Virus record (IMG/VR): IMGVR_UViG_3300036715_000626
Coordinates: 1-64,000 of that record
Reading direction: 5' to 3' (one strand)
Length of the DNA: 64,000 nucleotides
Shown here: piece after piece, positions 1-64,000 of the stretch
Layout of the letters: each line of letters starts with the position of its first letter
Position numbering within the stretch: position 1 is the stretch's first letter
Translations under genes and position numbers: made by a program
Notes under the pieces: model-generated
Database searches by the model: none
What the model was told of the DNA's origin: nothing
The model's input: the letters and a program-made list of their open reading frames with translations, nothing else

Positions 1-1538
1 ATTGCTTTTTCCAGTTGTGTTTCTGAGTCTGTGTTCCATATATTATGGTACATAAGCCGGATGGATTTAGCTTGCGCTAAACCACTAAACTCTTTAAAAA
101 TCGCATGTTTACACATACCATGATCAAGATCAGGTGAGTAATATAGTATATCGTTAAACAGTTTAACAAATCTGTCTTTAGCTATGTACATAGCTATTAC
201 CTCTTTGATAACCGTTTCTTCATTATGGATAACCTGCGGGTTAGGGACATACGGTTTTTGCTCTTGAGCTTTTTCAACACGTTGATGCGCTACAAGCATT
301 TGTAATCTTAGATGTAATTTTCGTATTGCTTCTTCTGTATGCATAGCAAGACTGGCATTATTTCTATACATTCCTAGCTGCATATTTAGATTTTTCAAAT
401 CGTTATTTACATTAGCGATTTCTATCGATATATCTGTAGACCCGTCAGATTGACGCGGTGACGTGCTAAAATAATCTTGTGGTGTGTATGGATGATATGT
501 GTATTGTGTCGTTTGCGGTGGGTATGGCGGCATACCATTGTAGTTACCAAAGTTTGGACCGGTATGATGTGGTTGTTGATACATTTGTTGCACCTCTTTT
601 TCATTATTTATATTTTGAAGATCGTTTAGCTCTTCCTGAGCTGGCCCTGTGTATTTATCTACCAGATAGTCTAGAAAATCTATACTATCTACATCATCAC
701 GATTGATATACAAGTGTGGATCCGATCGCACGCTCCTTACTATTTTGGTAACATAACCATCTTTGTAACCCATAAACCGATCACCAGTTAGACTACGGTC
801 AACAACGATTCCAGTGAAGTTATCTTCTTTAACACTGATTGAGTCAATCATACTAACTTGTATATCAAGTTTCGGCACTATATTATGAATTTCGGAAAAG
901 AACTCATTATATATTTCATATGCCGGGTATGGAGTAGGAGTTGGTAGAACTAGCACTACTAGTTTTTTACTAGACAGATTCCGTCTGTCAGATAATACAT
1001 GTTCAGAATCACCTGCTTCGGTAATAGAAAACGGTTCTGGTTCTGTATTTATACCGCCTATGTTATCCGTATCGTTTAATTCCGGAGTAGTATCTCCCGT
1101 ATATACTGTTTTAGACGACAGACGTTCAAAATACTCCTCGATAACTTTTAATAAAACACGGCTATCGCTGTGGTCTTCATTTTCACTTGTATACTTATGT
1201 TTACCACGACAATCATAACGTTGTGTACCATACACACCATCATTGAGTTCAATGTACTCAATTTCTTTATTATCAAGTAAGTTTTCTGGAGTATTACCGG
1301 ATAAAATCACCGATCCCTTACAAAACTTGACAATCAACCCATTAAAGGTTTCTTTTTGTTCCCGTGAAAGTATCAAATTCTTACAACGGATATCTGGTTT
1401 TACAAATGATAGCTTGTATCCGTCAATAGCGGCGATATGTGTTAAATAGCCATATGCCGCTTTTAAAAATGCCGTATAATCCGTAAGTGACCCATATGAC
1501 ACCGCTTTACTTAATACGATTACCTGTACTTCTTTCAT
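1..1538 (-). CDS. Hypothetical protein, 3'-truncated by window edge (>512 aa; MKEVQVIVLSK...)
   Basis: Manual translation: AAGGAG RBS then ATG at 1538, frame stays open to position 1. Absent from the ORF track because no stop lies in the window. Contains a Q/P/Y-rich stretch (QQMYQQPHHTGPNFGNYNGMPPYPPQ). Confidence 0.8.
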   Translation of the reverse strand, partial: MKEVQVIVLSKAVSYGSLTDYTAFLKAAYGYLTHIAAIDGYKLSFVKPDIRCKNLILSREQKETFNGLIVKFCKGSVILSGNTPENLLDNKEIEYIELNDGVYGTQRYDCRGKHKYTSENEDHSDSRVLLKVIEEYFERLSSKTVYTGDTTPELNDTDNIGGINTEPEPFSITEAGDSEHVLSDRRNLSSKKLVVLVLPTPTPYPAYEIYNEFFSEIHNIVPKLDIQVSMIDSISVKEDNFTGIVVDRSLTGDRFMGYKDGYVTKIVRSVRSDPHLYINRDDVDSIDFLDYLVDKYTGPAQEELNDLQNINNEKEVQQMYQQPHHTGPNFGNYNGMPPYPPQTTQYTYHPYTPQDYFSTSPRQSDGSTDISIEIANVNNDLKNLNMQLGMYRNNASLAMHTEEAIRKLHLRLQMLVAHQRVEKAQEQKPYVPNPQVIHNEETVIKEVIAMYIAKDRFVKLFNDILYYSPDLDHGMCKHAIFKEFSGLAQAKSIRLMYHNIWNTDSETQLEKA

Positions 1539-1562
1539 ATTGACTCCTTAGTCTTAGTATGG

Positions 1563-2015
1563 TTACTTAATTTTATTTGCTAGACGTTTATCGAGTTGCT
1601 CATTCGTTTCTGGATAAAAATGTAAGACGCTAACACCTTTATTGTAAAACTCATTCCAGAACATACGAATACTGCCTACAGGATGTTTATATCCGACTAT
1701 CTCTGCAGCTTCTAACATATGCATATGAAAATGCAACGGCAATTCGTCGAAATGCTCAAAGTAACTTTTGATAACTTTATCCGAAGATCTTGTTACTGAT
1801 ACAGGCCCCATAAATGAGCCACCGCCAGCTTCGTACATATCGTTAATCGGATTACCTGTAAACGCTGACAATAATACGCATCTACGATACCAACGTATCG
1901 TCTCTCGTACTGAATGATTCTTACCCAAACCATCCGGACCACGGATAGCCGATAGTAATACCGTTTGTTGCATAAAGGGTAACTCCGTAACCCATTGTTG
2001 TAATACACTCTTCAT
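1563..2015 (-). CDS. Phage hypothetical protein (LLSAIRGPDG motif, His-rich LHFHMH)
   Basis: 150-aa ORF with AAGGAA RBS, co-oriented with neighbours. Confidence 0.75.
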   Translation of the reverse strand: MKSVLQQWVTELPFMQQTVLLSAIRGPDGLGKNHSVRETIRWYRRCVLLSAFTGNPINDMYEAGGGSFMGPVSVTRSSDKVIKSYFEHFDELPLHFHMHMLEAAEIVGYKHPVGSIRMFWNEFYNKGVSVLHFYPETNEQLDKRLANKIK

Positions 2016-2024
2016 TATGTTCCT

Positions 2025-2762
2025 TTAACTTATAATAGACATATCAAATGTCTGTGAGACTATTTCGTAATAGTATCGATCTGGATGATCTCCGACTGAC
2101 TCTCCGATTAATTTAGACTTAAATAACCGATAACCGACATCATTAGCAGTATCTTCACTAAGTGGTCTGAAATCTTCACGGGTTGTGCAGATAGTTCTTT
2201 CGTTAATGGTTTCGCGTGGAGCCATACTTCTTACTTTAACCTTCACTCCGTTAATTTTTACTTTAAATGGTTCATCTTGCATAACATCAGTCCTTTCTTT
2301 TGCGGTAGGTACTTTACTTGCTTCATACCCATCTACTAACGGGATCAATCTATTTAGAAACATTAACGTAGGAAATCCTAAATTAGAATCTTTATAAATT
2401 TCTTCCAACTCAGCGATATCTCTTTGAGATATCTCGAATACTTCTAGTTCTGGAACTTTTTTAAGAAGTCCTGCTAAAAACTTAGCAGGGTCAATATGGT
2501 TAAACTTACCCGTACCTTCTAAAGACATAGTGTCGTGAACGCTTGCGAGTATATTACCACCATCTTTAACCAATTGAACGTATTCGTTAAAGGTTATGTT
2601 TGGATTGTGCTTACCATTAATAGCAAGCCATTTTTTAACCTGTCCAATTATCTTTTTACGGGTTCTACTGCCTACAGTATCTTTAGGTATACCAAAGAAT
2701 AATGTAAATATTAGTGCACCGTATATGATTAACTTTTCGTTATTCATTGTTCTCTCTTTCAT
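2025..2762 (-). CDS. Hypothetical protein with N-terminal hydrophobic segment
   Basis: 245-aa ORF; LIIYGALIFTLFFGI near the N-terminus. Confidence 0.7.
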   Translation of the reverse strand: MKERTMNNEKLIIYGALIFTLFFGIPKDTVGSRTRKKIIGQVKKWLAINGKHNPNITFNEYVQLVKDGGNILASVHDTMSLEGTGKFNHIDPAKFLAGLLKKVPELEVFEISQRDIAELEEIYKDSNLGFPTLMFLNRLIPLVDGYEASKVPTAKERTDVMQDEPFKVKINGVKVKVRSMAPRETINERTICTTREDFRPLSEDTANDVGYRLFKSKLIGESVGDHPDRYYYEIVSQTFDMSIIS

Positions 2763-2800
2763 AAGGTTTTCCGATGATTCATTTCGGACAATTAAATGTT

Positions 2801-2830
2801 ACTACTAGCTATGATAACATAGCTAGTAGT
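2801..2830. terminator. Intergenic hairpin, 13-bp stem
   Basis: ACTACTAGCTATG-ATAA-CATAGCTAGTAGT directly after the RNAP beta stop. Confidence 0.7.
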
Positions 2831-2831
2831 G

Positions 2832-5015
2832 TTAATGTTTTACAGGGTGAATCTTATCTTTATCATGCACATAGTCAATTTGAATACCAGATGCTTTAAA
2901 GATATTATCAACAATCTCAAGTGAACTATCATTCCCATACGGACACACCGATCTGTCAACAACTCTCTCTATGTTAGTAGGATGAGCTGCCGTTAAAACA
3001 TTGTGATAGATGTGTCTGTGTGTTTTAATAGAGTTACCTCTATCCTTAAGCTCGATCAGAGCTAACCGTGATGCATACGATACATATAATCGTGTTTCTG
3101 TTTCACTAAGTATTTTAACAGGGTTATTTCTAAACGGCATAAGATTACGCGCTTTGTTACTAACCCCAATTGGTAACCCGTAGTGATTGGTTTTAGCCGA
3201 CGACGTTGACAAATAGTTATCTGCTGTTTTAGCCAACAATATAAAATACATAGGAGCGATAAACATAGCATCCTTAGTAAGTTTAATACCATCTTCAGCG
3301 ATGTAAAGTAAACTACCCATCTCAGGTTCGTAGATAGTGCCTAACGAGTCTTTTACGATCTGATAAGGTTTCTTTTTACTACTTACCTTATAATAAAGAT
3401 AAAGCTCGTTATCGATAATGTCTTTTAATAAGTAGCGCATTGACTCTTGGTTATTAAGACATGCTTTGTAGGTATCATACTGTTCAGTTCCAATGATCTC
3501 TAATAACCCCAATACCAAATTAAAGCCAGTTAGAATATTTTCATCACTGTAAGCTTCGATTGGAGATATAGTACTACCATTGTGTCCATTTCTGATGAAA
3601 TGCTCGATAACCATTTTCTTAGTGTAACGTGACATTGAATTGAAGTATTGCTCATACAGACGTGCTACGTTCATACGAGAGGGGATCGAACTCGGATCCA
3701 TTATAATATCGGCTCGGTTACCCCATTGATCTACTGGCATCTGGTCGTTATCACGAACTTCAATAACAACACCTTTTGAACCTGATAAGTCAGTGATCTT
3801 AGCACCAGGTCCGATGGTTATAGTATATCTTATGGTAAATTCCAATCGTAAAATATCAAGTTGTTCGTTACGAAACGTATAACGAATTTTGTTATCATCA
3901 GGATTCACAACAGCATATGCATCCATTAGTAATCTATGGAACTTCTCACTTACGGCTAGATCGTTATTGTGATAACGACGGTAGTGATCTTTCTGTAGAT
4001 TTTCATAGGTCTCGATGATTGTTGCGTAGTAACGCTTTAATCCGTTAACGTACTTCATTACCGCATCAGAAGTGTTGGTATACACTTCTTTCTTAAAACG
4101 TGGACTGTGATATGCTTTAATATCAGTAACTACACCCGACTTAACCACATAACCATTTTCTAAAACATCCTTACCAGGTCCTTTTACATAAACTGCTTTA
4201 TCGAAAATTGGATTAAACTCTCTAACATCTTTACGAGATGTTAAAGCTGGTGATAGTTCTGGGTTATAATCGCGAAGAACCATAACTACCGAAGAATCAT
4301 TGATCTGCTCTCCGATTTCAGGAAACGGTTTATAAACAGTATCGTCTCCGTAGATGTTGAGCGGGAATGTATCAGATCCAAATTCGACAACTCTGGTTTC
4401 AAATAGTTCATAGGATAATCGTTCTGACATACTCTTACTGATAACAACGCCATCTTCAGATACTTCTGGAATAGTCATTAGCGCGATATTAGCGTTGATA
4501 CCAAACTTATATCCTTTATTCTTACCAACTGCAGGTGAGTCAGCAAGTATGGTACCAGCTTGAATAATGTCTCCATACATTAAGGAATCTAGTAACTCTG
4601 TATTCCATTTATATCTGAAACCAAAGTATTGATGTAGTGAAAAATGATATGGAACATCGATAATATCGATTTCCCCAGTAGCAATATCCTCCACTATAAT
4701 AAGTTGTGCAACTGTAGTTGTTACACTATTGGCTTCAACACCATCATATCTAGGTATGATTTTAAGTACGCGACAATCGTTTTCAGCTTTCTTAGAGAAC
4801 GTGTTATCTCCGAATTGATTATCGATACCAGTTTGAATAATGCGCTCTTCACCATTTTTCAATGTTAACGACTGTGACATATGCGATGATGACATATAAG
4901 AACGCGCTGAGCTATTGTTAGCTACGAATGGGTTAATACTGTGAATTGAAATAAGTTCTTCTCTAATTCGCAGATCGTCATCTACTGGGAATACTTCTTC
5001 TGTTGAGTTTAACAT
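2832..5015 (-). CDS. Non-virion RNA polymerase beta subunit, C-terminal part (phiKZ gp71-73-like)
   Basis: Beta motifs NPFVANNSSAR..M...HMSQ, GINANIA, SEDG, GAKITDLSGSKGVV, ADIIMDPSSIPSRMN; syntenic with gp68/69/70-like genes. Confidence 0.92.
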   Translation of the reverse strand: MLNSTEEVFPVDDDLRIREELISIHSINPFVANNSSARSYMSSSHMSQSLTLKNGEERIIQTGIDNQFGDNTFSKKAENDCRVLKIIPRYDGVEANSVTTTVAQLIIVEDIATGEIDIIDVPYHFSLHQYFGFRYKWNTELLDSLMYGDIIQAGTILADSPAVGKNKGYKFGINANIALMTIPEVSEDGVVISKSMSERLSYELFETRVVEFGSDTFPLNIYGDDTVYKPFPEIGEQINDSSVVMVLRDYNPELSPALTSRKDVREFNPIFDKAVYVKGPGKDVLENGYVVKSGVVTDIKAYHSPRFKKEVYTNTSDAVMKYVNGLKRYYATIIETYENLQKDHYRRYHNNDLAVSEKFHRLLMDAYAVVNPDDNKIRYTFRNEQLDILRLEFTIRYTITIGPGAKITDLSGSKGVVIEVRDNDQMPVDQWGNRADIIMDPSSIPSRMNVARLYEQYFNSMSRYTKKMVIEHFIRNGHNGSTISPIEAYSDENILTGFNLVLGLLEIIGTEQYDTYKACLNNQESMRYLLKDIIDNELYLYYKVSSKKKPYQIVKDSLGTIYEPEMGSLLYIAEDGIKLTKDAMFIAPMYFILLAKTADNYLSTSSAKTNHYGLPIGVSNKARNLMPFRNNPVKILSETETRLYVSYASRLALIELKDRGNSIKTHRHIYHNVLTAAHPTNIERVVDRSVCPYGNDSSLEIVDNIFKASGIQIDYVHDKDKIHPVKH

Positions 5016-5051
5016 GTTACCTCTTTTCTCTTTGATTTGTTATTACTATTT

Positions 5052-5066
5052 TAATAATATGTGGTT
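5052..5066 (-). promoter_or_regulatory. Putative early promoter (AACCACATATTATTA)
   Basis: Motif recurs upstream of several genes (11627, 13416, 21464, 53345, 62808); resembles the phiKZ early TATATTAC element. Confidence 0.55.
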
Positions 5067-5082
5067 AAACCCAGTTAGAATA

Positions 5083-5724
5083 TTAGTAACACATATCGAT
5101 AGATGATTTAATCTGTTCTAAATCTCTATCTGCTAACATATGGTTAAGGGAATATAAATCGTACTTACGGTTAAGTAACTTAAACAAATAAACTAAATAC
5201 TCGATAACATTTGGTTGTAGATTTTTAAGTGTTTTACAATAGATAACTTCACCTTTACGATCGGTTACCTCAGTATTACAAATATCTTCTACAATATATA
5301 CTCTAACGGTATCAGTTTCTAAACCATCGATACCAGTATCTAAGTAATAGGTAAACACATTGGTTTCCAGATTTGTTAATAATATGATCGTATTAATATA
5401 CCCATATATAAACGAATAATAGTTAACATTACCTTCTAATATCTTTTGTATGTTTGTATCTTCGATAGGTATCACAGTTAGTAATTCTGGATTAACATAT
5501 GAATTATCGAATAACTTATCAAAATTTTTACATAACATATGTTGTGGTGTTACACCCTTATTCATATCCATATTAAATATAGTTAGTTTAGTATCTAAGT
5601 ACTCGGGATCATCTTTCATTAGCCCGAATAATTTAATAGGTATATAGTGTACCGTAGAAATACCTGTAGTATAATCTAACTGTAATGGCTCGATATTTTT
5701 TGATCTTTTAGCACTCATATTCAT
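5083..5724 (-). CDS. Hypothetical protein
   Basis: 213-aa ORF with AAGGT RBS. Confidence 0.7.
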   Translation of the reverse strand: MNMSAKRSKNIEPLQLDYTTGISTVHYIPIKLFGLMKDDPEYLDTKLTIFNMDMNKGVTPQHMLCKNFDKLFDNSYVNPELLTVIPIEDTNIQKILEGNVNYYSFIYGYINTIILLTNLETNVFTYYLDTGIDGLETDTVRVYIVEDICNTEVTDRKGEVIYCKTLKNLQPNVIEYLVYLFKLLNRKYDLYSLNHMLADRDLEQIKSSIDMCY

Positions 5725-5807
5725 ACCTTTATACTATTAATGTTCTATACAAATCTGTTAGTTAAAAATATTATATAGTTGTTAATTGAACAACACAAGG
5801 AGATCAT

Positions 5808-6755
5808 GTGAGTACTAATATTTTAAAGAGAAGAGCCGCTCTTCTTTCGGTAATGTCAAATATGTTACTGGTAGTCGGTAAGATAACTATCGGTTTAGTA
5901 ATTGGGTCGGTGGGCGTATTGTCAGAAGGTATACATTCGTCTATCGATTTGATTGCGGCAGTCATAGCATTCTTTGCTATTAAACAAGCCAGTGTTCCAG
6001 CAGATAGTAATCATCGGTATGGACATGGTAAGATTGAAAACATATCTGGTGTCGTAGAAGGATTACTAATATTCGGTGCAGGGGTTTGGATTATTTACGA
6101 ATCTATCTCTAAATTTGTCCACCCCGGTAAAGTAGAATTTATTGGTTGGGGTATTGCAATTATGTCTGTGTCTTCTTTGGTAAATTTGTTTGTATCAAGA
6201 TACTTATATAAAATAGGTAACGAAACAGACTCTATCGCTTTAAAAGCAGATGCAGCTCATTTGAAAACGGATATCATTACTTCAGTAGGTGTAGCTATTG
6301 GGTTAGTAGGTGTGTACTTAACTGGTTACCAATGGATTGACCCGTTAGCAGCTATTATCGTAGCATGTATTATTATTTATACTTCTTATGAAATTATACA
6401 TGAAGCTATTGCTCCGCTATTGGATAGCAGCTTAGATAGTGCTACTGAAAATAAAATACTTAAAGTTATTGAGGAATTTAAAGGAGATTACTTATTTCAC
6501 CACAATCTTCGTACTAGAAAGTCTGGTAGTACTAAGTATATTGATTTTAGAATAACTCTTTGTAAGCATATGACTATGATTTACGTAGACCGGCTTACCT
6601 ACGCTATGACGTATAAACTACGTTTACATTACAATAATATAGATGCGTTAATACTTCCTGAAGCATGTAATAACGAATGTAATGGTTGTGACCGTGCATG
6701 TAAAGCCACCAAAGTAGAGGTAACTAACAATGACACCCTATGTGCAAACAAATAA
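5808..6755 (+). CDS. Cation diffusion facilitator (FieF/YiiP-like) divalent metal transporter
   Basis: Six hydrophobic helices; SEGIHSSID, PAD.NHRYGHGKIE, S.ALKADAAHLKTD, WIDPLAA, LRTRKSG; AAGGAG RBS. Confidence 0.95.
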   Translation: MSTNILKRRAALLSVMSNMLLVVGKITIGLVIGSVGVLSEGIHSSIDLIAAVIAFFAIKQASVPADSNHRYGHGKIENISGVVEGLLIFGAGVWIIYESISKFVHPGKVEFIGWGIAIMSVSSLVNLFVSRYLYKIGNETDSIALKADAAHLKTDIITSVGVAIGLVGVYLTGYQWIDPLAAIIVACIIIYTSYEIIHEAIAPLLDSSLDSATENKILKVIEEFKGDYLFHHNLRTRKSGSTKYIDFRITLCKHMTMIYVDRLTYAMTYKLRLHYNNIDALILPEACNNECNGCDRACKATKVEVTNNDTLCANK

Positions 6756-7071
6756 TCTATCTAGAACTATAAACACTGGATTTACATTAACCAGTGAAAT
6801 AGTTACTTACTGGGAAAGTATGATAGATGTTTTAAAAGCTAAGCATACTAACGGAACAAAAGAAATAACCCCAGTAATGGCTGAGAAGTACCAATTTGAT
6901 ATGTATGGATTATTCTTAGAATTAGGAATACCTCAATCTCATATCTACCCGCATATACGGGTAAATGGTTATGCTTCTAGTAACGATTACTACGGAGAGA
7001 AGTTACGAATACTGATTCTTGATCCATACATTCTGGAACAATACATATCTCTTTTTCTACAAAAAAAATAA
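6730..7071 (+). CDS. Conserved phiKZ-like small hypothetical protein
   Basis: AEKYQFDMYGLF..LGIP...YPHIRVNGY.SS.DY.G pattern recalled from phiKZ-like core genes near nvRNAP. Confidence 0.7.
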   Translation: MTPYVQTNNLSRTINTGFTLTSEIVTYWESMIDVLKAKHTNGTKEITPVMAEKYQFDMYGLFLELGIPQSHIYPHIRVNGYASSNDYYGEKLRILILDPYILEQYISLFLQKK

Positions 7072-7072
7072 T

Positions 7073-7104
7073 ACATACAGATACGCAGTTGCGTATCTGT
7101 ATGT
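7073..7104. terminator. Bidirectional hairpin between convergent genes
   Basis: ACATACAGATACGC-AGTT-GCGTATCTGTATGT. Confidence 0.75.
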
Positions 7105-7110
7105 TATTTA

Positions 7111-8508
7111 TCATCGATAACCATATCCGTTAGGGTTAATTGGTTGCATTTGCATCGGTTGAGGATAAACCGGTTGTTGATACATTTGTTGTGGATAGAT
7201 CGGTTGCTGTGGTTGTTGATACATATAGTTATTAGGTTGGCTGTTCACCATAGAACTAATACCTAGATTAACTGGTTGCTGATAGTTATTAACCATCATG
7301 TTTGGATTAGCATTATACTGCCCCATTTCATTCTTAGTAATAACATGTTGAACAGGAACACCGCCAAAACTACCATTACCATACAAGATCTTTTTAATAG
7401 GATCTTCGTCAAACTGCTGTTGTACTGGTTGGTACATCGTAGGTTGTACTGGTTGTTGGTATACCGGTTGTTGTACTGGTTGTTGATACAGTGTATTATC
7501 CTGTTGCTGAACTACTGGTAAATGACCAACACTTCTAGTCATAACACTATTGATGTCAGCTAACGGAATCTTCTTAGCCGCTTTTTGTCGCGTTAAATCG
7601 ATTTCATTAGGAATTGTTAACAGTTCCGATTTATAGACACCTAAGTTATTAAGTTCTTGATCGGTAACCGTAATATCGATAAACCCTGTGTCTGAGTATT
7701 CTTTATTAACGTAGTCCAGCTGTTTGATAACGCTCATTATTTTAGCAGCGGTATCTTTGTACAGTGTGAATAGTGATAAGAATCCTGGAGATTCTGAATC
7801 ATTAGAACCGTATGAGATAGTGCCATTTTCAATACCCGGAATGAGATATTCCAGCATGAGTTTGAAGATAGTAATATCTTTGTTACGAAGTTTAACTCCG
7901 TAGATAGGAGTTTCGTTATCAACCGTTAACAACTCATCGTATAGATTACACGCCATAGTAGCTAATCGATTATACTTAACACCATCTTTTACACCTGATT
8001 TTTTAAGGAAGATAGTTACAAATCCCTTATCAGATTTTAACGATGCTGCAAACATATTCTGCCAAAGCTCGATAGATCGATCATCTACAAACTTTTTGAT
8101 ACCAGGATTAGCTGCTTTGTTAAGAGACGCCAAGAATTCATTAATCTCGATCGATGTTTTCTTTTGGAGTTCTTTATTCGAAGCTAACGATAGTAGCAAG
8201 GCACCAGCTGACAATAGTGCATAACTCAAACGCACTTCAGCAACTGTTTTAGTACGTTTAAGACTGAGTGTATCGCCTTTGATAACATTCTCGTTCAAAG
8301 GATTGTATGGAATCTTGGTGATGATCAACTCGCCGTCATCATCTTTACTAAAAATAGTATTGATGTGATCATGTGTAGGTAGAACAAGCGGTTTACCATC
8401 CTCAGTAACCAAAATACCTGTAGGTTCCCCGGATGTTTTGATAAAATTATCTTCGGTAACAAAAAGCCCTAAACTAGCTAGAACCTTTTTATAGAATTCG
8501 TTTAACAT
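7111..8508 (-). CDS. phiKZ gp70-like core protein with Gln/Pro/Tyr-rich C-terminal tail
   Basis: FYKKVLASLGL, GKPLVLPT, YNPLNEN, YGSNDSESPGF motifs; position between gp69-like and beta-C genes. Confidence 0.7.
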   Translation of the reverse strand: MLNEFYKKVLASLGLFVTEDNFIKTSGEPTGILVTEDGKPLVLPTHDHINTIFSKDDDGELIITKIPYNPLNENVIKGDTLSLKRTKTVAEVRLSYALLSAGALLLSLASNKELQKKTSIEINEFLASLNKAANPGIKKFVDDRSIELWQNMFAASLKSDKGFVTIFLKKSGVKDGVKYNRLATMACNLYDELLTVDNETPIYGVKLRNKDITIFKLMLEYLIPGIENGTISYGSNDSESPGFLSLFTLYKDTAAKIMSVIKQLDYVNKEYSDTGFIDITVTDQELNNLGVYKSELLTIPNEIDLTRQKAAKKIPLADINSVMTRSVGHLPVVQQQDNTLYQQPVQQPVYQQPVQPTMYQPVQQQFDEDPIKKILYGNGSFGGVPVQHVITKNEMGQYNANPNMMVNNYQQPVNLGISSMVNSQPNNYMYQQPQQPIYPQQMYQQPVYPQPMQMQPINPNGYGYR

Positions 8509-8516
8509 TGTTTTCC

Positions 8517-9959
8517 TTAATAGTGAGGTGTCGTGGATTGATTATAGGTTGCTTCTATAATATTTGCAAAGTCGTTGATTATCCCATTCTTATTGAGGTT
8601 ATCAGTAATAACAGGTACATACAAACTATCTGCGAAGGTAGGGAACCGGAATGGAATCATTGTGTTATAATTAACACTTACCGCAATACTAGTATCACCC
8701 AGTACATTAGCCGAGATATGCACTTCTACTTGTAACATGTTACCCTTAGTGATCTCAGGTAGTAGAATATTTTTGATTCTTGATACTGCTTTATTTACGT
8801 AAGCTTGAATATCAATACCTTCGATAAATGATTTAGCATCAGTTACTACTACAAGAGGTTGTCCTGATGTATTAGACATCGATAATGACATTACCGATAA
8901 CAAACACTCTGACATAATACTCGTCATCGTTTGCGATACTGTTGTTGAAATCATCGTTTCGATAGTTGGCTGCATCATAGGTGCGGTATGTTCCGTATCT
9001 AAGATTGTAGAGAAATTCTGCAAACCGATATCGTTAACATTGTCAAACATGGTAGTGTGTGTACTGAGACCTGGGTCGAGTATCTTTAACGTTGCTAATG
9101 TAAATGATGTTGGTGTAAACATACCTGTTATCGCGTACAACGAATAGATAAACGGCATATGCATAAGCGATTGCTCACTAAGTGCATAACCAGCAGTTTC
9201 ACAAATACCTGCAGTATCTTCGATTCTACCAGCGTTAGATCGTGCTTCCAAGAATGAATTCAAGGTCTTCGTAAAATATGTCATAGGATCGTTATTCATA
9301 CGATCTGATGTATTACTTTTACCATTGATACTTCCGGTGGTGTTAACTACGTTAGTATTGTTATCCCCGTGGAGTTCCAACGTACCGATCGTTTCAATAA
9401 CATCTTTCGGTCGAATAAGTTTAAGATCGCCAATAGATTCAACTTCTTCATATCGATTACCTCCAGCAAGATCTGTTACCACATTAAACGTACTATGCGG
9501 CGTAACATGCCAGTAACCGAAAGCATCCATAGTTCGTACTACGTTAGTAATACTATTGATGTAGAACATCATATTAGGATCTACGAAACCGGATATACTT
9601 GGATCATGATATTCTGAAAACCCTTGTATATAACTAACCATGATAGATCCACCTTGACCACCAAATGCTGATTCAACTTCTAACAAAAACCGAAGTCTTT
9701 GAGTACCCCACCCATTAGGAATAGTTGCCATGCCTACTGGCGATGAGCTTATCCCAATAATGTCCGGCATTGTATTCGAAAAATCCCAGTTATTGATAGG
9801 TGTGTTTCTCATAGCACCGCGTGTGTCGAAGTATGCTTCCAATCTCGATAAATCGTTATGGGTTCCTCTGACACTAAATGGTCTTTGATATACATCTTGA
9901 TAACTATTACGTGTAGCTATCAAAAGTAACTTATTAATTTTTATACCTGAATTGTTCAT
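8517..9959 (-). CDS. phiKZ gp69-like protein (PicA/Imp1, phage-nucleus protein import factor)
   Basis: YQDVYQRPF, IPNGWGTQRLRFLLEVE, LIRPKDV, PTFADSLY.PV; lies immediately downstream of the gp68-like gene. Confidence 0.65.
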   Translation of the reverse strand: MNNSGIKINKLLLIATRNSYQDVYQRPFSVRGTHNDLSRLEAYFDTRGAMRNTPINNWDFSNTMPDIIGISSSPVGMATIPNGWGTQRLRFLLEVESAFGGQGGSIMVSYIQGFSEYHDPSISGFVDPNMMFYINSITNVVRTMDAFGYWHVTPHSTFNVVTDLAGGNRYEEVESIGDLKLIRPKDVIETIGTLELHGDNNTNVVNTTGSINGKSNTSDRMNNDPMTYFTKTLNSFLEARSNAGRIEDTAGICETAGYALSEQSLMHMPFIYSLYAITGMFTPTSFTLATLKILDPGLSTHTTMFDNVNDIGLQNFSTILDTEHTAPMMQPTIETMISTTVSQTMTSIMSECLLSVMSLSMSNTSGQPLVVVTDAKSFIEGIDIQAYVNKAVSRIKNILLPEITKGNMLQVEVHISANVLGDTSIAVSVNYNTMIPFRFPTFADSLYVPVITDNLNKNGIINDFANIIEATYNQSTTPHY

Positions 9960-11557
9960 GCTATTCTTAACCTTTCGTGTTGAATAATAAATTCTGCAAG
10001 CTGTATCTTAAGATCGGAAGGAAGTATCTTGTTGATATTTTTATCTTCCCCTAGAACTTCAATAACGTAATTGTCGTAAGCCGTTGGTATCCAACGTTTT
10101 CCGAATAAATCATTTGTCATTTCGTTAATAGATTCTTCCACAAGATTAGCAGATGTTTCAGCATTAACAACTCTATTGTAAGGGAAGTAATAACCTAAAT
10201 CATCTTTAATGGTTTGTGATAGTCTAGAACGATTGACAGTAATGTTGATGTAATGAGCATTACTGCTAGAATTATCAACATACGCCGTTAATAACAAAGC
10301 CAGGTTCTTGTAACCCATACCCCATAAATAAATAAACCCTATTGATAATAGGTTAATGATACCTTCAATACGAATATAAGCCAATCCTCTTGGATCGATA
10401 ATATCCTTAAAGATAATTGCTAATAGGTTTATCTGTTGCTGGTGTATGTTACCCGTAAAGAAGTATCTACAGAATGCTAGTGCATCTATTAAAACCATAT
10501 TCGATACTGTTACTCTGCCTTGCATATCGATATCAAGAGAGATAGGCATTTGTGCCAATACCATATGTATATTAGAAACACTCCAGTCCATCTCTACCTC
10601 ATGACCAGGAGCAAGACTACTTGTCATACGATAACTTTCTAGAACCGATTCTTTATCACCCTCACCAGAGTCAGGATCTGATAAAACTGTCTTATCGCGT
10701 ATAGATTTTGAAACATCTCCGTTGTTACGAAGTTTGTTATTAATAAAGTTATACACCCGTGTGATTATGTTTTTTTCTTCATTATCATTAACGAGTGTAG
10801 CGATACTTATCTTTTGTATTACTACAATAGCCAAAATATACATAGACATTTCACTTTTAGGAATCTGTCTTTCGATAATACGGATAGCATCAGCTTCGTT
10901 ATCATTCGTAGGTGCCACTACTAACTTCTCTACCCAACCAAATAGTTTTAACATAGCTGGTGTCGCGAATAGTCTGTGTGAAGAGATAAAGTAGAATAAC
11001 AAATACTCTTTATGTGGACCAGAGAAATCTTTTTGCTTAACATACGCAAATTGACCTAATGGACCCATGACACTTTTAATAATAACCGCGAGTGCTGCGA
11101 ACTCTAGGTAATCATCTTTAAGATAGGTTTGTACTCGTGAACCTCTACCATCCTGTTCGATCAGCATATCGAACTCTTCTTTCAAATTGTTCGGAACTTT
11201 AAGACGATAGATATGCTTAATGTAATTAAACACATCTTCAATATCGAACATATCCAATATCGGATGAGCGATTTCGTATGGAAGAGGAGTTAGATCTTTA
11301 CGAGGAATACTGTTAACGATAGCATCATCAGCTTCTACATAAAGTTTAAAGAGTTCTTTCTTAAAGTCTTCACCTTTATAATCCACATAACTGTTCAATA
11401 ACATGAACTGGTGGTCTGGGTCTAACTCATCTTTGTTACGTTTGCTGATGATGCTACTAATAACAAATTCTACTACGTTACCACCATACTCTACAGCTAC
11501 AGTGATATCGCCGCGACTGCTAACGTTTAACAATCGATACATTTCGGTTCTTACCAT
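9956..11557 (-). CDS. Non-virion RNAP promoter-specificity subunit (phiKZ gp68-like)
   Basis: GSRVQTYLKDDYLE, DKESVLESYR, YFPY motifs, size and synteny. Start moved to ATG 11557 (AGGAG RBS). Confidence 0.75.
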   Translation of the reverse strand: MVRTEMYRLLNVSSRGDITVAVEYGGNVVEFVISSIISKRNKDELDPDHQFMLLNSYVDYKGEDFKKELFKLYVEADDAIVNSIPRKDLTPLPYEIAHPILDMFDIEDVFNYIKHIYRLKVPNNLKEEFDMLIEQDGRGSRVQTYLKDDYLEFAALAVIIKSVMGPLGQFAYVKQKDFSGPHKEYLLFYFISSHRLFATPAMLKLFGWVEKLVVAPTNDNEADAIRIIERQIPKSEMSMYILAIVVIQKISIATLVNDNEEKNIITRVYNFINNKLRNNGDVSKSIRDKTVLSDPDSGEGDKESVLESYRMTSSLAPGHEVEMDWSVSNIHMVLAQMPISLDIDMQGRVTVSNMVLIDALAFCRYFFTGNIHQQQINLLAIIFKDIIDPRGLAYIRIEGIINLLSIGFIYLWGMGYKNLALLLTAYVDNSSSNAHYINITVNRSRLSQTIKDDLGYYFPYNRVVNAETSANLVEESINEMTNDLFGKRWIPTAYDNYVIEVLGEDKNINKILPSDLKIQLAEFIIQHERLRIA

Positions 11558-11626
11558 TTCTTCTCCTGGTAATGATTTGCGCAAATCATCTTTTTGTGTT
11601 AATATACCATAACACCATGGTTATAT

Positions 11627-11640
11627 TAATAATATGTGGG
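11627..11640 (-). promoter_or_regulatory. Putative early promoter (CCCACATATTATTA)
   Basis: Near-identical to the 5052 motif; upstream of the gp68-like gene. Confidence 0.55.
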
Positions 11641-11656
11641 TAAAAAAATATAGACA

Positions 11657-11677
11657 TAGTACCAGAAACTGGTACTA
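11657..11677. terminator. Hairpin, 9-bp stem
   Basis: TAGTACCAG-AAA-CTGGTACTA overlapping the stop of 11675..12358, with a T-tract further along the minus strand. Confidence 0.6.
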
Positions 11678-12358
11678 CAGCAATTCTTCAATTGAACTAG
11701 TAAAGTCTATGTTAGAGGCGTTACTAGTAGATGGTGGTGTAGTTTGACGAGCCGTTGCTACCGGAACCGGTGTATTTTGTTTCACCATATCTGTATAAGC
11801 TTCTTTGGACATGATAGATTTTAAAAGATCCAAGTAACTTTTAGCATAAAGTGTGCTGAGGATACGTTTATCGGTGATAATGTTATTTAAATCATCGTAA
11901 AACACGAACCATTTATCCGATGGCATTAAATAGAACTTAAGTTTACGTTTACCCTCTTCAATCGCAGCGATAAAGATAACGCCTTCTTTATCACGACCAA
12001 CGTGTACTTTAGCCTGTAGGTAGATGGTATTAGTTTTAACACCATTTTCAAACTTAACGTTATTACAATCGATACTGTATTTGATTTCGTCTTTACTCGC
12101 GATTACTTTCTCAATCCGATCCATAAGGATACCGAATGTAACGTAGTCAAATGGAGCTGTGATGAATGTATCATAATTGAACTTAGCATTGGGTTGTCTA
12201 TTACCATTAGAGGTATAAACATTGATACGTGGATAACCCGCACGAATACTCCATGCTAGTAAACCATAATCATCTTTGTCGTTGTTGTCCTTGTAATCTT
12301 TACGTAGACTCAGTGGTGTAAGTTTAATAAACTTAACTGCGGGTTTTTGATCTGCCAT
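11675..12358 (-). CDS. phiKZ gp67-like core protein
   Basis: LAWSIRAGYPRINVYT, VGRDKEGVIFI; synteny. Confidence 0.65.
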   Translation of the reverse strand: MADQKPAVKFIKLTPLSLRKDYKDNNDKDDYGLLAWSIRAGYPRINVYTSNGNRQPNAKFNYDTFITAPFDYVTFGILMDRIEKVIASKDEIKYSIDCNNVKFENGVKTNTIYLQAKVHVGRDKEGVIFIAAIEEGKRKLKFYLMPSDKWFVFYDDLNNIITDKRILSTLYAKSYLDLLKSIMSKEAYTDMVKQNTPVPVATARQTTPPSTSNASNIDFTSSIEELL

Positions 12359-12367
12359 TTCATTCTC

Positions 12368-13207
12368 CTAAAATAATTTTCTGTAACCAGCGATCAACTC
12401 TTTGAGTAGAGAAGATTTAGACGTATCGTAGATAACTTTATCTCTGGTAGTTTTACCAGTCCAGTTATTGTCATGCGCGATATTGAACAGCTCTATACGA
12501 GTTGATAACTTCAGCGGTTTTGTTATGGTATTATCACCAAGTATATAGAGTAACTCTTCCATAAACGGAAATAGATCTAAAGGTTTGGCTCCGATAGAGT
12601 GATACTTTGTATTCCAATCTATCTTTTCTTTTAACTTTCCGGTATGTGATTCTAATAACGCAAGCTGTTTAACATTTTTAATGTTAAGCAAATCAGTAAC
12701 CATACTTGTTGTTATAAGAACCTTTCCTTCAGTAGGAACTAATTTGAAATCTGTTATTACTGGAAGCACAGATAACTTTGGTAACAGTTTTAATACCGTA
12801 CGAAGTTTTGATATTTCATCATACAGTTTACCATTACCAGGTCCTTTACCTGTGTTTAGAACTTGTGTTACCTTTAAGTAATCCGGCATGTAGATAAGCG
12901 GTTTACATTTAGTCCCATTGTACAATCCGGCTATAACACTTATCTCTTCGAGAACAGCTTCTATAAATGTCTTGTTATAGATAATGAGATCACGGTTTTT
13001 AACGTTAGTAGCTGAGATAATATTTCTAGCGAGTGTATAAACACTAAACACATGAAATTTATAATCATCAACTTTTAACTTGTTAGGTATCACGCGATCT
13101 TTATCGTACTTATCTATGGTATTCTCAAAAAGACTTTCAAGAGCCAATCCAGTACCAATAGATAATGGAAATGAACTAAACGTTCGGTCTAGAAAGATGT
13201 TATCCAT
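12368..13207 (-). CDS. phiKZ gp66-like core protein
   Basis: FPLSIGTGLALESL, TLARN, LLESHTGKLK...WNTKY, ILGD. Start set at ATG 13207 with GAGGAG RBS. Confidence 0.75.
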   Translation of the reverse strand: MDNIFLDRTFSSFPLSIGTGLALESLFENTIDKYDKDRVIPNKLKVDDYKFHVFSVYTLARNIISATNVKNRDLIIYNKTFIEAVLEEISVIAGLYNGTKCKPLIYMPDYLKVTQVLNTGKGPGNGKLYDEISKLRTVLKLLPKLSVLPVITDFKLVPTEGKVLITTSMVTDLLNIKNVKQLALLESHTGKLKEKIDWNTKYHSIGAKPLDLFPFMEELLYILGDNTITKPLKLSTRIELFNIAHDNNWTGKTTRDKVIYDTSKSSLLKELIAGYRKLF

Positions 13208-13397
13208 AGTAATTCTCCTCTTCATCGTAGATACATTCTTCAGCACATAAATAATCTTGTTTACCTATAAGTAAAAGATAGATATAAGCTACGCAAAAAG
13301 CGATACTACCAATTATAGACATTACAATCACTGCGGTCCATCCTAAAATAAGCGCACCAGCAGTTAGTATAAAATTCTTCACACCATTCATATTCAA
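13200..13397 (-). CDS. Small membrane protein
   Basis: 65 aa, long hydrophobic core, AAGGAG RBS near the start, early-promoter-like motif upstream. Confidence 0.6.
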   Translation of the reverse strand: MNMNGVKNFILTAGALILGWTAVIVMSIIGSIAFCVAYIYLLLIGKQDYLCAEECIYDEEENYYG

Positions 13398-13446
13398 CTC
13401 CTTAATAGTATACTTTAATAATATATCTTTAACATGTATTAAAAAC

Positions 13447-14586
13447 TTATGCTATTTTTTCTAGGATCAAATTGAACTCAGAACGGGCTACTGAAATAAG
13501 CGTGTTGTCTAGGTTATGTTTTTCTAATTCTTTAAATAGCAGCTCGTGAATATTATCTTTAGTTATATGGAAACTTTCTTCAATATTCTTAACCGTGAGC
13601 AGATCACTTGTATTAGAAACGTCTTCTTTATTACTGGTTTCTACTTTAATATTGTATCCGAGATACTTTTCACGCATTGCACGTATACTTTTATTAAGAT
13701 ATACTTCTTTAGGCACTATACACCGAACACTGCTACCCATAGGTAGCTTGTAAATCTTCTTATCCACATCATTAAGAATAGCTTCTATGTCCGTATCAGT
13801 ATACGTATAGGTTTTAAACAACATAGCGTGTTTATTTCTTACGAAAATAAACTCAGATTCGCGATCTTTAATAAGTTTTACAAAGATACCGCCTTTATCT
13901 TCTTCCTCGTTATGTGCAAGTCTATCAAAACTACCTTGAGCAAGTATACGATCAAATATTGAGGGAGTATGTATGTGCCCTATATGTATGTAGTACTTAA
14001 CTATATCTAGATAAAGACTCTCGTCGTGAGATGATTTAAGTTTTACCATTGGTAACTGATAGTTAAACTGCCCGTGCATGATAGCTATATCAACTTGAAC
14101 TAAATTATTCTCGATAAGAAGCTTTTTGACATCTTCATAAGTATCATGCGCGTCATGTTTATACTCATCTGGTATATATAACACATTAAGATTGTATTCT
14201 GGTATATTCTCGATATGGATTGTATCTATATACTTAAAATCTATATCTATACTTAACTTGGTTATTAAACTATTAATTAATTTAGATTGTCTCCAATCGT
14301 GAGACGGAGTACCTTCTAATATACGCAGTTTAATATTATTTGTACTGCAGTATAGTACCAATTCGGTTAACCATTCCATAGCTAACAAGTATTCTTTACT
14401 GTTATTAGTAAGTAACTTATCGAATATATCTCCCGCTAAGAAAATGATATTCAGTTGTTTAAATAACTTATGATTTTCTACCAAGTATTTTTTAAGATTC
14501 TCTATAATTTGTTCTGTTTTATTAGTATTATGTCCCAGATGAATATCACTAAGAACAAGATAGTTTATTATACTTTTCATATACAC
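13447..14586 (-). CDS. sbcD: SbcD/Mre11-like metallophosphoesterase nuclease
   Basis: SDIHLG, AGDIFD, LEGTPSHD, MHG, GHIH, QGSFDRL motifs. Confidence 0.9.
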   Translation of the reverse strand: MYMKSIINYLVLSDIHLGHNTNKTEQIIENLKKYLVENHKLFKQLNIIFLAGDIFDKLLTNNSKEYLLAMEWLTELVLYCSTNNIKLRILEGTPSHDWRQSKLINSLITKLSIDIDFKYIDTIHIENIPEYNLNVLYIPDEYKHDAHDTYEDVKKLLIENNLVQVDIAIMHGQFNYQLPMVKLKSSHDESLYLDIVKYYIHIGHIHTPSIFDRILAQGSFDRLAHNEEEDKGGIFVKLIKDRESEFIFVRNKHAMLFKTYTYTDTDIEAILNDVDKKIYKLPMGSSVRCIVPKEVYLNKSIRAMREKYLGYNIKVETSNKEDVSNTSDLLTVKNIEESFHITKDNIHELLFKELEKHNLDNTLISVARSEFNLILEKIA

Positions 14587-14661
14587 CCTTTGATTAATCA
14601 GATATAAACTTTATTTTAAAATATTATACGGTAATCGAAAAAACTGCTTATAATTGACTAA

Positions 14662-16809
14662 ATGACGCAAGGAGCGCGTATGATACTTTTTAAATCCAAT
14701 TGGGAAAATTACCCTGAAGCTATTATAGATTTAAAAACTTCTAATCCAACCTTTATACGCATAGCTGGGTTATACAAATCAATGGGTATTGAGAATGCTG
14801 AATTTTGTTTAGCGCTACACGATGTAACACTAGTAGGAGTTGACCCATACTCTACTGAATTAACTATGGAACAAAAACAACGTATTGCTATAGAATGTAA
14901 AATTAACCCGTGGTACTTTTTTAGAGAAGTCGTTAGAGTACCTGCTGTTGCTGGTCCCGATAATAAACCGTTAAGAGCTAATCGCCTTAACATCTCTTTA
15001 TTTTGGTTATTCTTTAACCACATAACCACTATGGCTATCGCACCACGTCAAACAGGTAAGAGTATTTCTACCGATAGTCTTATGATTTACTTATTCGCAG
15101 TAGCTACTCTTAATACGGATATAAATCTTCTTACTAAAGATGATAACCTTCGTATGAAAAATATACAACGTTTAAAAGATCTTAGAGATGGTTTACCACC
15201 ATATCTTAATCTTAAAACAAGAGCTGACACTAATAATACTGAAAAACTAACTATGTCTGCTTTAGGTAATACCTACCATTCTAACGTAGGGCAACCTTCT
15301 GATAAAGCAGCTCTTAACCTTGGTCGTGGTATGACCATTCCTATTAACCAAGTGGATGAGATTGCGTTTATTCGTAATATACAAATAACATTACCAGCTA
15401 TGCTCGCAGCTACTGGTGCTGCGCGTGACTCTGCTGAGGAAGCTGGTGCTCCATACGGCAATATTTTTACAACTACTCCTGGTTACTTAAGTAGTGAATC
15501 TGGTAAGTTCGCTTATAACATTTATAGCACTAGTTTCAGATGGACAGAAAAACTATTTGACTGCAGTGGTCTTCCTGAACTTAAAGATACTATTATTAAA
15601 AATACTCCTGGTAAAAATTACCGTGTACTGTTAGAATATAACCATCGTCAATTAGGGTTTACCGATGATTGGTTACGTGGTAAAATACAAGATGCTATGT
15701 CTTCTGGTGAAGATGCCGGAGCTGACTTCTTGAATCTATGGGCTGAAGGTAGTGAGGTATCTCCTATACCTAAACATTTACTTAAAGCTATTAAAGCTTC
15801 TGTTATTAAAGAACCGTATATCGAGATATCTAAATACGGATATATTACTCGTTGGTATATTAAAGAAGAGATTGTTAATAACAATATAGATAACCGTAAA
15901 GTAGTATTGTCTTTGGATACTTCTGATGCTGTTGGTAACGATGATATTGGTATGGTGTTAAGAGATGTTAGCACCGGAGAAGTATTAGCAGTTGGTGTTT
16001 ATAACGAAACTAACTTAATCACATTCTCAGAATGGATAGCGTATCTAATAGAACGCTTTCCTAACATGACAACTATTATAGAACGTCGCAGTAGTGGTGT
16101 TGCTATTATCGATAACTTATTGAAAATATTACCTACTATGGGAATCGATCCGTTTAGACGATTGTTTAACTGGGTTACTAACGATGCAGATGTTAACTTA
16201 CGTTATCGTGAGGAGGTGATAGATGTACCTATGGGTCGTAGAGATCTTAATGTGTATGTCAGATACCGAAAAGAGTTTGGATATGCTACATCAGGCTCTG
16301 GTAGAGCTGCTCGTGATAACCTATATGGTACTGCGTTTATGCCATCTATCAAATACACTGGTACTAGTGTTCGTGATAGAACACTTATCGATCAAATCTC
16401 CGGACTTACAAGACGTAATGACAGAATTGACCATGCTGTAGGTGAACACGATGACTTAGTTATCGCTTGGTTGCTTGGTTACTGGTTCTTATTAGAAGGT
16501 AAGAATAAACAATATTATGGTTTACCTAACAGTATTGTATTGTCCAATGTTATCATGACTATGATAAACGAAGAAGGCGGTCAAGAAGCTGTTGATAACA
16601 AGAATAGACAACTTAGAATAAAATCTGAGTTAGATGCTATGCTAGAACAATTACGTAGTGAACGTAATCCTATGAAATTACTTGTGTTACAGAATAGAAT
16701 AAAACACAAGTATAAAGATATTGATACTACGATTATACAATCGTTTAACATCGAATCTTTGTTAGAGAATATTATGTTAGAGAAAAAACGAAACATGAAC
16801 AGAAGATAA
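14662..16809 (+). CDS. terL: Terminase large subunit (phiKZ gp25-like)
   Basis: ECKINPWYFFREV, Walker A PRQTGKS, Walker B QVDEIAF, TTTPG, nuclease LDTSDAVG.D and HDDLVIAW. Start may be ATG 14680 (AGGAG). Confidence 0.93.
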   Translation: MTQGARMILFKSNWENYPEAIIDLKTSNPTFIRIAGLYKSMGIENAEFCLALHDVTLVGVDPYSTELTMEQKQRIAIECKINPWYFFREVVRVPAVAGPDNKPLRANRLNISLFWLFFNHITTMAIAPRQTGKSISTDSLMIYLFAVATLNTDINLLTKDDNLRMKNIQRLKDLRDGLPPYLNLKTRADTNNTEKLTMSALGNTYHSNVGQPSDKAALNLGRGMTIPINQVDEIAFIRNIQITLPAMLAATGAARDSAEEAGAPYGNIFTTTPGYLSSESGKFAYNIYSTSFRWTEKLFDCSGLPELKDTIIKNTPGKNYRVLLEYNHRQLGFTDDWLRGKIQDAMSSGEDAGADFLNLWAEGSEVSPIPKHLLKAIKASVIKEPYIEISKYGYITRWYIKEEIVNNNIDNRKVVLSLDTSDAVGNDDIGMVLRDVSTGEVLAVGVYNETNLITFSEWIAYLIERFPNMTTIIERRSSGVAIIDNLLKILPTMGIDPFRRLFNWVTNDADVNLRYREEVIDVPMGRRDLNVYVRYRKEFGYATSGSGRAARDNLYGTAFMPSIKYTGTSVRDRTLIDQISGLTRRNDRIDHAVGEHDDLVIAWLLGYWFLLEGKNKQYYGLPNSIVLSNVIMTMINEEGGQEAVDNKNRQLRIKSELDAMLEQLRSERNPMKLLVLQNRIKHKYKDIDTTIIQSFNIESLLENIMLEKKRNMNRR

Positions 16810-16838
16810 CTACTACGGTAACCCGTAGTAGTTATCTT
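16803..16838. terminator. Bidirectional hairpin, 16-bp stem
   Basis: AAGATAACTACTACGG-TAAC-CCGTAGTAGTTATCTT between convergent genes. Confidence 0.75.
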
Positions 16839-16839
16839 G

Positions 16840-19032
16840 TTATGTCGAGAATGTTAAGGTATTGTCAAGAAGCAGCGTTATACTGTCCCACTTCTTATCT
16901 CCTGTAGCTTCACTAATGTTTCTATCGCGAGTAAGGATCAGATCTCTAAACGTATATGTTCTTAAGAGGTTACCATCTATCCAATGCAAAGTTCCGCTAT
17001 CCGCATACGTAGTACCTTCAATAGTAATACTATTATACATATAAGGATTTTCAATAGTAATCAATTGTCCTGCGTTAACTACAAGATCGGTAGTAGCATC
17101 TACGGTAGCAATATCGACAGTAGTAGTATACGTATTTGAAACATAAGTATAGACTTTCTGCGGGTCTTTTACATTAGAAGATACTCTTAGGATATCGCCA
17201 TTACGTAAGACAATACTATTTAAATACTCCATAGAGTCTGCGTGGTCGTTATCATTGTGTACTATAGTGTAATCCGTAGTGTCCAATAATATTGTACGCT
17301 GATTACTTACTTCAGGACCAACTTCACTAGCATTAAAGATTACTACTTTATAATCTCTTCTGGTATAAAGTTGGAAATTATAAATATACTTAGATATGTC
17401 AATAGGTAATGTTCCTACGTTAGTCCATGTGTCTGTAGAAATCTTATATTTCCAAATATCGTTATTAGTTCTCGTAAATACATTAACATCATTAAGTGTT
17501 TCAAACGTATTACTTCCGCCAATAGCTAATATGGTGTCCGTATCGACTGATACTAAGCTTACGTATCTGGTAGCGTTAAATGGTAGCGGTTTTACAATGG
17601 TTATTTCCATAGTTTCGGTATTAAGTTTCTTAAGAGACAGATTGATTTCGTTACCTTGTGAATCAAGCTCTAAGGTAGGTACATAATAAACTTCGTTATG
17701 ATTAACTACTGCTGCTGATGTAGACATACCCGTAGAGTAACGTTCATTTTCACGTATAACAGTATTTATCTCAGTGAGTTCATGTGTTATAGTATTGTAA
17801 TCATAAAGTGTAAAACGGCTTTTCTTATATTTATTGTGATTAACATCTAAACTATAGTCTACTAATAGTCTACCTGAATTCAGAGGTATGAAATTAAAGA
17901 ATGGTATATCCAAAGGATCTTTAGTTCCTACAATAGATAATAATGTACCGACTTCAAGAAGCTGTTTATTACTAATAACATATCGATAGATATTTGTATC
18001 GTTATTTTTAACACCGAAGATAGTTCCGTTATAGAATTGACTTGTAGATTGAATAACGGTGCTATTTAACACTAACGGTTGTGTGTAAGTATATGCATCA
18101 AGATAACTTATATTATCGCTAAACTCTATAAGTTGGTTATTTTTAATAACTGATTTAAAGACAGTTCTATATTTGGTAACAGAACCATCGATAAGTTTAA
18201 TGCGCGCTTGTACCGTATACTTAATGTTAGGGCGTAACACACCGGTGTATATGCGAGGTGTTTTAGAAGTTTGATCGTAGTTGCTTGCTACGATATCTCC
18301 TAGATCATCCCTTATAATAATATCTACTGTTTTGAACTTACTTGTAAATACCTTAAGTACAAAATATAACCATTGTTCTGGTACTAATGGAAATGGAGTA
18401 GTGATATCGAAAATACCACTATCATTGTTATAAATAGTAAATGAAGTAATACCAAAATTAGAACTATTCTTATTCGTAGAGTTATACTGTACTTTTATTA
18501 GATAAATCTTGTTAAGAGACATCTCCCCTAGATCTACAGTAAACGAAGTAAGATTATCCTTATCGTTTTTACGTTCATAAACAACTTTACCATCGGTATC
18601 TGTAATTATCCATGTTGTAGACTCGTGGTTTCCAACACCTGTAAACAATTGAAATTTACTAGCATTAATTACTAAATGACCTTCAATATTACCATCGTAG
18701 TCAAGTTCGTACGAAACTTTTGGTGTAGAGATAGCCGAACTAGAAACCTTAAGCCCTATCTGTAATGAATCAAAAGGAACAATATTACTCCAACCGGATG
18801 TACTACTATCGCTAAAATGATACATCGTTCTTACGTATAATGTACCGACAATGCTATTGTCGATACTAACATCATATGATGTCAGATTTATAACGTCGTT
18901 TAAAGAATTCGCTATAAGTAGATTATCGGTAAAAGCATCATCCTTGGATACTTGCCAAGATGTTCCGGTGTGTAGTATTGGTAATGCTGAATTAATGTTT
19001 GGTGTTTCTACATGTAATCTTATTGTTCTCAT
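16840..19032 (-). CDS. Putative virion protein: beta-sandwich repeats plus Kelch-like propeller
   Basis: Two H..T.W modules at the N-terminus; ILAIGG...DIWKY..STDTW..VG.LP Kelch-like repeat. Confidence 0.65.
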   Translation of the reverse strand: MRTIRLHVETPNINSALPILHTGTSWQVSKDDAFTDNLLIANSLNDVINLTSYDVSIDNSIVGTLYVRTMYHFSDSSTSGWSNIVPFDSLQIGLKVSSSAISTPKVSYELDYDGNIEGHLVINASKFQLFTGVGNHESTTWIITDTDGKVVYERKNDKDNLTSFTVDLGEMSLNKIYLIKVQYNSTNKNSSNFGITSFTIYNNDSGIFDITTPFPLVPEQWLYFVLKVFTSKFKTVDIIIRDDLGDIVASNYDQTSKTPRIYTGVLRPNIKYTVQARIKLIDGSVTKYRTVFKSVIKNNQLIEFSDNISYLDAYTYTQPLVLNSTVIQSTSQFYNGTIFGVKNNDTNIYRYVISNKQLLEVGTLLSIVGTKDPLDIPFFNFIPLNSGRLLVDYSLDVNHNKYKKSRFTLYDYNTITHELTEINTVIRENERYSTGMSTSAAVVNHNEVYYVPTLELDSQGNEINLSLKKLNTETMEITIVKPLPFNATRYVSLVSVDTDTILAIGGSNTFETLNDVNVFTRTNNDIWKYKISTDTWTNVGTLPIDISKYIYNFQLYTRRDYKVVIFNASEVGPEVSNQRTILLDTTDYTIVHNDNDHADSMEYLNSIVLRNGDILRVSSNVKDPQKVYTYVSNTYTTTVDIATVDATTDLVVNAGQLITIENPYMYNSITIEGTTYADSGTLHWIDGNLLRTYTFRDLILTRDRNISEATGDKKWDSITLLLDNTLTFST

Positions 19033-19040
19033 TGGTTCTC

Positions 19041-19388
19041 CTAATGCATATTAATAGCGACACTAGTTGTGACGATATCTGGTTTATTTTTTTCCGTAAT
19101 TGTAACTGCTTGTATGTTTTGGTTAGCTACTGGTAATACAAACCATTCTGAAACTGCATCATCGACATGTACTTTAACTCTAGCGTAAAGTTGATCTAAA
19201 TCAGCATAATATCCGTTACCCGTTATAAACGGTAATGGGGAATGCCACTCTTTAACATTAACGGTATCGTTTATAGATTCGTCGATGATCTGTGTGAAGC
19301 CAGAATCAAGTGCTATTTGCCAAGTAGTAGCATTATGAACACCATCTGACGAAATATCAATATAATCTTGTATTATTAAGCGTGCCAT
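19041..19388 (-). CDS. Small protein, single copy of the N-terminal module of the downstream gene
   Basis: HNATTWQIALDSGFT...SINDTVN vs HTGTSWQVSKDDAFT...SLNDVIN. Confidence 0.7.
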   Translation of the reverse strand: MARLIIQDYIDISSDGVHNATTWQIALDSGFTQIIDESINDTVNVKEWHSPLPFITGNGYYADLDQLYARVKVHVDDAVSEWFVLPVANQNIQAVTITEKNKPDIVTTSVAINMH

Positions 19389-19467
19389 ATCATTCCTTAT
19401 ATATTCTCATTATCAGAAAAAGTACTCGTAGAATTATAATATTAGTGAATAAACCCTAAGGAATACC

Positions 19468-21426
19468 ATGACAAACACTCTATTGACTATCGCTGGTAGT
19501 GAAAAATTAGATTATAGTTTCGATCGTAAGATAGAAGTCGTTCCTGTAGGTAAGCTAAGAACAAAGATTAAAGCAGCCATTTATACCAACTTAAAACCTT
19601 TTTTTAAACAAGATAATTGCTTTTTCGAGGGATTAAAGAAATTTGGTATTAGAGAAGCTAATTCTTCAGGTACTAATGACGAAATAATTACTGCGTTCTT
19701 CAACGGTATTCGTAGCGTTGTTAAGTTTGAAATTGCTGTTAAACGCTTAGAATCTAACGGGGATTACCTAATATTCTTCTTCGTAAATACTTCACAACTT
19801 TTAAACTTAGTATTAGAATTCAATTTTGAGAATAATGGTTATTACCTTTATAATGCTTACGAGCGTTATTTATCAAAATACCCTGAACTTTTAACTACTA
19901 ATACAACGGTTGATGAGTTTTATGTAAATGAAAACGATATTCCTTTTTTAAAATCGGATAACAGTGTTGAGACATCTGTTATTAACGATTATGACGATAT
20001 TGATTTTGAACCGCGGTTACCTGTAGATTACGAAGTACCTACAATTCTTAACCTAGGTAGAACTTACCCTACGAGTACTAGAGACTATTTAGAAGAGGTT
20101 TCTGCTAGTGATAATATACTATTACACCATAACAAAGTGAATGGTAGAATCTATCTAACATATACTGATGTTGCTGAAGAAGAATTACGTAATATTATTT
20201 TTACATGTTTAAGTAACTATATAAACGATATTAAAGGTGTTGACAAGCACAACTTTACTTTTTATCGTTTAACTCATAATGAGATTAAATTCTTAAGTAG
20301 TAACTATGTTATGTATATTTTGAGTTTTACTTTATACGATGGCGACAAACCAATCTTAATGAAGTATGGTATAACACACGATGTCGCTAATAAAGCTATC
20401 TATTTATCAGAGTATAACTTCACCTCTTTAAACACTGAAGAATTCACTATGAAAGATAACCACAATATGAAAAACGGAATCATTGCTAATCCATACGATA
20501 CTACTTACGGTAAAATGTTTAACATTACTAATACTGAGAAAGCGCTTCTTAAGTATTATACCGGAACGTCTGATAAGAATTTGAATTATGAATACGGTCA
20601 TGATATCCCAGTCGGGTTGTTAGTTATCACTGGATACTGTGAAGATGAGAAAAACTTACCTGTATTTGAACATCCTATTATCTTTAAAGATATTCGTAAT
20701 AATTTAATCGTAGCGGTTGATATGCGTAAATACGTTCGTCAAACTACAGAACAACCTATGAGTCTGAGAGAGATCGCTAAAGATACTGCTAGTCTTGATT
20801 GTATTATGCTTAGAGCTATGTTAACGGCTCAGTTCTTGAATGGTGATACTGGAATTATGCGTAACCTAGATAAAAACTTTGCTTCTGGTTATACATTGTT
20901 ATTATCATGGTTATTGAATATTATGGGTAACTTCAATCCTATTGATAAAGTAAGTATTGAAATCGTTATTGCTCATTATTACTACAGTATGATGATCGAA
21001 GAACACGACCTACCGGATATGCAAGTTAACTTACACGCGCGTATTGCAAAGACGCCGCTATCATTACCTATCACTATTAAGAATGTTGAAAACACTCTTA
21101 GAAATATTCGCCCTGAAGTACGAACTATTGATGGGTTGATCGAGAATATTAAACTTGTGATTAGTGATGATAAACGTATGTTTATCAATACTGATGCATT
21201 GGTTAATCTGTTATCTTCTATGTGGTATGGTCCTGGTGGAGCTGAAGCAATGATTATGTCATTGGAACACCTACCTACTTGGATGGCGTTGATGTACAGC
21301 GCCACGGTTGATAAGACCTATAAGCGTTCGCGTTTGGCAAGTACTCTTGACAAATATGGTGCAAAAGTTAAACCTTCTGAAATTGAGAAGGGCGTTGAAC
21401 TTTATTTTAAAGAACATACCATGTAG
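19468..21426 (+). CDS. Virion structural protein; C-terminal half phiKZ gp32-like, N-terminal half unassigned
   Basis: PYDTTYG, LPVFEHP, VDMRKY, W.G....M..SLEHLPTWMALMY.A...YKRS.L. Confidence 0.65.
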   Translation: MTNTLLTIAGSEKLDYSFDRKIEVVPVGKLRTKIKAAIYTNLKPFFKQDNCFFEGLKKFGIREANSSGTNDEIITAFFNGIRSVVKFEIAVKRLESNGDYLIFFFVNTSQLLNLVLEFNFENNGYYLYNAYERYLSKYPELLTTNTTVDEFYVNENDIPFLKSDNSVETSVINDYDDIDFEPRLPVDYEVPTILNLGRTYPTSTRDYLEEVSASDNILLHHNKVNGRIYLTYTDVAEEELRNIIFTCLSNYINDIKGVDKHNFTFYRLTHNEIKFLSSNYVMYILSFTLYDGDKPILMKYGITHDVANKAIYLSEYNFTSLNTEEFTMKDNHNMKNGIIANPYDTTYGKMFNITNTEKALLKYYTGTSDKNLNYEYGHDIPVGLLVITGYCEDEKNLPVFEHPIIFKDIRNNLIVAVDMRKYVRQTTEQPMSLREIAKDTASLDCIMLRAMLTAQFLNGDTGIMRNLDKNFASGYTLLLSWLLNIMGNFNPIDKVSIEIVIAHYYYSMMIEEHDLPDMQVNLHARIAKTPLSLPITIKNVENTLRNIRPEVRTIDGLIENIKLVISDDKRMFINTDALVNLLSSMWYGPGGAEAMIMSLEHLPTWMALMYSATVDKTYKRSRLASTLDKYGAKVKPSEIEKGVELYFKEHTM

Positions 21427-21449
21427 TACTCCTGACGGAGTACTACATG
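21420..21449. terminator. Hairpin, 13-bp stem
   Basis: CATGTAGTACTCC-TGAC-GGAGTACTACATG followed by a T-rich run. Confidence 0.7.
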
Positions 21450-21509
21450 TTCCATTTTTTTATAAATCTATATTATAACTGTAGATTAAACTAGAAAGAA
21501 GGCTATGTA

Positions 21510-21698
21510 ATGATTTATTTATTAGTTGTGTTACTTCTAATCGTGGTGCTGATTAGAAGTAAGTTGATTAACCCTGTACCTGGGTTAATTATTGTTGGGT
21601 GTGTAAGCCTAATCTCCGGAATTAATTATGTGTCCGGGGCAGTGTTGTTGTTAACACTGCTCTATATATTTACAACTAGAGCTATTCCAAGTAAGTAG
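21510..21698 (+). CDS. Small hydrophobic membrane protein, monocistronic
   Basis: 62 aa, almost wholly hydrophobic; own promoter-like motif (21464) and hairpin (21687-21717). Confidence 0.65.
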   Translation: MIYLLVVLLLIVVLIRSKLINPVPGLIIVGCVSLISGINYVSGAVLLLTLLYIFTTRAIPSK

Positions 21699-21717
21699 GT
21701 TATTCCTACTTACTTGG
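21687..21717 (+). terminator. Hairpin with T-tract
   Basis: CCAAGTAAGTAGG-TTATT-CCTACTTACTTGG then GTTATTTTTTT. Confidence 0.75.
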
Positions 21718-21762
21718 GTTATTTTTTTCTTTATTGAATAAATAATAAAAAAAGGATTACCT

Positions 21763-23097
21763 ATGCCATTGTTTACACGCGTATCGACCGAAGATTTAGA
21801 GACTGAAATTTCAGGCACTCTTACACCAGAAGATGTAGCTGATCATACCGAAGCTCATGAAGACGTTGCTTCTGAAATGGAAGAAATTCAAGGTGCGTTT
21901 ACAGCTATCGATGATGCTGAAGAAGTTAAACAAAATCTTGAAGAAAAAGTAGTTGCTCTTGAAGCACTTGCTACTATTGAACTAACTGCGTATCATGTTA
22001 ACGATGCTAAGAAAACATATAATGATGCATGTAAACGTCTTGGGTTAGATCCCGTAGCTATTTCTACGGAAGATATTGACAACGGCGTTAATTTGTCAGT
22101 AGAAGGCATGAAAGAAGTCATTACTAAAATCGTAGAAGCGATTAAAGCTATTATTGCTAAAATCGTACTTGCGGTTAAGAAACTTTATATTAAGATTCAA
22201 GTAGCATTTAACAATGATAAAAAAGTCGCTACTAAACTGATGAACGAAATTGAAGAAAAAGCTAAAAAATATAATACCCAAGATGATATGATCGTTGATC
22301 TCAAAGCGGTATTCCGACCGGATAGTGATTTGAGTAATAGTTTATATAAATCAGTCTCTGGGTTAATGACGCTATTTGATGGTGAAAAACCTTTTAGCGA
22401 TATCATCGGACACGCACTACAGGATTATAGTAGAGATTCTGGCCGAGTTATTAAAATAACAGGCGTTAATGCAGAAGGGACCGTGTTATTCGATGTTAAT
22501 CCTGTAGATGGAATTAATGGTGATGAAACTATGGCACCTTCGTGGATAGAAGAAGTAACCGATCAAAAATTATCCCATGGAATATATGGCGAAGCAATTT
22601 CTGTAAGGATTTTATCTACAAAAGCGAATATTTTTTATGCTGTGATAAAATATATACATGAAGAAACTAACCATTTCGTCTATAAAGCTCTTACTATTAA
22701 AGGTGTTCTTGGTGGTAATAAAGTATCTTCTGATTATAAAGTAACTGCGTACGGTAGTTCTGAAAAAATTACTTTTAAGATATTACCTAAAGTTGATTTA
22801 TCAGACATTAAATGGATTGGAAAACTTGTCGGAGACCTTAGTGGTAATATTGGAAAACAATATTCCGCTATGCTAGAAACACTTAAGACCCTTGATAGCG
22901 ATGTAGCTAGAACTGAAAAAGATCTGGCTAGTCTTGGAGATGATAAAGCCGCCGATGTGAAAGAAAGTTTATCTGTATTAAAAGAGATGTCAACTATCAT
23001 ACCACGTGCTTATGTGGATCGTATGTCGGCTATTTTGTATCTTAACAAAGCCTGTATTAAACTGTTAGCAGCTGCTAATCGTGGATTAAAAGGGTAA
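21763..23097 (+). CDS. Internal head protein paralog 1 (phiKZ inner-body-like)
   Basis: Acidic propeptide with VSTE, ISTE, LSVE sites, then amphipathic helix MKEVITKIVEAIKAII. Confidence 0.8.
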   Translation: MPLFTRVSTEDLETEISGTLTPEDVADHTEAHEDVASEMEEIQGAFTAIDDAEEVKQNLEEKVVALEALATIELTAYHVNDAKKTYNDACKRLGLDPVAISTEDIDNGVNLSVEGMKEVITKIVEAIKAIIAKIVLAVKKLYIKIQVAFNNDKKVATKLMNEIEEKAKKYNTQDDMIVDLKAVFRPDSDLSNSLYKSVSGLMTLFDGEKPFSDIIGHALQDYSRDSGRVIKITGVNAEGTVLFDVNPVDGINGDETMAPSWIEEVTDQKLSHGIYGEAISVRILSTKANIFYAVIKYIHEETNHFVYKALTIKGVLGGNKVSSDYKVTAYGSSEKITFKILPKVDLSDIKWIGKLVGDLSGNIGKQYSAMLETLKTLDSDVARTEKDLASLGDDKAADVKESLSVLKEMSTIIPRAYVDRMSAILYLNKACIKLLAAANRGLKG

Positions 23098-23101
23098 CCA
23101 T

Positions 23102-23130
23102 ATACATAGGTAGCGATGCTACCTATGTAT
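23102..23130 (+). terminator. Hairpin with T-tract
   Basis: ATACATAGGTAGC-GAT-GCTACCTATGTAT-TCTTTTTT. Confidence 0.75.
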
Positions 23131-23172
23131 TCTTTTTTTATTTATATGAAATTTAACCTATAGGAATATACT

Positions 23173-24552
23173 ATGCGCCACTCATTATTCGCAACTCTCA
23201 GTAGAGAAGATTTTGTTGATCCTAACACCGAAACAGACCTTACCACCATTGAACCAGAACAAGTTATCGACGATACCGAAGCTACTGATGAACTTAACGA
23301 AATCCATGCTGAAGTTAAACAAGATATCCTTACTGCTGACGATTCAGAAGAAGTAATTTATGAACTCCAAGATAAAATCGTAGAAAACGAAAAACTTCTT
23401 GAGACTCCTGAAGTTGTTTCTAGCGGATCTGTTGTTGTAGCGCAGGAATCTCTCAAACGCAGTGCTCGCATTCTAGGTGTTTCTGTTGCTGCGGTTTCTG
23501 GATTATTTCCTTCCAACGAAGCTGTTAATGAAGATCCGGTATTCGCTCTTAAGATCTCTAATGAATCGGCACGAGAGTTTATACAAGGTATCGTAGAAAA
23601 ACTTAAAGTTCTTTTTGAACGTATCAAACTCGCTATTAAGAAACTCTATACTAAGCTAGTCGTTATTACCTCGTTCGCTGAAAAGAAAGCTATCAGTCTT
23701 AAATCGGTTGTTAAAAATGTAAAAGGTACTCCTACAGATCTAACAGCACAAGATATCAAATACATTAGTAATATCCTAGGTGTTGTTATTGCAGTTAACC
23801 ATGGTAACTTTAGTGGTGATGTTTCTGGTATCGTAGGGCAATATCTGTCTACTGTAACTAATAGTAACACTATTAACAAAATGACTGCTAATACAGCAGC
23901 TGTCATCAAGTCGATCACAGATCTCAATGCTAAGCCTACTATTGATATTAAAGATATCTATACTGTAGATGATATGATCTTGAAAACATGTGATGGTAAA
24001 ACATATGCCAATGCTATGTTAGAGAAACTTACTAATAGCCTTATGGAAAACAAAATGTTTAACATTGAAGGTGATAAAACTAATAGTGCACTTGTAAGTG
24101 TAATACCTATTCGTTTTGATGGTATTACTATTGATGGTATTGGTATTATATCTAATACTAAAATTGATGTTAAAGATGCTAAAGACCTTATGACCTCTAC
24201 AAGCATACGTATCGTTAAAGCTACTTTATCTCCGGTCATTATAGATAAGTTCAGTATCCATGCTCCTACTAAGGAAGTGTTGAGTAAAGTACTTGATAAC
24301 GTTATCAATGCTTCTAAACAAACTAAGTCATTCTCTACTAACATGTTAGCTAACATTGACAAAATCGATCACGATATTAGTAAGTTATATAACTTAGAGC
24401 TTACACCAGAACTTAAAGATATTACTCGTCGCACTATTACTACAACTCGTTTAGTAGCTACCCATGCTGTATTGAACGGTGTTCTTGGTCAAGTTGCTGC
24501 GACTAAAGCAGTACTAAGTTATTGTAACCTTTGTGTTAAAAAATTCGCTTAA
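23173..24552 (+). CDS. Internal head protein paralog 2
   Basis: LSRE, AQE, PSNE, ISNE sites; similar to 38574..39911 at both termini. Confidence 0.8.
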   Translation: MRHSLFATLSREDFVDPNTETDLTTIEPEQVIDDTEATDELNEIHAEVKQDILTADDSEEVIYELQDKIVENEKLLETPEVVSSGSVVVAQESLKRSARILGVSVAAVSGLFPSNEAVNEDPVFALKISNESAREFIQGIVEKLKVLFERIKLAIKKLYTKLVVITSFAEKKAISLKSVVKNVKGTPTDLTAQDIKYISNILGVVIAVNHGNFSGDVSGIVGQYLSTVTNSNTINKMTANTAAVIKSITDLNAKPTIDIKDIYTVDDMILKTCDGKTYANAMLEKLTNSLMENKMFNIEGDKTNSALVSVIPIRFDGITIDGIGIISNTKIDVKDAKDLMTSTSIRIVKATLSPVIIDKFSIHAPTKEVLSKVLDNVINASKQTKSFSTNMLANIDKIDHDISKLYNLELTPELKDITRRTITTTRLVATHAVLNGVLGQVAATKAVLSYCNLCVKKFA

Positions 24553-24582
24553 CTACTAGCTAGGGATATCCCTAGCTAGTAG
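24553..24582. terminator. Perfect 30-bp palindrome between convergent genes
   Basis: CTACTAGCTAGGGAT|ATCCCTAGCTAGTAG. Confidence 0.75.
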
Positions 24583-26497
24583 CTTTTAATTCTTCATTTG
24601 CTTTTTGACTTAGTTCTTCCAGTGTAGGAAAATTAAACATAGACGTACAATAATCTATAGAATTTACTTTACCAAACATAAGATTAATGTTTTGTAATTT
24701 GAAATCATCTTTATCAATACCTTTAATATCAATAACTTCTCTAACAGTAGTTTCCTTACTAACATTAGCCGCTTGGGTATCTGAGGGGTACCCAGAAACC
24801 TGATCTGCATCAAAAACAAAACCTCTTACGTTAGTGATTAAATTAGGATTTTCCTCAACTACTTTCATGCCATTTTCTTTAATCCTAGAAGAAGGAAGTA
24901 ACACGATCCAATTATCTAATCCTAAAGAAACATCGCTATCTAAAGACTTAGGTTTACTACCTAATACTCTTCCACGTTCTAAATAAAAGAAATGCATAGC
25001 ATCAATTATTTTCTTAGGACCACTATTAAATATATCAAAAGAAGATACACCAGATAACATAGCCATAACATGCGAAAGGTCTTTAGTCTTCTCATCAAGA
25101 TGCAACATAGAGATAACGTCCCATTGGTTATAGATAATATACTCAAGAGGTTTATTAGCAGACATGTATCTATGCCAATCGATACCACCTAGATGCATAC
25201 CTTTCTTCTCAATAACCTGATAACTGTAATTAGTTTCATAAGATTCTAATTGAATATCGTCTTCATTAGTAAACCCACACTCGCAAACACATTCTTTATT
25301 AGTTAACAAAGTACCATAATCATCATACTCATACTTAACATGGATATCTTTACCACACTCTGGACATTTAACTCGTTCTATTTTCGTATAGGTTTTTACA
25401 TCTAACGGAACTGTTGTTGTATAATGTAAAACTATTTTAGCTTGTCCAAGTTCTTCTTTAAATTTAAGTTTACCAAGTTTATCACCAAGTTCTTTTTTAA
25501 GGATGTTATCAAGACTATACCCCCCAGGAACTGTTTTACCGCCTACACGGACATAACGGTGCGCTGACATAGCATCGACCCAGTAGAACGTAGCTGGGCA
25601 GTCTATGACGTGCCATTGCTCTTCTGGTGAAATAGGTTTAAACTTACCTGAATCCGTCATCTTACTGATAGAACCCATTTTGAATTTGAAATGTCTAAGT
25701 TCTTTAGGTAATCTAGGATCGCTAAATACATCTTTAGGGTCTATATTATGTTTCTCTAGAACATCGAGTATCATTCCGATATCGAAAGTGATATTCCATA
25801 TCGCTATGATATCAGGTTGCCATTCATGAGCTTTCTTAAGAACTTCTAAGACACATTCTAACTCATTTTCAAAAGTATGGTACTCTGTTTTAATATTTTC
25901 GGTAATAGAAGTTTTAGGAATATACTTAGTGAACAGATATTCTAGTTGACTAACAACACCTTGTCTGGATTGTATAAACTTCCTAGTAAAGACTGTATAG
26001 ATCTTATCTTTCATAGTTAGTGATATAACCGTTATCTCACCTGTTTCAATATTGATCTCGATGTCGAGAGCAGCTTCTTTGTATTCTGAAATAGTATCTG
26101 GGTATTTATCAAGATATAACTTCTTAATGGTTACTTTAGAATCAACATCTAGACCATAAACAAAAGGTGAATCTTGTACGTCTCTAAGACTTGTTTTACC
26201 GATATATCGGTTACCTAGACGCATAGCTACATTTTTACCTAACTCAGATTGAGTAGAGGTATATTTATTAAGGTTCTCGATGTATTCAGATTCTTTCTTA
26301 TCTTTATGCTGCTGTAGATGTGGCTTGGTTATCCAAAATGGTCGTTTAAAATTAGATAGTACTTTTAAATTATTTTCTTTTGTTCCATCTTTATAATGGA
26401 TAACTTCTTTTATAACATGCGTGTCCTCACGAACATCCGGTATAGCCGGTAACCAGAATATAAACTTACATTCTTTACCTAGTATTTCCTTTTGCAT
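24572..26497 (-). CDS. Split family-B DNA polymerase, exonuclease/motif-A subunit (phiKZ gp82-like)
   Basis: ExoI LDIE, ExoII WNITFD, YSLDNIL, ExoIII YNQWD, motif A DQVSGYPS, NVSKETT. Confidence 0.88.
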   Translation of the reverse strand: MQKEILGKECKFIFWLPAIPDVREDTHVIKEVIHYKDGTKENNLKVLSNFKRPFWITKPHLQQHKDKKESEYIENLNKYTSTQSELGKNVAMRLGNRYIGKTSLRDVQDSPFVYGLDVDSKVTIKKLYLDKYPDTISEYKEAALDIEINIETGEITVISLTMKDKIYTVFTRKFIQSRQGVVSQLEYLFTKYIPKTSITENIKTEYHTFENELECVLEVLKKAHEWQPDIIAIWNITFDIGMILDVLEKHNIDPKDVFSDPRLPKELRHFKFKMGSISKMTDSGKFKPISPEEQWHVIDCPATFYWVDAMSAHRYVRVGGKTVPGGYSLDNILKKELGDKLGKLKFKEELGQAKIVLHYTTTVPLDVKTYTKIERVKCPECGKDIHVKYEYDDYGTLLTNKECVCECGFTNEDDIQLESYETNYSYQVIEKKGMHLGGIDWHRYMSANKPLEYIIYNQWDVISMLHLDEKTKDLSHVMAMLSGVSSFDIFNSGPKKIIDAMHFFYLERGRVLGSKPKSLDSDVSLGLDNWIVLLPSSRIKENGMKVVEENPNLITNVRGFVFDADQVSGYPSDTQAANVSKETTVREVIDIKGIDKDDFKLQNINLMFGKVNSIDYCTSMFNFPTLEELSQKANEELKATS

Positions 26498-26574
26498 ATT
26501 TGCCCTTTATGATTATTCAGTTATAAATCTCTGTTTAAAATATTATCTTACTTGATAAAAAAAAAGGATATATT

Positions 26575-27930
26575 ATGGCACTATTTAAACGACTCTCTCG
26601 AGAAGACGTGGATCTTCTAGAAGAAGATCAAGAACCTCTAGACTTATCTCAAGTTATCGAAGATAACGATGACTTCCAAGCATCTCTAGAAGAGTATAAT
26701 GATATGTTAGAAGATCTTGATGAAGCTACTGAAGTAGCTGAAGAAGCTCAAGAGAAGGTAGAAGAACTAGAGACTCTGTCTCCAGAGGAGTACTCTCCTT
26801 ACGTAGTAAGAGACTCTATCAAGTTCTATGTTAACCTCTGTAAAAGAGTGGGTATCGAACCAGAACATATCTCTACTGAAGATATTGATAATGGCATCAA
26901 GTTATCTGTAGAGAGTATCAAAGAGACTATAATCAAAATTATAGAAGCTATCAAAGCATTCATAGCTAAAGTATGGAATGCTCTTAAGTCCCTGTTCGTA
27001 AAAGCACAAGTAGTTGTTAATAACGACGAGAAAATAGCTAAAGAGGAAACTCAAAAACTACTTGCTAAAATAAAAGAGAAAAATGTAACTCAACATGATA
27101 TAGATATGTGTCTAAAAGATACATCATTATCTATTGAAGATAACGACGATAAAATTAATAATACTAATATCTTAAAACCTATGTTAATCGAAATATCAAG
27201 ACGAATATCTGGATTCACTATGCTTCATCACAATGGATACGCTATGTTAAAAATATATGGTAAGTCCTTTCAGGAAGATAGTCTATTTAAATTAGTCCAT
27301 TTAACAGGTGATAATATAGATTTCTTTAATGGAACAGCTTCCTATGGTGCGGAACATATGATAAAATTTATACGTAACCACGAGCTAAAACTATTAAGTC
27401 ACAGTAGATTATTACCTACAGATTACGGTCACGATATTAAAACAGACCATATTATTGTGACTCCTGTTACATCCACTGGGACTAAGTTAACAATTCTTGT
27501 AAGAGTAACAAGAAAAGAAAGTGATTATGCTGGAAGAGGAACATATTCAGTAGATGATATAGAATATCTTGACTGTAAAGTTACCGATAGTTTTATATCT
27601 GATAATTGGGATACTCTTAGTGATATAAATAATTACACTATAAACACGCTAACAGATATTTCTAGAAATATAGATTTTAATAAAAATAAAATTAAAGCTA
27701 TAATGAGCATAACTAATAAGATAATAACAGAAAATGAAAAAATTCTTTCTGAAATAAATAAAGAAGCAAGCGATTATAAAAAGAAAGAAAATTTAGACTA
27801 TTATCAAAAAGTTATAAAAATACAACCTAGAATATGTTATGATATGATAAAATCTTTAATTTATCTTAATAGAACTAATCTAAAAATTATTTCATTTTTA
27901 GATAAAGTAGTAGATGTTGCTAAAAAATAA
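26575..27930 (+). CDS. Internal head protein paralog 3
   Basis: Shares CKR.G..P..ISTEDIDNG..LSVE..KE.I.KI.EAIKA.IAK with paralog 1. Confidence 0.8.
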   Translation: MALFKRLSREDVDLLEEDQEPLDLSQVIEDNDDFQASLEEYNDMLEDLDEATEVAEEAQEKVEELETLSPEEYSPYVVRDSIKFYVNLCKRVGIEPEHISTEDIDNGIKLSVESIKETIIKIIEAIKAFIAKVWNALKSLFVKAQVVVNNDEKIAKEETQKLLAKIKEKNVTQHDIDMCLKDTSLSIEDNDDKINNTNILKPMLIEISRRISGFTMLHHNGYAMLKIYGKSFQEDSLFKLVHLTGDNIDFFNGTASYGAEHMIKFIRNHELKLLSHSRLLPTDYGHDIKTDHIIVTPVTSTGTKLTILVRVTRKESDYAGRGTYSVDDIEYLDCKVTDSFISDNWDTLSDINNYTINTLTDISRNIDFNKNKIKAIMSITNKIITENEKILSEINKEASDYKKKENLDYYQKVIKIQPRICYDMIKSLIYLNRTNLKIISFLDKVVDVAKK

Positions 27931-27939
27931 CTACGCAAT

Positions 27940-27967
27940 GTATCAGATAACACATGTTATCTGATAC
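27940..27967. terminator. Hairpin
   Basis: GTATCAGATAACA-CA-TGTTATCTGATAC. Confidence 0.7.
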
Positions 27968-28025
27968 TGTATTTATATCCATTTATCTAATGTTTTAAAT
28001 TAATGATAATAACTAAGGAAATAGC

Positions 28026-29471
28026 ATGAAACTGTTTGACACTCTTGACCATAAACCGAAAACCTCTAACTCGACACTTTCTACTGAAATGATCGATATC
28101 CAAAAGAACGATTATGTGGTTCCTTTGCTAGAATCAGCTATCGGCGATCTTCGCGATAAGATGACGGAATTTAGTATCAATTCTACCAAAGAAGCTTTTA
28201 ACCATAAAACAATCTATCCAATAATTCAACGTATCGATGCTATCCTTAAAAAACGTTTTGGCTTTACTACCAGACATGTAAGTACTGATACAAGCAACTA
28301 CGCTATCTTTCCGGTTCCTCCTAAATCGTTTAACGTCCTTAATGATAATGTAGAGGAGTTATACACTAACATTTCAGAACATTTAGAAGATACTAATGTT
28401 AAAACAATTGAAGTTAAGCATGATTACCAAATCAATAACATACTTTCAGATTGGAAGCAGTCTATCGATTCATTAGAGAAAACTATGAACACTAAAGGTG
28501 TTTATATTGACTTACACCATGCTACTATTTCTGGATTACCAGATGATTATGTTCTCTATATGTTTGGAGACTTTAATTTCTTACTTAACGGTATTAACCT
28601 TTCTAATCGTGAAGTAGTGGCGGTTATGATGCATGAGATCGGTCATGGGTTTACGCATCTTGAATACAGCTATCGCTCGGTTAAAAATACGGGTGTTCTT
28701 GTGGATACTATGAAAGACAATTTGTTAAACAAAAACAAATCGTATCGTGAATCGTTAGTTCTCGCTTATGAAGAAACATTTCACGAGAAACTTACTGAAA
28801 CTGAAAAGAAAAATGCATTATCGGCTACTATAGCAGTAATGAATAAGTATGTTGCTAACAGTACCTATATGGGTGATTCAATTCACGCTTATACCGATTC
28901 GGAACAAGCAGCAGATCAGTTCTCTGGTAGATTCGGATTAGGAGCTGAGTTAGTTTCAGCGCTTAAAGCGATTACTGATAAGTACGGTAGTTTTGGTTTC
29001 TTAGCTGGACAGTTTGCATTACCATTAGTAGCAATCTTAACTTACTATGCTGTACTAGTACTTATTACAGGTGGATTAGCTGTTCTAGGTAATATAGCAA
29101 TTGTTACGATAGGTGTTATAACATTACTCAACTTGATTGTAGCTATCTTTACTAAAGGCGGTACAACTATACCTGAAACATATGATGAAAACAAGCGTAG
29201 AGCTATTCGATCTCGTAATGAGCTAGTTCGTCAATTACGTTTATCACAATTGAATAAAACTGAGCTTACTGCTATGTTAGGCCAGATAGAATTGACAGAT
29301 AAGTTAATATCTAAAATACCTGCTGATAAAGTGGGTATTTTTAATAGACTAGTTATAGCTATGTCTAAAGATGCTAAATTACACCGTGATTCTAAATACA
29401 CTGAACAACTTATCGAAGATCTTATGGAAAATGATCTTTACGTAGCTGCTGGTAAACTTAAAGCACTCTAG
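28026..29471 (+). CDS. Virion head protein with HExxH zincin motif and hydrophobic hairpin
   Basis: LSTE site; AVMMHEIGH...SEQAADQFSGRFG.G.EL.SAL; long hydrophobic segment. Confidence 0.75.
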   Translation: MKLFDTLDHKPKTSNSTLSTEMIDIQKNDYVVPLLESAIGDLRDKMTEFSINSTKEAFNHKTIYPIIQRIDAILKKRFGFTTRHVSTDTSNYAIFPVPPKSFNVLNDNVEELYTNISEHLEDTNVKTIEVKHDYQINNILSDWKQSIDSLEKTMNTKGVYIDLHHATISGLPDDYVLYMFGDFNFLLNGINLSNREVVAVMMHEIGHGFTHLEYSYRSVKNTGVLVDTMKDNLLNKNKSYRESLVLAYEETFHEKLTETEKKNALSATIAVMNKYVANSTYMGDSIHAYTDSEQAADQFSGRFGLGAELVSALKAITDKYGSFGFLAGQFALPLVAILTYYAVLVLITGGLAVLGNIAIVTIGVITLLNLIVAIFTKGGTTIPETYDENKRRAIRSRNELVRQLRLSQLNKTELTAMLGQIELTDKLISKIPADKVGIFNRLVIAMSKDAKLHRDSKYTEQLIEDLMENDLYVAAGKLKAL

Positions 29472-29517
29472 ATAGATATCGGGATTCCCGATATCTATCT
29501 ATCTATCTACCTATCTA
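29469..29517. repeat. Hairpin merging into a (TATC)n microsatellite
   Basis: TAGATAGATATCGGGA-T-TCCCGATATCTATCTA then TCTATCTACCTATCTA. Confidence 0.7.
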
Positions 29518-29546
29518 TATTATTGAATATAAAAACAGGAGTTCGT

Positions 29547-30818
29547 ATGAGAAAATTATTCGACATCAGCACAACAGGTCTTTCAATCGAAGAGTTAGAA
29601 CCACTGGTTCCGGAAGAAGGTAGCGATATCTTAGACGTAGCTGTAGACAGTAGCGATGATGAGATTGCATCTGAAAACAGCCAAATGCAAGCGACCCTTA
29701 CAGAGATCGAAACAGCTAACAACGTTGTTGAAGCTATCGATGGTATGATCGCTCAAGATAAAGCAGCTATTGAAGCTGGCGAACCAAGTGATACTTATGT
29801 TAAAATGTCTGTTGAGAACTTCCGTACCGTTCTTTCAGTTGTTGGTTTTAATGTTTCAGTACTTCAAGTCAGTTCTGAGTCATTTACAACTATGACTGCG
29901 TTACAGGTTCTTAACCTCTCTATCGAGGAAAAAGAAGAAGTTAAAAAAGGTATTCTCGGTAAAATCGGAGAAAAAGTTAAAGAAGTCGGTGAACGTTTCA
30001 TGAACACTATGCGACTTATTCGTATCGCTAACATGAATACGCTTAACGTTATTAAAGAAGTACGTTCTCGTATTGCAGCTTCTTCTAAAACACCTAGTAA
30101 GCCGATTAACAATCCTACCAAGAAAACAACTAACCGTTTGTTGTTCTCATTTGCATATCTCAATCTTAAAAAGCTTGATGATGAAAACTATATGAAACTT
30201 TGTAATGGTATCTTTGACTTTATGTTCCAAGTCGATAACATCAAAACAACCAGAGAGAACTTACAAAAACTTGTTACTGGTAACTATATCGATGTCAAGT
30301 TGGCTAGACCGGCTGCTAAAACAGATCTTGATAAAGATATCCTCGAAGCTCTTGATGAAAAACTTACCAAAAAAGGTATCGGCGAAGATAAACTTATCGG
30401 TTACTTCACTACACAATACTGGGACGTCGCTTACTTTAGTAATAAGTACATTGCACAACCTACCGGTATTTGTTTGTACAGCAAAAATCAAAAACCTACA
30501 TTCTTTAAAGGTGCTACGGGTTATCTTGAATTCAACGCTACACATTCATTTGATGCTCTTAAAGAACTTGATGATGTTGAATTACCTAGTATCGAAACGT
30601 TGACTAAAATTGTTAATCGTGTTGAGAAAGCAGTTCACGAATTCGATACTATCCTAGGAGAAATAAATGGTATTCAACGCTCTGTTAATGCTATCGGCGA
30701 CATTTCCCCAATCATCTACTTAAATATTCTTATCCAGCATTTAAGCAGTGCGCGTATGTACTACACCAAAGGTCTGCTACATATGGTCAACACTATGTTG
30801 AAACATTACAAGGCGTAA
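29547..30818 (+). CDS. Internal head protein paralog 4
   Basis: Start ATG 29547 (CAGGAG); LSIE, MSVE, VSSE, LSIE sites in the acidic propeptide. Confidence 0.75.
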   Translation: MRKLFDISTTGLSIEELEPLVPEEGSDILDVAVDSSDDEIASENSQMQATLTEIETANNVVEAIDGMIAQDKAAIEAGEPSDTYVKMSVENFRTVLSVVGFNVSVLQVSSESFTTMTALQVLNLSIEEKEEVKKGILGKIGEKVKEVGERFMNTMRLIRIANMNTLNVIKEVRSRIAASSKTPSKPINNPTKKTTNRLLFSFAYLNLKKLDDENYMKLCNGIFDFMFQVDNIKTTRENLQKLVTGNYIDVKLARPAAKTDLDKDILEALDEKLTKKGIGEDKLIGYFTTQYWDVAYFSNKYIAQPTGICLYSKNQKPTFFKGATGYLEFNATHSFDALKELDDVELPSIETLTKIVNRVEKAVHEFDTILGEINGIQRSVNAIGDISPIIYLNILIQHLSSARMYYTKGLLHMVNTMLKHYKA

Positions 30819-30828
30819 TTCACGTTAT

Positions 30829-30855
30829 ACACTACCTACCACTGGTAGGTAGTGT
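30829..30855. terminator. Hairpin
   Basis: ACACTACCTACCA-C-TGGTAGGTAGTGT. Confidence 0.7.
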
Positions 30856-30900
30856 TAGCTTTATTACTAATTCTTTGATAAATACCTATAAGGAAATACC

Positions 30901-31353
30901 ATGATCCCTCTCCAAAAAGAATCTGTAAACAATCTTAAAAAAGTATTAGTAGTTCCCTCTACAGAAGAACGTGTTGTTGTGTATAACGGAATTGCTACTG
31001 TTGTTACCGCGCAAATTATACAACGCGGACTTATTGAAGGTAAAGATGGGTTAACTAGAGCTAAAATTTATATCAAAGAGTTCGTATTCGCTCTTAATGA
31101 AGTTACTATCGTAGACCGTACTCTTCTAGAGAAAACTATTCTTTGTCATCTTATGTACCGTGTTAACTATCTTAAACCGGATGAAGTATTTGAAAAAGCA
31201 AATACTCTTTCTGATTTCATGGATGTTTTCAAAGTCGATGATTACTTTAGTAAAAGCGAAATCGAACTTATCAATAACAATATCCCGTTGTTTAAACAAA
31301 GTTTGAACTATACTCAAATGGCTATCAACGACATCCTACCTGATATGGACTAA
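30901..31353 (+). CDS. Hypothetical protein, probably virion
   Basis: 150-aa ORF with AAGGAA RBS in the structural block. Confidence 0.7.
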   Translation: MIPLQKESVNNLKKVLVVPSTEERVVVYNGIATVVTAQIIQRGLIEGKDGLTRAKIYIKEFVFALNEVTIVDRTLLEKTILCHLMYRVNYLKPDEVFEKANTLSDFMDVFKVDDYFSKSEIELINNNIPLFKQSLNYTQMAINDILPDMD

Positions 31354-31355
31354 AT

Positions 31356-32291
31356 ATGTTACCTAAAAATGAACCTAGTTTGGATAAAACCAAACTTGCA
31401 GACCACAACATCATAACAAGACTAAAAGATTTTAACGAACAGATCACCGCTAGTGGTGTAGTATCTAGAGAAGATATTTTATCTCTTGAGGAATTTATCG
31501 GGGCAAGCATTATTACTGCTAAATCGCCTATCAATCTCTTTACCGCTACTAAATCTAGTATCGGTCTAAATGTAGTACGTGAAGTTGTTGAATGTGAACT
31601 AGCTGGATCTATCTCAGCTGGTAAAATCACCTATAACGATCTGTATGTAGTTACATCTGAAGTATATGGTAAACTTGATCACATACTTAAGCACCTTGTA
31701 TACCTTAAAAGCGTACCTTCTGAAATTATGGCTCGTTTTCTTAATGAAAAATATATTTGGTCATATGTAAACGAACATGGTATCGAAGGTAATGATATGA
31801 TAGACATAAGTAGTACTCTTCCTGTAATGAGTCTATTCCTGTATCGTAATGATTACCTTAGCGGGATTACTAGCATGATTGATACCTCTAATAGAACATT
31901 TGATAACATTAAACATTTAGCAAATGATTTATTACTTAAACATACTAATGAAGTAAGTACTGATTATACTCCATTGTTATCAGCGATTTACAGTAAATCT
32001 CTTTGGAAACTATTCTATAATGAAGCATATACCTTAGATATCATTACGGTTAGAAATATCGTAGAGATCTATAACGATATCGATTCGGTTATCGAACATT
32101 TTAATGGATTCATCGGAATGGTTAAAACAGACTATGATGATTTAACTGCTAACTACAGTGAATATATGTATAATGATAATAAATGGTTAATGCGTACATA
32201 TAACCATTATCGTAACATAGCGTCAGTTATCAACGATGAAGTGTCAGAAACGATTCTCGATATCCTCAAACAGTTTAAACAAGAATACTAA
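31356..32291 (+). CDS. Hypothetical protein, probably head protein
   Basis: 311 aa; GVVSREDILSLE..N.FT...S..GL pattern like phiKZ-type head proteins. Confidence 0.65.
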   Translation: MLPKNEPSLDKTKLADHNIITRLKDFNEQITASGVVSREDILSLEEFIGASIITAKSPINLFTATKSSIGLNVVREVVECELAGSISAGKITYNDLYVVTSEVYGKLDHILKHLVYLKSVPSEIMARFLNEKYIWSYVNEHGIEGNDMIDISSTLPVMSLFLYRNDYLSGITSMIDTSNRTFDNIKHLANDLLLKHTNEVSTDYTPLLSAIYSKSLWKLFYNEAYTLDIITVRNIVEIYNDIDSVIEHFNGFIGMVKTDYDDLTANYSEYMYNDNKWLMRTYNHYRNIASVINDEVSETILDILKQFKQEY

Positions 32292-32293
32292 AT

Positions 32294-32327
32294 ACATATA
32301 CTACTGGGGTACCCCAGTAGTATATGT
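32294..32327. terminator. Perfect 34-bp palindrome between convergent genes
   Basis: ACATATACTACTGGGGT|ACCCCAGTAGTATATGT. Confidence 0.75.
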
Positions 32328-35182
32328 TATATTGTTTGTATTGTTAAGTTGATATCGTACTTAACGATTAACTCGTTATTCTTGTTTAACTCAAGTATCT
32401 TAGCAACTACTAACCGCGCAGTCTTATCGTTAATGATAAACGTTTCCATATCTCCGAATTCATCGATACCAGTAACCTTTACACCAACTACTGTAGAACC
32501 TAAGGTAGAAATAATCTCTGCTTTAATATCTGTAAGACTAATGGTTATCCCGTCAAGATGTTTATGAAGAATCCCGCCAATAGTGTTTTTCATATCATCG
32601 ATTTCTGTAGCAGTAAATGATGCTTTAGTTGTATATATAACTATTTTAGGATGTACCACATATTTCATACTTTTAACGATACTGTTAAGTTTAACATTAA
32701 CATCACGTGCTGTTTTATAAGACTTAAGTAGTATCTCTGTATTTTCAATCATCTTATCATTAAGAAGTGGTAGGTCAGCTACTAACCAGTTATCCATAAG
32801 ATCTAGTGTTGTAGCTAAGTAATTAATATGTGGAGTAGAGTTAGCTAATTTATACTCATACTCTAACATACAGATATCGATATAACGAATAACACCGCCA
32901 GTAGTATCGATTTTCGGTAACATATTGTCGTCGAGAATAATATCGCCTTTCTTATACTTATAAACTTGATCACCATTAGCATCTAGAACCGGAGCACCTT
33001 TATGGTGGGTTATATTATAAGCTATGTTACCAGCATTATCACAAGATATTGCGGTTCCTGTAACCGGATCAAGTTCAAATACATCCGTATCGTAATATAA
33101 CGGCATGTCATGTGTGTATGTCTGATATTTACGCTCGGTATACGCATTATACATACGGTTCCATAAGTAATTTAACTGCGTGCCAAGTTTAAGAGTAATG
33201 TTCTCTTTACTTAGAACAGTTAACGCTGAACTGTTAGTAACTGTGATATCGGATGTTAGATAATTTGTACTATCGACTAAAGACGAGTCTAAAGTATACA
33301 AATAAATGGTGGCGTCCGTTGTTATGTTAATTAACTTAGTATAGATATTAGAGACCCCGTTAGTTATCTCAAGATAGTTATCTTTGTTAATGTAAAGATT
33401 CGTAGAAATATCAAATGTCATATACTCAGTAAGTACGTCATAAACGCCAGGAATACTTACATATGTAGTACCACCAAATAACGGTATGGTTAACTGTGCT
33501 CCAAACATACCGATATCTAAATTCTTAAAGTTATCATCGCTAACAACTGTTAGATAGATTCTATAACAATCAGTTAGTTTAACTACGGTAAACTTATCGA
33601 CATTACAACTAGGCGCTACATTAGGGTTCTTACCAGAGATCTTCAAATTACTGATCATTGGTCTATCCATATCATACACACGTGTTTTAATAGCGGAATC
33701 GGTTTTATCTATAATATAATAATACGGCGTATAGAAATACTGTTTAGTATTAAAATACTGTATGATATCATTATTGGTCATAAGTTTAATTAAGGCTAAT
33801 TCATTATCTGTAAGAATAGTTACAATATTGTTTTCTTCTTTAAATACTGTCCCGGATTTAATAATAAAAATATCATTAACGTCGTCGATATACACTTGTG
33901 AATTAGCCGTTAATAGACCTAACTCTACTGTGGTTGTGTTAAAGAATATATCTTGTCTAGCAAGAATAAGTTTAGAGGTTAATTCCGGAGTATTCTTAGT
34001 AGCTATAAACAAACGGTCAGTGATAATATCAGCTGCTTTAAAGATATCAAAGCTATTGAAGTTAGTAAGTCTGTTAATAGCATCAAAGGTAATCGGTGTA
34101 TCAATAGCACCTGTAGCATTGTTTATGATAGAACTACGCAGAGCTTCAAGTGTAATACTGTTAGATCCACCTTCTACAATTGACGAACTGTTTGCTAATA
34201 TAGAAATAGACGTTACTGTTGACGCAGCGTTACTACCGGTAGAATCTCCAAAATTGATTTTGAAATCTTGAAGTGTGTATTTGTTAATCGGTAGATAAAG
34301 ATAGCCTTCTGTTTCATAGGTCTCGATAATAATTACGCCTGAGACGTTACCATCCACAATGTATACATCCGGAACACGATACAGGATCTCTTTTCCATTA
34401 ATCGAAATAAACACTGATGGTGTTGTAGGATCTACGTATTCTTCATTGTGAGACTTAACTAACTTAGCTTCAGTGTTATTAGTATAAGCATTCTTATAAG
34501 TCACATTAGAATAAAAATAATCATTCGTAATAGATGCGTTATAACTGAAACCTTCACCTCTGATAATACTTTCACTGTAGATGTTTCGTTTAACTTGACG
34601 CATACGGGTTTCAAAGATTATCCAAGAAATCTGAGTAGTATCGTTTGTAATAGCATTAGATAAAATACCTAAATCATTTACAGCAATATCTGAACCATTA
34701 GCGAATTGCTCTACAAAGACGCCGCCGGTATCGTATAGTTTAATACTGATATCATTAAGTAACGTAAAGGTGGTATTTAAGATAACGACCTCTGTATATT
34801 TAGGAATAATTGTTTCTACATAGTCTGTTCCAGACTTTCGATAACCTTTGTTTCTTAAATCTAAGACATTAATATAAAATACAATATTAGTTTCAGAAGG
34901 TACTGCAAACATATTTGTTAATTCAGCGTCTGAAAGATGGTGTACTAGATCGGTAGCTGATAACGCTAATTTAGGATATTTCTTACGAATGATGGCTCTG
35001 CCTTCAGCAGAAGCACTAGCTGATAACACAGCTGTGGATTCCAACAACATAGAGAATGGGTTCGTAGGATCGCTTATAGCTAGCGTATTATCACTAGCTT
35101 GGTCGATATACTCCAAAATCGTTTGTTGCACTTTGGTTGGATCGTATACGTATTGTAACATATCAGTTTTTGAAAGAGACAT
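32327..35182 (-). CDS. Large virion structural protein (phiKZ gp87-like, probable baseplate)
   Basis: DPTNPFSMLLE, YPKLA, L.HHLSD, DIITDRLFIA, YTPYYY, HHKG.PVLDANG motifs. Confidence 0.8.
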   Translation of the reverse strand: MSLSKTDMLQYVYDPTKVQQTILEYIDQASDNTLAISDPTNPFSMLLESTAVLSASASAEGRAIIRKKYPKLALSATDLVHHLSDAELTNMFAVPSETNIVFYINVLDLRNKGYRKSGTDYVETIIPKYTEVVILNTTFTLLNDISIKLYDTGGVFVEQFANGSDIAVNDLGILSNAITNDTTQISWIIFETRMRQVKRNIYSESIIRGEGFSYNASITNDYFYSNVTYKNAYTNNTEAKLVKSHNEEYVDPTTPSVFISINGKEILYRVPDVYIVDGNVSGVIIIETYETEGYLYLPINKYTLQDFKINFGDSTGSNAASTVTSISILANSSSIVEGGSNSITLEALRSSIINNATGAIDTPITFDAINRLTNFNSFDIFKAADIITDRLFIATKNTPELTSKLILARQDIFFNTTTVELGLLTANSQVYIDDVNDIFIIKSGTVFKEENNIVTILTDNELALIKLMTNNDIIQYFNTKQYFYTPYYYIIDKTDSAIKTRVYDMDRPMISNLKISGKNPNVAPSCNVDKFTVVKLTDCYRIYLTVVSDDNFKNLDIGMFGAQLTIPLFGGTTYVSIPGVYDVLTEYMTFDISTNLYINKDNYLEITNGVSNIYTKLINITTDATIYLYTLDSSLVDSTNYLTSDITVTNSSALTVLSKENITLKLGTQLNYLWNRMYNAYTERKYQTYTHDMPLYYDTDVFELDPVTGTAISCDNAGNIAYNITHHKGAPVLDANGDQVYKYKKGDIILDDNMLPKIDTTGGVIRYIDICMLEYEYKLANSTPHINYLATTLDLMDNWLVADLPLLNDKMIENTEILLKSYKTARDVNVKLNSIVKSMKYVVHPKIVIYTTKASFTATEIDDMKNTIGGILHKHLDGITISLTDIKAEIISTLGSTVVGVKVTGIDEFGDMETFIINDKTARLVVAKILELNKNNELIVKYDINLTIQTI

Positions 35183-35245
35183 AGTATTCCTTTATTTATT
35201 TTTTATACTAACACGATATTCCGTCTAATGGTTACCTTGTCTTAA

Positions 35246-36319
35246 TTAGTTCATAATGTTTTTATACGTCTGACTGTCAGATCTAACATACCACTCTAAC
35301 TGAAGATATTTTGGATTGATATACGGATATCCTCGGTTATTGAATAATGATAATAACTCAAGCGGTATCTCTACCATATTACCACTGTATGGTTTACCAT
35401 TAGCCTTAGCATTAACAAGGTCCCGCATATCCTTATTGAAGATACCGGTAGTTCGATTGAACTCGTCAATTAGTATATCATCATTGTACATAGCACCCAT
35501 GCATTTGAAACGAATGTTGATATCTTTGTTCTGGTCGTTATAGTTCTGAGAATCTGAAAAGTCAAACATTCTACCGGTAGGAACATTCACTGGAAAACTC
35601 GCACCAGTGGCAGCTATCTTTTTAACGAAACGTTTAGACTCATCTAGTATAACTCGGTAGATACGAGTGTTGTAATCAATTTCATTTTCACGTATCATAT
35701 CTAAATAAGGCGACATCATACCTTCAAATACTTCTGATATATATTTAACCCATGTTTCCATCATTAACACGATTGGCTCGTCACGAACATTTCTAAACGT
35801 ACAGTCCATATCAAACGCATCTAAAACTTCAGTATAACCATCTCCAATAGACCACTGCTGTCCTCTGACACCTTGTTTAGAAGTAAAGGTTGGTAATACT
35901 ATGTCTGGCCATCCAGACATGTTCTTGATAGTGTTTGTTAGAATTGGAATAAACGCCATTTCGTTATCCACCAATAATGATCTAATTGGTTTTGTATCAT
36001 GGGTATATAATCTAGGATCTAACATATTACGTACGTACATATGAATACTTTGTTTATTACTAGAGAGCAATGAATACATTGTTCGGATATTACGTATATT
36101 AACAGTAGTCAGGTTTAACTGTGGTCTTGTAAAAAATGCTAACCCGAAACTATCTTTATTATCTTGGATCATAGGTTTAATAGTTTGATGGTTAATACCG
36201 TATAGATTATTCGATAGAGCTTTATCTAAACTACCTATATACTGGGTTTTAGCGAAAAAATCATCTAATGATTCTATCTTCGACAGATCGTATGTATCTG
36301 ATTTACCATTTAGCGCCAT
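35246..36319 (-). CDS. Virion structural protein (phiKZ gp88-like)
   Basis: YGINH, GLAFFTRPQLNL, FIPILTN, SGWPD, EIDYNTRIYR. Start set at ATG 36319. Confidence 0.8.
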   Translation of the reverse strand: MALNGKSDTYDLSKIESLDDFFAKTQYIGSLDKALSNNLYGINHQTIKPMIQDNKDSFGLAFFTRPQLNLTTVNIRNIRTMYSLLSSNKQSIHMYVRNMLDPRLYTHDTKPIRSLLVDNEMAFIPILTNTIKNMSGWPDIVLPTFTSKQGVRGQQWSIGDGYTEVLDAFDMDCTFRNVRDEPIVLMMETWVKYISEVFEGMMSPYLDMIRENEIDYNTRIYRVILDESKRFVKKIAATGASFPVNVPTGRMFDFSDSQNYNDQNKDINIRFKCMGAMYNDDILIDEFNRTTGIFNKDMRDLVNAKANGKPYSGNMVEIPLELLSLFNNRGYPYINPKYLQLEWYVRSDSQTYKNIMN

Positions 36320-36400
36320 AAAAAATCCTCTTATAATTATCTTAATCAAAGATATCTATCAATATTAATGATTATATTACGATAAAAGGGGAATACTAAG

Positions 36401-37606
36401 ATGGGAATTATGGCCGGCTTAGGATTAATAAAAACAATTTTAGATGTCAAACGCGATTTAGATAGTTCAACCCCTCCAGGAGAAGTAGCTAAACGTATAA
36501 ACGAAGCTACTAAACATATAGGTCTGGTGATGACAGATGGTTCTATTACAAAACTTGTAAGCCAAACAATTATCGAACCTATTGCTATCGTTAGTAAAGA
36601 CTTACGTCAAGAAGATATCATTCAGAAAGTACTTGAACTTAATACGGATATCTTTACTGGTTTCTATATGCAAGCATATGAAATTCTTAAAAATCTTTAT
36701 GGGGTAAACTCACAAACGGTTGTAAAGTTGCTTGGTACTGATAACAGTTCTTTAGTAGGGCTGTTGGTAACAAAAGGTGGCGGGTATATCGCTGGTAAAG
36801 CAGTTCCTTCTGCAGAGGAACTCATGACTGAAGAATTTGATTTCTTCTCTGATTTACAAAATGGTCTTAAGTTTACTATGTCTATAGAAGCTAAAGGTGA
36901 CAACGATAATAACATGAAAACGTCACGACCTTCTTTAGACTCTAAAAGTACTTCAGATGATAACCTATCTGGTATACTTCAGCGTCAAGTTGAGCTGGTT
37001 ATTGATGTTGGTAGTGATGGCGATACCCATAAAATAATTCTACCTATGACTATCAAAACGCATGTCATCTTTACCGATGTTGACAGCATTATTCGTTTAC
37101 TAACTCCAAATGCTTATGATAAATCATTTGGGTATCGTTTAGACGAGTATCGTTCTGGCGCTATCTCTTTAACAGATCTTGTATTTGCCACTGATTTGAT
37201 TAAAGAGTATAAACAAAATAAACTTGCTGATAAAGATGGTTTAATTACCTTGTTAAACAGACGTACTGAATCCGGCAACAGTAAGATGGTCGCCACTAAA
37301 GGTATTGCTGGTTTTGAAAAGAATTACAACATGTTTGTAATCACAGCCTACGATCAAGTTAAAATTGAAAAACAATTACATGGTAAACTCGCTAACGAAG
37401 TTTACAAACAAAAGTTCTTGGAACAAGGCGGCGGGTTACTTGTAACAATCATCGATCAAGACCATGAGCGTATTCTTATGTATACCCGTGACATACGCGG
37501 AACATCAGATCTTTCATTTAGAGCATTACAAAAACGTAATGCTAAATCAAATGACTTTGAAGAGATTATCAAAGCCATTCTTACAAACAGACCACCCGTT
37601 TTTTAA
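36401..37606 (+). CDS. Virion head protein (phiKZ gp89-like)
   Basis: IEPIAIV, MSIE site, RSGAIS..DLVF..DLIKEY. Confidence 0.7.
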   Translation: MGIMAGLGLIKTILDVKRDLDSSTPPGEVAKRINEATKHIGLVMTDGSITKLVSQTIIEPIAIVSKDLRQEDIIQKVLELNTDIFTGFYMQAYEILKNLYGVNSQTVVKLLGTDNSSLVGLLVTKGGGYIAGKAVPSAEELMTEEFDFFSDLQNGLKFTMSIEAKGDNDNNMKTSRPSLDSKSTSDDNLSGILQRQVELVIDVGSDGDTHKIILPMTIKTHVIFTDVDSIIRLLTPNAYDKSFGYRLDEYRSGAISLTDLVFATDLIKEYKQNKLADKDGLITLLNRRTESGNSKMVATKGIAGFEKNYNMFVITAYDQVKIEKQLHGKLANEVYKQKFLEQGGGLLVTIIDQDHERILMYTRDIRGTSDLSFRALQKRNAKSNDFEEIIKAILTNRPPVF

Positions 37607-37621
37607 TATAAAGGAATAAAC

Positions 37622-38497
37622 ATGTTTAACGTTAACGGCATTCTAACATACATTAAAAATATGTTTCACACAGTAAATAAAGATGATGTTCTTAAAACAG
37701 CTGAGTTTGTATTTACCAATCTAAACAAAGATGTTATTCCTGCGATAGACGAGATGATTGCTAATGGTGATATCAAAGCTATCAAGGATAGTAACATACT
37801 TAACCTAGTTGCTATCAACTCTGGTCTTAAGTTTAAAGATAACAAAGACTTCTTGATTAAACTAAAAGCAGTATTGGTAAGCATTAACTCTACATATAAA
37901 CTATTCGTAGATACTATTCAAAATGAGCTTAGTGAAGTTATTACCGATACTGCCGCTTCTCCAAAAGATGCTGCGATTCTTAAGATCCTTAATGATATCG
38001 GCGGTATGAATATATTTATTCTTGATCTTTCATACTACATTATTATGGAAAAAGATTCTGGCGGTATGTCTAAGAAAAAGATCGCTATGATCCAAGAGAC
38101 GGCTTACGATTTTGCTATCAGTGTCAAAGCTTATAGTGTTAATTTTGAGAAGCTTATTAAAGACTTACCTAAGGTATCTAACACTACTATCAATATTAGT
38201 GATGGTAAAGATAGTATGTTACAGAGCTTGATCGCGCATACTGGGATATCTTTATCGTTACCTTTTACGAAAGGTTTTGTAAATAACCCTATTTACCATA
38301 TCCGTATGTGGATGGTGGATCGAGAGATCGCTAAATACGAATCTCTAAAAGAGCGTAAGAAACTTATCGAACTTCGTTTGATGGAACTTAAGCTTGAAGA
38401 AGAAGGGCAAGCCGATCCTAAACTTCGAAAACAGATTGAGTATTACGAGGAACGTCTTAGTAAGCTTGATTATGAAATCGATAAACTTGAAAAATAG
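37622..38497 (+). CDS. Virion head protein (phiKZ gp90-like)
   Basis: GFVNNPIYHIRM and C-terminal coiled coil ELRL...DPKL.KQIEYY. Confidence 0.75.
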   Translation: MFNVNGILTYIKNMFHTVNKDDVLKTAEFVFTNLNKDVIPAIDEMIANGDIKAIKDSNILNLVAINSGLKFKDNKDFLIKLKAVLVSINSTYKLFVDTIQNELSEVITDTAASPKDAAILKILNDIGGMNIFILDLSYYIIMEKDSGGMSKKKIAMIQETAYDFAISVKAYSVNFEKLIKDLPKVSNTTINISDGKDSMLQSLIAHTGISLSLPFTKGFVNNPIYHIRMWMVDREIAKYESLKERKKLIELRLMELKLEEEGQADPKLRKQIEYYEERLSKLDYEIDKLEK

Positions 38498-38573
38498 CGG
38501 CGTTTACTAACCGCACGCACGGTTAGTTATTTTTTGCAAAAAATAAACCAAAACAAAAAAACGGAGAATTACC

Positions 38574-39911
38574 ATGGCACGACCAACATTATTCGGATCA
38601 CTTTCGGCAGAAGACCTAGATTCAGAAATCGGCGGAGTAGGTGAAGCACCTGCGATTGACGTAGAAGACGCACTTGAAGGCGATGAAGCGGCTGATGAAG
38701 CAGCTGAAATCACTGCTGAAATTCAACAAGACCAAGCATCTATGGAAGATGCAATGGAAGTTGCTGAAGAACTCGAAGAAAAAGTTGAAGAGAATGAAGC
38801 TCTTCTCGAAAAACCAGAAGAAATCACTGAGACGGCAGTTGTCGTAGCTCAAGAGTCTTTGAAAACTGCTATGCGTCTTCTTGGTGCTCCTTCTGATATG
38901 ATCACGGTTCCATCTATGGAAGCGGTTAAAGAAAACCCAGCATCTTCACTTCGTTTGTCTAATGAAAGTATGAAAGAGTTCGTTGTTAAAATCGCTGAAA
39001 CCATCAAAGCAATCTTTGCTAAAATTATCAACTCGATCAAAAAACTTTGGACCAAACTTGTTGTCGTTACTAACAGATCTACCAAGCTTGCTGTTGCAAT
39101 GCGCGCCGGTCTTAAAAACTACGATGACAAAGATGCCAAATTTGACGAAGCAGCTGTAAAAGCAGCTATCGGTAAAATCGGTGTTGTTGCATTCGCTAAC
39201 GGCGGATCACTTGAAGGTGGTGCTATTGTTACCGCTATCAATGAGTACTTGAAAGAAACTACCGATGTGGCTGCGGTTAAAAAATACGCTACTTCTCTTG
39301 CTGGTATGCACAAAGATATCGAAGGTTTTATCACTTCTGGTAAAGCTATTACCGAACAGGGTCTTGTTGATTCACTCATAGGCGTATTCAAACCAAATGG
39401 TAAACTTGCTTCTGTTCTCGGAGAACATATTGCTAAAGGTGTGAAAGATTTAGCCGCACTACCAGTTAAATTTAATGGTACTTCTATTAAGTATATAAAA
39501 TTCTCTGGATTTGACAGTTTGAAAACACTTTCTATCGGAACAGGTTCATATAGCCTTTCTAAAGAAGAGCAAGCTGGTCTTAAAATCGGTTGCGCGTCTG
39601 CTAAAGATGTTGCTATTATCCTTAACGGTGTTAAGAAAGCCAGTGATTCTTCAAAAGGCTATGCTGATGAAGCTATTAAACTTCTTAATACTGAAACTTC
39701 GTTCATCGATACTGTCGCTAAGAAAGGATTCTCTTCTGATGATGCTGAACTCCGTATCGCTGTTACTAAATCGCTTAACGCATGTAAAACAATTGCTACT
39801 ACTGCTGCTCTCGATGGTATCCTCGGTCAAGTTGCTGCAACTAAAGACGTTCTCGGATACTGCGGTGTCTGTATGAAAGCTTATACTAAAAAAGGCGCGA
39901 AAGCTGCTTAA
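38574..39911 (+). CDS. Internal head protein paralog 5, likely abundant
   Basis: LSAE, AQE, PSME, LSNE sites; CGGAG RBS; strongly biased codons (GCT, GAA, ATC). Confidence 0.8.
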   Translation: MARPTLFGSLSAEDLDSEIGGVGEAPAIDVEDALEGDEAADEAAEITAEIQQDQASMEDAMEVAEELEEKVEENEALLEKPEEITETAVVVAQESLKTAMRLLGAPSDMITVPSMEAVKENPASSLRLSNESMKEFVVKIAETIKAIFAKIINSIKKLWTKLVVVTNRSTKLAVAMRAGLKNYDDKDAKFDEAAVKAAIGKIGVVAFANGGSLEGGAIVTAINEYLKETTDVAAVKKYATSLAGMHKDIEGFITSGKAITEQGLVDSLIGVFKPNGKLASVLGEHIAKGVKDLAALPVKFNGTSIKYIKFSGFDSLKTLSIGTGSYSLSKEEQAGLKIGCASAKDVAIILNGVKKASDSSKGYADEAIKLLNTETSFIDTVAKKGFSSDDAELRIAVTKSLNACKTIATTAALDGILGQVAATKDVLGYCGVCMKAYTKKGAKAA

Positions 39912-39920
39912 CTAAACACT

Positions 39921-39956
39921 CTATAACACTAACTGGATATCCAGTTAGTGTTATAG
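39921..39956. terminator. Perfect 36-bp palindrome
   Basis: CTATAACACTAACTGGAT|ATCCAGTTAGTGTTATAG. Confidence 0.75.
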
Positions 39957-40001
39957 TTTATATTCTTCTTTGATAAGCAAAACCTATTATGAGGAATACC
40001 T

Positions 40002-40469
40002 ATGCCATTAAGCGACACAACAACTAAAGATGCTTTAGATACACTTACGTTACTAGAGGAAGAATATCGTACAGGAGCTTACCGTAAAAATCCTAGTATG
40101 TTTATTCGTAAACTTGTAAAAGTATACAAAATGATCGTAGGTGAATTTGATCCTAGTAACAAAGTTAACATTACTTCTGTTATTAACAAACTGAAAGATC
40201 GTGACTACAAAGTAGAACCTATTGATAACCTGTTCTTACAGGATCTAATACGTTTCCTTTACACGGACGAAGATGTTTCGTTTACCAAGTATATTGTTGT
40301 AGGACCAGCTACTAAACGAGTACCGATTAAAATCGTATACCCTAAAACAAACAAAGCTTATACTAAGATCTATAGCGAGTTAGATTATATCTTTAGTAAG
40401 GGCGGTACTGAAACTGCATTACTGATTGCTAAATTCTTATTTAAAGTATTTGCGGATGATCAAAACTAA
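40002..40469 (+). CDS. Hypothetical protein
   Basis: 155-aa ORF, GAGGAA RBS. Confidence 0.7.
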   Translation: MPLSDTTTKDALDTLTLLEEEYRTGAYRKNPSMFIRKLVKVYKMIVGEFDPSNKVNITSVINKLKDRDYKVEPIDNLFLQDLIRFLYTDEDVSFTKYIVVGPATKRVPIKIVYPKTNKAYTKIYSELDYIFSKGGTETALLIAKFLFKVFADDQN

Positions 40470-42054
40470 CTTAGGTTTATACAGTGTTGAAGAGACCGTA
40501 GTACGACCTGTCTTAGTACAGGTCGTATCGGATATCAAATCTCTCTTAGGGTTAACTAATGAGATATTCACCATATACGATCCAAAAGATGCTGCGTATA
40601 AACAACAAAACAAAACTGGTAATATAACAGGACAGACTGGCGCATACGATGAAGTAATCAAAATAGACTTTCAAGATCTTAGCGAAGATGGGACTGAGTT
40701 ATCATTAGTTACTGTCAACCCTGATTACGAGAAAGTCTATATCGATAATGAGCTTAAGTCCTATGCGGTACCAATCTATCAACGACGTCGGTTCACTATG
40801 AACTTTACATATAGTTCTAAATCTGGTAGTAAAGTAGATACCATTATTAACAAACTACGTTTAATGGTAGCTGGTGATAGGATGTACAAAACTCATAACC
40901 TTGAGTATCATTTTATACTACCACCTATCTTCTTAAAATTTCTTATAGAAGTTGTTCGGCTTAAGAATATACGATTAAACCCACAAATTACTTTAGAAGA
41001 ATATATTAATGGTACTTTTGATAATCGTGTAGATTTTTCAGAAACCTTGGATGGTAATGGATTTAAAAGCGATGTGGTTATCAGAGAACGGCAGTTAGGT
41101 ATTATTGGTTACATTACCGAAGACCTACATAACATAGCTAAGGAAATCGATGATACCAGTGGTATGACGAATGTTACCTTTGGTTATGAGCTAATCTTTG
41201 AGAAACCGGTTGTACTCAGAATGCAATATCCTATCTTAATCTATAATACGCTTATTGATCCTGCGTTTAGAGATATCGTTTATGAAAAAGGTACTCCTAA
41301 GACTGGTATTCGTACTATGGGTACTAGCGGAATGTTTGATATTACAGCTAGAAACATATCCTGTTTAGCAATACCTAAAGATAAGTATTATATAGCGATA
41401 CCGAGTATCGATACATTTGTATTAGATAAACCACCTAGCTACTTTGCTAGATTAGTGTCTGTTATGGTGACTGTGGATCCTAATAATCTAAAGGATCTGT
41501 TCAATATCCGTACAGACTTAGAAGTTGTAGCTAATATTAAGTTTAAGGATAGTATTCTTGACTTGATGATAAACTACTTTAGAGATACTATCGCTGAGAT
41601 GTATGGATCGGTATTCTACTTTGAATTGTATAAAAACGAACAGCTCGATGGTAGTAATCCTATCGTACTGGATATAGATGGTAACTTAACCACAACCAAT
41701 GATATGGATATTAAAGCTATTTATAGAGTAGTTATTAATATGGTTACAGATATGAGTGTTTTAAATTCGCAAGCAGCTCTTATACTTAAACGGTACTTAG
41801 AAGCAGAGATGACGATACTTAACATCAAAAAGAGTAACTACACGACATTCTTAGAGTATTATGCGATACTCTTTAATATACCTCAAGAAGAGGTACTAGC
41901 ATGTGTAGCAAAGAATCAGTATAAGAATACTTTGTTCAAGATCACCGAGCCGGTATGGATTAAATTCTTTACCAAAGAACTGGTTATTAACTTAACTGGT
42001 ATTATGGATGAAAAGATGACATCGTTAAATCAATTCTCTCCTATAGCAGAATAA
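40456..42054 (+). CDS. Virion structural protein (phiKZ gp98-like)
   Basis: TVVRPV, PIY, HNLEYH, FEKP...MQYPILIYN. Start set at ATG 40456. Confidence 0.7.
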   Translation: MIKTNLGLYSVEETVVRPVLVQVVSDIKSLLGLTNEIFTIYDPKDAAYKQQNKTGNITGQTGAYDEVIKIDFQDLSEDGTELSLVTVNPDYEKVYIDNELKSYAVPIYQRRRFTMNFTYSSKSGSKVDTIINKLRLMVAGDRMYKTHNLEYHFILPPIFLKFLIEVVRLKNIRLNPQITLEEYINGTFDNRVDFSETLDGNGFKSDVVIRERQLGIIGYITEDLHNIAKEIDDTSGMTNVTFGYELIFEKPVVLRMQYPILIYNTLIDPAFRDIVYEKGTPKTGIRTMGTSGMFDITARNISCLAIPKDKYYIAIPSIDTFVLDKPPSYFARLVSVMVTVDPNNLKDLFNIRTDLEVVANIKFKDSILDLMINYFRDTIAEMYGSVFYFELYKNEQLDGSNPIVLDIDGNLTTTNDMDIKAIYRVVINMVTDMSVLNSQAALILKRYLEAEMTILNIKKSNYTTFLEYYAILFNIPQEEVLACVAKNQYKNTLFKITEPVWIKFFTKELVINLTGIMDEKMTSLNQFSPIAE

Positions 42055-42057
42055 CTA

Positions 42058-42085
42058 AGACACTATTCCTTAAGGAATAGTGTCT
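42058..42085. terminator. Perfect 28-bp palindrome
   Basis: AGACACTATTCCTT|AAGGAATAGTGTCT. Confidence 0.7.
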
Positions 42086-42135
42086 ATGTACCTATTTTTT
42101 GATTATTAAGCGTTTAACTAATAAAAGGATCAGAT

Positions 42136-43440
42136 ATGCCGATACTTAAAGATTCCGACACACCTATAACTGAATCTGGTGTTCCGGTAAATACACCCAA
42201 CGTTAATGGTGAAAAACCTTTTTTAACTAATGAAGATTTAAAGACTTCTACTATCTTTAACAAAGAACGTAACTTAGATAGCATCGTTCAATACGTTAAA
42301 GGTATGAAATGGACAGTTAACTATTTTCTACAAATTAAAAATATAAACGATCCTGTAAGACCTCCTGATATAAGTTTGCCTGTTACCGTACAAAAGTATC
42401 ATCGTATCGATAAACTAGTATTAGTATTACAAGATGCGGTTAACCAAGAAGACTTCAATAACGTTACCGGTAGTGCTACTATTAACTGTGGTTTCTTACC
42501 ATACATCGGCGATGCGTTCATCGCTACCTTAGTAGGTGGTAGAGAAGCGATATTTGTATTAACGAATGTTGAGATAAAAACCTATAACTTACATCCAGTC
42601 TATAATGTTGAATTCAAATTACTATTCCTATTGGATAACGGTAATGCCGAGATCTATAACGACTTAGTTATGAAGACTATTCAAACTTATGTCTATGATA
42701 AAGAACACTTGTTAGATTACAGTGCTCCTATCATACTCGCAGCTGATTATACTCGTAAAATAAACCTTAAGAATATAATTCCAGAAATAGCAGATTATTA
42801 TCTTAGAACGTTTACTACTAATGAAAAGAACGTATTGGCGTTACCTACGTCATCAAGTATCTATATCGATACTATGTTAGCAGACTTCGTATATAAGATT
42901 ATATCTCCGTCTGATAGTAACTTGATGACTAGAGTTACGCGTATCGATGTTGACTTAAAAGAAGATATACGGTATACTGTCTGGGATGCTATCGTTAACC
43001 GTAATAAATCGTTACTAAAACTCTGTACTAAAAATATAGATTTTAAATATACTCCCTATACACAATCTAATGTGTTATTGAGAAATGTATCCTATCTAGG
43101 CATATCGTTTATGGCTAATGTTATAAACGAAGGAGATACTCCTGTAGTACCTGTTGCTATTGATATTAGTATACCTACTGTTAGTTATACTAATCCTTTG
43201 AGTAATGGCATTAAAGAATATGTCTTAACCGATAAATTCTATACCCTAGATACCGCTAATTGTGGTTTGTTAGAACAAATGTTGATATCTTACTTAAACA
43301 GTGAGAACTTAAATACGGATTCTTTATACGTTCTTATTGATGAATACCCGTATTGGTCAACACGAGAACAATTTTATTTAATACCTATTTTAATTGCTTT
43401 AATACGCGATAGTATATCTAGAACCTATTCATCTTTATAG
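42136..43440 (+). CDS. Virion structural protein (phiKZ gp99-like)
   Basis: YV.G.KWTVNYF.Q, PYIGDAFIA, W...EQFYLIPIL. Confidence 0.75.
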   Translation: MPILKDSDTPITESGVPVNTPNVNGEKPFLTNEDLKTSTIFNKERNLDSIVQYVKGMKWTVNYFLQIKNINDPVRPPDISLPVTVQKYHRIDKLVLVLQDAVNQEDFNNVTGSATINCGFLPYIGDAFIATLVGGREAIFVLTNVEIKTYNLHPVYNVEFKLLFLLDNGNAEIYNDLVMKTIQTYVYDKEHLLDYSAPIILAADYTRKINLKNIIPEIADYYLRTFTTNEKNVLALPTSSSIYIDTMLADFVYKIISPSDSNLMTRVTRIDVDLKEDIRYTVWDAIVNRNKSLLKLCTKNIDFKYTPYTQSNVLLRNVSYLGISFMANVINEGDTPVVPVAIDISIPTVSYTNPLSNGIKEYVLTDKFYTLDTANCGLLEQMLISYLNSENLNTDSLYVLIDEYPYWSTREQFYLIPILIALIRDSISRTYSSL

Positions 43441-43450
43441 GGAGTGTCTT

Positions 43451-44089
43451 ATGGAATTACGAAATGAATTACCGAGTAAACTATACCGTGTAAGAGTTCC
43501 TGAAATAGCAACATATTCAGAAGCTGAATTAGAGATACTAGGTGTACCTATAAGTATCTACGATGGGTATAATAGAAAGCACCACTATACTGAAACAGTA
43601 GTAGTTATGTTACCCATATCTCGATTAGTGGATATTTACTCTAGTGGATACTCTATAGAAATTATGAGTAGAGATGATGTAACGGAAGTCTATAATACTC
43701 TTGAACGATATGTTAATAACAGTTTAGAAATTCTTAACTTCTCTCCTAACAGAGCTGCGGTAATAGAAGATCGACATGAAGAGATTGAAAAGATGTTAGA
43801 AGAGATGTTTGGTTATAATAAACGAACTATCGTAAAAGAAACTCTTAAAGATCAAACTAGTTTCGGTGGGTTGAATATAAACCTTTTCCACGATAACTAT
43901 AGACCGCCAGTTAGAAACAACCAACCTGTTAATGCTATGGCAGGATATGGTTATGATGAACCGATTAACAACCAACAACCAACAACTTTTATAGACCCCT
44001 ATAAAAACCTACCTGCCTTAGATATAGATAAGGTACAAAGAGTCTCTCGCCGTAGAGGGATAACGATACATGAAATTAATAAATTATAA
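43451..44089 (+). CDS. Conserved phiKZ-like hypothetical protein
   Basis: 212 aa, GGGAG RBS, within the structural operon. Confidence 0.65.
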   Translation: MELRNELPSKLYRVRVPEIATYSEAELEILGVPISIYDGYNRKHHYTETVVVMLPISRLVDIYSSGYSIEIMSRDDVTEVYNTLERYVNNSLEILNFSPNRAAVIEDRHEEIEKMLEEMFGYNKRTIVKETLKDQTSFGGLNINLFHDNYRPPVRNNQPVNAMAGYGYDEPINNQQPTTFIDPYKNLPALDIDKVQRVSRRRGITIHEINKL

Positions 44090-44098
44090 GGATTACTT

Positions 44099-45268
44099 AT
44101 GGAAAACATCTCTACACACTTGATCGAAGAAACAAAAGAAATTCGTGGTATGATAGCTAACTACTTAACATTGTCTATCATATTGAGTAACTTTGTAACA
44201 GACCCTGTAGCTGAAGCTACTAAAATTGCTAATGGTGAATATGCTTTCTTACACGAAGATGAAGAAGAAGGTGGTATTAAAAACTTAGAAAGTGATTTCC
44301 AAGAGATTCTAAAAGGTCTTAATGGTGCATTTACACAGTCACGTGCTGTAGAAATCGGTATCCAAAAGTTAGCTACGTATATCGATGAATTAAGAGCTGA
44401 GATTATTTCTGAGACTAATGAAGTCAAAGACCTTATCAAAATGCCAGAAACAACCCTTAACAGCAATATCACCGCACTAAGCGCCCAACCATACGATATT
44501 GACTCATTACGTCGTCGTCGCGATTTCTATAACTCTTCGTTAGCGACTAAAGAATACATGACTAAGAAAACTATCATAGCGTTGCAGAAAATCTATAACG
44601 TTGAAGTACTTACTGAGAGCATGGCTAAGAATATACTATTCACCGTGGCTACACAAATCGGAAACACTAGTGCTTCGGCTATTCTTGAAAAGCTCGAAAC
44701 CGGAATTAAAATATATAACTCCAAACTCGAATTGTTAAATATGAAGAGCGTTAATCCAAATATATCTTTTCCTGAATTCGATAAGTTGTTTGCTTACGAT
44801 GAAGCTGCGTTGGGAGATAATAACCTTTATCTTGGTTTACCATCATTACTTGGAGAAATCGATACCGGACCTATTGATGGTGCTGATAAATCGATTATCG
44901 ACTTTGTGTCAGACCTTATTGAAAGTCTCCCTGGAATGTTTGACTACGTCGGTGAAACCATTGGTTCGTTTAAAGAAATTGTTTCTAAAGTATCTGATAT
45001 TAACACACCAATTATCGATGTGGTAACAGACTTTAAAACAAACTGTATTGAAACATTTACAAATGGAACCATTACTAAAGATGAATTCACCCAGAGTATT
45101 GCTAGTAAAGGTGAATTAATGCGTGGTTATAATTCGGTTACGAATAACCTTGCTGTAACAATAACTGAAGCAGCTATCGGTGTTAACAAACTTATTTCTA
45201 CATATGATGTAGTAGGTAACTTACTCGATGAGTTAACCTTATACGGAACAATTGAATCTCCTAAATAA
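44099..45268 (+). CDS. Hypothetical helical protein, probably virion
   Basis: 389-aa ORF, AAGGA RBS. Confidence 0.7.
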   Translation: MENISTHLIEETKEIRGMIANYLTLSIILSNFVTDPVAEATKIANGEYAFLHEDEEEGGIKNLESDFQEILKGLNGAFTQSRAVEIGIQKLATYIDELRAEIISETNEVKDLIKMPETTLNSNITALSAQPYDIDSLRRRRDFYNSSLATKEYMTKKTIIALQKIYNVEVLTESMAKNILFTVATQIGNTSASAILEKLETGIKIYNSKLELLNMKSVNPNISFPEFDKLFAYDEAALGDNNLYLGLPSLLGEIDTGPIDGADKSIIDFVSDLIESLPGMFDYVGETIGSFKEIVSKVSDINTPIIDVVTDFKTNCIETFTNGTITKDEFTQSIASKGELMRGYNSVTNNLAVTITEAAIGVNKLISTYDVVGNLLDELTLYGTIESPK

Positions 45269-45280
45269 ACAAGGATCATT

Positions 45281-46609
45281 ATGGTATCTAAACTCGGTGA
45301 AGGCGCATTAGAACTTGACATACAGTCAATTCTAGACGCTAAAGGAACGAATCCTACTAAACCAGAATATTCAGTGTTTTTAAATACCGTTGATAAAGAT
45401 ATGCCGATTAAGTTATTAGACTCTGTTGAACTATTAAGAGATTATAATACTTATGTAGGTGATTATATTTTAGCTACTTTTCATATAGGTATGGGGGATT
45501 ACATTTCAGATGTCCTCCCGTATCGTGATAACTTAGAAGCTACTATTATTAAGAAAGACAGTAAGTCACAATCATCAACTCGTTATAAGTTTGCGATTGT
45601 TAACAATCAAAACTATACAGCTGGTGATGTATATGATAAAATGTCTAAAGAAGATCTTAACAAATCTCAATTGATAACCATAGAAGGACAATGTCTTGAT
45701 AGACATATTGAAACCTTACGAACTATTCCCGTTGACGGTATCTTTAAATTTAGCACTATCTTAGATGTGTTTAGATATAACATCGATGCGGCTTTAAGTG
45801 GTATTAAAATAGGTAGTAAAACTCCGGATATAGATATTAACATTATCACGCCTAACAATGATCGCTCCTACGATCACATAGAGGTACCTACAGGGACTAA
45901 AGTACTAGATTTGGCTACCTATCTACAACAAAGTAATTACGGCGTTTATAATGGCGCTGTAGGAACATATTTTCAATTGTACGGTCCTACCTTAAGAAAC
46001 ACTTTGTTTATCTATCCTTTGTATACCAATGCTCTTTTTAAAACCGCTACTAAAAAACTTATTATCTATAAAGCAAGTACAAGTAAATTCGATGTGATTG
46101 AAAGCACTTACTTCATAGACGGCGATATTGTTAAAATCATTGCTGGTAGTAATACAAAGAGTATAAATAAAGGCGAGAATGAATTACTGAATACTGGTTA
46201 TTCTATTGTAGCTAGTGATCCTAACACCATGTTAGAACGTAATGCGTTAGTAGATGACGATTCAGTTGTTGTTAGTAAAGATAGTAACTTAACTGGGTTG
46301 TTATTTAAAACACCTTCTGATGGAAATCCTAATCCTAACTATGTTGGTATGACGGATAATCTTTATAAATATCGTAGTGAGATTATGAAGAAGTCTATGT
46401 CAATATTCCAAGTACAATGGAATCATAGTGATCCAGATTTAATATACCCCGGAATGCCGGTGATGTATGTTTTTGCAGACGATGTTAATGGTATACGTAA
46501 AATGACCGGTACGGTACAATCTACTTACAGTAAGTATTTGAAATCTACTAATGAACGCGCTAGTCTTATAAACATAGCCGTGTCTGAAGTTGTAAAAGGA
46601 CAGGAATGA
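45281..46609 (+). CDS. Virion structural protein (phiKZ gp101-like, baseplate-hub-like)
   Basis: RDY...GD, YLQ...GVY..G.G.Y.Q, IYPLY, WNHSDPDLIYPGMPV. Confidence 0.75.
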   Translation: MVSKLGEGALELDIQSILDAKGTNPTKPEYSVFLNTVDKDMPIKLLDSVELLRDYNTYVGDYILATFHIGMGDYISDVLPYRDNLEATIIKKDSKSQSSTRYKFAIVNNQNYTAGDVYDKMSKEDLNKSQLITIEGQCLDRHIETLRTIPVDGIFKFSTILDVFRYNIDAALSGIKIGSKTPDIDINIITPNNDRSYDHIEVPTGTKVLDLATYLQQSNYGVYNGAVGTYFQLYGPTLRNTLFIYPLYTNALFKTATKKLIIYKASTSKFDVIESTYFIDGDIVKIIAGSNTKSINKGENELLNTGYSIVASDPNTMLERNALVDDDSVVVSKDSNLTGLLFKTPSDGNPNPNYVGMTDNLYKYRSEIMKKSMSIFQVQWNHSDPDLIYPGMPVMYVFADDVNGIRKMTGTVQSTYSKYLKSTNERASLINIAVSEVVKGQE

Positions 46610-46929
46610 AGATTGATAAAATAAACAATAACACATATCGTGTGGTAGATAGCTCTGAAATAGAACTATTGGTTAATGAGATGGTTAATACGTTATCTCT
46701 GAATTCGGTAATGGATTTTGAAACTATAATTACAGATCAGCTTAAAGATAGTATGGTGTCACGGCTAGTAGCTGCACACTTTACTAAGATGAATCCTACG
46801 GTATTTAACGATGGTAATATGTATGTGATAATCAAAGTTGGTTTTGAAAATAGAGAAATCAATGTCAGTGTTGGTAATCTAACCCTTGAAAATAAAACAC
46901 GAACTCTAAACGGAGTTTTATATAAATAA
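46606..46929 (+). CDS. Hypothetical protein
   Basis: 107 aa; ATGA overlap with the upstream gene. Confidence 0.65.
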   Translation: MKIDKINNNTYRVVDSSEIELLVNEMVNTLSLNSVMDFETIITDQLKDSMVSRLVAAHFTKMNPTVFNDGNMYVIIKVGFENREINVSVGNLTLENKTRTLNGVLYK

Positions 46930-46962
46930 CAGTACTACATGGCATATGCCATGTAGTACTGT
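46929..46962. terminator. Perfect 34-bp palindrome between convergent genes
   Basis: ACAGTACTACATGGCAT|ATGCCATGTAGTACTGT. Confidence 0.75.
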
Positions 46963-46968
46963 ATTCTT

Positions 46969-47538
46969 TTACCAATTAAACATATTCTCATCAAGAGTAC
47001 TCTTCTTTAGCTTATCGATAACCGTACCTGTTTTCACAGGAGGGTAGTAATAATCAAAGATAGCTTTCCAGCGTGCTATCGTAGTAATATCTGGTTTAGA
47101 GAAACTAGCCGGTACCGATTGTAATTCCATATTCAGGTAGTTAATACCATCAGCATGAAAACGATTAAGTTTAAGATTGAAGTTAGCAGCTATGTTACTA
47201 AAATCTTTCTTATTCATATCATCAAAGTCGATATTAGGACGCTCGTAAAGCGCAGGTACTGTCATAATGTAAGCGCCATTATTATCGATAATATCTACCT
47301 CTCTAAACGGGCCACCTGATAACTCTAACCATTTATAAATCAACACTTGGTTTATTTCGATCTTACCTATATTGAAAAAGAAATCTAAGAAATATTCTTT
47401 AAAGATAATTTCAAGAACAGCATTATTAGAAACGATAGCTAACTCATTGTGCAACCCATCGATTAGATTCGTCAACTTAGATGTTTCCATATCTTTCATG
47501 GATTTAGCTAAATCTTCAAGTGATTTTTGTGGTGTCAT
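46969..47538 (-). CDS. Conserved phiKZ-like hypothetical protein
   Basis: E.IF.E.FL.FF, W..LSGGPF.EVDII, VPAL, W..IF..Y. Confidence 0.7.
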   Translation of the reverse strand: MTPQKSLEDLAKSMKDMETSKLTNLIDGLHNELAIVSNNAVLEIIFKEYFLDFFFNIGKIEINQVLIYKWLELSGGPFREVDIIDNNGAYIMTVPALYERPNIDFDDMNKKDFSNIAANFNLKLNRFHADGINYLNMELQSVPASFSKPDITTIARWKAIFDYYYPPVKTGTVIDKLKKSTLDENMFNW

Positions 47539-47951
47539 TGAGTGCTCCTCATTCCTCTTATATTTGCAATTGTAGTATCTATATCTAATAACGTGCCACC
47601 AGTTTCCGAAATGGTCTGGCTGAGAACATAACTGTTATTATCAGCATCAACACACGCAATATCAATCGTATATGTAATAACGCTTGTAGCAGGGTCATCT
47701 ACCATAGTAGCACTAACAACAGTATTTTTAAAATAGTTATTATACATAAATGTTAATGACGAAATGATATTAGTTCTGAGTTCATTTTTATCTGTATACA
47801 TAGCTACTAAATATTTTAAACTTTGAACTTTACCTTTAAAGGTATTGCTTTGTCCGTAATCGGAAGTAATAAAGTATTCGAATAACTTTATCATTATAGC
47901 TTTTCTGTTAGTTTCCCAGCCGGTGACGGCTAGAACTGGAACTCCTGTCAT
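47535..47951 (-). CDS. Conserved phiKZ-like virion protein (possibly gp25-like baseplate wedge fold)
   Basis: VP.L...GW, YF..SDY.QS..F.G.V.SL..L. Confidence 0.6.
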   Translation of the reverse strand: MTGVPVLAVTGWETNRKAIMIKLFEYFITSDYGQSNTFKGKVQSLKYLVAMYTDKNELRTNIISSLTFMYNNYFKNTVVSATMVDDPATSVITYTIDIACVDADNNSYVLSQTISETGGTLLDIDTTIANIRGMRSTQ

Positions 47952-47954
47952 CTG

Positions 47955-49760
47955 TTACTCCGGTAGTGGTTTAATGTATACTATGTTTAGATTTAACTCT
48001 AACATGTTTCTGAAATTATCAAGATTGATACTATAACTAACTAAAGCTTTAGTACTGCGTTTTAAAACATCTTTAACATTGTTAATATTGATATCGTGTT
48101 GAGTTCTAAAGAAATGTGTTCCTTGTAACTCTCTACCGCTAGGTGTTTCAAAAATGATCTTTGCTATGGTACCCATAGTATAGACTTTAGTTATGTTTAA
48201 CACTGATAAGAAAACAGGTTCAGCCCAGTCTTTTCCGTACGGACCCATACTTTCAATAGGTTTAACTAAACCGGGTGTTAACTTGTGCTCTGGTAAAAAC
48301 ATATCTACTTCTATCATATCTTTATTAAGATTAGTAGGAGTAAGTTCTTCACAATACTTATCAAAGAGTCGTTTAAACTCTTCTAATTTTTCTTTATGAA
48401 TACTACAACCTGCGGCACCTTCATGACCACCAAACTTAATAAATATAGAATCATCTTCGTTAGCGATATTCTTAAAAACTTGGACAATGTTCAAATCCTT
48501 AATGATTGCTCTCGTACTACCTACATAAGCATCTTGATCGGGAGTATTTAAGAAGCATACTGTTGGTAGTCCTTTACTTTCTCCGATATTACTAGCAACA
48601 ATACCACTGATAGATAACTCTGAATCTATTAATAATACAATACTGTGTTTATAAGGATTGTTAATGAGCGTACTTTTCTCTTTGTTAATGACAGTCTTCT
48701 GCACTGTCTTACGAAAGTTATTAAGTTTGTTTAACTCTTCCCCATATATAAGTACGTCTTCCGGAGTATCAGCTGATAATAGTTTAAAAGCTAAATCTTC
48801 GGCATCTATTCTATTAGCAGTATTAATAAGCGGAGCTATCTTAAACCCGATTTCTTTATAAGTGATCTTACCCGTAATGTTAAGAATTTTCTTAATAGCA
48901 TACCATGCTTTGTTACGGAATGAGTTTATCTCGTTCAGACCTGTCTTAACAATATGTCTATTGATCGGTAACTTTAAAGACATAACGTCACTTATCGTAG
49001 ATATAGCCACATATGGGATAATAGGATTAAAGATATCTAATCTATTATTAGGATACATTTTCTTATAGGTATTGACCATAACTAAGAAAGCTACAAAGCA
49101 ACCAGAAACATCTTTATAATAAGTACTGTCACTACGTTGGTTGTTAATAAACACATCGCAGTTATCTGGATTTATGTCATTAGGGATCTGATGATGGTCT
49201 GTTATAACCATAGTAATACCAAGATCTTTAAATTCTTTAAACGCATCATTATCTACTGATCCGTGGTCGGCGCTGATAATTAAATCAATTTTCTTTTTAT
49301 TATGCAGTTTTTTAACACGATTAACAAGTACTTGATTAAACCCGTTTCCGTCACGTCGTTTGTTTATAATAACACTAACCGTAGTAGGATCAACATTAAA
49401 CACTTGTAATAACGATCGATAGAGTACTGTAGCTGAGTTAACACCATCACAGTCATAGTCTGTGACAATAGCGATATGTCGCTTATTAACAATGTTATCT
49501 CTTACGATTTCTGATGCCAACTCGATATCTTTAAGTTGTTTAATATTTTGATCTATCCGAAGACAATTAAAGTAATACGATACGATATCTTGTTTATAGA
49601 ATTCATAATCTTTATCTTCTAGCCGGTTAGCGATTAACGATGCCTGAAACTCGGTTATGTTGTTTTTAATTAATTCTGCATATATTTTTGTACTGGGTTT
49701 TTTGTATATAAATCCGTGTTCTTCTATATGATCACTGATCTTTCCTTGTTTGATTTTCAT
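47955..49760 (-). CDS. recJ: Single-stranded DNA 5'-3' exonuclease RecJ (DHH family)
   Basis: DYDCDG, DHG, TDHH, TISDVM.L, APLINTANR, GSTR, FGGHEGAAG, GPYG...P.F. Confidence 0.93.
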   Translation of the reverse strand: MKIKQGKISDHIEEHGFIYKKPSTKIYAELIKNNITEFQASLIANRLEDKDYEFYKQDIVSYYFNCLRIDQNIKQLKDIELASEIVRDNIVNKRHIAIVTDYDCDGVNSATVLYRSLLQVFNVDPTTVSVIINKRRDGNGFNQVLVNRVKKLHNKKKIDLIISADHGSVDNDAFKEFKDLGITMVITDHHQIPNDINPDNCDVFINNQRSDSTYYKDVSGCFVAFLVMVNTYKKMYPNNRLDIFNPIIPYVAISTISDVMSLKLPINRHIVKTGLNEINSFRNKAWYAIKKILNITGKITYKEIGFKIAPLINTANRIDAEDLAFKLLSADTPEDVLIYGEELNKLNNFRKTVQKTVINKEKSTLINNPYKHSIVLLIDSELSISGIVASNIGESKGLPTVCFLNTPDQDAYVGSTRAIIKDLNIVQVFKNIANEDDSIFIKFGGHEGAAGCSIHKEKLEEFKRLFDKYCEELTPTNLNKDMIEVDMFLPEHKLTPGLVKPIESMGPYGKDWAEPVFLSVLNITKVYTMGTIAKIIFETPSGRELQGTHFFRTQHDININNVKDVLKRSTKALVSYSINLDNFRNMLELNLNIVYIKPLPE

Positions 49761-49849
49761 AGTTATACCTTTAGTATTATCAATTATTATCGAAATATAG
49801 ATATTTTATATAAAACTTTATTTGATATTAATCGTTAAAGGTATAAGTT

Positions 49850-50449
49850 ATGAAAATGTTAAAGTTAACTGGGTTACGTGTTATGCCGGTATATGCCAGT
49901 GTTTATATTGGTAAACGAACACAGGTTAGATATTTCAATATCATGCATGGTAGTAGAGATTTCTCAGTATGGTCTTGTGGTATGAATAAACGATTATTCA
50001 ATCCGGATAATTATGGTCGTGATGTTGATAAGATTGAGCTAACTGATAACAACTATACGTTGGTTCCTGTAGAAACCGCTAAGAACCCTAACAATACACA
50101 ATTTTACGCAGTCTATAGTGATGGTGTAGAATCACACACTACCGATATTATTTTGTTCTGGGAAATTCCTAATAAACGATATACCGAAGTTACTTATAGC
50201 ATCTCCGGGTCATGTCGTGAATTGGGTAGTGGTGTCACAGGTATGACGAGAGATGGTATCGAATACCGCTCACCAGCACCAGTACTTGAAATATATGGTG
50301 ACGTTACTTTATCATGGAGTGGAAAAGATATGATTGGTCAATCATTATCACAAACAATATCTTACGATTACGCAACTGCTTCGTGGAAAATACCACCTAT
50401 GGAAGTAACAGAAAATATTAAAGGAGGAGAAGATGTCGAACAATCTTGA
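49850..50449 (+). CDS. Hypothetical protein
   Basis: 199-aa ORF, AAGGT RBS. Confidence 0.7.
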   Translation: MKMLKLTGLRVMPVYASVYIGKRTQVRYFNIMHGSRDFSVWSCGMNKRLFNPDNYGRDVDKIELTDNNYTLVPVETAKNPNNTQFYAVYSDGVESHTTDIILFWEIPNKRYTEVTYSISGSCRELGSGVTGMTRDGIEYRSPAPVLEIYGDVTLSWSGKDMIGQSLSQTISYDYATASWKIPPMEVTENIKGGEDVEQS

Positions 50450-50630
50450 CAATGGTGGAAGCACCGTTAGCATAACACGCTCTAATGCTAATAATGACCG
50501 AATAGCATTACAAATAAATAACCAAAATCTTGGAACCAATAAAAAATCAGGTGGTTACACAGCGAGTGATAAACCAATAGCTACAAGTATAGCAGAGGAA
50601 CTACGAAAACAGTATCCTAAAAAGGATTAA
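50433..50630 (+). CDS. Small hypothetical protein
   Basis: 65 aa, strong AGGAGG RBS. Confidence 0.6.
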   Translation: MSNNLDNGGSTVSITRSNANNDRIALQINNQNLGTNKKSGGYTASDKPIATSIAEELRKQYPKKD

Positions 50631-50631
50631 T

Positions 50632-52287
50632 ATGTTATCTAAAAGAATAACTGATAACGAAACTACACTTAAAGCTATTGGTCTTCTTTTAAAACATTTT
50701 GAAAAAGAAGAAAACAAATCTCTTATAAAAGTAAATACAAATAAATGTTTAGGAATATGTCGCCATAAATCTACTGAATTGACTATAGATATTCTCGATG
50801 ACTTCATGTCACAGTACGGGTTAACATTTATGGAAGGTCTCGGTAGTGTAGGAATTGTACTTCTAACATTTTCAGATTATTTAACAGGTCACCAAGTTAG
50901 TATTACGTATTGGGCGTATTACAGTTACGATATTAATAATGATAAGTACTTAGTTTATCTAGTTGATAATGATGAACCTGTAAGTATGACTTACAAACAA
51001 TTAAATCTACTGAACCATGGTACTAAAATAAACGGGAACTCTGTTGATATAAATGGTTACCACGCGGTGATTGTAAAGAAACATATGTTAGATATTAAGG
51101 ATGTGTTTCACTATCATCTTGATGCTATACAGTTTGATAAACAACTCTATACTAAACTAAATTTATTTCGTTTAGCATGGGCACAGAAAGATGATGATTA
51201 TATTGAATTCTTAGGAAGTAATCTATTAGGAGTTCATAAGGTTAGCTTTAGCGATAATGACGATAACATGTTATTGATAGATATTCTAAAGGTTGATAAA
51301 AACATTCTTAAAACGGATCTATTTAATCTTCCTGGTATTGACCCTAACTGGAAGATATCGTCTAACACAACCTATCTAACTCTTGTATATCTTATGCATG
51401 GATTTATTGTAGGTAGTCTTGACAATAAGACTAAAGAAGAAGCTTTACGAGAATGTTATTATATTTTTGCTTATAAAGTTATGGGTAGTTTGATATCTCA
51501 TTATTTTAACTACATGGACATAGCTACAGCTAAAGCAGTATTTGAACGATTATCGAATCGTTACCTTATTAAGAAATATGGTACATGGCAGGGAGTATTT
51601 GAATTTAGAGCTAATGATATATTGTTTGGTGGTATACATTACAACCGTATTAAAGATTTGACTACAGATGATGCCACAAGAGTTATTGCTGACCTACAAG
51701 GCCGGTTAAGAGAGCTTGTTAAAAACATCTACGCAGAGCTTGTCGAGGTACGTAACTCTAATGAAAAGATACACTCGACCTCAATGATCGAGTCTAATGA
51801 CGAGGGTGAATCTATTCGTGAAAATAGTGTACGTCCTGATTTATACATCAATTACGTACGTAGTGTGTTCAATACCCCTAATGACTTCATCAATGACGAT
51901 TTAGTGTATCTTATCGCGACTATCAATCCTAAACTAGATGTAGATAAATTTGTAGATACTCTTAAATATCTTAGTAATAACATTAAACCTAAGATAAATG
52001 ACAAAGACGATATTATAGAACACACCATAAATACAACAATAACATACCTTAGAACTAAAAATATTGTTAGCGACTATAACGCTAACGCTTATAACATATT
52101 AGTGCTTATGAAGGGTTACTGGAGTAGTTCTAGCGTTAAGGATCCTATAGTTAAACATCTTAAGGATTATATATTTAATATTGCTAAAATAGCCACTAAG
52201 AAAAAAACAACTTGGTTGTTGGCTTCTATAACAATATCCGTATTGTTATACATATTTTTACGCAGCTTGTATAAGAACAAAAAATAA
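50632..52287 (+). CDS. Conserved phiKZ-like core protein with an apparent N-terminal extension
   Basis: EFLGSNLLGV, LSNRYLIKKYGTW, DLQGRLR, LLYI.LR in the C-terminal ~400 aa. Confidence 0.7.
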   Translation: MLSKRITDNETTLKAIGLLLKHFEKEENKSLIKVNTNKCLGICRHKSTELTIDILDDFMSQYGLTFMEGLGSVGIVLLTFSDYLTGHQVSITYWAYYSYDINNDKYLVYLVDNDEPVSMTYKQLNLLNHGTKINGNSVDINGYHAVIVKKHMLDIKDVFHYHLDAIQFDKQLYTKLNLFRLAWAQKDDDYIEFLGSNLLGVHKVSFSDNDDNMLLIDILKVDKNILKTDLFNLPGIDPNWKISSNTTYLTLVYLMHGFIVGSLDNKTKEEALRECYYIFAYKVMGSLISHYFNYMDIATAKAVFERLSNRYLIKKYGTWQGVFEFRANDILFGGIHYNRIKDLTTDDATRVIADLQGRLRELVKNIYAELVEVRNSNEKIHSTSMIESNDEGESIRENSVRPDLYINYVRSVFNTPNDFINDDLVYLIATINPKLDVDKFVDTLKYLSNNIKPKINDKDDIIEHTINTTITYLRTKNIVSDYNANAYNILVLMKGYWSSSSVKDPIVKHLKDYIFNIAKIATKKKTTWLLASITISVLLYIFLRSLYKNKK

Positions 52288-52291
52288 AGAT

Positions 52292-52322
52292 AGTTAGATA
52301 CAGGCTACGCCTGTATCTAACT
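52292..52322. terminator. Bidirectional hairpin between convergent genes
   Basis: AGTTAGATACAGGC-TAC-GCCTGTATCTAACT. Confidence 0.75.
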
Positions 52323-52633
52323 TAATCTTTTTTAAACAACCCGGCAATTAGCAGTGTTGTCACAGCACCGATAACTGCTCCGATAGCTATCCCAGTTGCT
52401 AATTTTTTTGTATTGTGTTGTTTATCGTACCAACCAGATAACATATCGAGATAGGAGTTATTAACAACTGGCTCGTCCGATTTCGGGTCAGATACTGACC
52501 CGGATTCTTTTGTTTCCTCTTTCATTTCTGACTCCTCTTTCATTTCTGACTCCTCTTTCATTTTTGTTTCCTCTTTCATTTTTGTTTCCTCTTTCATTTT
52601 TGTTTCCTCTTTCATTTTTGTTTCCTCTTTCAT
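52322..52633 (-). CDS. Tail-anchored membrane protein with MKEE(T/S)(K/E) x7
   Basis: GAGGAG RBS; C-terminal transmembrane helix preceded by LSGWYDKQ. Confidence 0.75.
   Translation of the reverse strand: MKEETKMKEETKMKEETKMKEETKMKEESEMKEESEMKEETKESGSVSDPKSDEPVVNNSYLDMLSGWYDKQHNTKKLATGIAIGAVIGAVTTLLIAGLFKKD
52508..52633 (-). repeat. 7 x 18-bp tandem repeat ATGAAAGAGGA(AACAAAA/GTCAGAA)
   Basis: Read directly from the sequence. Confidence 0.95.
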
Positions 52634-52660
52634 TTTTTGTCTCCTCAGACTTTGATTTAA

Positions 52661-53314
52661 TTACTCAGAAATGATGACATCGCTGTCGTCATTACCGAAA
52701 TATCTAGCCACAAATTTTGCTGTGAAATAAATCGCAGCAATTATGGCCACAGTACTACCAGCCACAACCGCAACCTTTACAGGTGTTGGTTGTTTGTCGT
52801 ACCAACCAGATAAAATTTTCTGGAAGGATTTATTTTCTGGTTTACTTTCATCAATCACTTTGTTCGTGACTGATGAAACTTGGTCGATCATTTGTTCGAA
52901 CACACCCAATGGGTCATCCGGCTTTTCCGCATGATCTTGAACCATAGGTTCAATTTTCTCACGCCATATGCTATCGACATCGATAAATTCGCCGTTAACG
53001 ACGGCTTCATCGAGAGCCGCTTTGAAGTCTTCTATAAGACCGCTAACAGCCACTTTTTCACTAACCATAAGTTTGGCTAGTGATAAGTACCCAAAGCCAT
53101 CACTAATAACTAACGCGATCTCGCGTAATGTATCGTCACTAGCAGTGGAACAAAACACTGTTAGTTTGTTAAGATAGGATATCATCGGAGTAATATCCGA
53201 TTCTACTGTGCATTGTTTTAATACACTTACTAACTCTGCAAAAGTCTTTTTTGCGAGTGGGAAATCTTTAGCTGTTTCAGCAACGTATGGACCATCTATA
53301 GTGTTAACGCCCAT
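52661..53314 (-). CDS. Tail-anchored membrane protein
   Basis: AAGGAG RBS; LSGWYDKQ plus C-terminal transmembrane helix. Confidence 0.75.
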   Translation of the reverse strand: MGVNTIDGPYVAETAKDFPLAKKTFAELVSVLKQCTVESDITPMISYLNKLTVFCSTASDDTLREIALVISDGFGYLSLAKLMVSEKVAVSGLIEDFKAALDEAVVNGEFIDVDSIWREKIEPMVQDHAEKPDDPLGVFEQMIDQVSSVTNKVIDESKPENKSFQKILSGWYDKQPTPVKVAVVAGSTVAIIAAIYFTAKFVARYFGNDDSDVIISE

Positions 53315-53392
53315 GGTGGTATTCTCCTTTTATTTTATCTGTTATTATAATATAGAACTATAAAATATTGGAAATAACATAAAAAAGAACTA

Positions 53393-53420
53393 CTACACTA
53401 ACCCAATTGGGTTAGTGTAG
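53393..53420. terminator. Perfect 28-bp palindrome
   Basis: CTACACTAACCCAA|TTGGGTTAGTGTAG. Confidence 0.75.
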
Positions 53421-53424
53421 GTAA

Positions 53425-55059
53425 TTACAATGTGTAGTATTTGATAAGGTTAGCGATCGATGTATCGTTAAGAAGAGTACGATCTTTAGAGAACGCATGT
53501 TTGAAATTTACTTTCGCAGAATTCGCTTTACGTGTAGTTTTGTTAGCAAGTAACGCAATGACCGTTACTAATGCTTGATACGTTTTCAAACGTTCTGCAC
53601 CGAATGTCCACAAGTTATCAAAACGATGAAGTTTGATTTCATGGAATGCGTCTGTTGCATAGTGATGGAATACCATATTGACGAGATCAAATTTAACACG
53701 GAATGCTTGATAAACCGGAGTATCGACAACTGATGTCAATACGTTGTAAAGATCATAGTTACGCCCAGCACAAACTTGATCAGGAAGCATAGGTGTAGAA
53801 TTACCCATATCAGCATTATAACTAATAAGCTTACTAACCAATGTACGGAATTCGAGTGTACCTTCAGCAAGAATCTTATCAAGTTTGTCTTCAAATGACA
53901 TTTTGCTATCGTGAATAATAGCGTGTACATCATCAAGTGACAACTGTGGTTTCTCAGGTGCTGTATCAGCTGCTGATAACGGAGCGACTGTTGGTGCTGG
54001 TGTAACTTCAGGAGCTGCCGGAACATCAGATACTACTGGTACATCTACAACAGGAGCTGCTGGTTCAGATACTACTGGTGCGTCTACAACAGGTGTTACT
54101 GGAACAACGGTGTCAGCGATAACTGTAGCTGTTGCTACGTCTGGTGTAACTTCAGGAGTTGGAACATTTTCTACCGGAGCTGTTACTGGTGTATCGTCTA
54201 CAGGAGTAGTAGCGGTTGCATCAACAGGAGTTGGAACTTCAGAAACAGTAGCAGGTGTTGTTGTGTCAACAACTGTGGCGGTGTCTAACGCTGGTGCGTC
54301 TACAACAGCCGTGGTGCCAGGCGCTACGGCGTCTACAGGTACCACGACCGTATCAACTGCTGGTGTGTCTGCAGCAGTTGTATCAACTGCTGGAGTAGTT
54401 GCAGCAGTTGTATCAACTGCTGGAGTAGTTGCAGCAGTTGTATCAACTGCTGTTGTGTCTGTAGCAACTGTATCTACAGTTGCAGTAGTTGCAGCAGTTG
54501 TGTCAACTGCTGATGTGTCTGCAGCAGTTGTATCAACTGCTGGTGTATCTACAGCAGTTGTGTCAACTGCTGATGTGTCTGCAGCAGTTGTGTCAACTGC
54601 TGATGTGTCTGCAGCAGTTGTATCAACTGCTGGTGTATCTACAGCAGTTGTATCAACTGCTGGTGTAGTTGTAGCAGTTGTATCAACTGCTGGTGTATCT
54701 ACAGCAGTTGTATCAACTGCTGGTGTATCTACAGCAGTTGTATCAACTGCTGGTGTATCTACAGCAGTTGTATCAACTGCTGGTGTGTCTGTAGCAGTTG
54801 TATCAACTGCTGGAGTAGTTGCAGCAGTTGTATCAACTGCTGTTGTGTCTGTAGCAACTGTATCTACAGTTGCAGTAGTTGCAGCAGTTGTATCAACTGC
54901 TGTTGTGTCTGTAGCAGTTGTATCAACTGCTGATGTGTCTGTAGCAGTTGTATCAACTGCTGATGTGTCTGTAGCAGTTGTATCAACTGCTGTTGTATCT
55001 ACAGTTGAGGTATCGCTACCAGTTGACGTCGGAGTGGTATATTGTTTTGTCTTAGCCAT
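53425..55059 (-). CDS. Protein with long T/A/D/V/P low-complexity N-terminus and globular C-terminal domain
   Basis: Start ATG 55059 (AGGAG RBS, MAKTKQ); VDTTA repeats; ~170-aa folded-looking C-terminus. Confidence 0.8.
   Translation of the reverse strand: MAKTKQYTTPTSTGSDTSTVDTTAVDTTATDTSAVDTTATDTSAVDTTATDTTAVDTTAATTATVDTVATDTTAVDTTAATTPAVDTTATDTPAVDTTAVDTPAVDTTAVDTPAVDTTAVDTPAVDTTATTTPAVDTTAVDTPAVDTTAADTSAVDTTAADTSAVDTTAVDTPAVDTTAADTSAVDTTAATTATVDTVATDTTAVDTTAATTPAVDTTAATTPAVDTTAADTPAVDTVVVPVDAVAPGTTAVVDAPALDTATVVDTTTPATVSEVPTPVDATATTPVDDTPVTAPVENVPTPEVTPDVATATVIADTVVPVTPVVDAPVVSEPAAPVVDVPVVSDVPAAPEVTPAPTVAPLSAADTAPEKPQLSLDDVHAIIHDSKMSFEDKLDKILAEGTLEFRTLVSKLISYNADMGNSTPMLPDQVCAGRNYDLYNVLTSVVDTPVYQAFRVKFDLVNMVFHHYATDAFHEIKLHRFDNLWTFGAERLKTYQALVTVIALLANKTTRKANSAKVNFKHAFSKDRTLLNDTSIANLIKYYTL
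54345..55005. repeat. About 22 tandem 30-bp units, most containing CAGCAGTTG-TAT-CAACTGCTG or a close variant
   Basis: Visible periodicity of 30 nt; encodes (AVDTTAxDTx)n. Boundaries approximate. Confidence 0.92.
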
Positions 55060-55130
55060 GATCGAATCTCCTAAATTTATATTCATTAATACTGTTAATC
55101 GGGTCATAAACACGACACTAAGCAATATGC

Positions 55131-55868
55131 TTAGTGTTCAGTATGTGCTTTAATAAACTCGATCAAACGCTGGGTACTGTTATCTGTTTTGAGATTGAAT
55201 ACTGGAATATCTGACTCACCAGTGACTCGCAACACAAAGGTAGTATTACCTTGTTGTTTGTAATCGGTCTTTTTATCAACGGTCTCACTACCATCGAGAT
55301 TATAGATAAGCGCAATGTTTAATGGATCATTACAATCTTTACCAAGCATGACGTGAATATCGCGTGATAAAATAGCTCTTACACTCGGAGGTAATTTCAT
55401 AAACCGACCATGTGAATTGAAAGCGATTCCGTACGCCTTTTCACTAGGGCTCATTATAACCGGATTCATAAACTCTTCGTTGTATTTTTTCCAAGGAAGA
55501 TAACAATCGACTTTTGAATTCGGAAGCGCGACGATCTTAAGAGCGAGTTGATCACTCTTATCACCGTTATAACGGAAGGTATACCCTTTAGTAAACAATG
55601 CTTTAGCAAAGTTAATAAACCGTTCTTCCATTTCAGGAGAAAGCGGTTCTTTAACGCTGTGTAAGAAGACACCAAATGTCTTTTTACTACGGCTCATATC
55701 ACTTACAGAAATTTTAACCGGTTTAATATCTTCACTATCCCAAAGACTTACTTTTTTAGGTTTGTTAAAGTTATTCGTATAGGTATTTTTTGTTTCTTGT
55801 GGTGTTTGAGCAGCTGGTTGTTGGAATGCTTTTTCATCGCTTTCTAACATATCAAAAATATCGTCCAT
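55131..55868 (-). CDS. DprA/SLOG-like phage protein
   Basis: L..KGY.FR..G, YLPWKKYN, RDIHVMLGKD, GNT, IPVFNL. Confidence 0.6.
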   Translation of the reverse strand: MDDIFDMLESDEKAFQQPAAQTPQETKNTYTNNFNKPKKVSLWDSEDIKPVKISVSDMSRSKKTFGVFLHSVKEPLSPEMEERFINFAKALFTKGYTFRYNGDKSDQLALKIVALPNSKVDCYLPWKKYNEEFMNPVIMSPSEKAYGIAFNSHGRFMKLPPSVRAILSRDIHVMLGKDCNDPLNIALIYNLDGSETVDKKTDYKQQGNTTFVLRVTGESDIPVFNLKTDNSTQRLIEFIKAHTEH

Positions 55869-55915
55869 GGTAATTTCCTTGTGTAATGTTCACTAATAAC
55901 GGGGATTTAAAAAAA

Positions 55916-57181
55916 TTATTTAATAGCGTCAGCTATGTTAAATTCTAATGTCTGTATAGGTTTAAAGTGCATTGCTGACATTGATGTTGCTAGCATAATA
56001 CTACTTATATCTGTAACAAGAATAGCAATACCTGTTTTATAGTTAGCAATTGACTTACTAGCACAAATAGCGCAAAACTTATTTCCTTTTTCTCTACAAT
56101 ATTGCGGAGATCGTATGGTAATAACTTTACCTAAATACTGTTCAGGTTCTGTTATTAATTCACTTGTTTTATTTGGTAGGATTATATACCGATCTAGTAA
56201 GTTACTAACATTATTAACGGTAACTATTACTGTTTTACCTACACTAGTACCACAATCTCCATCAGAGATAGTAAGGCTTGATACCGCTCTAAGAATATCT
56301 TTAGCGGCTGATCCACCTTTCTGTGTTTCTTTACCGCGATCATAAGATCCAGAACGTGATGTGTTAAACATGTTAGTAAGTAATTGCTTATCTTTAGGGA
56401 ATCCTTCTAATAGAGAATTCTCTACTAATGCAGCTTGTCCTGATTTCTTATCAAACCCTACTTCAGAGCCAAAAGTGAGATACAGTTTACTACGCGCAGA
56501 ACTTGCTTTACCAGATGTCATTTTACCCATCGTAGGATCATCTTTTAACCACTCGGCATCATATGCTTTAAGAGCTGTTTCAAATTCTACAATCTTGGAT
56601 TGGTCTTTTACCCAGTCTTCACCATACTTAGTTAGCATCTCTTTAACAAGTTTCTTTTTAAACTCGGTTATCCCTTTAGGAGGTAACATAGTTCTTTCAG
56701 TACTAGCATATGTAGTTATACGAGATAACCCATGTAAATAACTACACGCATTTATGAACTCAAGATACTGTGGTACAGTTATTATATCATTAGACATATG
56801 TTTAGCAATGATTGTTTCTAGATCGCCCATTCTAATTCGTTTATCTATAAACGGAATAACATTACCAAAAATATCTGCTAGCATAATCTTATTAACAAGA
56901 ACTCTACCCAACTGTGTTGTTATGTCTTTATCAGCATTAGGTAAATATTCTTTACTAACCGTTACTGTATCAGCCATAGTCAAAGCAGGAGTTTTACCGT
57001 CAACTCCATCTAGGACAGTAAATACATCATCAATATTAACGTAGTATTTATTATCTTCTATTTTACAATAATCTAACTTTGGGTTAACCGCTACTACAAA
57101 CAAGGTATAAAACCATTCTAACTTACGGTGTAATCGTTTTTTAAATACATAATTTATATATTCTGACTTAGTCATGGTCAA
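55916..57181 (-). CDS. Virion RNA polymerase beta' subunit, C-terminal part (phiKZ gp80-like)
   Basis: SRSGSYDRGKETQKGG, DCGT, IRSPQYC....FCAICA, MSAMH. Confidence 0.88.
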   Translation of the reverse strand: MTMTKSEYINYVFKKRLHRKLEWFYTLFVVAVNPKLDYCKIEDNKYYVNIDDVFTVLDGVDGKTPALTMADTVTVSKEYLPNADKDITTQLGRVLVNKIMLADIFGNVIPFIDKRIRMGDLETIIAKHMSNDIITVPQYLEFINACSYLHGLSRITTYASTERTMLPPKGITEFKKKLVKEMLTKYGEDWVKDQSKIVEFETALKAYDAEWLKDDPTMGKMTSGKASSARSKLYLTFGSEVGFDKKSGQAALVENSLLEGFPKDKQLLTNMFNTSRSGSYDRGKETQKGGSAAKDILRAVSSLTISDGDCGTSVGKTVIVTVNNVSNLLDRYIILPNKTSELITEPEQYLGKVITIRSPQYCREKGNKFCAICASKSIANYKTGIAILVTDISSIMLATSMSAMHFKPIQTLEFNIADAIK

Positions 57182-58068
57182 ACCTTATTTTCAATTTCTA
57201 TCATATATTGGTTAGCATTACGTGCTAATATACCATGATCAAACGCTGGATTCGTAATAGCATCAATATTGAAATACAAATCAAAATAGTCAAACATAGA
57301 ATACCGTGAATCTATACCCATATAGAAAGTAGCCGCTATTTCTAAAGCAGCTAAATTAACATCGTTTATTGTGTTTACTGTAGCATACATTTTTTCTATA
57401 TATTCGATAACAGGTTGATCGTGATAACCTTCCTTACGAATGGTAGAAACTATGACTGTGTTATCATAATCTTTATTTATGTTACTAATGAAATTTACAA
57501 TACTCATATCATCGTTATCAAGAACTATTGTTTCTTTTAGATTATCAATTAGTAATCCTAATCGAGTATAAAAATCAATATCTACATCTTCTATAATCTC
57601 AAAGTATTGATGCTCTGGAACCGTAGTGTAAAGTGACAACATATACGATAATTTATTAGTAATATCGCGCTCATCGTCAGTGATAATCGTTTCTATTTCA
57701 TATGTAACTTCTGGGGATAATGTATGTATAATGTAAATCCCGTTCACTACTTCACTAAGTAACTTAAAGGTTGTAGCTTGGTTTAGGAATACTCCTATAT
57801 GTTCAAGATACTCCATAACTACAGATGATATAACTTTCTCCATAACCAATACTGTGTTATCACCAAGATTTTCATCATTCTCAGCAACATCTATTAAGTC
57901 ACCTTCTAACTCAGTTATGTCTAAAAAATAGACACTGGACATCAATCGATTCATATTATCAACAGTAGTCAATAACCCAATTATCGTAGTATATCGTTCT
58001 AAAGAAACTTTGTTTGCGATATAATCTTTTAAGTACGTAGACACAGAATATGCTGCTGTATTCATCAT
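57178..58068 (-). CDS. Acidic hypothetical protein (phiKZ gp79-like position)
   Basis: 296 aa; overlaps the start of the gp80-like gene. Confidence 0.65.
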   Translation of the reverse strand: MMNTAAYSVSTYLKDYIANKVSLERYTTIIGLLTTVDNMNRLMSSVYFLDITELEGDLIDVAENDENLGDNTVLVMEKVISSVVMEYLEHIGVFLNQATTFKLLSEVVNGIYIIHTLSPEVTYEIETIITDDERDITNKLSYMLSLYTTVPEHQYFEIIEDVDIDFYTRLGLLIDNLKETIVLDNDDMSIVNFISNINKDYDNTVIVSTIRKEGYHDQPVIEYIEKMYATVNTINDVNLAALEIAATFYMGIDSRYSMFDYFDLYFNIDAITNPAFDHGILARNANQYMIEIENKV

Positions 58069-58155
58069 ACATCCTTTTATTTTTTATTCATGGAACTATA
58101 AAGATTAATTTTATAGTTAAATAATGTATGATACACACTATATAAGGGAATTATT

Positions 58156-58701
58156 ATGGCAAAGAAAAAAACACCTAAACCAGAGGTTGTTGTGGCGGAT
58201 GGAACTAACACAGGAGAAGAGTTTACACGTAACCAAAAATTAAATTGGGAAGACATCGCATTGGCTCGCAGTGAAGCATGTAAGTCACTGATCGCGCAAC
58301 AAAGTTTGACACTTGAATTAACTAAAACTTATTCTGATATAATCGAATCAGATATTGAATTAAAAGAAACCATTCTTGGAATTTCAAACTCGTACGATGA
58401 TATCGTTGATGAAATCGTCGGTATCGACGAAGCTTACAAAATGCGTACCGGTGAAGTAGCCAATGGCGATGAAGAACTTGAGTATCTACAAATCGCAGAG
58501 CGCTATATCGCTATGCAAGAAAAAGTAGCTAACATTTCAAGTTCTGGTTTTATGGACGTCTTTGTTACCTTGAAAATTAAGGGTGTCGCAGGAATTGACA
58601 CAACTGACCTAAACGCTATCGCAGAGGCTGTAGTTGATGGTAAAAAAGATATTATCAATACTATTAAAGAAGCAGAAGCTTCTACTGAAAAGGAGAGTTA
58701 A
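58156..58701 (+). CDS. Hypothetical helical protein
   Basis: 181 aa; TAATG coupling to the next gene. Confidence 0.7.
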   Translation: MAKKKTPKPEVVVADGTNTGEEFTRNQKLNWEDIALARSEACKSLIAQQSLTLELTKTYSDIIESDIELKETILGISNSYDDIVDEIVGIDEAYKMRTGEVANGDEELEYLQIAERYIAMQEKVANISSSGFMDVFVTLKIKGVAGIDTTDLNAIAEAVVDGKKDIINTIKEAEASTEKES

Positions 58702-60281
58702 TGGCTGATGATGTAAATACACCGGAAAGTGATGTTAGTCAGGAAGCACCTGTTAATACAGAACCACAACCCGAAACAAAAGAAGAACCAACACAGGTTC
58801 CTGTGCATGATGAGCCAGTTCCTAAGTATAGTGACAACCATCAAGCTACGTCGCCATATACGGATGAGAAAGCTTATGAAAAAAATAAAGGCTCGGATCT
58901 TGGTGTTGGTATGCCGGTAGCAGTAGCAAGTAAGATCATGCAGTTTTTAGATGTTTTGGAAAAACTTACTGAAGATGAAGTACAAGCGCGCTACACGCCG
59001 GAAGCTCTTGTGGCTGGCGGTATCGGTATTAATTCTATTAACCAAACTACGCACAAGGATATCTATGCTAGCGAGCTTAATGAAGATACCGATAAATTTG
59101 TAAACGGTATTAAGTTTATGGATCAAGATCTTAATTTACGACCGTTACCACTTAAAACAAATGCAGGTAAAGTTACTGGTGATATGGCTAAAGCCAGATT
59201 CACATCTATCCTTGGTATTGGTGAAGTTGTACAGATCCCGTTACATCATAGCGGTATTTGGATTGCTATTAGTCCTCCTAAGGATAACGAACTTATCAAT
59301 CTCGAAAACGCGTTATCGTCTAATCAGATTTTGTTAGGTCGTTTAACAAGTACGCTTGTATACTCTAACTACTCAGTTGTGTTTAATCGTATTCTTGTTG
59401 ATTTCATTTTAGATCATATGGTCGCTACGAGTCTTAAACTTACTGAAGAGGATGATATTCGTAACTATATCTTAATACAAGATCTCTACCCGTTAGTATT
59501 AGGTCTTATTACATCAATGTATCCTGATGGGTATAATATTACTCGTTCGTGCGCTAACACTATCGTAGAAGACGAGAATGGAGTTCCTGTATGTACATTT
59601 GTTTCTACTGCTAAAGTAGATCCTAAAAAATTACTTTGGTTAAACAGAACATCTCTTAACAAAGAGATGATGATGCATATGTCAAAACGCACGCCTAGCA
59701 GCGTTACGGTAGAAGACGTTAAATATTACCAATCTACTATTAACAAACTTGCTGACCAAGAAATCATCGTCACTGCTACCAATGGAACTATTATTAATAT
59801 TACCCTCACATCACCTACCTTGTTCGATTATATTACAAACGGTGAGTTATGGGTACAAAATGTTATTAAGAAAGCTGAAGATATCTTTGTAACTACTGAT
59901 ACTGCGGAAATTAAGAACGGTAAAGTATCTGATGTATTGTCAGCTGTATTACTTGGTATTTACAACGTATACGTCAAACGTATCGAAAGTGATGGAGCGG
60001 AAGTTGATGACCGTTACAGTATCGATGAAATTCTTGACACCATCTCGAGTGATGAGAAAATTCTTGATGAGTTTATCGAAAAAGTCCGTGCGTACATTAA
60101 TGGTGCGGTAATTGCGATTGTTGCTACACCTGACTTCGTTTGTCCTAATTGCCGTTCAAACCAACCAACACATGAACTCAAAGCGTTTAAAGATCTTGTT
60201 CCTCTTAATGTGGTAGAGAATTTTTTCGCCCTAAGCGCTCTCAGAATCAACAAAATTCGAAACCGAAACATCACGTCTTAG
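58701..60281 (+). CDS. Conserved phiKZ-like core protein with C-terminal CPNC; candidate tail/baseplate assembly chaperone
   Basis: IPLHHSGIW, MYPDGY...C, LLW, P.F.CPNC, PLNV..NFF terminus. Confidence 0.7.
   Translation: MADDVNTPESDVSQEAPVNTEPQPETKEEPTQVPVHDEPVPKYSDNHQATSPYTDEKAYEKNKGSDLGVGMPVAVASKIMQFLDVLEKLTEDEVQARYTPEALVAGGIGINSINQTTHKDIYASELNEDTDKFVNGIKFMDQDLNLRPLPLKTNAGKVTGDMAKARFTSILGIGEVVQIPLHHSGIWIAISPPKDNELINLENALSSNQILLGRLTSTLVYSNYSVVFNRILVDFILDHMVATSLKLTEEDDIRNYILIQDLYPLVLGLITSMYPDGYNITRSCANTIVEDENGVPVCTFVSTAKVDPKKLLWLNRTSLNKEMMMHMSKRTPSSVTVEDVKYYQSTINKLADQEIIVTATNGTIINITLTSPTLFDYITNGELWVQNVIKKAEDIFVTTDTAEIKNGKVSDVLSAVLLGIYNVYVKRIESDGAEVDDRYSIDEILDTISSDEKILDEFIEKVRAYINGAVIAIVATPDFVCPNCRSNQPTHELKAFKDLVPLNVVENFFALSALRINKIRNRNITS
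60221..60227 (+). other. Candidate -1 ribosomal frameshift heptamer T-TTT-TTC
   Basis: In phase (AAT TTT TTC); the -1 frame is open from 60209 to the stop at 60706. Confidence 0.6.
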
Positions 60282-60706
60282 ATATTGATTTCTTTAATTT
60301 AACCAATACCACAAAATACATCGACGATGTTTTGTACTTGTTAGACAGATGTCTAACAAGTCCTGAGAGCGCATTATTATTAGCCGATCTATATGATGCT
60401 GAATATGTAGTTGATAAACGATTTGATCGTAAATTAGATGTTAACGAAGGTATATTTGGACCTGTGCTACATAGAGAGAGTGAGAGTCTTTATGAGTTTA
60501 ATCAACTTGATATTATTCTAGATGAGTACATACAATTTGACATACTGAAAATGTACGGGTTATCCATTGATAAATATATGGAACTAACACGGTACGAACG
60601 TAGTGTATTAACGAAGAAAGCTTTGGACGCTATGCAAAAAATAAACGAAGAAGCTGAACGTTTAAGACGTGACAAGAATAACATGATGGGAGACTTAGAT
60701 AGATAA
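60221..60706 (+). CDS. -1 frame extension of 58701..60281 (ORF track start 60332 is a TTG with no RBS)
   Basis: FFRPKRSQ...HHVLDIDFF...YGLSIDKYMELTRYER. Confidence 0.6.
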   Translation, partial: FFRPKRSQNQQNSKPKHHVLDIDFFNLTNTTKYIDDVLYLLDRCLTSPESALLLADLYDAEYVVDKRFDRKLDVNEGIFGPVLHRESESLYEFNQLDIILDEYIQFDILKMYGLSIDKYMELTRYERSVLTKKALDAMQKINEEAERLRRDKNNMMGDLDR

Positions 60707-61395
60707 TGGGAAAACCTATTTCAATATTAATCGATCTAGATAGTTTATTAGATACTCGGTTACCAGTAGTGTATACACTCGATCCGGTATTAGCTTCTAC
60801 CATTATCGATAATGGAGAATACTCTAAGCGTAGAAAGGATATCTTTGGTAATATATCAAATGATATCTTTAAACCTATGTATAATGCTCGTAATAAGGGA
60901 GTACTATCGTTAGCTACACCCACTGGTATAATGAGATTCTTATTACCTTACGTAGCTGAGACTAAGATGGATCTTAAAAATAGTGACGGTCTAAACGATT
61001 TTTATATTTATATCAATGTCTATCCGTATAGTTTAGATATGACTGAACTTATCGAACTTGAGGGTGCGTTTACTCCTGTATTTGGAGATAACCGTATTAA
61101 GTTTGTTCATATGGATTTCGATGAATTATCGCCTAAATGGATTGATAACAATCTTGAAACATTGATATTATATAATGCTATCGATTGGGTTGAATATCAT
61201 ACAGCTAATACTAATATCATAAGAACACCACTTATAAGTAAGATACTTGTAGGTCCAGCTATAGCTGAAGGTAGTATTAAGACCGAAGATATAAACAAAG
61301 AGTTTTTTAAAGACATCTCTATATCATTAGGTAGTCTTATAAATTATCAAGCTATCGATGCCTCTTGTTTCTGTAGTTTACTTGTTGAAATTTAA
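60706..61395 (+). CDS. Conserved phiKZ-like core protein (HAD-like N-terminal DxD motif)
   Basis: ILIDLDSLLDTRL, Y..R..D.F, INVYPY.L. Confidence 0.7.
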   Translation: MGKPISILIDLDSLLDTRLPVVYTLDPVLASTIIDNGEYSKRRKDIFGNISNDIFKPMYNARNKGVLSLATPTGIMRFLLPYVAETKMDLKNSDGLNDFYIYINVYPYSLDMTELIELEGAFTPVFGDNRIKFVHMDFDELSPKWIDNNLETLILYNAIDWVEYHTANTNIIRTPLISKILVGPAIAEGSIKTEDINKEFFKDISISLGSLINYQAIDASCFCSLLVEI

Positions 61396-61417
61396 AAAAA
61401 AATGAGACTAAATAAAT

Positions 61418-61447
61418 ACATATACATACCCTAGGGTATGTATATGT
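61418..61447. terminator. Perfect 30-bp palindrome between convergent genes
   Basis: ACATATACATACCCT|AGGGTATGTATATGT. Confidence 0.75.
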
Positions 61448-62052
61448 TATACTAATCTATCGAAATAGATACCTTCTTTACGACCCCAGTCTTTTAAGAC
61501 CTTAGTACGTAGTGCGATATCCTCTGCGTAACAATTTCCTTTAGTGGATCTTGCACCATAACCGCCACAATTATAACTCGCTACCATGTATTTATATGTG
61601 TTTGATACATGTTTACTTTCCCAATGTGCTTTCCACATAGAAAGATGGTTAAGAGCTATTTCACTAGCAAACTTATCATCGTATAATAGTCGGTATTTAA
61701 CTTGTGAAGCAGTATATTTATGTTTTATTTCGGGGAGCTTCATAGCCTCCGATAACATCTGTTGAAACGTTCCGAAAGAACCTGGATAAGCGGTATGACT
61801 ACCATCGCGCATATTGATTTTGTTTTGTCCAAAATCTGATTCTTTCCAACCCATACTCGCTAGTGTATATCCTAAGTTATGTTTAGCGCCGGTACGGAAT
61901 GATTGGATTAGTACTGCCTTTTGTTTAGGACTCAATGAGTCCAGCTCTTTCATATAGGTTGCTTGCTTTTCAGCATACTCCATATTTTTATTCTGGTGTA
62001 CGCTAGCACTTAAGCTCGCTATTAGAGCTATTATCAAAAGTAGAGTTTTCAT
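61447..62052 (-). CDS. Secreted lysozyme-like / lytic transglycosylase protein
   Basis: Signal peptide MKTLLLIIALIASLSA; SLT motifs WKES.FG, GTFQ, ASYNCG. Confidence 0.75.
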   Translation of the reverse strand: MKTLLLIIALIASLSASVHQNKNMEYAEKQATYMKELDSLSPKQKAVLIQSFRTGAKHNLGYTLASMGWKESDFGQNKINMRDGSHTAYPGSFGTFQQMLSEAMKLPEIKHKYTASQVKYRLLYDDKFASEIALNHLSMWKAHWESKHVSNTYKYMVASYNCGGYGARSTKGNCYAEDIALRTKVLKDWGRKEGIYFDRLV

Positions 62053-62090
62053 GGTCATCCTTCGTATCATGATTTAGAATCTCTGTATTA

Positions 62091-62702
62091 TTACAGCGAT
62101 CCTCCGTCTGGGTCAGTTGGGTCGATTCCTCCGGCGATCAACCTTTCTACATTTTCCCAGGTATCAAGAACACTCAATTTATCGAATACGTCGAGTTCAT
62201 TGTCCTTGTCACTATGATGGTAAGAGTAATGCATAGCATACCCTTCGCCATTACCATCAAACTGCAATACCCCATCCATTACCTGCATATATTCCACACT
62301 CTCTTTTCCATGTTGTGGGTTATTATTTATATACGTGTCTTGAAATCCGTAACACATGTTACGTTGGTAGAGTTTATCTACCTCTGGATGTGCCATGATG
62401 TATTGTTGCATAATTAGATTAGCGCTTGCAAATGCATCGTAGGCGACGGGATATATTACCGTTTGGTTCATATGTGAACCAGTTTTGAACAGCAACGCTT
62501 TTGAAGCGTTTATAATGCTGCTGTCATTGAATCTGTTATACATAGTTTTCACAGTATCTACAAATCTACTACCGATGGCTGTTGTATTATCAATAGCTGA
62601 TTGTATATTGTTCTGTAAATAGTTTAACAGATTACTATCAGGTTGTTTGTATAACATAGCGTTTAGTGCTAATTCTCCGCCCTTGATAGTATTTACATAC
62701 AT
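62091..62702 (-). CDS. Conserved phiKZ-like core protein (gp59-like)
   Basis: MQQYIMAHP, C.GF.DTY, Y..VMDG, TW......G.DPT; AAGGAGG RBS. Confidence 0.7.
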   Translation of the reverse strand: MYVNTIKGGELALNAMLYKQPDSNLLNYLQNNIQSAIDNTTAIGSRFVDTVKTMYNRFNDSSIINASKALLFKTGSHMNQTVIYPVAYDAFASANLIMQQYIMAHPEVDKLYQRNMCYGFQDTYINNNPQHGKESVEYMQVMDGVLQFDGNGEGYAMHYSYHHSDKDNELDVFDKLSVLDTWENVERLIAGGIDPTDPDGGSL

Positions 62703-62807
62703 AATATTAACCTCCTTGTGGTCATTTATAACCTTTCTACAAAAAAATTGTAGAGCTTTATTTAATAAGTCCGTTGCGCAACAGGCTTAGGATGGTTAGT
62801 CCTATAT

Positions 62808-62822
62808 TAATAATATATGGTT
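62808..62822 (-). promoter_or_regulatory. Putative early promoter (AACCATATATTATTA)
   Basis: Same motif family as 5052 and 11627. Confidence 0.5.
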
Positions 62823-62847
62823 ATAATAAAATAAAAAAATATACACA

Positions 62848-62872
62848 TAGCTACTGGTATTACCAGTAGCTA
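62848..62872. terminator. Hairpin
   Basis: TAGCTACTGGTA-T-TACCAGTAGCTA. Confidence 0.7.
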
Positions 62873-62897
62873 CATCTTTTATCAGTACATGGTGTAA

Positions 62898-63353
62898 TTA
62901 TACCTTAGTCACATTAAGCAAAGTGAGTAGTTTAGTAACCATGTCCGGAGCTTGTTTTCTAAGCTGGTTGTTCTTATTAAAAACTCCAGCTACGCCATTC
63001 TTAACAAACTTATGTTTTTTGTCCTTAGGTATTCTATATGGTAAATTATCCACTTGTTGATAGACTCCCCAAACAGGACTATCCGTAACTTCAGAACACT
63101 TTTTAAAAGTACCAGTTTCTAAATTAACTACAATGCAACCTCTTTCACGTACCAACATCAAAGCTTTCTCTCTAGTAAAATTATCATCACCTGTAGTATT
63201 GATAACGTTCACTACGTCATTAACCATAACCTCACTATTACCAACTGAATCGGACCCATTTGTTGCATATAAAACATCTGCTTTACTACCGTATCTTGAG
63301 TGCAGTGTTATCTTTTTATTCTCAGTAAGCCTGTTGACTAATGCTGGTTTCAT
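62898..63353 (-). CDS. Hypothetical protein
   Basis: 151 aa, AAGGAA RBS. Confidence 0.7.
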   Translation of the reverse strand: MKPALVNRLTENKKITLHSRYGSKADVLYATNGSDSVGNSEVMVNDVVNVINTTGDDNFTREKALMLVRERGCIVVNLETGTFKKCSEVTDSPVWGVYQQVDNLPYRIPKDKKHKFVKNGVAGVFNKNNQLRKQAPDMVTKLLTLLNVTKV

Positions 63354-63376
63354 AACTTTCCTTTATTAAAAAATAC

Positions 63377-63412
63377 TGTAACTACTGGCAGGAAATCCTG
63401 CCAGTAGTTACA
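63377..63412. terminator. Hairpin, 17-bp stem
   Basis: TGTAACTACTGGCAGGA-AA-TCCTGCCAGTAGTTACA. Confidence 0.75.
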
Positions 63413-63629
63413 TGTTAACTGTATTTAACAGTTTTGATATTGTATCATCTACTAGATTCTCCGAATCGTCGCTAAGATAATTAGATAAAATACTATTAGC
63501 AGGAGCTAATAAAGTTAAGTTACCTGATACGCTATATGGTTTGGATAAATCTGGGATATTGTAAAACGGTCTAAGTGTTTTAAACTCTTCTGTTAGAAGA
63601 TTATCTAACAAGATAGTGAAGTTTAATTC
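63408..63629 (-). CDS. Probable 3' exon of the nvRNAP beta' N-terminal subunit (phiKZ gp55-56.1-like)
   Basis: Begins ELNFTILLD, as expected right after DFDGD; L.P..N......P..VSGNL.L; no RBS; preceded by intron-like structure. Confidence 0.65.
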   Translation of the reverse strand, partial: ELNFTILLDNLLTEEFKTLRPFYNIPDLSKPYSVSGNLTLLAPANSILSNYLSDDSENLVDDTISKLLNTVNM

Positions 63630-64000
63630 TCTCTTATTCACATAATACGTTACTATTACGTCGCGGCTTTACCCGCTGCTCGATCTTTCGACCGATGACT
63701 GTGTTTTACACAGAAAACCCTCTTAAGGGTGAGTAGACTATATCTTATTTTTGATTGTTTTGTGTTCAAGTCTTCTGATCTTAATATGGGGGTGATCAGA
63801 AAGACTCACTAATTCTTCTAAACTGTGTCTAAGTAAGTACGAGTTTATGTTTGATCTTGGATTACCAGCATCTTTAAATACTCCTAAATACATAGCTAAT
63901 CTGAAGTTACCAAATACATAAAATACTTGTTTACCTTCTTCTCTATTACTATCAATGACTTCATATGTAGCAGCACTAATATCTACATTGTATCTACTGT
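63630..64000 (-). mobile_element. 3' portion of a probable group I intron with embedded ORF
   Basis: S element AAGATATAGTC (63746-63736) followed by five consecutive hairpins, including a GAAA tetraloop. Confidence 0.7.
63656..64000 (-). CDS. 5'-truncated intron-borne ORF (possible homing endonuclease C-terminus)
   Basis: Manual translation SRYNVDISAATYEV...RAAGKAAT*; open from the window edge; no nuclease motif visible in this part. Confidence 0.5.

What the first reader, a model, noticed from the sequence alone, without database searches (positions are those of the whole stretch)
5808..6755. Host-type CDF metal transporter in the nvRNAP/PicA core block, with a degenerate regulatory site
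Seen: transport site A looks intact (TM2 H-x3-D in GIHSSID, TM5 H-x3-D in AHLKTD), as does the loop motif HRYGHGK. The cytoplasmic domain reads YIDFRITL...YVDRL...ALILPEA where YiiP/MamM-type proteins typically have D-x-H, AH and IHxEP, so the site-C histidines seem lost. A Cys-rich tail (CNNECNGCDRAC) remains. Inference: a phage-adapted, possibly deregulated Zn/Fe/Co exporter that alters host metal pools, for example against metal-dependent defences or metal stress. It overlaps a core gene and may be co-transcribed with it.
Basis: partly seen in the sequence, partly recalled or inferred. Interest (0 to 1): 0.65.

Follow-up and report, generated by a model that had tools for sequence, protein, structure and literature searches.

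The report
Jumbo-phage metal exporter lacking cytoplasmic zinc site
A giant nucleus-forming-type phage from microbial mats carries a metal-efflux transporter taken from its likely Campylobacterota hosts, which keeps its transport site under selection but has lost the metal-binding histidines of its cytoplasmic domain; it is a new variant of a well-known transporter family.

Summary
Window 5808-6755(+) encodes a 315-aa cation diffusion facilitator (CDF): Pfam Cation_efflux 1e-51 plus ZT_dimer, a YiiP-like fold, six TM helices and an alpha-beta-beta-alpha-beta cytoplasmic domain (CTD). Transport site A (H43, D47, H151, D155) and loop site B (D66, H69, H73) are intact, as in all 120 best homologs. 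In site C, three of five YiiP ligands are replaced (H248R, H261D, H283L; H232 and E285 kept). Those positions are His in 113-116 of the 120.

One other copy exists (P0003, 59% identical), on an independent contig with the same gene order. It has also lost the three His (K, A, Q). The two form a 100/100 clade inside the Campylobacterota-type clade. Relatives with 51-57% identical RNAP beta have no CDF. The gene is not decaying: dN/dS is about 0.2, the base composition matches the phage, a strain variant is intact, and the 5' block and Cys4 tail are conserved. The CTD evolves faster than in cellular controls.

The most likely reading is a working exporter with a metal-independent CTD dimer. "Deregulated" and "anti-defence" are untested. 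Viral CDFs are already catalogued (phrog_7308, czcD AMGs), so interest is moderate.

The parts
5808..6755 (+). CDF transporter gene, 315 aa. TM helices at about 3-32, 35-61, 74-104, 112-140, 143-172 and 177-204. The CTD spans 211-286 (alpha-beta-beta-alpha-beta). The Cys4 tail spans 287-298.
   Evidence: Pfam, NCBIfam and PHROG hits. YiiP by sequence at 3.9e-35 and by fold with TM-score up to 0.82. AF2 model with pLDDT 79.6.
5934..5948 (+). Codons for H43-D47, the TM2 half of transport site A
   Evidence: Aligned to soYiiP D47/D51. Invariant in all 120 homologs.
6258..6272 (+). Codons for H151-D155, the TM5 half of transport site A
   Evidence: Aligned to soYiiP H155/D159. Invariant in all 120 homologs.
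6003..6026 (+). Codons for D66-H73, the TM2-TM3 loop site B (D66, H69, H73)
   Evidence: Aligned to soYiiP D70/H73/H77. Invariant in all 120 homologs.
6501..6665 (+). Codons for residues 232-286, holding the degenerate site C. H232 and E285 are kept. R248, D261 and L283 replace His, and A286 replaces Pro.
   Evidence: Site table over 120 homologs. E. coli YiiP ligands are H232, H248, H283, H261' and D285 (PMC6465983).
6666..6701 (+). Cys-rich tail C287-x3-C291-x2-C294-x3-C298
   Evidence: All four Cys are identical in P0003. They are present in 72-85 of the 120 homologs.
5765..5807 (+). Conserved 5' block with an imperfect 17-bp palindrome (GTTGTTAATTGAACAAC) and the AAGGAG ribosome-binding site
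   Evidence: Near-identical in L002. Unique in the window and in the genome.
6730..7071 (+). Overlapping downstream gene, a conserved small chimallivirus protein of 113 aa (phrog_3455)
   Evidence: PHROG hit 9.5e-11. Homologs lie at the same place in RP12 and in L012 (4e-23). The overlap is also present in L002.
7073..7104 (.). Terminator-like hairpin with a 14-bp stem that closes the CDF-p113 unit
   Evidence: 4 terminator-like sites found against 0.6 expected.
2832..5015 (-). Context: RNAP beta-subunit gene, a phiKZ gp71-type (non-virion RNAP) homolog
   Evidence: PF00562 and phrog_3295 at 5.7e-170. Homologs in 315 phage records.
8517..9959 (-). Context: PicA homolog (PhiPA3 gp63 / phiKZ gp69 type)
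   Evidence: BLASTP 2e-22 to PhiPA3 gp063. PicA is defined as phiKZ gp69 and PhiPA3 gp63 in PMC11087766.

Best explanation
The gene encodes a functional inner-membrane divalent-metal/proton antiporter of the CDF family. Its site-A quartet is HD-HD, so the substrate is most likely Zn2+; Fe2+, Co2+ or Cd2+ are not excluded.

The gene was captured once from a Campylobacterota-type bacterium by the common ancestor of two related chimallivirus-like jumbo phages of microbial mats. It was inserted into the divergent intergenic region between the nvRNAP-beta side and a small conserved gene, and it is now probably co-transcribed with that gene.

In the phage lineage the transmembrane machinery (site A, loop site B) stayed under purifying selection. 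The binuclear metal site at the CTD dimer interface was lost, and the CTD then evolved faster. The CTD keeps its fold. I infer that it still dimerises without metal, for example through an L283-L283' hydrophobic contact and charged residues at 248 and 261/262. The pump would then assemble and work independently of the cytoplasmic metal that normally fills site C.

Inferred role: to keep exporting metal from an infected cell whose own gene expression is taken over, in metal- and sulfide-rich mats.

Shown: family, fold, site conservation and loss, single origin, selection, and gene context. Inferred: transport activity, substrate, metal-independent dimerisation, and physiological benefit.
For: Family and fold.

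Sites: A and B are invariant and site C has lost 3 of its 5 ligands. Among the 120 best homologs, only the two phage copies lack all three His.

Origin:
- The phage pair is monophyletic (100/100) inside a 29-row clade (100/97) whose named members are Aliarcobacter, Sulfurovaceae and Campylobacterales.
- L002 has the same gene order.
- The related phages G002 and G003 have no CDF. In L012 the p113 homolog directly faces the RNAP side.

Selection:
- NG86 dN/dS is 0.23 overall, 0.16 for the TMD and 0.24 for the CTD, with dS near saturation so these are upper bounds.
- GC3 matches each phage's own genome: 0.27 in the window, 0.14 in L002.
- A strain contig from run X1 spans the whole gene with 3 synonymous and 3 conservative changes and no indel.
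- The 5' block is conserved and the four tail Cys are conserved.

CTD acceleration: against the clade, the phage copies show TMD identity 0.62-0.64 but CTD identity 0.33-0.39. Cellular subclades at TMD 0.65 keep CTD 0.60. Root-to-tip length is 1.45-1.71 for the phage copies and 0.66-1.03 for the cellular ones.

Dimer: the homodimer model scores ipSAE 0.58 against a best control of 0.00. That mark was reached by 21 of 30 solved homo-pairs and 0 of 23 single chains. The three runs agree in at least 98% of their contacts and the partner's pLDDT is at least 76. The interface includes 281-287 with an L283-L283' contact.

Literature: YiiP site C is a 33 nM site that stabilises the dimer. Isolated CTDs dimerise without metal, and ZnT7 has no CTD zinc (PMC10617992).
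Against: - No transport, binding or expression data exist. None of the runs that hold the sequence is recorded as RNA.
- dS is saturated, so dN/dS is rough. The strain comparison has only six changes.
- The replacements at the lost positions differ between the two phages (R/K, D/A, L/Q). That fits plain relaxation as well as compensation.
- In soYiiP a double mutation of site C weakened CTD interactions, so lower activity is possible.
- The dimer pass may reflect the model's memory of solved CDF dimers (caveat).
- HMM scores are far below every equivalog cut-off, so the substrate is a guess based on the HD-HD quartet (PMC8341793).
Confidence: 0.6

Rival explanations
1. Dominant-negative or modulating subunit. 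The phage protein is about 55% identical to host-type CDFs. It could heterodimerise with the host's own CDF. With its metal-free CTD, it would then lock or poison the heterodimer and raise cytoplasmic metal for phage metalloenzymes instead of lowering it.
For: Site C lies at the CTD dimer interface and has changed in the phage copies. The CTD is the fastest-evolving part of the protein. CDFs work as dimers (PMC10617992).
Against: All seven ligands of sites A and B are invariant, and the TMD has the lowest dN/dS of the three parts (0.16). A mere poison subunit would not need that. The close ortholog is present in only 4 of 151 sampled genomes of the donor order, so a partner may often be missing.
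Confidence: 0.1
2. Passenger gene under relaxed selection. It is a captured host gene of little use to the phage, and the loss of site C is the first step of decay.
For: The lineage has long branches. Its identity between the two phages (59%) is lower than for RNAP beta (83%) and p113 (70%). The replacements at the lost positions are non-identical. Only two carriers are known.
Against: The ORFs are intact in two lineages whose synonymous sites are saturated. dN/dS is about 0.2. Base composition is fully matched to each phage. The upstream block and the Cys4 tail are conserved. The CTD fold is predicted with confidence. The strain variant has no disruptive change.
Confidence: 0.12
3. The regulatory or structural metal site has moved rather than been lost. 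In this clade the adjacent CxxxCxxCxxxC tail would be the main cytoplasmic metal site, so the His site became dispensable and regulation is intact.
For: The tail follows directly after the HxEP motif. It is kept in both phages within an otherwise 36%-identical stretch and is present in 72-85 of the 120 homologs. Site B is also intact.
Against: Cellular members of the clade keep both the tail and the His site, so the tail alone does not make the His site dispensable in cells. The tail has low model confidence, with pLDDT 56 and lower from residue 291 on. No function of such a tail is documented in what I read.
Confidence: 0.15
4. Assembly artefact or host contamination: the CDF is bacterial DNA joined by mistake to a phage contig.
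For: The nearest homologs are cellular. Cellular CDF contigs from the same samples match a short stretch of the gene.
Against: An independent assembly (L002, from another sample) has the same gene order on both sides. X1 contig 7 spans 4907-7094 across both junctions. GC3 equals that of the phage neighbours. The record has direct terminal repeats.
Confidence: 0.01

Closest known systems
YiiP/FieF (E. coli, Shewanella oneidensis), the structural model of prokaryotic CDF Zn2+/H+ antiporters
   Same: Same fold (TM-score up to 0.82) and the best solved-structure match by sequence (3.9e-35). Site A is at the same positions. Site B (D, H, H) is identical in kind. The CTD has the same alpha-beta-beta-alpha-beta layout. 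The predicted homodimer has a CTD and loop interface.
   Different: Site A is HD-HD, not DD-HD. Site C has lost H248, H261 and H283 (E. coli numbering, which happens to match the phage numbering). The phage protein has an extra Cys4 tail. Its FieF equivalog score is 169 bits against a cut-off of 420, so it is not a FieF ortholog.
Cys-tailed CDFs of Campylobacterota (P0004-P0044; for example the MAG proteins from Aliarcobacter sp., Sulfurovaceae L014 and Campylobacterales L015)
   Same: They are the closest relatives at 50-58% identity and share one clade with the phage copies (100/97). They have the same HD-HD site A, the same site B and the same CxxxCxxCxxxC tail.
   Different: All keep DFH, AH and IHxEP. 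Their CTDs evolve at the same pace as their TMDs. They are chromosomal.
Virus-borne CDFs already catalogued: phrog_7308 'cation efflux protein' (moron/AMG class), czcD vAMGs in sediment viromes, and IMG/VR loci L003-L007
   Same: The phage protein hits phrog_7308 at 1e-50. czcD is listed as a viral AMG (bioRxiv 10.1101/2024.04.28.591573).
   Different: They are only 37-39% identical to the phage protein. L003-L007 keep H261, H283, E285 and P286. L008 matches at 45% identity, but its reading frame did not align over site C and its position 151 is S, so nothing can be said about its site C. I checked none of these loci for a chimallivirus core block. Many 'phage' records with CDF hits look like bacterial contigs.
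MamM / CzrB type CDFs, where CTD metal binding is described as regulatory
   Same: They share the CTD fold and the positions of the metal ligands. MamM/MamB HMM scores are 135 bits against a cut-off of 350.
   Different: In those proteins the CTD binds metal and changes conformation (PMC7441159). The phage CTD lacks most of the ligands. The phage protein is not an equivalog of either.
ZnT7 (human), a CDF with no zinc seen in its CTD
   Same: It is a precedent for a working CDF whose CTD dimer does not rely on bound metal (cited in PMC10617992). Its site A is HD-HD, the ZnT type.
   Different: It is a eukaryotic protein with 14-15% identity, it has a His-rich loop, and the loss arose independently.

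Membership tests
Cation diffusion facilitator (CDF) superfamily | Cation_efflux transmembrane domain above Pfam's gathering score, and TIGR01297 above its cut-off | tested here: met
   PF01545 scores 175.8 bits against 26.6. TIGR01297 scores 217 bits against 82.35.
Cation diffusion facilitator (CDF) superfamily | Six TM helices followed by a cytoplasmic alpha-beta-beta-alpha-beta domain (ZT_dimer) | tested here: met
   The AF2 secondary structure shows both. PF16916 scores 30.5 bits against 26.7, which is marginal. Foldseek to YiiP 3h90 gives TMt 0.82 over 283 columns.
Cation diffusion facilitator (CDF) superfamily | Four-residue transport site A on TM2 and TM5 | tested here: met
   H43, D47, H151 and D155 align to the YiiP site A and are invariant in 120 homologs.
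Cation diffusion facilitator (CDF) superfamily | Homodimer | tested here: met
   This is a model only. ipSAE is 0.58 against a best control of 0.00. The mark was reached by 21 of 30 solved homo-pairs and 0 of 23 single chains. The runs agree in at least 98% of contacts and the partner's pLDDT is at least 76. The pass may come from the model's memory of solved CDF dimers.
Cation diffusion facilitator (CDF) superfamily | Metal/proton antiport activity | not testable with these tools
   It needs complementation or proteoliposome assays.
YiiP/FieF-type CDF with three metal sites | Loop site B (Asp plus two His between TM2 and TM3) | tested here: met
   D66, H69 and H73 align to soYiiP D70, H73 and H77.
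YiiP/FieF-type CDF with three metal sites | Binuclear CTD site C (H232, H248, H283, H261' and bridging D285) | tested here: not met
   Only H232 and E285 remain; positions 248, 261 and 283 are R, D and L. The ligand list is from PMC6465983.
YiiP/FieF-type CDF with three metal sites | NCBIfam FieF equivalog score | tested here: not met
   NF050169 scores 169 bits against 420, and NF007064 scores 144 against 447.
MntE manganese exporter (NF052621) | Equivalog score | tested here: not met
   The score is 189 bits against a cut-off of 500. Site A is HD-HD.
Phage auxiliary (moron/AMG) cation efflux proteins, phrog_7308 | Match to the PHROG profile, and location in a bona fide phage genome | tested here: met
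   The phrog_7308 hit is 1e-50 over 283 of 302 profile positions. The record is a 205-kb virus record with terminal repeats. The gene is flanked by RNAP beta and PicA homologs.
Chimalliviridae-type jumbo phage (context of the gene) | PicA homolog and the split multisubunit RNAP block in conserved order | tested here: met
   The 480-aa protein matches PhiPA3 gp063 at 2e-22. The block order is the same as in PhiPA3 and RP12. picA is core to ChmA-encoding phages (PMC11087766). I did not search for chimallin itself.

The most novel reading that the evidence does not exclude
The two phages carry a naturally re-engineered CDF. Its cytoplasmic dimer interface no longer needs bound metal; a leucine pair and charged side chains stand in for the binuclear zinc site. 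The pump is therefore assembled and active whatever the host's metal status. A nucleus-forming-type phage would use it to reset the metal pool of the infected Campylobacterota cell. That would be the first phage-encoded metal transporter with a demonstrated role in infection, and a natural experiment on the disputed role of CDF site C (structural or regulatory).
Probability: 0.25. Interest if true: 0.6.

Novelty: new variant of a known kind. Interest (0 to 1): 0.4.

Why it matters
CDF transporters are a textbook family, and virus-borne copies are already listed as auxiliary genes. A phage CDF is therefore not new in itself.

Three things are new here:
- The gene sits in the conserved nvRNAP/PicA block of a chimallivirus-like jumbo phage that probably infects Campylobacterota. 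No cultured chimallivirus in the phage collection is close to it; RNAP beta identity is at most 33%.
- It shows a clean lineage-specific pattern. All seven ligands of the transport and loop sites are frozen, while three of the five ligands of the CTD site are gone in both carriers, with faster CTD evolution and continued purifying selection.
- That pattern bears on an open argument in the CDF field, namely whether the CTD metal site is a permanent structural clamp or a regulatory sensor. Nature has removed the site from a protein that selection still keeps. Comparing this protein with its 55%-identical cellular ortholog, which keeps the site, would be a simple way to test what site C contributes.

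For phage biology, it would be a test case for metal homeostasis as a target of host takeover.

Tried and rejected
- Megablast of window 3000-12000 against 50,697 phage records found no match. tblastn of the CDF found only distant hits (at most 45% identity), many on records that look like bacterial contigs.
- Searches for more carriers:
  - the RNAP-beta profile against JGI metagenome contigs gave one partial 3.2-kb contig without the locus;
  - P0003 and the 213-aa neighbour against IMG/VR gave nothing;
  - a CTD-only word search of 5.8 billion proteins returned only the window's own protein.
- I did not use the large profile search (search of protein representatives).
- YN00 dN/dS failed with a math domain error from saturation, so only NG86 values are given.
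- The conserved upstream block was tested as a recurring phage promoter and as an RNA hairpin. It is unique in the genome, absent from cellular CDF loci, and folds no better than shuffled sequence (z-scores 0.16 and -0.41).
- The sigma-70-type promoter scan was not above chance: 13 found against 13.9 expected.
- Cluster look-up for organism names of clade members gave no names.
- Literature searches for a characterised phage CDF found none: zero papers for 'cation diffusion facilitator' + phage + 'auxiliary metabolic', and only survey listings of czcD.
- I rejected equivalence to MntE, FieF, MamM/MamB, ZitB and DmeF because every score is far below its cut-off.
No genetic code other than table 11 was used.
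Full report
**1. What is there**

Window 5808-6755(+) is an open frame of 315 codons. It starts at GTG, five bases after AAGGAG. The public gene call (P0002, 300 aa) starts at the ATG at 5853. The 15 extra residues align with the closest relative P0003 and with the cellular homologs, so I take GTG 5808 as the start.

The protein matches Pfam Cation_efflux (1.1e-51) and ZT_dimer (3.6e-07, just above the gathering score). It also matches TIGR01297 'CDF' (217 bits against a cut-off of 82) and phrog_7308 'cation efflux protein' (1e-50). It falls far short of every NCBIfam equivalog cut-off: MntE 189 of 500, FieF 169 of 420, MamB/MamM 135 of 350, ZitB 83 of 408.

The best solved relatives are Shewanella and E. 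coli YiiP, at 3.9e-35 and 8e-30. An AlphaFold2 model built on 32 sequences (mean pLDDT 79.6) has six long helices and then helix-strand-strand-helix-strand. It superposes on YiiP with TM-score up to 0.82.

**2.

In the HMMER alignment to S. oneidensis YiiP, H43 and D47 fall on D47 and D51. H151 and D155 fall on H155 and D159. D66, H69 and H73 fall on D70, H73 and H77. Site A and loop site B are therefore complete.

In a MAFFT alignment of the 120 best database hits, these seven positions are invariant.

E. coli YiiP site C is built from His232, His248 and His283 of one protomer and His261 of the other, bridged by Asp285 (PMC6465983). The phage numbering happens to coincide with the E. coli numbering. 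H232 and E285 are kept. Position 248 is R (H in 113 of 120), position 261 is D (H in 116 of 120) and position 283 is L (H in 116 of 120). The following Pro286 (106 of 120) is A.

The pairwise alignment to soYiiP puts R262 rather than D261 opposite the His. The gap-free alignment with the close homologs puts D261 there. Neither residue is His.

The tail C287-x3-C291-x2-C294-x3-C298 is present, but 72-85 of the 120 homologs have it too.

**3.

They do not.

P0004-P0044 (50-58% identical) read ...DFH......AH... and ...IHHEPC.... The named members are MAGs of Aliarcobacter sp., Sulfurovaceae and Campylobacterales.

A word search restricted to residues 206-315 found no protein other than the window's own among 5.8 billion. 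No donor with a phage-like CTD is on record.

Other IMG/VR contigs with CDFs (L003-L007, 37-39% identical) keep H261, H283, E285 and P286.

**4. A second carrier and the origin**

The top hit P0003 (313 aa, 59% identical) lies on a 5.3-kb contig binned into a MAG (L002). The gene order is the same: a 727-aa RNAP beta, a 212-aa protein, then the CDF on the other strand, then an overlapping 112-aa gene.

Between the window and L002, identity is 83% for RNAP beta, 70% for the small gene, 59% for the CDF and 48% for the 213-aa protein.

P0003 has also lost the three His, with different residues (K248, A261 with D262, Q283), and it shares A286.

In a careful IQ-TREE analysis (LG+C20+F+G4, 54 rows) the two phage proteins are sisters (100/100). 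They sit in a 29-row clade (100/97) with the Campylobacterota-type proteins. Their position within that clade is not resolved.

Two related IMG/VR phages have no CDF anywhere: G002 (222 kb, RNAP beta 57% identical) and G003 (206 kb, 51%). In L012 the homolog of the small gene (4e-23) directly faces the RNAP side.

The CDF is therefore a single insertion into a divergent intergenic region, upstream of a conserved small gene. It occurred in the ancestor of the two carriers.

The block itself is the chimallivirus gp68-gp69-gp70-(small gene)-gp71 block. It has the same order in PhiPA3 and RP12. The 480-aa neighbour matches PhiPA3 gp063 (2e-22), which is the PicA homolog (PMC11087766). That phiKZ gp71 belongs to the non-virion RNAP is my own knowledge.

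The close ortholog of the CDF was found in only 4 of 151 sampled genomes of the order that holds the Sulfurovaceae MAG. The rest have paralogs of at most 37% identity.

**5. Is it decaying?**

No. The evidence is as follows.
- Between the two phage genes, NG86 gives dN 0.31 and dS 1.39 (ratio 0.23). The TMD gives 0.16, the CTD 0.24 and the 28-codon tail 0.59. For comparison, RNAP beta gives 0.07, p113 0.09 and p213 0.42. dS is near saturation, so these ratios are upper bounds.
- GC3 of each copy equals that of its own phage (0.27 and 0.14).
- The sequence is present in two microbial-mat metagenomes and, in part, in one sediment metagenome. A contig of run X1 spans 4907-7094 with three synonymous and three conservative changes in the CDF (I5T, V63I, A280V) and no indel. 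This contig also rules out a chimeric assembly.
- About 40 nt upstream of the start are almost identical in the two phages.

**6. The CTD is the part that changed**

Against the 41 clade members, the phage proteins have TMD identity 0.62-0.64 but CTD identity only 0.33-0.39. The two cellular subclades at TMD 0.65 keep CTD 0.60. Between the two phages, TMD identity is 0.70 and CTD identity 0.40. Cellular pairs with TMD 0.70-0.75 have a mean CTD identity of 0.61, with a 5th percentile of 0.40.

Root-to-tip length within the clade is 1.45 and 1.71 for the phage copies, against 0.66-1.03 for the cellular ones.

Constraint on the CTD was therefore relaxed or redirected after the loss of the metal site, while the membrane domain stayed as constrained as in cells.

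**7. How it most likely works**

In S. oneidensis YiiP, site C binds Zn at 33 nM and is expected to stay occupied and hold the dimer together. Removing it (D287A/H263A) weakens the CTD contacts, but without Fab the mutant still runs as a native dimer. Isolated CTDs dimerise without metal, and ZnT7 has no CTD zinc. Loop site B, not site C, is proposed to drive the global conformational change (PMC10617992). In the MamM school the CTD is called regulatory (PMC7441159).

The phage protein keeps site B, so the word 'deregulated' is not justified.

A homodimer model passes the tool's mark. ipSAE is 0.58 against a best control of 0.00. That mark was reached by 21 of 30 solved homo-pairs and 0 of 23 single chains. 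The runs agree in at least 98% of their contacts and pLDDT is at least 76. The interface includes 234-261, 281-287 and the 65-79 loop, and the best-defined contact is L283-L283'. This shows likeness to known CDF dimers, not binding.

My reading, as inference: this is a working HD-HD exporter whose CTD dimer is held by side-chain contacts in place of zinc. HD-HD is the quartet of the Zn-selective ZnTs, whereas YiiP is DD-HD (PMC8341793). The protein would be made from a two-gene transcript ended by the hairpin at 7073-7104 and inserted into the host inner membrane.

The benefit to the phage is not shown. Possibilities are continued metal efflux in a cell under takeover, in metal- and sulfide-rich mats, or another manipulation of metal pools.

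**8. Rivals**

I considered a poison subunit for host CDFs, a passenger gene in early decay, a shift of the cytoplasmic metal site to the Cys4 tail, and an assembly artefact. Each is weighed in its own section of this report. The artefact is excluded.

**9. Novelty**

Viral CDFs are already catalogued: phrog_7308 and czcD as a viral AMG in sediment viromes. I found no functional study of one.

The lineage-specific loss of site C, with sites A and B frozen, in a chimallivirus-like phage of probable Campylobacterota hosts, is a new variant of a known kind. It is of moderate interest, mainly as a natural experiment for the CDF field.

**10. Limits**

- Only two carriers are known.
- Synonymous sites are saturated.
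- There are no expression data.
- The host is inferred from the donor clade, base composition and habitat only.
- I did not search for chimallin.

Noticed in passing
window 5765-5807 (and L002 3915-3958): A block of about 40 nt just upstream of the CDF start is almost identical in the two phages, although their synonymous sites are saturated. It holds an imperfect 17-bp palindrome (GTTGTTAATTGAACAAC) followed by AAGGAG. It is unique in the 205-kb genome, absent from cellular CDF loci, and folds no better than shuffled sequence as an RNA hairpin. It may be an operator or a promoter.
   Followed up: partly
window 7073-7104: A perfect 14-bp-stem hairpin with T-runs on both strands lies between the convergent p113 gene and the gp70-like gene. 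It looks like a bidirectional terminator.
   Followed up: no
window 7111-8508 (-): The gp70-like 465-aa protein (phrog_3520) ends in Q/P/Y-rich short repeats (YQQPVQQPV...). The strain in run X1 carries a 15-nt in-frame insertion behind 7168, so the repeat number varies in the population.
   Followed up: no
L012 7989-10642: In the related CDF-less phage (IMGVR_UViG_3300028549_000365) the RNAP beta homolog is split into two ORFs of 399 and 304 aa, with a 104-aa ORF on the opposite strand in the gap. The PhiPA3 homolog is likewise annotated as fragments. This may be an intron or a homing element.
   Followed up: no
window 5904-6097: Read and contig depth spikes here in all three runs. Contigs of other organisms from the same mat and sediment samples match the HRYGHGK-coding stretch at 80% identity or more and then run on into unlike sequence, which suggests cellular CDF genes. 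Their identity was not checked.
   Followed up: partly
window 5808 vs 5853: The public gene call for this protein (300 aa) starts 15 codons too late. The GTG start with its AAGGAG site restores an N-terminus that is conserved in P0003 and in the cellular homologs.
   Followed up: yes
window 3117-3694: Contigs in runs X1 and X2 show a joint that skips 576 nt inside the RNAP beta gene, with only 22 matching letters on the shorter side and high depth. It is probably another organism's conserved RNAP stretch, not a deletion variant.
   Followed up: no
genomes G004, G051, G082, G136 (order of the Sulfurovaceae MAG): The Cys-tailed CDF ortholog (50-55% identical to the phage protein) was found in only 4 of 151 sampled genomes of the order. 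The others have paralogs of at most 37% identity. The candidate donor and host range is therefore narrow.
   Followed up: partly

What the first reader, a model, noticed from the sequence alone, without database searches (positions are those of the whole stretch)
21763..39911. Shared N-terminal LF...S-x-E tag on six head proteins: candidate capsid-targeting signal
Seen: MPLFTRVSTED (21763), MRHSLFATLSRED (23173), MALFKRLSRED (26575), MKLFD..TLSTEM (28026), MRKLFD..GLSIEE (29547), MARPTLFGSLSAED (38574). Established: the phiKZ prohead protease cuts after S/A/G-x-E. Inference: the invariant Leu-Phe before the first cut site, present even on the otherwise unrelated HExxH protein, is a packaging address comparable to the T4 capsid targeting sequence.
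Basis: partly seen in the sequence, partly recalled or inferred. Interest (0 to 1): 0.6.

Follow-up and report, generated by a model that had tools for sequence, protein, structure and literature searches.

The report
Capsid-address tag on jumbo-phage proteins
Seven proteins of a phiKZ-like giant phage, from three unrelated families, start with the same short Leu/Ile-Phe...Ser-x-Glu peptide, which the head protease very probably removes and which most likely loads them into the head like the T4 capsid targeting sequence; this has been suggested for related phages but never tested.

Summary
All six N-termini read as reported. A seventh, MGIFDRLSAEE, lies outside the window at genome 101156. The core pattern [LI]F-x2-3-[LVM][SA]xE[DE] occurs five times in the six-frame translation of the whole 205-kb genome, each time at residues 3-6 of a long ORF.

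The genome is a distant phiKZ relative with chimallin and an S80 prohead protease. The six proteins are not independent. Four are PF12699 internal-head-protein paralogs, and a fifth (29547) shares their propeptide layout. Independent carriers are the HExxH protein, which is the ortholog of SPN3US gp45 (20-residue propeptide shown by mass spectrometry), and a 155-aa GNAT-fold protein.

In 38 HExxH homologs the [LI]F dipeptide persists while its distance to the invariant cleavage Glu varies from 9 to 24 residues. That favours a separate anchor over a protease subsite. The tags are predicted disordered, and selection acts on the protein rather than the DNA.

Ali et al. 2017 already called the identical N-termini of SPN3US gp53/gp54 reminiscent of T4 CTSs. 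phiKZ carries its own version (...SLE). I read this as a lineage variant of a suspected address. Its function is untested, and LF is not invariant in relatives.

The parts
21763..23097 (+). PF12699 internal-head-protein paralog, 444 aa. Tag is residues 1-10, MPLFTRVSTE|D (nt 21763-21792). An acidic propeptide with several candidate cut sites follows, up to about LSVE-114.
   Evidence: PF12699 E 1.3e-7, above gathering score. Paralogy holds with the first 25 aa removed. Ortholog in L002 starts MALFKQVSLED. Charge and site density.
23173..24552 (+). PF12699-family paralog, 459 aa. Tag is residues 1-12, MRHSLFATLSRE|D (nt 23173-23208).
   Evidence: blastp to 38574 gives E 6e-45 without the tag. 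L002 ortholog (72% id) starts MRKSLFTTLSSED, keeping L, F, S, E and D while the other positions change.
26575..27930 (+). PF12699 paralog, 451 aa. Tag is residues 1-10, MALFKRLSRE|D (nt 26575-26604).
   Evidence: PF12699 E 1.5e-8. PHROG 'internal head protein'. Paralog of 21763, E 1e-36.
28026..29471 (+). HExxH (HEIGH-203) head protein with two predicted membrane helices, 481 aa. It is the ortholog of phiKZ gp84 and SPN3US gp45. Tag is residues 1-21: MKLFDTL anchor, a linker, then LSTE-21|MIDIQ (nt 28026-28088).
   Evidence: tblastn to phiKZ gp84 and SPN3US gp45. phrog_2767 E 1e-46. E21 and Q26 are invariant in 35 homologs. Residues 1-20 have pLDDT below 50. SPN3US gp45 is cut at ASE-20|SIGFQ (PMC5694885).
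29547..30818 (+). Divergent PF12699-like protein, 423 aa, with no family hit of its own. Tag is residues 1-15, MRKLFDISTTGLSIE|E (nt 29547-29591).
   Evidence: No Pfam or PHROG hit. Ortholog in L003 (47% id) starts MALFKRLATED. The N-region is weakly similar to a PF12699 propeptide, E 1e-5. It shares the acidic region and the internal LSIE-127 site.
38574..39911 (+). PF12699 paralog, 445 aa. Tag is residues 1-13, MARPTLFGSLSAE|D (nt 38574-38612).
   Evidence: PF12699 E 1.5e-11. L003 ortholog starts MVRNGLFARMSRED.
55131..55868 (-). Ambiguous extra candidate, 245 aa, MDDIFDMLESDE. It has IF at residues 4-5 and SDE at 10-12, but P4 is acidic.
   Evidence: Ortholog in L006 (39% id) starts MDDLFDILDGNE. 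No link to a virion protein was shown.
40456..42054 (+). Ambiguous variant, phiKZ gp98 homolog, MIKTNLGLYSVEE (LY followed by SVE-12).
   Evidence: L004 counterpart starts MIAAKIDLYGMEN. phiKZ gp98 is not annotated as structural.

Best explanation
The tag is a short, disordered N-terminal propeptide with two parts. The first is a hydrophobic anchor near the N-terminus, [LI]-F-x(1-2)-hydrophobic. The second is the first site for the phage's S80 (phiKZ gp175-type) prohead protease, [LVMI]-[SA]-x-E|[DE].

In the compact form the third hydrophobic residue of the anchor doubles as P4 of the cut site. The consensus is phi-F-x-R-L-S-x-E|D, 10-13 residues long. In the HExxH protein and in 29547 the two parts are separated by a linker.

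I infer that the anchor binds something in the assembling prohead core and so recruits the protein, as the T4 CTS does. After shell closure the protease would cut after the Glu and release the cargo.

Five carriers (PF12699-like inner-body or ejection proteins) continue with a strongly acidic propeptide of about 115-130 residues that holds many further cut sites. Two carriers have only the short tag: the HExxH membrane protein and a GNAT-fold acetyltransferase at genome 101156. These two are predicted packaged, possibly injected, enzymes.

Shown: the motif, its exclusivity to N-termini, its conservation, its presence on unrelated folds, and the presence of the protease. Shown in relatives only: cleavage at the homologous sites. 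Inferred: the targeting function, the receptor, and packaging of the GNAT.
For: 1. Exclusivity. All five occurrences of the core pattern in the six-frame genome are at ORF starts. The N-terminal similarity clique is unmatched in 200 shuffles.

2. Three unrelated carrier families. PF12699. The HExxH gp84/gp45 ortholog. A GNAT fold: AF2 pLDDT 88, with the listed top Foldseek PDB hits GNAT-type acetyl/acyl-transferases at E from 2e-6.

3. Position-specific selection. In 14 compact tags from three phages, P8 is L/I in 14/14, P7 is F in 13/14, P5 is R in 10/14, P3 is S in 13/14 and P1 is E in 14/14. P6 and P2 vary freely. Orthologs at about 77% nt identity change only the non-motif positions. Leu, Phe and Ser codons differ between copies, including TCN versus AGT for Ser, so this is not DNA-level copying.

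4. The anchor is separable from the cut site. Of 38 HExxH homologs, 24 have [LI]F in the first 9 residues, against 18/197 background proteins. The distance from F to P1 Glu ranges 9-24. All 7 tags carry phi-F-x(1-2)-phi, against 14/197 in the background; 21/38 HExxH homologs carry it, Fisher p 4e-11. The conserved internal site of the PF12699 proteins ([LI]S.E at residues 113-131) has no LF upstream.

5. Cleavage is plausible. The S80 protease is present. SPN3US gp45 is cut at the aligned ASE-20, and phiKZ gp93 at SLE-13 (PMC5694885, PMC10052503).

6. The tags are predicted disordered extensions that end at the cut site.

7. Shell and portal proteins, and the cleaved-type gp89 homolog, lack the tag. 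It is therefore not needed for cleavage in general.

8. phiKZ shows an equivalent tag, phi-x-S-[LI]-E, in the first 22 residues of 7 proteins against 2.7 expected. Six of the seven are annotated structural.

9. The layout parallels T4 MKTYQEFIAE, with targeting residues 4 and 7 and processing residues 8 and 10.
Against: - There is no virion proteome, cleavage map or packaging experiment for this phage or its close relatives.
- Five of the seven carriers are related by descent, so only three independent acquisitions support portability.
- In the compact class LF sits at a fixed P8-P7. For those proteins a protease exosite reading is equally compatible.
- LF is replaced in relatives (LM, LY, FL, FF), and 11 of 38 HExxH homologs lack a clear phi-F.
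- In SPN3US and phiKZ the long propeptides, not a 10-mer, are what the literature suspects of targeting.
- The GNAT gene follows a non-structural-type gene (DUF7484, phiKZ gp42-like), so its virion status is uncertain.
- No receptor was identified. The one complex prediction gave no answer.
Confidence: 0.5

Rival explanations
1. The Leu-Phe is an extended recognition element (P8-P7 or an exosite contact) that makes the first cut by the S80 protease efficient. Incorporation into the head would be driven by other parts of the proteins.
For: In the 14 compact tags LF sits at a fixed distance from the scissile bond. P4 hydrophobic and P3 Ser preferences already show that recognition reaches beyond S/A/G-x-E. 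SPN3US shows a P4 preference too (PMC10052503).
Against: In the HExxH family the distance from F to Glu varies 9-24 residues. The conserved internal [LI]S.E sites of the same proteins have no LF upstream. MCP, portal and the gp89 homolog, whose relatives are cleaved, lack LF.
Confidence: 0.2
2. The targeting or scaffolding element is the long acidic propeptide. The N-terminal 10-mer has another role, such as chaperone or membrane contact, keeping cargo inactive, or simply capping a propeptide that must be shredded for clearance.
For: Five carriers have a region from residue 11 to about 130 with net charge -20 to -28. It holds 3-5 [LIVM][SAG]xE sites per 100 aa, against 0.25 in the proteome. 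The SPN3US literature attributes targeting to long propeptides, from the gp47 truncation result (PMC5694885).
Against: The HExxH and GNAT proteins have no long propeptide, and the short tag is the only element all seven share. The tag is better conserved than the start of the acidic region.
Confidence: 0.15
3. The tag is an inherited leftover of gene duplication within PF12699, with chance look-alikes on the other proteins and no function of its own.
For: Four carriers, probably five, are paralogs.
Against: The paralogs share only about 30% identity overall, yet six tag positions are invariant while their codons differ. The tag recurs on two unrelated folds and is conserved in their homologs. 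Shuffle tests exclude chance.
Confidence: 0.1
4. The pattern is an mRNA or translation-initiation constraint (U/A-rich early codons), not a protein signal.
For: TerL (MILFK) and the tail sheath (MGLFN) also start with LF. [LI]F in the first 9 residues is about twice the dipeptide expectation in the background: 18/197 against 4.6%.
Against: Synonymous codons vary freely within the tag: TTG, TTA, CTA and CTG for Leu, TCN and AGT for Ser. The downstream [LVM]SxE[DE] part is absent from TerL and the sheath. The full pattern occurs only on these proteins.
Confidence: 0.03

Closest known systems
T4 capsid targeting sequence (CTS) of IPI, IPII, IPIII and Alt
   Same: Both are N-terminal propeptides of about 10-20 residues. 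Aromatic or hydrophobic residues lie in the first half and the prohead-protease site in the second half. T4 IPIII and IPII start MKTYQEFIAE, with residues 4 and 7 for targeting and 8 and 10 for processing (PMC9026906). Both are shared by otherwise dissimilar internal proteins, including an enzyme (Alt in T4, a GNAT here). The CTS is removed after assembly.
   Different: There is no sequence similarity. The protease motif is [SA]-x-E with hydrophobic P4, not L/I-x-E. Five carriers continue with a long acidic multi-cut propeptide that the T4 IPs lack. The receptor is unknown, since no gp22-type scaffold has been identified in phiKZ-like phages. Necessity and sufficiency are untested here.
N-termini of SPN3US gp53/gp54 and phiKZ gp93 (PF12699 ejection or inner-body proteins)
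   Same: Same protein family and same position. SPN3US gp53 and gp54 share an identical first 15 residues, MANFVKSKLARESVE, with AxE-12 and SxE-15. phiKZ gp93 is cut at SLE-13. Ali et al. 2017 called this conservation reminiscent of T4 CTSs (PMC5694885).
   Different: That report covers two paralogs only. It does not separate an anchor from the cut site or extend the tag to unrelated proteins. The residues differ: NF...LARE and LL...LSLE against LF-x-R-LS-x-E.
SPN3US gp45 short propeptide
   Same: It is the ortholog of the HExxH protein at 28026. Mass spectrometry shows removal of a 20-residue N-terminal propeptide, and Ali et al. note it as the only SPN3US propeptide of CTS-like length (PMC5694885, PMC10052503). 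ASE-20|SIGFQ aligns with LSTE-21|MIDIQ here.
   Different: SPN3US gp45 starts MGHWQKH and has no LF. No link to the PF12699 N-termini was drawn.
Encapsulin cargo-loading peptides (comparison from my own knowledge, not tested here)
   Same: Short terminal peptides address unrelated enzymes to the interior of an HK97-fold shell.
   Different: They are usually C-terminal, are not cleaved, and bind the shell protein directly.

Membership tests
PF12699 phiKZ-like internal head proteins | Match to the Pfam model above its gathering score | tested here: met
   21763 (31.6 bits), 26575 (34.7) and 38574 (44.6) against a cut-off of 27. 23173 has no direct hit but matches 38574 by blastp at E 6e-45.
PF12699 phiKZ-like internal head proteins | Membership of 29547 | tested here: inconclusive
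   No Pfam or PHROG hit. Only a weak similarity of the propeptide region (E 1e-5) and a shared layout with an internal LSIE-127 site.
Substrates of the S80 (phiKZ gp175-type) prohead protease | The genome encodes the protease | tested here: met
   Genome 92426-93208(-): PF20034 E 1.2e-57, phrog_3014 E 7e-64, 36% identity to phiKZ gp175.
Substrates of the S80 (phiKZ gp175-type) prohead protease | An S/A/G-x-E motif at the proposed site, homologous to a proven site | tested here: met
   All seven tags end in [SA]-x-E. The HExxH site aligns with the mass-spectrometry-proven SPN3US gp45 ASE-20. The P1 Glu is invariant in 35 homologs.
Substrates of the S80 (phiKZ gp175-type) prohead protease | Actual cleavage in virions | not testable with these tools
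   Needs virion mass spectrometry or an in vitro protease assay.
T4-type capsid targeting sequence (functional class) | Short N-terminal peptide ending at a prohead-protease site and shared by unrelated internal proteins | tested here: met
   Tags of 10-21 residues on three unrelated folds. Predicted disordered.
T4-type capsid targeting sequence (functional class) | Necessary and sufficient for incorporation of cargo into the prohead | not testable with these tools
   Needs fusion and mutation experiments. None were found in the literature for any phiKZ-like phage.
T4-type capsid targeting sequence (functional class) | Sequence homology to the T4 CTS | tested here: not met
   MKTYQEFIAE against MALFKRLSRE. 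Only the layout is alike. This is an analogue, not a family member.
Chimalliviridae (nucleus-forming phiKZ-like phages) | Chimallin, split multisubunit RNAPs, a PhuZ-like tubulin and phiKZ-type head genes | tested here: met
   Chimallin PF25677 E 5e-10 and phrog_4795 E 2.5e-39. vRNAP, nvRNAP, PhuZ, MCP, portal and TerL homologs found by tblastn to phiKZ.
GNAT acetyltransferases (the seventh carrier) | GNAT fold with an R/Q-x-x-G-x-G/A acetyl-CoA motif | tested here: met
   AF2 pLDDT 88 and pTM 0.82. The listed top Foldseek PDB hits are GNAT-type acetyl/acyl-transferases (E from 2e-6, TM 0.6-0.7). The RKKGRG motif is invariant in 5 homologs. No Pfam hit. Activity not tested.

The most novel reading that the evidence does not exclude
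A two-part, portable capsid address marks the set of proteins loaded into the head of a whole clade of mostly uncultivated nucleus-forming jumbo phages. It consists of a phi-F-x-x-phi anchor and the first protease site, with a linker of variable length. Reading this tag from sequence alone would reveal the packaged, probably injected, cargo. Here that cargo includes a GNAT acetyltransferase and a membrane HExxH protein, analogous to T4 Alt. The tag would also give a handle for loading foreign proteins into jumbo-phage heads. Tags of unrelated proteins look more alike within a genome than between genomes: MKLFD/N on three proteins in L008, and M[SA]LFKR[LV] on two in L003. That would indicate co-evolution with one shared receptor.
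Probability: 0.35. Interest if true: 0.7.

Novelty: new variant of a known kind. Interest (0 to 1): 0.55.

Why it matters
How the roughly 50 head proteins of phiKZ-like phages are sorted into the prohead is an open question. No scaffold protein and no targeting signal have been demonstrated.

This tag is short, easy to recognise and sits on unrelated proteins, so it gives a directly testable candidate signal. The tests would be a 10-21-residue fusion, two point mutations, and a P1 Glu-to-Asp change to separate targeting from cleavage.

If it works, it predicts injected effectors from sequence in uncultivated jumbo phages. It would also offer a way to package reporters or enzymes into their heads, as the CTS does in T4.

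If it is only a protease determinant, it still refines the cleavage logo of this lineage to [LIVM]-[SA]-x-E|[DE]. The maturation sites of its inner-body proteins would then lie near residues 113-131.

Tried and rejected
The word-index protein search found only one relative for 26575, but 37 for the HExxH protein and 4 for the GNAT.

2. Complex prediction was run on the positional counterpart of phiKZ gp177 / SPN3US gp243 (genome 93969-95291) with residues 1-40 of 26575. SPN3US gp243 is needed for gp53/gp54 incorporation. The verdict was no answer, score 0.00. This is no evidence either way. Homology of that gene to gp177/gp243 rests only on position and phrog_3841.

3. Pairwise N-terminal scores alone do not exceed the shuffled maxima, because hydrophobic leaders score high. 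Only the clique analysis is informative.

4. The Foldseek PDB search with the HExxH model gave no significant match. The best relevant hint is ZMPSTE24, probability 0.41. I call it an HExxH protein, not a proven peptidase.

5. I considered and rejected extra carriers. 12368 (MDNIFLD...LALE, phiKZ gp66-like) and genome 169138 (signal-peptide-like) fit only the loose regex. 19468 (MTNTLLTIAGSE) is not conserved in L002.

6. Thomas et al. 2010, 2012 and 2013 (PMC2871425, PMC3323674, PMC3719823) are not held. What they say about phiKZ and 201phi2-1 N-termini is known here only through later papers.

7. The sigma-70-type promoter scan is uninformative: 71 hits against 86 expected.

8. The large representative protein search, the read tools and alternative genetic codes were not needed and not used.

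Full report
**What the window is.** The window is the first 64 kb of a single 205,015-bp contig with 34.8% G+C. It is a distant phiKZ relative. The DNA polymerase at 24572-26497(-) is 33% identical to phiKZ gp82. Local tblastn against the phiKZ genome finds TerL, a PhuZ-like tubulin, MCP, portal, sheath, tube, virion and non-virion RNAP subunits, and gp84, 87, 88, 89, 98, 99, 175 and 176 homologs. Chimallin (PF25677; phrog 'nuclear shell protein', E 2.5e-39) and an S80 prohead protease (PF20034, E 1.2e-57) are present at genome 69924-71786(-) and 92426-93208(-). The finding's block, 21763-39911, is the counterpart of the phiKZ gp80-gp97 and SPN3US gp45-gp54 head-gene region. As in those phages, a DNA polymerase gene interrupts it.

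**The observation.** All six N-termini read exactly as reported. Each starts at an ATG behind a ribosome-binding site. I called 204 genes and listed every N-terminus. A seventh carrier appeared outside the window: genome 101156-101623, 155 aa, MGIFDRLSAEE.

The compact pattern [LI]F.{2,3}[LVM][SA].E[DE] occurs five times in the 64,102-residue proteome and five times in the whole six-frame translation. All five are at residues 3-6 of long ORFs. Because that regex was written after seeing the data, I added a regex-free test. In an all-against-all comparison of residues 2-16, four proteins form a clique at score 26 or more: three PF12699 paralogs and the unrelated 155-aa protein. None of 200 composition-preserving shuffles reached a clique of four. 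In 159 kb of related phage DNA, 7 of 10 hits of a slightly relaxed pattern are at starts of long ORFs, and the other 3 lie in ORFs of 10-28 codons. The looser form that covers 28026 and 29547 is about 13-fold enriched at N-termini, with 9 observed against about 0.7 expected. Two of those nine are probably false.

**Who carries the tag.** 21763, 26575 and 38574 match PF12699 (phiKZ-like internal head proteins) above the gathering score. With the first 25 residues removed, 21763, 23173, 26575 and 38574 still find each other, with E from 1e-3 down to 1e-45.

29547 has no family hit. Its ortholog in a related contig (L003, 47% id) starts MALFKRLATED. Its N-region is weakly similar to a PF12699 propeptide. 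In a joint alignment it shares the whole layout: tag, acidic stretch, a conserved D/E-A-x-E-V helix, and an internal [LI]S.E site. So five carriers belong to one superfamily.

The second family is the HExxH protein at 28026 (HEIGH-203, two predicted membrane helices). It is the ortholog of phiKZ gp84 and SPN3US gp45.

The third is the 155-aa protein. It has no Pfam hit, but its AlphaFold model (pLDDT 88) matches GNAT acetyltransferases throughout the top of the PDB hit list. It also has an invariant RKKGRG motif.

MCP, portal, the four vRNAP subunits and the gp89, gp99, gp176, gp32 and gp52 homologs have no such tag.

**Anatomy.** In 14 compact tags (this phage, L002, L003 and the GNAT homologs) the positions are:
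- P8: L or I in 14/14
- P7: F in 13/14
- P5: R in 10/14
- P4: L, V, M or I in 14/14
- P3: S in 13/14
- P1: E in 14/14
- P1': D or E in 13/14
- P6 and P2: free

All seven carriers share [LI]F-x(1-2)-hydrophobic, against 14/197 other proteins. In the compact form the third hydrophobic residue is also P4 of the cut site. In 28026 the anchor (MKLFDTL) and the site (LSTE-21) are 14 residues apart. In 29547 they are 7 apart.

The five PF12699-like proteins continue with a region from residue 11 to about 130 with net charge -20 to -28. It carries 3-5 [LIVM][SAG]xE sites per 100 aa, against 0.25 in the proteome. The last sites, at 113, 114, 127, 131 and 131, coincide with the conserved internal site. 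They also match the positions of the SPN3US gp53/gp54 maturation cuts at residues 124-137 (PMC5694885, PMC10052503). The mature parts are neutral to basic.

AlphaFold gives pLDDT below 50 for residues 1-20 of the HExxH protein and residues 1-6 of the GNAT. The folded domains start just after the proposed cuts.

**Conservation.** The closest relative (L002, about 77% nt identity) has MALFKQVSLED and MRKSLFTTLSSED. L, F, S, E and D are kept and the other positions are changed. Within this genome the Leu (TTG, TTA, CTA, CTG), Phe (TTT, TTC) and Ser (TCG, TCT, TCA, AGT) codons differ between copies. The similarity is therefore maintained at the protein level and not by DNA exchange.

In 38 HExxH homologs (25-54% id), 24 have [LI]F in the first 9 residues, against 18/197 in the background. 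The P1 Glu and the Gln five residues later are invariant. The distance from F to Glu ranges from 9 to 24. Four of five GNAT homologs keep the full tag, and F4 is invariant.

Other related contigs show variants: MAKGLFGRLSIED, MVRNGLFARMSRED, MRNGLMTRLSIET, MAKNLYGFSREEE, MSFLSNLKLAREED, MKLFDEIGNEE. The dipeptide is therefore hydrophobic-aromatic rather than strictly Leu-Phe.

In L008 the HExxH protein and two PF12699-like proteins all begin MKLF[DN]. In L003 the HExxH protein and a PF12699-like protein begin M[SA]LFKR[VL], again with different codons. This hints at co-evolution within a genome, but the sample is small.

**Link to experimentally studied phages.** The phiKZ protease cuts after S/A/G-x-E and the SPN3US protease after A-x-E (PMC5694885). 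SPN3US gp45 loses a 20-residue propeptide. Its sequence MGHW...AVASE|SIGFQ aligns with ...TLSTE|MIDIQ here. phiKZ gp93 is cut at SLE-13 (cited in PMC5694885).

phiKZ has its own tag. Phi-x-S-[LI]-E lies within the first 22 residues of gp93, 94, 95, 97, 162, 184 and 209. That is 7 proteins against 2.7 expected, and six are annotated structural. gp153 has KSISLE-14.

Ali et al. [quoted passage not shown] They inferred a targeting role for the gp47 propeptide from a truncation mutant. No paper I could find tests a short tag in any phiKZ-like phage.

T4 IPIII and IPII start MKTYQEFIAE. Residues 4 and 7 are needed for targeting and residues 8 and 10 for processing (PMC9026906). That is the same layout as M-A-L-F-K-R-L-S-R-E.

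**Interpretation.** It is highly likely (about 0.8) that the tag is a propeptide removed by the S80 protease. The best reading (about 0.5) is that its hydrophobic-aromatic anchor is a capsid address in the T4-CTS sense. Three points favour it:
- The anchor is the only element shared by all seven carriers.
- It is separable from the cut site in one family.
- It is missing from shell proteins and from cleaved-type proteins that assemble structurally.

The main rival (0.2) is that LF is an extended protease determinant. For the compact class this cannot be excluded. Other rivals are a different role alongside a targeting acidic propeptide (0.15), a functionless relic of paralogy (0.1), and an mRNA constraint (0.03).

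The receptor is unknown. A complex prediction with the positional gp177/gp243 counterpart gave no answer.

**Novelty.** I rate this a lineage-specific variant of a suspected, untested signal. Three things go beyond the literature: the split into anchor plus cut site, the extension across three folds, and the prediction of a packaged GNAT enzyme.

The read tools were not used.

Noticed in passing
genome 101156-101623 (+), outside the window (L015:9156-9623): A 155-aa GNAT-fold protein carries the tag MGIFDRLSAEE. It has no Pfam hit and only four homologs in the large protein collection, all from related phage contigs. If packaged, it would be an injected acetyltransferase, comparable to T4 Alt or to the host-takeover GNAT Rac of phage LUZ19.
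   Followed up: yes
window 21420-21449, 21686-21718, 23102-23130, 24553-24582, 27940-27967, 30829-30855, 32294-32327, 39921-39956: Long perfect hairpins (12-16 bp stems, 3-5 nt loops) follow almost every gene of the head block. The terminator-like count is 28, against 7.7 +/- 2.5 in shuffles. Several are palindromes readable on both strands between convergent genes.
   Followed up: no
window about 29495-29525: A tetranucleotide repeat, CTATCTATCTATCTATCTACCTATCTAT, lies directly upstream of the 29547 ribosome site.
   Followed up: no
window 28026-29471: The HExxH head protein has invariant H203, E204 and H207, further invariant acidic residues (E293, D297), and two long hydrophobic helices (about residues 321-375). 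The AF2 model is confident (pLDDT 81) but has no significant PDB match. There is only a weak hint to the M48 protease ZMPSTE24. A virion-borne, membrane-inserting metallopeptidase-like protein conserved across phiKZ-like phages appears to be uncharacterised.
   Followed up: partly
window 55131-55868 (-): A 245-aa protein starts MDDIFDMLESDE, and its L006 ortholog starts MDDLFDILDGNE. Both have IF or LF at residues 4-5 and [SG]xE at 10-12, but with acidic P4. It lies beside the vRNAP gp80 homolog. It may be a further tag variant or a coincidence.
   Followed up: partly
window 40456-42054 (+): The phiKZ gp98 homolog starts MIKTNLGLYSVEE, and its L004 counterpart starts MIAAKIDLYGMEN. This Leu-Tyr plus [SG]xE-12 form resembles the LY variant of the tag seen on a PF12699 protein in L004.
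   Followed up: no
genome 92426-93208 (-), outside the window; L018:1754-2533: The prohead protease itself begins MGQIIFSSIK (relative: MGQPIIFTAIK). This is a conserved IF-x-x-I with no nearby SxE, lying ahead of the start of the S80 Pfam model. The gp90 and gp52 homologs also start with MF-type hydrophobic N-termini.
   Followed up: partly
window 52322-52633 (-) and 53425-55059 (-): Two ORFs have tandem peptide repeats: MKEETK four times followed by MKEESE units, and a Thr/Ala/Val/Asp-rich repeat (TTAVDTTATDTSAVDTTAT).
   Followed up: no
L003, L004 and window/genome 63738-65075: HNH-type endonuclease genes sit at different places inside the otherwise syntenic head and replication blocks of the related contigs. 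In L003 they split the DNA polymerase region. This suggests mobile endonuclease insertions.
   Followed up: no
L008:10001, 19381, 21113; L003:10001, 13230: Within a single related genome, tags of unrelated proteins are nearly identical: MKLFD/N on three proteins in L008, and M[SA]LFKR[VL] on two in L003. Their codons differ. This hints that tags co-evolve within a genome.
   Followed up: partly

Follow-up and report, generated by a model that had tools for sequence, protein, structure and literature searches.

Near the end of the analyzed window, the whole 64,000-nucleotide stretch of IMG/VR virus record IMGVR_UViG_3300036715_000626 (positions 1 to 64,000), a 526-aa ORF is followed by a second ORF in the -1 frame that has no obvious start, which raises the question of whether the two are separate genes or a single gene read through a programmed frameshift. 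The initial annotation had proposed the latter, with products of ~526 and ~670 aa acting as an unrecognized tail or baseplate chaperone of phiKZ-like phages with a lambda G/GT-like layout. To address this, we first examined the sequence itself. The ORF is read in codons starting at positions divisible by 3 and its end reads GTG GTA GAG AAT TTT TTC GCC CTA, which places an in-phase X_XXY_YYZ heptamer, T_TTT_TTC, 17 sense codons ahead of the TAG at 60279-60281. The features of the locus are as follows.

58156..58701 (+), upstream 181-aa gene in the position of phiKZ gp78 (by synteny only), whose stop overlaps the ATG of the 526-aa gene (TAATG)
58701..60281 (+), 0-frame gene, a 526-aa ortholog of phiKZ gp77 (phrog_4585) with a predicted T4 gp26/gp51-like fold, inferred to be the short, major product
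60141..60152 (+), CPNC motif (Cys481 and Cys484, within residues 481-484)
60206..60208 (+), TAA that closes the -1 frame just upstream of the heptamer
60209..60331 (+), stretch of the -1 frame with no stop and no ATG, GTG, or TTG, holding the conserved KHxL(D/E)xDFF motif
60221..60227 (+), slippery heptamer T_TTT_TTC, overlapping the conserved Phe508-Phe509 codons and the last base of the Asn507 codon
60227..60281 (+), dual-coding overlap in which the 0-frame tail (ALSALRINKIRNRNITS) and the start of the -1 frame (RPKRSQ...) are both conserved
60227..60706 (+), -1 frame extension of 159 codons, counted from CGC at 60227, plus TAA (60704-60706), encoding a conserved, predicted all-helical domain that ends in a 37-residue helix (phrog_12109, weak hit) and inferred to be reached by frameshifting
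60332..60334 (+), TTG that a gene caller would take as the start of a separate 124-aa ORF
60706..61395 (+), next gene (229 aa, phrog_3328), whose ATG overlaps the TAA of the -1 extension (TAATG)

The layout described in the initial annotation was thus confirmed. No ATG, GTG, or TTG occurs in the open -1 frame before TTG 60332, and the 20 nt upstream of that TTG hold no AGGAG-like motif. A frameshift at the heptamer would produce a fusion of 509 + 159 = 668 aa with the junction ...VVENFF/RPKRSQ and the predicted junction peptide DLVPLNVVENFFRPK, in agreement with the sizes proposed initially. YGLSIDKYMELTRYER lies in the -1 ORF.

To determine whether this arrangement could have occurred by chance, we compared 124 distinct related loci. 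The Phe-Phe codons carry an in-phase T_TTT_TTN heptamer in 114 of them (107 of 117 distinct loci and all 7 nearest relatives), and the 10 exceptions keep an in-phase T_TTY tetramer in the form of G_TTT_TTY, G_GTT_TTT (as in T7 gene 10), or A_CTT_TTT. Both the heptamer and the -1 overlap are conserved from relatives at 53% identity out to phiKZ, 201phi2-1, Erwinia RAY, Ralstonia RP12, and a Bacillus phage. Although Phe-Phe is itself conserved as protein, so that the phase of the T run is not independent evidence, the conservation extends to synonymous sites and holds in GC-rich phages that normally avoid TTT and NNT codons. Among the loci with the heptamer, those with GC >= 45% use TTT for 23% of Phe codons and NNT for 15% of codons of the preceding residue, yet at the site they are NNT-TTT by selection, while the preceding residue varies among 10 amino acids. 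U_UU.U_UU.Y is also among the efficient -1 motifs in E. coli (PMC4066793).

We then examined the -1 frame downstream of the site. It is open for 140-206 codons in every locus whose contig extends that far, whereas the +1 frame is comparably open in only 21 of 117. The first ATG, GTG, or TTG lies anywhere from 2 to 136 codons in (median 36), 55 of 103 loci have no start preceded by a Shine-Dalgarno, and one has no start at all. Two near relatives have their first start at codons 93 and 120, and gene callers give ORFs of 67-186 aa or none. The TTG at 60332, which lacks a Shine-Dalgarno, is not conserved as a start. Nonetheless, some loci do have an ATG with a Shine-Dalgarno inside the extension, such that a free-standing short product may also be made there. 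The start-less stretch evolves like coding sequence in the -1 frame: after the 0-frame stop and before any start, 11 independent pairs (277 codons) differ at -1-frame codon positions 1/2/3 in the ratio 42/18/85. The junction is constrained as well. The 0-frame codon after Phe-Phe ends in C in 87 of 103 loci, against 23% gene-wide, and the next Leu is CTN in 88 of 95, against 65% expected, which gives a -1-frame Pro in 84 of 103, so the junction reads [Y/R]-P. Both tails are conserved as protein. SNPs switch from synonymous in the 0 frame to synonymous in the -1 frame, for instance the SNP at 60325, which is synonymous in the -1 frame.

Taken with the lack of a conserved start, these data make it likely, although no fusion protein has been observed, that the 526-aa gene and the ORF after it form one recoded gene. 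In this model, most ribosomes read the 0 frame to the TAG and make the 526-aa protein, while a minority slip back one base when tRNA-Phe sits on TTT_TTC, drop the last 17 residues (the end of the terminal helix), and continue in the -1 frame to give the 668-aa fusion. Ribosomal slippage as the mechanism, and a fixed ratio of the two isoforms made from one mRNA, are inferred. To search for a stimulatory element, we folded the window and 103 loci, but no conserved downstream hairpin was found in this analysis, which did not cover pseudoknots: the mean folding z was -0.43, against -0.21 for the upstream control, and +0.14 for the window. Rfam gave only two sub-threshold chance hits elsewhere. The efficiency may therefore be low, and the long form is probably a few per cent or less.

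Transcriptional slippage, in which the phage RNA polymerase would add one U to the T run in a fraction of transcripts, would give the same fusion protein and fits the open frame, the missing start, and the conserved junction equally well. The site is a homopolymer of 6-8 T in most loci, UUUUUUU is noted as prone to mRNA indels (PMC4066793), and these phages use their own multisubunit RNA polymerases, whose slippage behavior is unknown. However, 41 of 107 loci have only T6 followed by C, and the 10 variant loci have runs of 5-6 T (for example GAG TTT TTC or CTT TTT ATT). Such runs are probably shorter than those giving useful slippage by bacterial-type polymerases, yet they still keep the in-phase T_TTY tetramer that A-site tRNA slippage needs, and there is no sign of selection for longer runs. 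We therefore regard this mechanism as unlikely. A similarly improbable alternative is that of two ordinary genes, with the downstream ORF started on its own, at TTG 60332 or another codon, or by termination-reinitiation after the TAG, and the T run being only the codons of a conserved Phe-Phe. The public records that we opened annotate no slippage, and the window and its two IMG/VR relatives at 47-48% identity have TTG or ATG in the same alignment column. Against this reading are the many loci without any start for 90-136 codons, the stop-free and third-position-biased stretch upstream of any start, the conserved [Y/R]P and H-V...F-G motifs upstream of the starts, the NNT-TTT kept against codon bias, and the frame relation, which is always -1.

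A sequencing or assembly error in the homopolymer, or a recent frameshift mutation splitting one 668-aa gene, is effectively ruled out. Contigs from three separate metagenome runs span the T run with no inserted or deleted letters, 124 distinct loci, including finished isolate genomes, show the same split, and the 0-frame tail after the site is conserved as protein. No natural in-frame fusion appeared among 43 homologs of 369-558 aa or among the best 150 of 1,857 extension relatives; two 686-687-aa BFVD hits were not inspected, but the phrog_8054 alignment suggests extra N-terminal, not C-terminal, residues. No close DNA relatives were found in the phage collection by blastn, nor by tblastn with the extension, and only DNA runs were found to hold the sequence.

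In phiKZ, the corresponding pair is gp77 plus the “gap” and PHIKZ076.4. Out of more than 200 genome records that hold a homolog, every record that we opened annotates either two hypothetical genes or one gene plus an empty gap, and we found no paper describing the recoding of this gene, which is found in all phiKZ-like giant phages. If the frameshift is real, it adds a ~76-78-kDa protein to the proteomes of these intensively studied phages and corrects the annotation of a family that spans at least 1,857 sequence clusters.

To gain insight into function, we compared the predicted structures of both parts. The AF2 model of the 0-frame protein (pLDDT 87.6) resembles the T4 gp26/gp51 baseplate-hub assembly chaperones over residues ~160-515, a comparison that the initial annotation had suggested. 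A structure search of the ESM Atlas gave a TM of 0.81 (normalized by the hit) to a PF12322 cluster over 248 residues, and Foldseek against BFVD found T4-like baseplate hub assembly or hub proteins with E = 1.6e-3 to 1.2e-2, probability >= 0.99, and TM (by target) of 0.45-0.56. T4 gp26 and gp51 are both PF12322 and are listed as hub assembly chaperones, whose mode of action is described as unknown or contradictory in a 2010 review (PMC3004832). However, sequence-level homology to PF12322 is not established; Pfam gave no hit for the window protein, 1 of 34 relatives matched, at E = 0.11, and hhalign probability was 5-36%. No PDB relatives of the main protein were found by sequence or by fold. 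The extension has no known relative: there was no Pfam hit and no PDB fold match, ESM Atlas scores were <= 0.65, and hhalign against T4 gp51 and gp25 gave a probability of < 1%.

The chaperone role rests on fold similarity only. gp77 is absent from the text of the phiKZ virion atlas and the Churi homolog is listed as non-structural, but the latter is detected as early as 15 min after infection, which is early for a tail-assembly factor. The neighbors are a virion RNA polymerase subunit (beta-like), gp79-like and gp78-like genes, and ORFs of unknown function rather than tail genes, with the same synteny in phiKZ. CPNC and the YGLSIDKY segment are conserved, and Cys481 and Cys484 are, together with Cys284 and Cys298, invariant among the closer relatives; yet nothing shows that these segments fit a chaperone role, as the initial annotation had claimed, the one link being that T4 gp26 and gp51 also carry a CPxC. 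On the fold-based reading, the extra helical domain with its long C-terminal helix would tie a fraction of the chaperone to a second partner, as the T domain does in lambda gpGT.

T4 has a short form (gp26) and a longer form with an extra C-terminal domain (gp51, PF12322 + PF28602), and these proteins are required for assembly and are not part of the solved baseplate. T4 makes its two forms from two paralogous genes and has no slippery site, the Phe-Phe close to the C-terminus of gp26 being encoded by TTC TTT. The jumbo-phage protein further has about 160 extra N-terminal residues and insertions. It is possible, although doubtful on present evidence, that giant phiKZ-like phages make the short and long forms of their baseplate-hub chaperone by recoding a single gene, and that the logic of a chaperone plus a rare chaperone-adaptor fusion at a fixed ratio arose independently in an unrelated protein family. 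It would then be a general requirement of long-tail assembly, and the long form would be the missing tail-length or hub chaperone of Chimalliviridae and an unrecognized essential protein of phiKZ.

The initial comparison with lambda G/GT holds for the layout and logic only. As in lambda gpG/gpGT and the conserved -1 frameshift of tail assembly chaperones in long-tailed phages (Levin 1993; Xu, Hendrix and Duda 2004, 2013; summarized in PMC5009743), a slippery heptamer lies near the 3′ end of a morphogenesis-type gene, the -1 ORF has no start of its own, a short major and a long minor product would result at a fixed ratio, neither product is known in the virion, and the site would need no strong stimulatory structure. 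However, there is no sequence or fold relationship, with no Pfam hit and Foldseek probabilities to tail assembly or tape-measure chaperones of 0.12-0.33. The protein is four times larger, its gene does not lie between tube and tape-measure genes, its heptamer is T_TTT_TTY rather than G_GGA_AAG, and its binding partners are unknown. If confirmed, it would be a second, non-homologous example of this fixed-ratio design.

Two other frameshifted genes offer partial parallels. In E. coli dnaX (tau/gamma), two isoforms of an assembly or loading factor are made from one gene by -1 frameshifting on a homopolymeric heptamer, but the shift gives the shorter product and depends on strong flanking stimulators, whereas here it would give the longer product and no stimulator was found. 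In T7 gene 10A/10B, a -1 frameshift on a U-rich site (G_GUU_UUC) near the end of a structural gene adds a C-terminal extension to a minority of molecules. Gene 10 encodes the capsid protein, both of its forms are in the virion, and the proteins are unrelated, but three loci in the present family use the same type of site, G_GTT_TTT.

The window is part of IMG/VR contig UViG_3300036715_000626, which is 205 kb long. To determine whether a -1 frameshift could operate in this region, we started by examining the 3' end of the open reading frame (ORF) encoding a 526-aa protein, whose last codons read GTG GTA GAG AAT TTT TTC GCC CTA, along with the frame into which it would shift. The relevant features are as follows.

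58701-60281, ORF of 526 aa, whose ATG at 58701 follows AAGGAG
60206-60208, TAA in the -1 frame, after which this frame is open
60221-60227, T_TTT_TTC, an in-phase X_XXY_YYZ heptamer located 17 codons before the 0-frame stop
60279-60281, TAG, the 0-frame stop
60332, TTG without an upstream Shine-Dalgarno, before which the open -1 frame contains no ATG, GTG, or TTG
60704-60706, TAA that ends the -1 frame

A shift on the heptamer would give a product of 509 + 159 = 668 aa, with the junction VVENFF/RPKRSQ. Every factual statement of the initial annotation, which had noted the heptamer, the stop and subsequent opening of the -1 frame, and the TTG devoid of a Shine-Dalgarno, holds. The T run is not an assembly error, since contigs from three separate metagenome runs (two microbial mats and one sediment) span the site with no inserted or deleted letter. 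The strains of this phage carried by the three metagenomes differ at 26 positions in 2 kb (58701-60706), and these differences are mostly synonymous, with a few replacements clustering in the disordered N-terminal 45 residues. Of the 22 single nucleotide polymorphisms upstream of the site, 17 are synonymous in the 0 frame, while 3 of the 4 located downstream are synonymous in the -1 frame, including one at 60325, before the TTG.

We next searched for relatives of the 526-aa protein, which belongs to phrog_4585. About 200 relatives were found among sequenced phages, all below 32% identity, in Pseudomonas, Erwinia, Serratia, Salmonella, Ralstonia, Klebsiella, Vibrio, Burkholderia, and Xanthomonas jumbo phages as well as in a Bacillus phage. 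The phiKZ ortholog is gp77, whereas the corresponding proteins are gp136 in 201phi2-1 (annotated as similar to EL gp47) and gp267 in Erwinia RAY. Synteny with phiKZ is kept in the window, where a virion-type RNA polymerase beta-like subunit at 55916-57181 (-) is followed by a gp79-position ORF (-), a gp78-position ORF (+), and then this gene. Forty-three metagenomic homologs at 29 to 53% identity are 369 to 558 aa long. For comparative analysis, we retrieved 144 related loci, which gave 117 distinct ones, and then the 7 nearest relatives.

The frameshift signal is conserved among these loci on five counts. Phe-Phe is conserved as protein throughout the family, and its codons, together with the last base of the preceding codon, form T_TTT_TTN in 107 of 117 loci and in all 7 nearest relatives. 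The 10 exceptions read G_TTT_TTY, G_GTT_TTT (the type used by T7 gene 10; PMC5009743), or A_CTT_TTT, yet all keep an in-phase T_TTY tetramer and still have the long open -1 frame. In E. coli, U_UU.Y is the second most shift-prone tetramer, and U_UU.U_UU.Y heptamers are among the efficient ones (PMC4066793). We then considered synonymous sites. Among the heptamer-bearing loci with at least 45% GC, TTT makes up only 23% of Phe codons, and NNT only 15% of the codons for whichever residue precedes Phe-Phe, whereas at the site these loci carry NNT-TTT by selection. Given that the preceding residue varies among Thr, Val, Ser, Leu, Tyr, Ala, Ile, Asn, Gly, and His, it is the base that is conserved and not the amino acid.

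After the site, the -1 frame is open for 140 to 206 codons in every locus whose contig reaches that far, while the +1 frame is comparably open in 21 of 117. In contrast, no conserved start was found for the -1 ORF. Its first ATG/GTG/TTG lies between 2 and 136 codons after the heptamer (median of 36), no start has a Shine-Dalgarno in 55 of 103 loci, and one locus has no start at all. In two of the nearest relatives, the first start is at codon 93 or 120, yet the peptide is conserved from its first residues, RPKRSQ...KHILE.DFF. Accordingly, gene callers predict downstream proteins of 67 to 186 aa, or none, with N termini falling anywhere between positions 1 and 56 of the domain profile. In phiKZ, the 218-nt "intergenic gap" after gp77 and the 80-aa PHIKZ076.4 form a single stop-free -1 frame of about 165 codons that reaches back to T_TTT_TTT in gp77 (positions 4093-4553 of L146, our phiKZ locus, corresponding to NC_004629, 71442-71902, reverse strand), and PHIKZ076.4 covers only the C-terminal half of the conserved domain. 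To look for a coding signature before any start, we examined the stretch after the 0-frame stop and before the first possible start, in which 11 disjoint pairs of related loci (277 codons) differ at -1-frame codon positions 1, 2, and 3 in the ratio 42:18:85. In addition, the 0-frame codon right after the heptamer ends in C in 87 of 103 loci, against 23% gene-wide, and the following Leu is CTN in 88 of 95, against 65% expected. Together, these keep a -1-frame Pro, such that the junction reads [Tyr/Arg]-Pro, and the -1 frame is therefore under selection from the heptamer itself. The 0-frame tail after Phe-Phe is also conserved, with 13 to 19 residues in most loci and the pattern xLxxQRxxxIxxR, so both ends are real and the short product is functional. 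In three loci (Serratia 2050HW/Moabite-type and two ~300-kb phages), this tail is 37 codons, and the dual-coding overlap is therefore twice as long.

No conserved stimulatory hairpin was found. The 70 nt after the site fold no better than shuffles or than the upstream control, with a mean z of -0.43 against -0.21, and +0.14 for the window, and an Rfam search found nothing. This resembles lambda G/GT and suggests a low shift rate. Altogether, the frameshift interpretation is strongly supported by comparative evidence, although the fusion protein itself is unobserved.

Transcriptional slippage would give the same protein, but it is disfavored by the short runs (T6 followed by C in 41 loci and T5 to T6 in the variants) that nevertheless keep the tRNA-slippage tetramer. 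Independent initiation of the downstream ORF cannot explain the open frame, the absence of a conserved start, or the coding signature before any start, although it may add a free extension protein in the loci that have an internal ATG with a Shine-Dalgarno. An artifact or a pseudogene is excluded.

To gain insight into the two products, we analyzed their predicted structures. The 0-frame protein was modeled with confidence (pLDDT of 87.6 and pTM of 0.87), with the first ~45 residues disordered. In this model, Phe508-Phe509 open the terminal helix 504-525, most of which is replaced in the frameshift product. No PDB relative was found by sequence or fold, but two structure comparisons point the same way. 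The ESM Atlas search aligned 248 residues (query 163-515) with a 260-aa representative of a PF12322 "T4_baseplate" cluster, with a TM of 0.81 normalized by the hit. Foldseek against BFVD listed, after the orthologs, "Baseplate hub assembly protein, bacteriophage T4-like" and "Baseplate hub subunit," with E values of 1.6e-3 to 1.2e-2 and probabilities of >= 0.99. T4 gp26 and gp51 (L150:3803-4429 [-] and L150:4480-5229 [+] in our phage T4 locus) both match PF12322 and are thus paralogs. gp26 is named "baseplate hub assembly chaperone" by NCBI, and Leiman et al. list both proteins as hub assembly chaperones and state that gp51 is absent from the particle (PMC3004832). gp26 and gp51 also carry a CPxC, and gp26 ends ...KEFFELL, with a Phe-Phe like the jumbo-phage family, but its codons are TTC TTT, which is not slippery; gene 25 starts 1 nt inside the gene 26 stop, in the -1 frame. 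However, sequence methods do not confirm homology, since Pfam gave nothing better than an E value of 0.11 and hhalign gave 5 to 36% probability with two alternative registers. We therefore claim a shared predicted fold and probable distant kinship, not membership. Among the relatives, a subgroup including the BFVD hits A0A8S5P0M5 (687 aa) and J7KJQ2 (Erwinia phage phiEaH2, 686 aa) is about 160 aa longer, and the phrog_8054 alignment (profile positions 323-677 of 693) suggests that the extra part is N-terminal and not a fused extension. The 159-aa extension is a family of its own, and its profile finds 1,857 clusters at 50% identity. It is predicted to be all-helical with a 37-residue terminal helix (pLDDT of 83.7) and has no relative in Pfam, the PDB, or the ESM Atlas.

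The fixed-ratio logic is that of lambda gpG/gpGT, in which the chaperone part binds the tape measure and the frameshift-added part binds the tube protein, at about 30:1 (PMC5009743). By analogy, we infer that the extension would tie a minority of a gp26/gp51-like chaperone to a second component. gp77 is not mentioned in the 40-protein phiKZ virion atlas, and the Churi homolog (gp256) is listed as a nonstructural protein detected by proteomics 15 min after infection (PMC11849849), both of which fit a nonvirion factor. The chaperone function is thus plausible from the fold, yet the detection at 15 min, which is early for a presumed tail-assembly factor, and the nontail neighborhood counsel caution about a tail role. 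A possible parallel exists in T4, which has a short paralog (gp26) and a long one (gp51, whose family carries an added C-terminal Pfam domain, PF28602), while the jumbo phages would make a short and a long form from one gene.

None of the annotated records that we examined (phiKZ, KEN49, 201phi2-1, RAY, Moabite, LucasX, FLC1-1B, and AgentSmith) marks slippage. Instead, they show two genes, overlapping genes (as for RAY gp267/gp266, with a 136-nt overlap), abutting genes, or a gap. Full-text searches found no paper describing it, although they were not exhaustive and prior mention elsewhere cannot be excluded, and the 2016 recoding review, the jumbo-phage comparative paper, the core-genome paper, and the phiKZ and Goslar structure papers do not mention it. 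While the mechanism is of a known kind, its presence in this protein family and phage group appears to be new.

The surroundings of the shift site include the following features.

58698-58703, TAATG overlap linking the gp78-position gene to the 526-aa gene
60704-60708, TAATG overlap linking the -1 extension to the next gene
60706-61395 (+), the next gene, phrog_3328
61418-61447, 13-bp perfect hairpin flanked by T-rich sequence
61447-62070 (-), ORF of 207 aa, phrog_600, function unknown

The stop that abuts the ATG of the downstream gene is the one in the -1 frame and not the 0-frame TAG. The hairpin, on which two sub-threshold Rfam hits fall, probably by chance, sits between the convergent genes 60706-61395 (+) and 61447-62070 (-) and looks like a bidirectional terminator that would close the operon holding the frameshift gene. 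The 207-aa ORF has a hydrophobic N-terminal segment that looks like a signal peptide or membrane anchor.

Follow-up and report, generated by a model that had tools for sequence, protein, structure and literature searches.

A probable mobile group I intron ending in A at the NADFDGD motif of a jumbo-phage RNA polymerase gene

Genome setting

The window analysed here, a stretch of 64,000 nucleotides, is the beginning (positions 1-64000) of a 205,015-bp virus contig with direct terminal repeats and an estimated completeness of 79%; contig and window share one numbering, and the sequence past position 64000 was examined as locus L001 (contig 62001-78000). Across the right-hand edge of the window, on the minus strand, lie two parts of a phiKZ-gp55-like gene for the N-terminal beta' subunit of nvRNAP (non-virion multisubunit RNA polymerase), separated by an insertion that carries an ORF for an HNH endonuclease. 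A homologue of chimallin, the shell protein of the phage nucleus, is encoded at contig 69927-71786, 5 kb upstream of the polymerase gene and its first exon, and on the basis of this gene we assigned the phage to the chimallin-encoding jumbo phages. The public runs that hold the phage are microbial-mat and sediment metagenomes only. Megablast of the locus against GenBank phages returned no match, and the phage has no close cultured relative.

An interrupted nvRNAP beta' gene

The first exon occupies contig 66732..65485 (minus strand, 416 codons) and ends in NADFDGD. Read onward it forms a 418-aa ORF (66732..65476) that closes with ...SSNADFDGD-KE-stop, and it is the 5' exon ending in DFDGD that a preliminary description, made from the letters of the window, had suggested looking for beyond position 64000. 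With this 418-aa ORF, tblastn gave full-length matches to 315 phage records, including PhiPA3 gp054, which is annotated as similar to phiKZ gp055, and the 'nvRNAP beta' subunit 1' of Erwinia phage RAY, and Pfam placed Rpb1 domain 2 on it slightly below the cut-off. The NADFDGD motif stands near residue 410 and was invariant in the alignment of homologues. Uninterrupted homologues are 475-495 aa long and read DFDGD-A/Q/E-LN, with exactly one residue between D and LN. Relative to them the exon 1 ORF is short of the last ~73 residues, and these are supplied by the 77-aa ORF at 63408..63641 from its fifth codon onward, which bears out the earlier idea that the 77-aa ORF is really a 3' exon.

Exon 2 itself runs from 63629 to 63411 on the minus strand, with its stop codon at 63410..63408, and its 73 codons read ELNFTILLD...NTVNM. 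The frame beginning ELNFTILLD at 63629 had been described as lacking an RBS, and we found neither an RBS nor a plausible start codon where the exon begins. A tblastn search with exon 2 alone produced one weak match only, a result that we attribute to an exon too short and too divergent for such a search, and the protein sequence of exon 2 is identical to the uninterrupted C-terminus in L005, a sibling contig that is 99% identical to ours. Joined together, the two exons would give a product of 489 aa (...NADFDGD|ELNFTILLD...) that is collinear with the homologues of 475-495 aa and, across the junction, has the same sequence as the intronless allele described below. Directly after the exon 2 stop codon, and overlapping it, lies a hairpin resembling an intrinsic terminator (63377..63412, minus strand), with 16 bp followed by a T-run; matches of miRNA models to this hairpin were dismissed as spurious. 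Two other ways of reading the broken gene, as an intein or as a simple split gene, were ruled out by the ribozyme core and by the lack of translation signals ahead of exon 2. Annotation pipelines call the interrupted beta' gene as two or three unrelated ORFs.

Insertion boundaries and intronless alleles

The whole insertion extends from contig 65484 to 63630 on the minus strand, a length of 1,855 nt (AAAGAAUAA...AAUAAGAGA), of which the 3' part at 63630..64000 falls in the window. Logan contigs from two microbial-mat runs (X1 and X2) contain a joint that skips exactly these 1,855 bases (63630..65484) with no positional ambiguity, and the JGI contig L005, 99% identical to ours on both sides, reads GATGGAGAT|GAATTAAAC at the site with the same flanks. 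At the DNA level the intronless allele is GAT|GAA. Intronless alleles with identical flanks fix both boundaries of the insertion to the base, and the insertion point is exactly the border between the codon for the final Asp of the Mg-binding NADFDGD motif and the codon after it. Alleles with and without the intron at the NADFDGD site occur together in run X1, and the element is polymorphic for presence and absence at an otherwise identical target site within the same microbial-mat metagenomes.

Structure of the ribozyme core

Read on the minus strand, the insertion contains the P, Q, R and S elements and the P3-P8 pairings of a group I core in the right order. Its P, Q and R elements, which the preliminary description had suggested seeking past the window edge, were found at 65433, 65317 and 65273, and P3 is formed by CCUUCC and GGAAGG at 65440..65435 and 65145..65140. 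P7 pairs ACGACUA at 65268..65262 (5' strand) with UAGUCU at 63740..63735 (3' strand), the latter being included in the S element AAGAUAUAGUC at 63735..63746. Within that element the string AAGATATAGTC, which had been noted as a canonical S/P7 element, was present once in the window (63746..63736, minus strand), with 0.07 occurrences expected by chance. The 5' strand of P8 lies beyond the window at contig 65138..65126, and its perfectly complementary 3' strand, AAAACAAUCAAAA, lies at 63749..63761, inside the 3' end of the endonuclease ORF. At the intron's 5' end, P1 is formed by the exon bases GGAGAU (65490..65485) and the guide GUCUCC (65472..65467), with the 5' splice site after the U of a U.G wobble between exon and internal guide sequence, and the adjoining bases UAAUUU (65478..65473) constitute the guide strand of P10.

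Downstream of P7, the five hairpins that had been listed from the sequence were located at 63641..63730 on the minus strand as peripheral hairpins of the P9 region, with the stems ACCC/GGGU, CUGUG/CACAG, UCGGUC/GAUCGA, GCGG/CCGC and CGUAAUA/UAUUAUG. When folded, the 106-nt segment 63735..63630 forms exactly these five hairpins at -34.7 kcal/mol (z = -4.37), a value equalled by none of 200 shuffled sequences, and the same P9 hairpin arrangement is present in homologous introns. An extra ~100 nt between P7 and P3' (P7.1/P7.2 type), together with the multiple P9 hairpins, gives an architecture that appears to resemble that of IA2 introns, as judged from the architecture in Rfam alignments.

Searching the window alone with the Rfam model RF00028 at its gathering score (50 bits) gave no match. 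With permissive filters, the model matched 65494..65177 at 32.2 bits (E = 7e-6), covering P1, P2, P3-P6 and the R element, and 63889..63715 at 17.8 bits, covering the S element and P9. We attribute these split, sub-gathering matches to the 1.3-kb ORF in the P8 loop, which the two halves flank. An ORF-less homologue of 484 nt at the same codon boundary in a different phage (L092) scored 56.6 bits, above the gathering score; this intron is 78% identical to ours over the 5' core and has a short P8 hairpin at the corresponding place. In an alignment of six family members, compensatory changes were present in 24 of the 45 consensus pairs, and the guide co-varied with the codon usage of the exon in relatives (GGAGAU/GUCUCC, GGGGAU/GUCCCC and GGCGAU/GUCGCC). 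Elsewhere in the genome no further intron of the NADFDGD-intron family was found, and a second occurrence of AAGATATAGTCT at contig 136429 was set aside as a chance match within coding sequence.

The endonuclease ORF

The ORF in the insertion encodes 445 aa (contig 65075..63738, minus strand; 63738..64000 in the window), with a GTG start preceded by AAGGA. Being bracketed by P3, P7 and the perfect 13-bp P8, it sits in the P8 loop. Pfam assigned NUMOD4 (1.3e-6) and HNH_3 (3.4e-6), both above their cut-offs; the protein aligned with I-HmuI (PDB 1U3E; E = 7.4e-12), including the catalytic H..N..N positions, and it matched PHROG HNH families, phrog_59 at 6.7e-39. Of the two endonuclease types that had been suggested for such an intron, HNH and GIY-YIG, it is the former. 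An ORF running in from the window edge through the core had also been described, and the 445-aa frame is indeed open from beyond position 64000; its stop, placed earlier at 63656, is instead the TAG at 63740..63738, within the S element. The frame that does end at 63656 is a separate and unrelated one of 37 aa that begins at 63769, with stops further upstream.

Based on these data, we consider it very probable that the window ends in a mobile group I intron inserted at the NADFDGD motif of a gene that, in a chimallin-encoding jumbo phage, encodes the N-terminal beta' subunit of nvRNAP, and we infer that this intron is spliced. The preliminary description had proposed that a group I intron splits beta' at DFDGD, and the proposal held on the three points where it might have fallen, with a 5' exon upstream, a covariance model that matches both halves of the core, and a beta' ORF upstream that is incomplete. 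The precursor mRNA would fold into the ribozyme, and exogenous guanosine would attack behind the last base of GAU, a U that a U.G pair with the guide keeps in P1. The released 5' exon would then attack the 3' splice site, which would be positioned by P9.0 (CUC/GAG) together with a P10 of unusual strength (6 bp, contiguous with P1), and GAU would be joined to GAA to give the 489-aa protein. The endonuclease from the P8 loop presumably nicks or cuts co-occurring intronless alleles, leading to homing.

Homologous introns in beta' genes of related phages

A search with the exon 1 protein returned 309 relatives, roughly 190 of them truncated beta' ORFs, and among the 120 of these that were listed (P0001-P0120) three length classes could be distinguished: intact proteins of ~487-498 aa, proteins of ~414-435 aa ending within or after NADFDGD, and proteins of ~372-386 aa ending in QRN. 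In the sampled DNA (the surveyed intron loci being L009, L089-L092, L192-L195, L255-L259 and L305), homologous introns occupied at least six positions, namely QRN|PS, RNP|T, NG|DFDGD, the inside of the F codon, DFDG|D and DFDGD|, and at the protein level additional truncated ORFs among the 120 listed end at NA| and NAD|. Some genes, such as those of L009 and L256, contain two introns each. The endonucleases of the homologous introns are of the HNH or DUF723 type or are missing altogether, and where present their ORFs lie in the P1/P2 region, in P8 or in P9. Among environmental phages with a chimallin gene, beta'-N is a hotspot for introns.

The 99%-identical sibling L005 is without our intron and has another homologous intron at QRN|PS (L005:4572-6374), the endonuclease of which (420 aa, NUMOD4/HNH_3/NUMOD1) is 31% identical to ours. 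In our phage the QRN|PS site, at contig 65605-65610, is empty; at these two sites, which lie 120 nt from each other, each phage has an intron where the other has none. The six exon bases beside QRN|PS are recoded, reading CCAAGT in ours versus CCTTCG in L005. This distribution of occupied and empty sites is the pattern that would be expected of active homing. Phages that are 99% identical and hold different introns at reciprocally empty sites also offer a natural setting in which to study competition between introns.

Other approaches to finding family members yielded little. Searching for related loci with a single protein found nothing; an alignment-based scan, which is biased to genes with an intact motif, added one intron only (L009), and exact-pattern scans for further members of the A-ending clades gave nothing or chance matches, except for L325, which is the L092 phage assembled a second time, with 1,100 nt of identical sequence. 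As a separate observation, a 16-nt core motif, TCAACGACTATCGAAA, was present in more than 92 IMG/VR contigs, many of them longer than 200 kb and several with two or three copies per locus; as far as motif occurrence goes, this distribution indicates a family that is common among large phages and extends beyond RNAP genes.

The terminal A and the 3' splice site

Mutational data from model introns indicate that a terminal G is required for exon ligation. For this step, group I introns normally need their last nucleotide, a G, in the guanosine site of P7 (PMC3984707). In the present intron the base in the place of this omega-G is an A (63630), at a boundary set by the intronless alleles. The preliminary description had remarked that an exon starting with GAA-TTA-AAC would leave the intron ending in A, and the intronless allele confirms this as the DNA boundary. 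Of 15 homologous introns whose junctions are well defined, 11 have a terminal G and four a terminal A, the latter being ours, those of L092 and L005, and intron 1 of L256. The depth of the contig at base 63630 was ~0.3, and a sequencing error is an unlikely source of the A, which was seen in four introns of separate assemblies. An altered guanosine-binding pair in P7 was likewise rejected as the cause, since P7 does not differ between the introns ending in A and those ending in G; in our intron the pair (cGACUA/UAGUC) looks canonical.

Loss of the terminal G could also mark an intron that is decaying or defective in splicing, with a gene that is broken in this phage or two ORFs that are made as separate polypeptides. 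The non-G terminus and the sub-threshold covariance score at the level of the window are compatible with such decay, but the core helices, the guide and the endonuclease ORF are all intact, the product of the gene is one of the core subunits of nvRNAP, an RBS or plausible start from which exon 2 could be made separately is missing, and the contig, estimated to be only 79% complete, does carry direct terminal repeats. Moreover, introns in host genes of just 49-59% identity have the terminal A in common, which is not expected of a lethal defect. We regard decay as very improbable. Given a core subunit gene, an intact core and guide, and an A-ending terminus conserved across diverged hosts, it is very likely that the intron splices, whichever junction is used.

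Several structural features favour the junction at which the intron ends in A. Uninterrupted pairing of the guide UAAUUU|GUCUCC with GGAGAU|GAAUUA would give a 6-bp P1 and a 6-bp P10 contiguous with it. Just before the terminal A, in the intron tail UGAAUAAGAGA (63630..63640, minus strand), GAG at 63633..63631 can form a P9.0-like pairing with CUC at 63733..63731, and the 10-nt tail has the same length as those of the G-ending relatives L009i2 and L090. The bases flanking the two junctions differ, and shifting the pair of junctions consequently never yields the intronless sequence. Contiguous P10 pairings in the four A-ending introns measured 6, 5, 4 and 5 bp, compared with 0-2 bp in the eight G-ending introns that could be scored, and the long P10 may be a compensation for the lost terminal G. 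The A-ending introns represent only about two independent clades, which makes this association suggestive, not proven.

The preliminary description had offered two ways out of the oddity, a non-canonical last nucleotide or a split codon at AAGAGAG|AATTAAAC. The former fits the data better. With a 5' exon ending in GAU, the split codon leads to an in-frame stop, and the frame is kept only if the 5' cut passes the U.G pair by one base. Both splice sites would then lie one base further 3' (GAUA|AAG...GAGAG|AAUUA), giving an intron with a terminal G and a protein reading DFDGD-K-LNF. The guide pairs continuously with this shifted junction too, the same shift in L092 gives the expected protein exactly, and K occupies the junction position in at least one distant homologue (L082); the junction of L092 is in fact ambiguous, its GAA repeat also permitting GAUG|...AAG|. 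Such a shift would, however, place the 5' cut after an A-U pair and not after a U.G wobble, the defining mark of 5' splice sites in group I introns; the protein would have K where that of the intronless allele has E, and the introns at the QRN|PS site of L005 and L256 (site A) would end in C when shifted in this way. We consider the shift improbable.

A slightly better case, which we still judge unlikely, can be made for a canonical intron with its 3' splice site at the first G upstream that keeps the frame (AAUAAG|AGAGAA, after 63633), with a product that reads NADFDGD-R-ELNF and has one extra residue. This is the only combination of a U at -1 with a terminal G that stays in frame, and a similar solution by insertion of one residue is available for the L005 intron. 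Against it, DFDGD and LN are separated by exactly one residue in the 99%-identical intronless allele and in all the homologues examined, and such splicing would displace P10 by 3 nt and leave most of P9.0 (GAG) within the exon. Upstream-G splicing is impossible in L092, with an in-frame UAA just upstream, and in intron 1 of L256, where no G is available. The latter intron, in a host gene 59% identical to ours, has the tail GAAUAAUACCA without any G past the first base, and its junction, CA|CCUUC, is conserved with that of L005.

With these alternatives weighed, we see about an even chance that the A-ending introns splice at their DNA boundaries, with the pairings positioning the 3' site. A more specific proposal, which we hold as a tentative one a little short of even, is that our intron and at least one related clade (the QRN|PS introns of L005 and L256) are natural, functional A-ending group I introns, in which the choice of the 3' site would have moved from recognition in the guanosine site to the long P10 and P9.0, with the P7 pocket kept canonical for the first step. 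Should A-ending introns splice accurately, the terminal-G rule for exon ligation would not be absolute in nature, with consequences for the mechanism of the ribozyme and for group I systems engineered to circularise RNA or to splice it in trans.

Comparison with known introns

The genes phiKZ gp71-73 and the RNAP genes of AR9 are interrupted by self-splicing introns with HNH ORFs, at sites that differ from ours, and mobile group I introns with HNH endonucleases in jumbo-phage RNAP genes are an already known kind. The present case adds a new site, at the catalytic Mg-binding loop of beta', a motif crowded with homologous introns at different positions, and an unusual 3' end, the A. The closest described case is that of PhiPA3 gp210, a chimallivirus group I intron with an I-HmuI-related HNH endonuclease in an RNAP beta-subunit gene (Birkholz et al. 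2024, PMC11620839; review PMC12908238). In the PhiPA3/phiKZ precedent, which the pattern of alleles at our site matches, the intron-encoded HNH enzyme mediates competition (PMC11620839, PMC12908238), and it was shown to serve one phage as a weapon against another in co-infection (PMC11620839). Intron mobility has been proposed as the origin of split RNAP genes (PMC7598289). Both the gp210 intron and ours are inserted right after conserved active-site aspartates of a multisubunit RNAP gene, and in both cases intron-plus and intron-minus relatives co-occur. They differ in that the host gene of the former is beta (RpoB-like), whereas ours encodes the N-terminal beta' subunit and is interrupted at NADFDGD, and in that the present intron ends in A and is known from sequence alone.

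The introns of the Bacillus phages SPO1 and SP82 (I-HmuI/I-HmuII) share with ours the NUMOD4-HNH N-terminal region of the endonuclease and an insertion at a catalytic motif of an essential polymerase. Their host gene is a DNA polymerase gene, and at 445 aa our endonuclease, with its long extra C-terminal region, is larger than I-HmuI (174 aa). The SPO1 intron also has its ORF placed in the P8 loop. The IA2 introns of T4 (td, nrdB and sunY) have P, Q, R and S elements, including AAGAUAUAGUC, and the extra P7-P3' pairing of the P7.1/P7.2 type, and P9.0 and P10 help to define their 3' splice sites, but they end in G and carry their GIY-YIG or HNH ORFs in other loops.

Other features near the polymerase gene

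A gene for an HD-domain protein (contig 67778-68476) also lies just upstream of the polymerase gene, and the gene order chimallin then beta' recurs in relatives. Two tRNA genes are found nearby on the minus strand, outside the window, one at contig 69227-69314 (L001:7227-7314) with a long extra arm of ~14 nt and the other at contig 73108-73180 (L001:11108-11180) with mismatches in the acceptor stem. Downstream of exon 2, a stretch of 517 bp (62849-63365) that is missing in L005 holds an ORF of 151 aa (62898..63353, minus strand) with no match in Pfam or PHROG. On either side of the stretch stands a terminator-like hairpin (63412..63377 and 62875..62845); the two resemble each other and share TA(A/G)CTACTGG. 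The stretch may be a small gene cassette that is mobile or exchanged by recombination.
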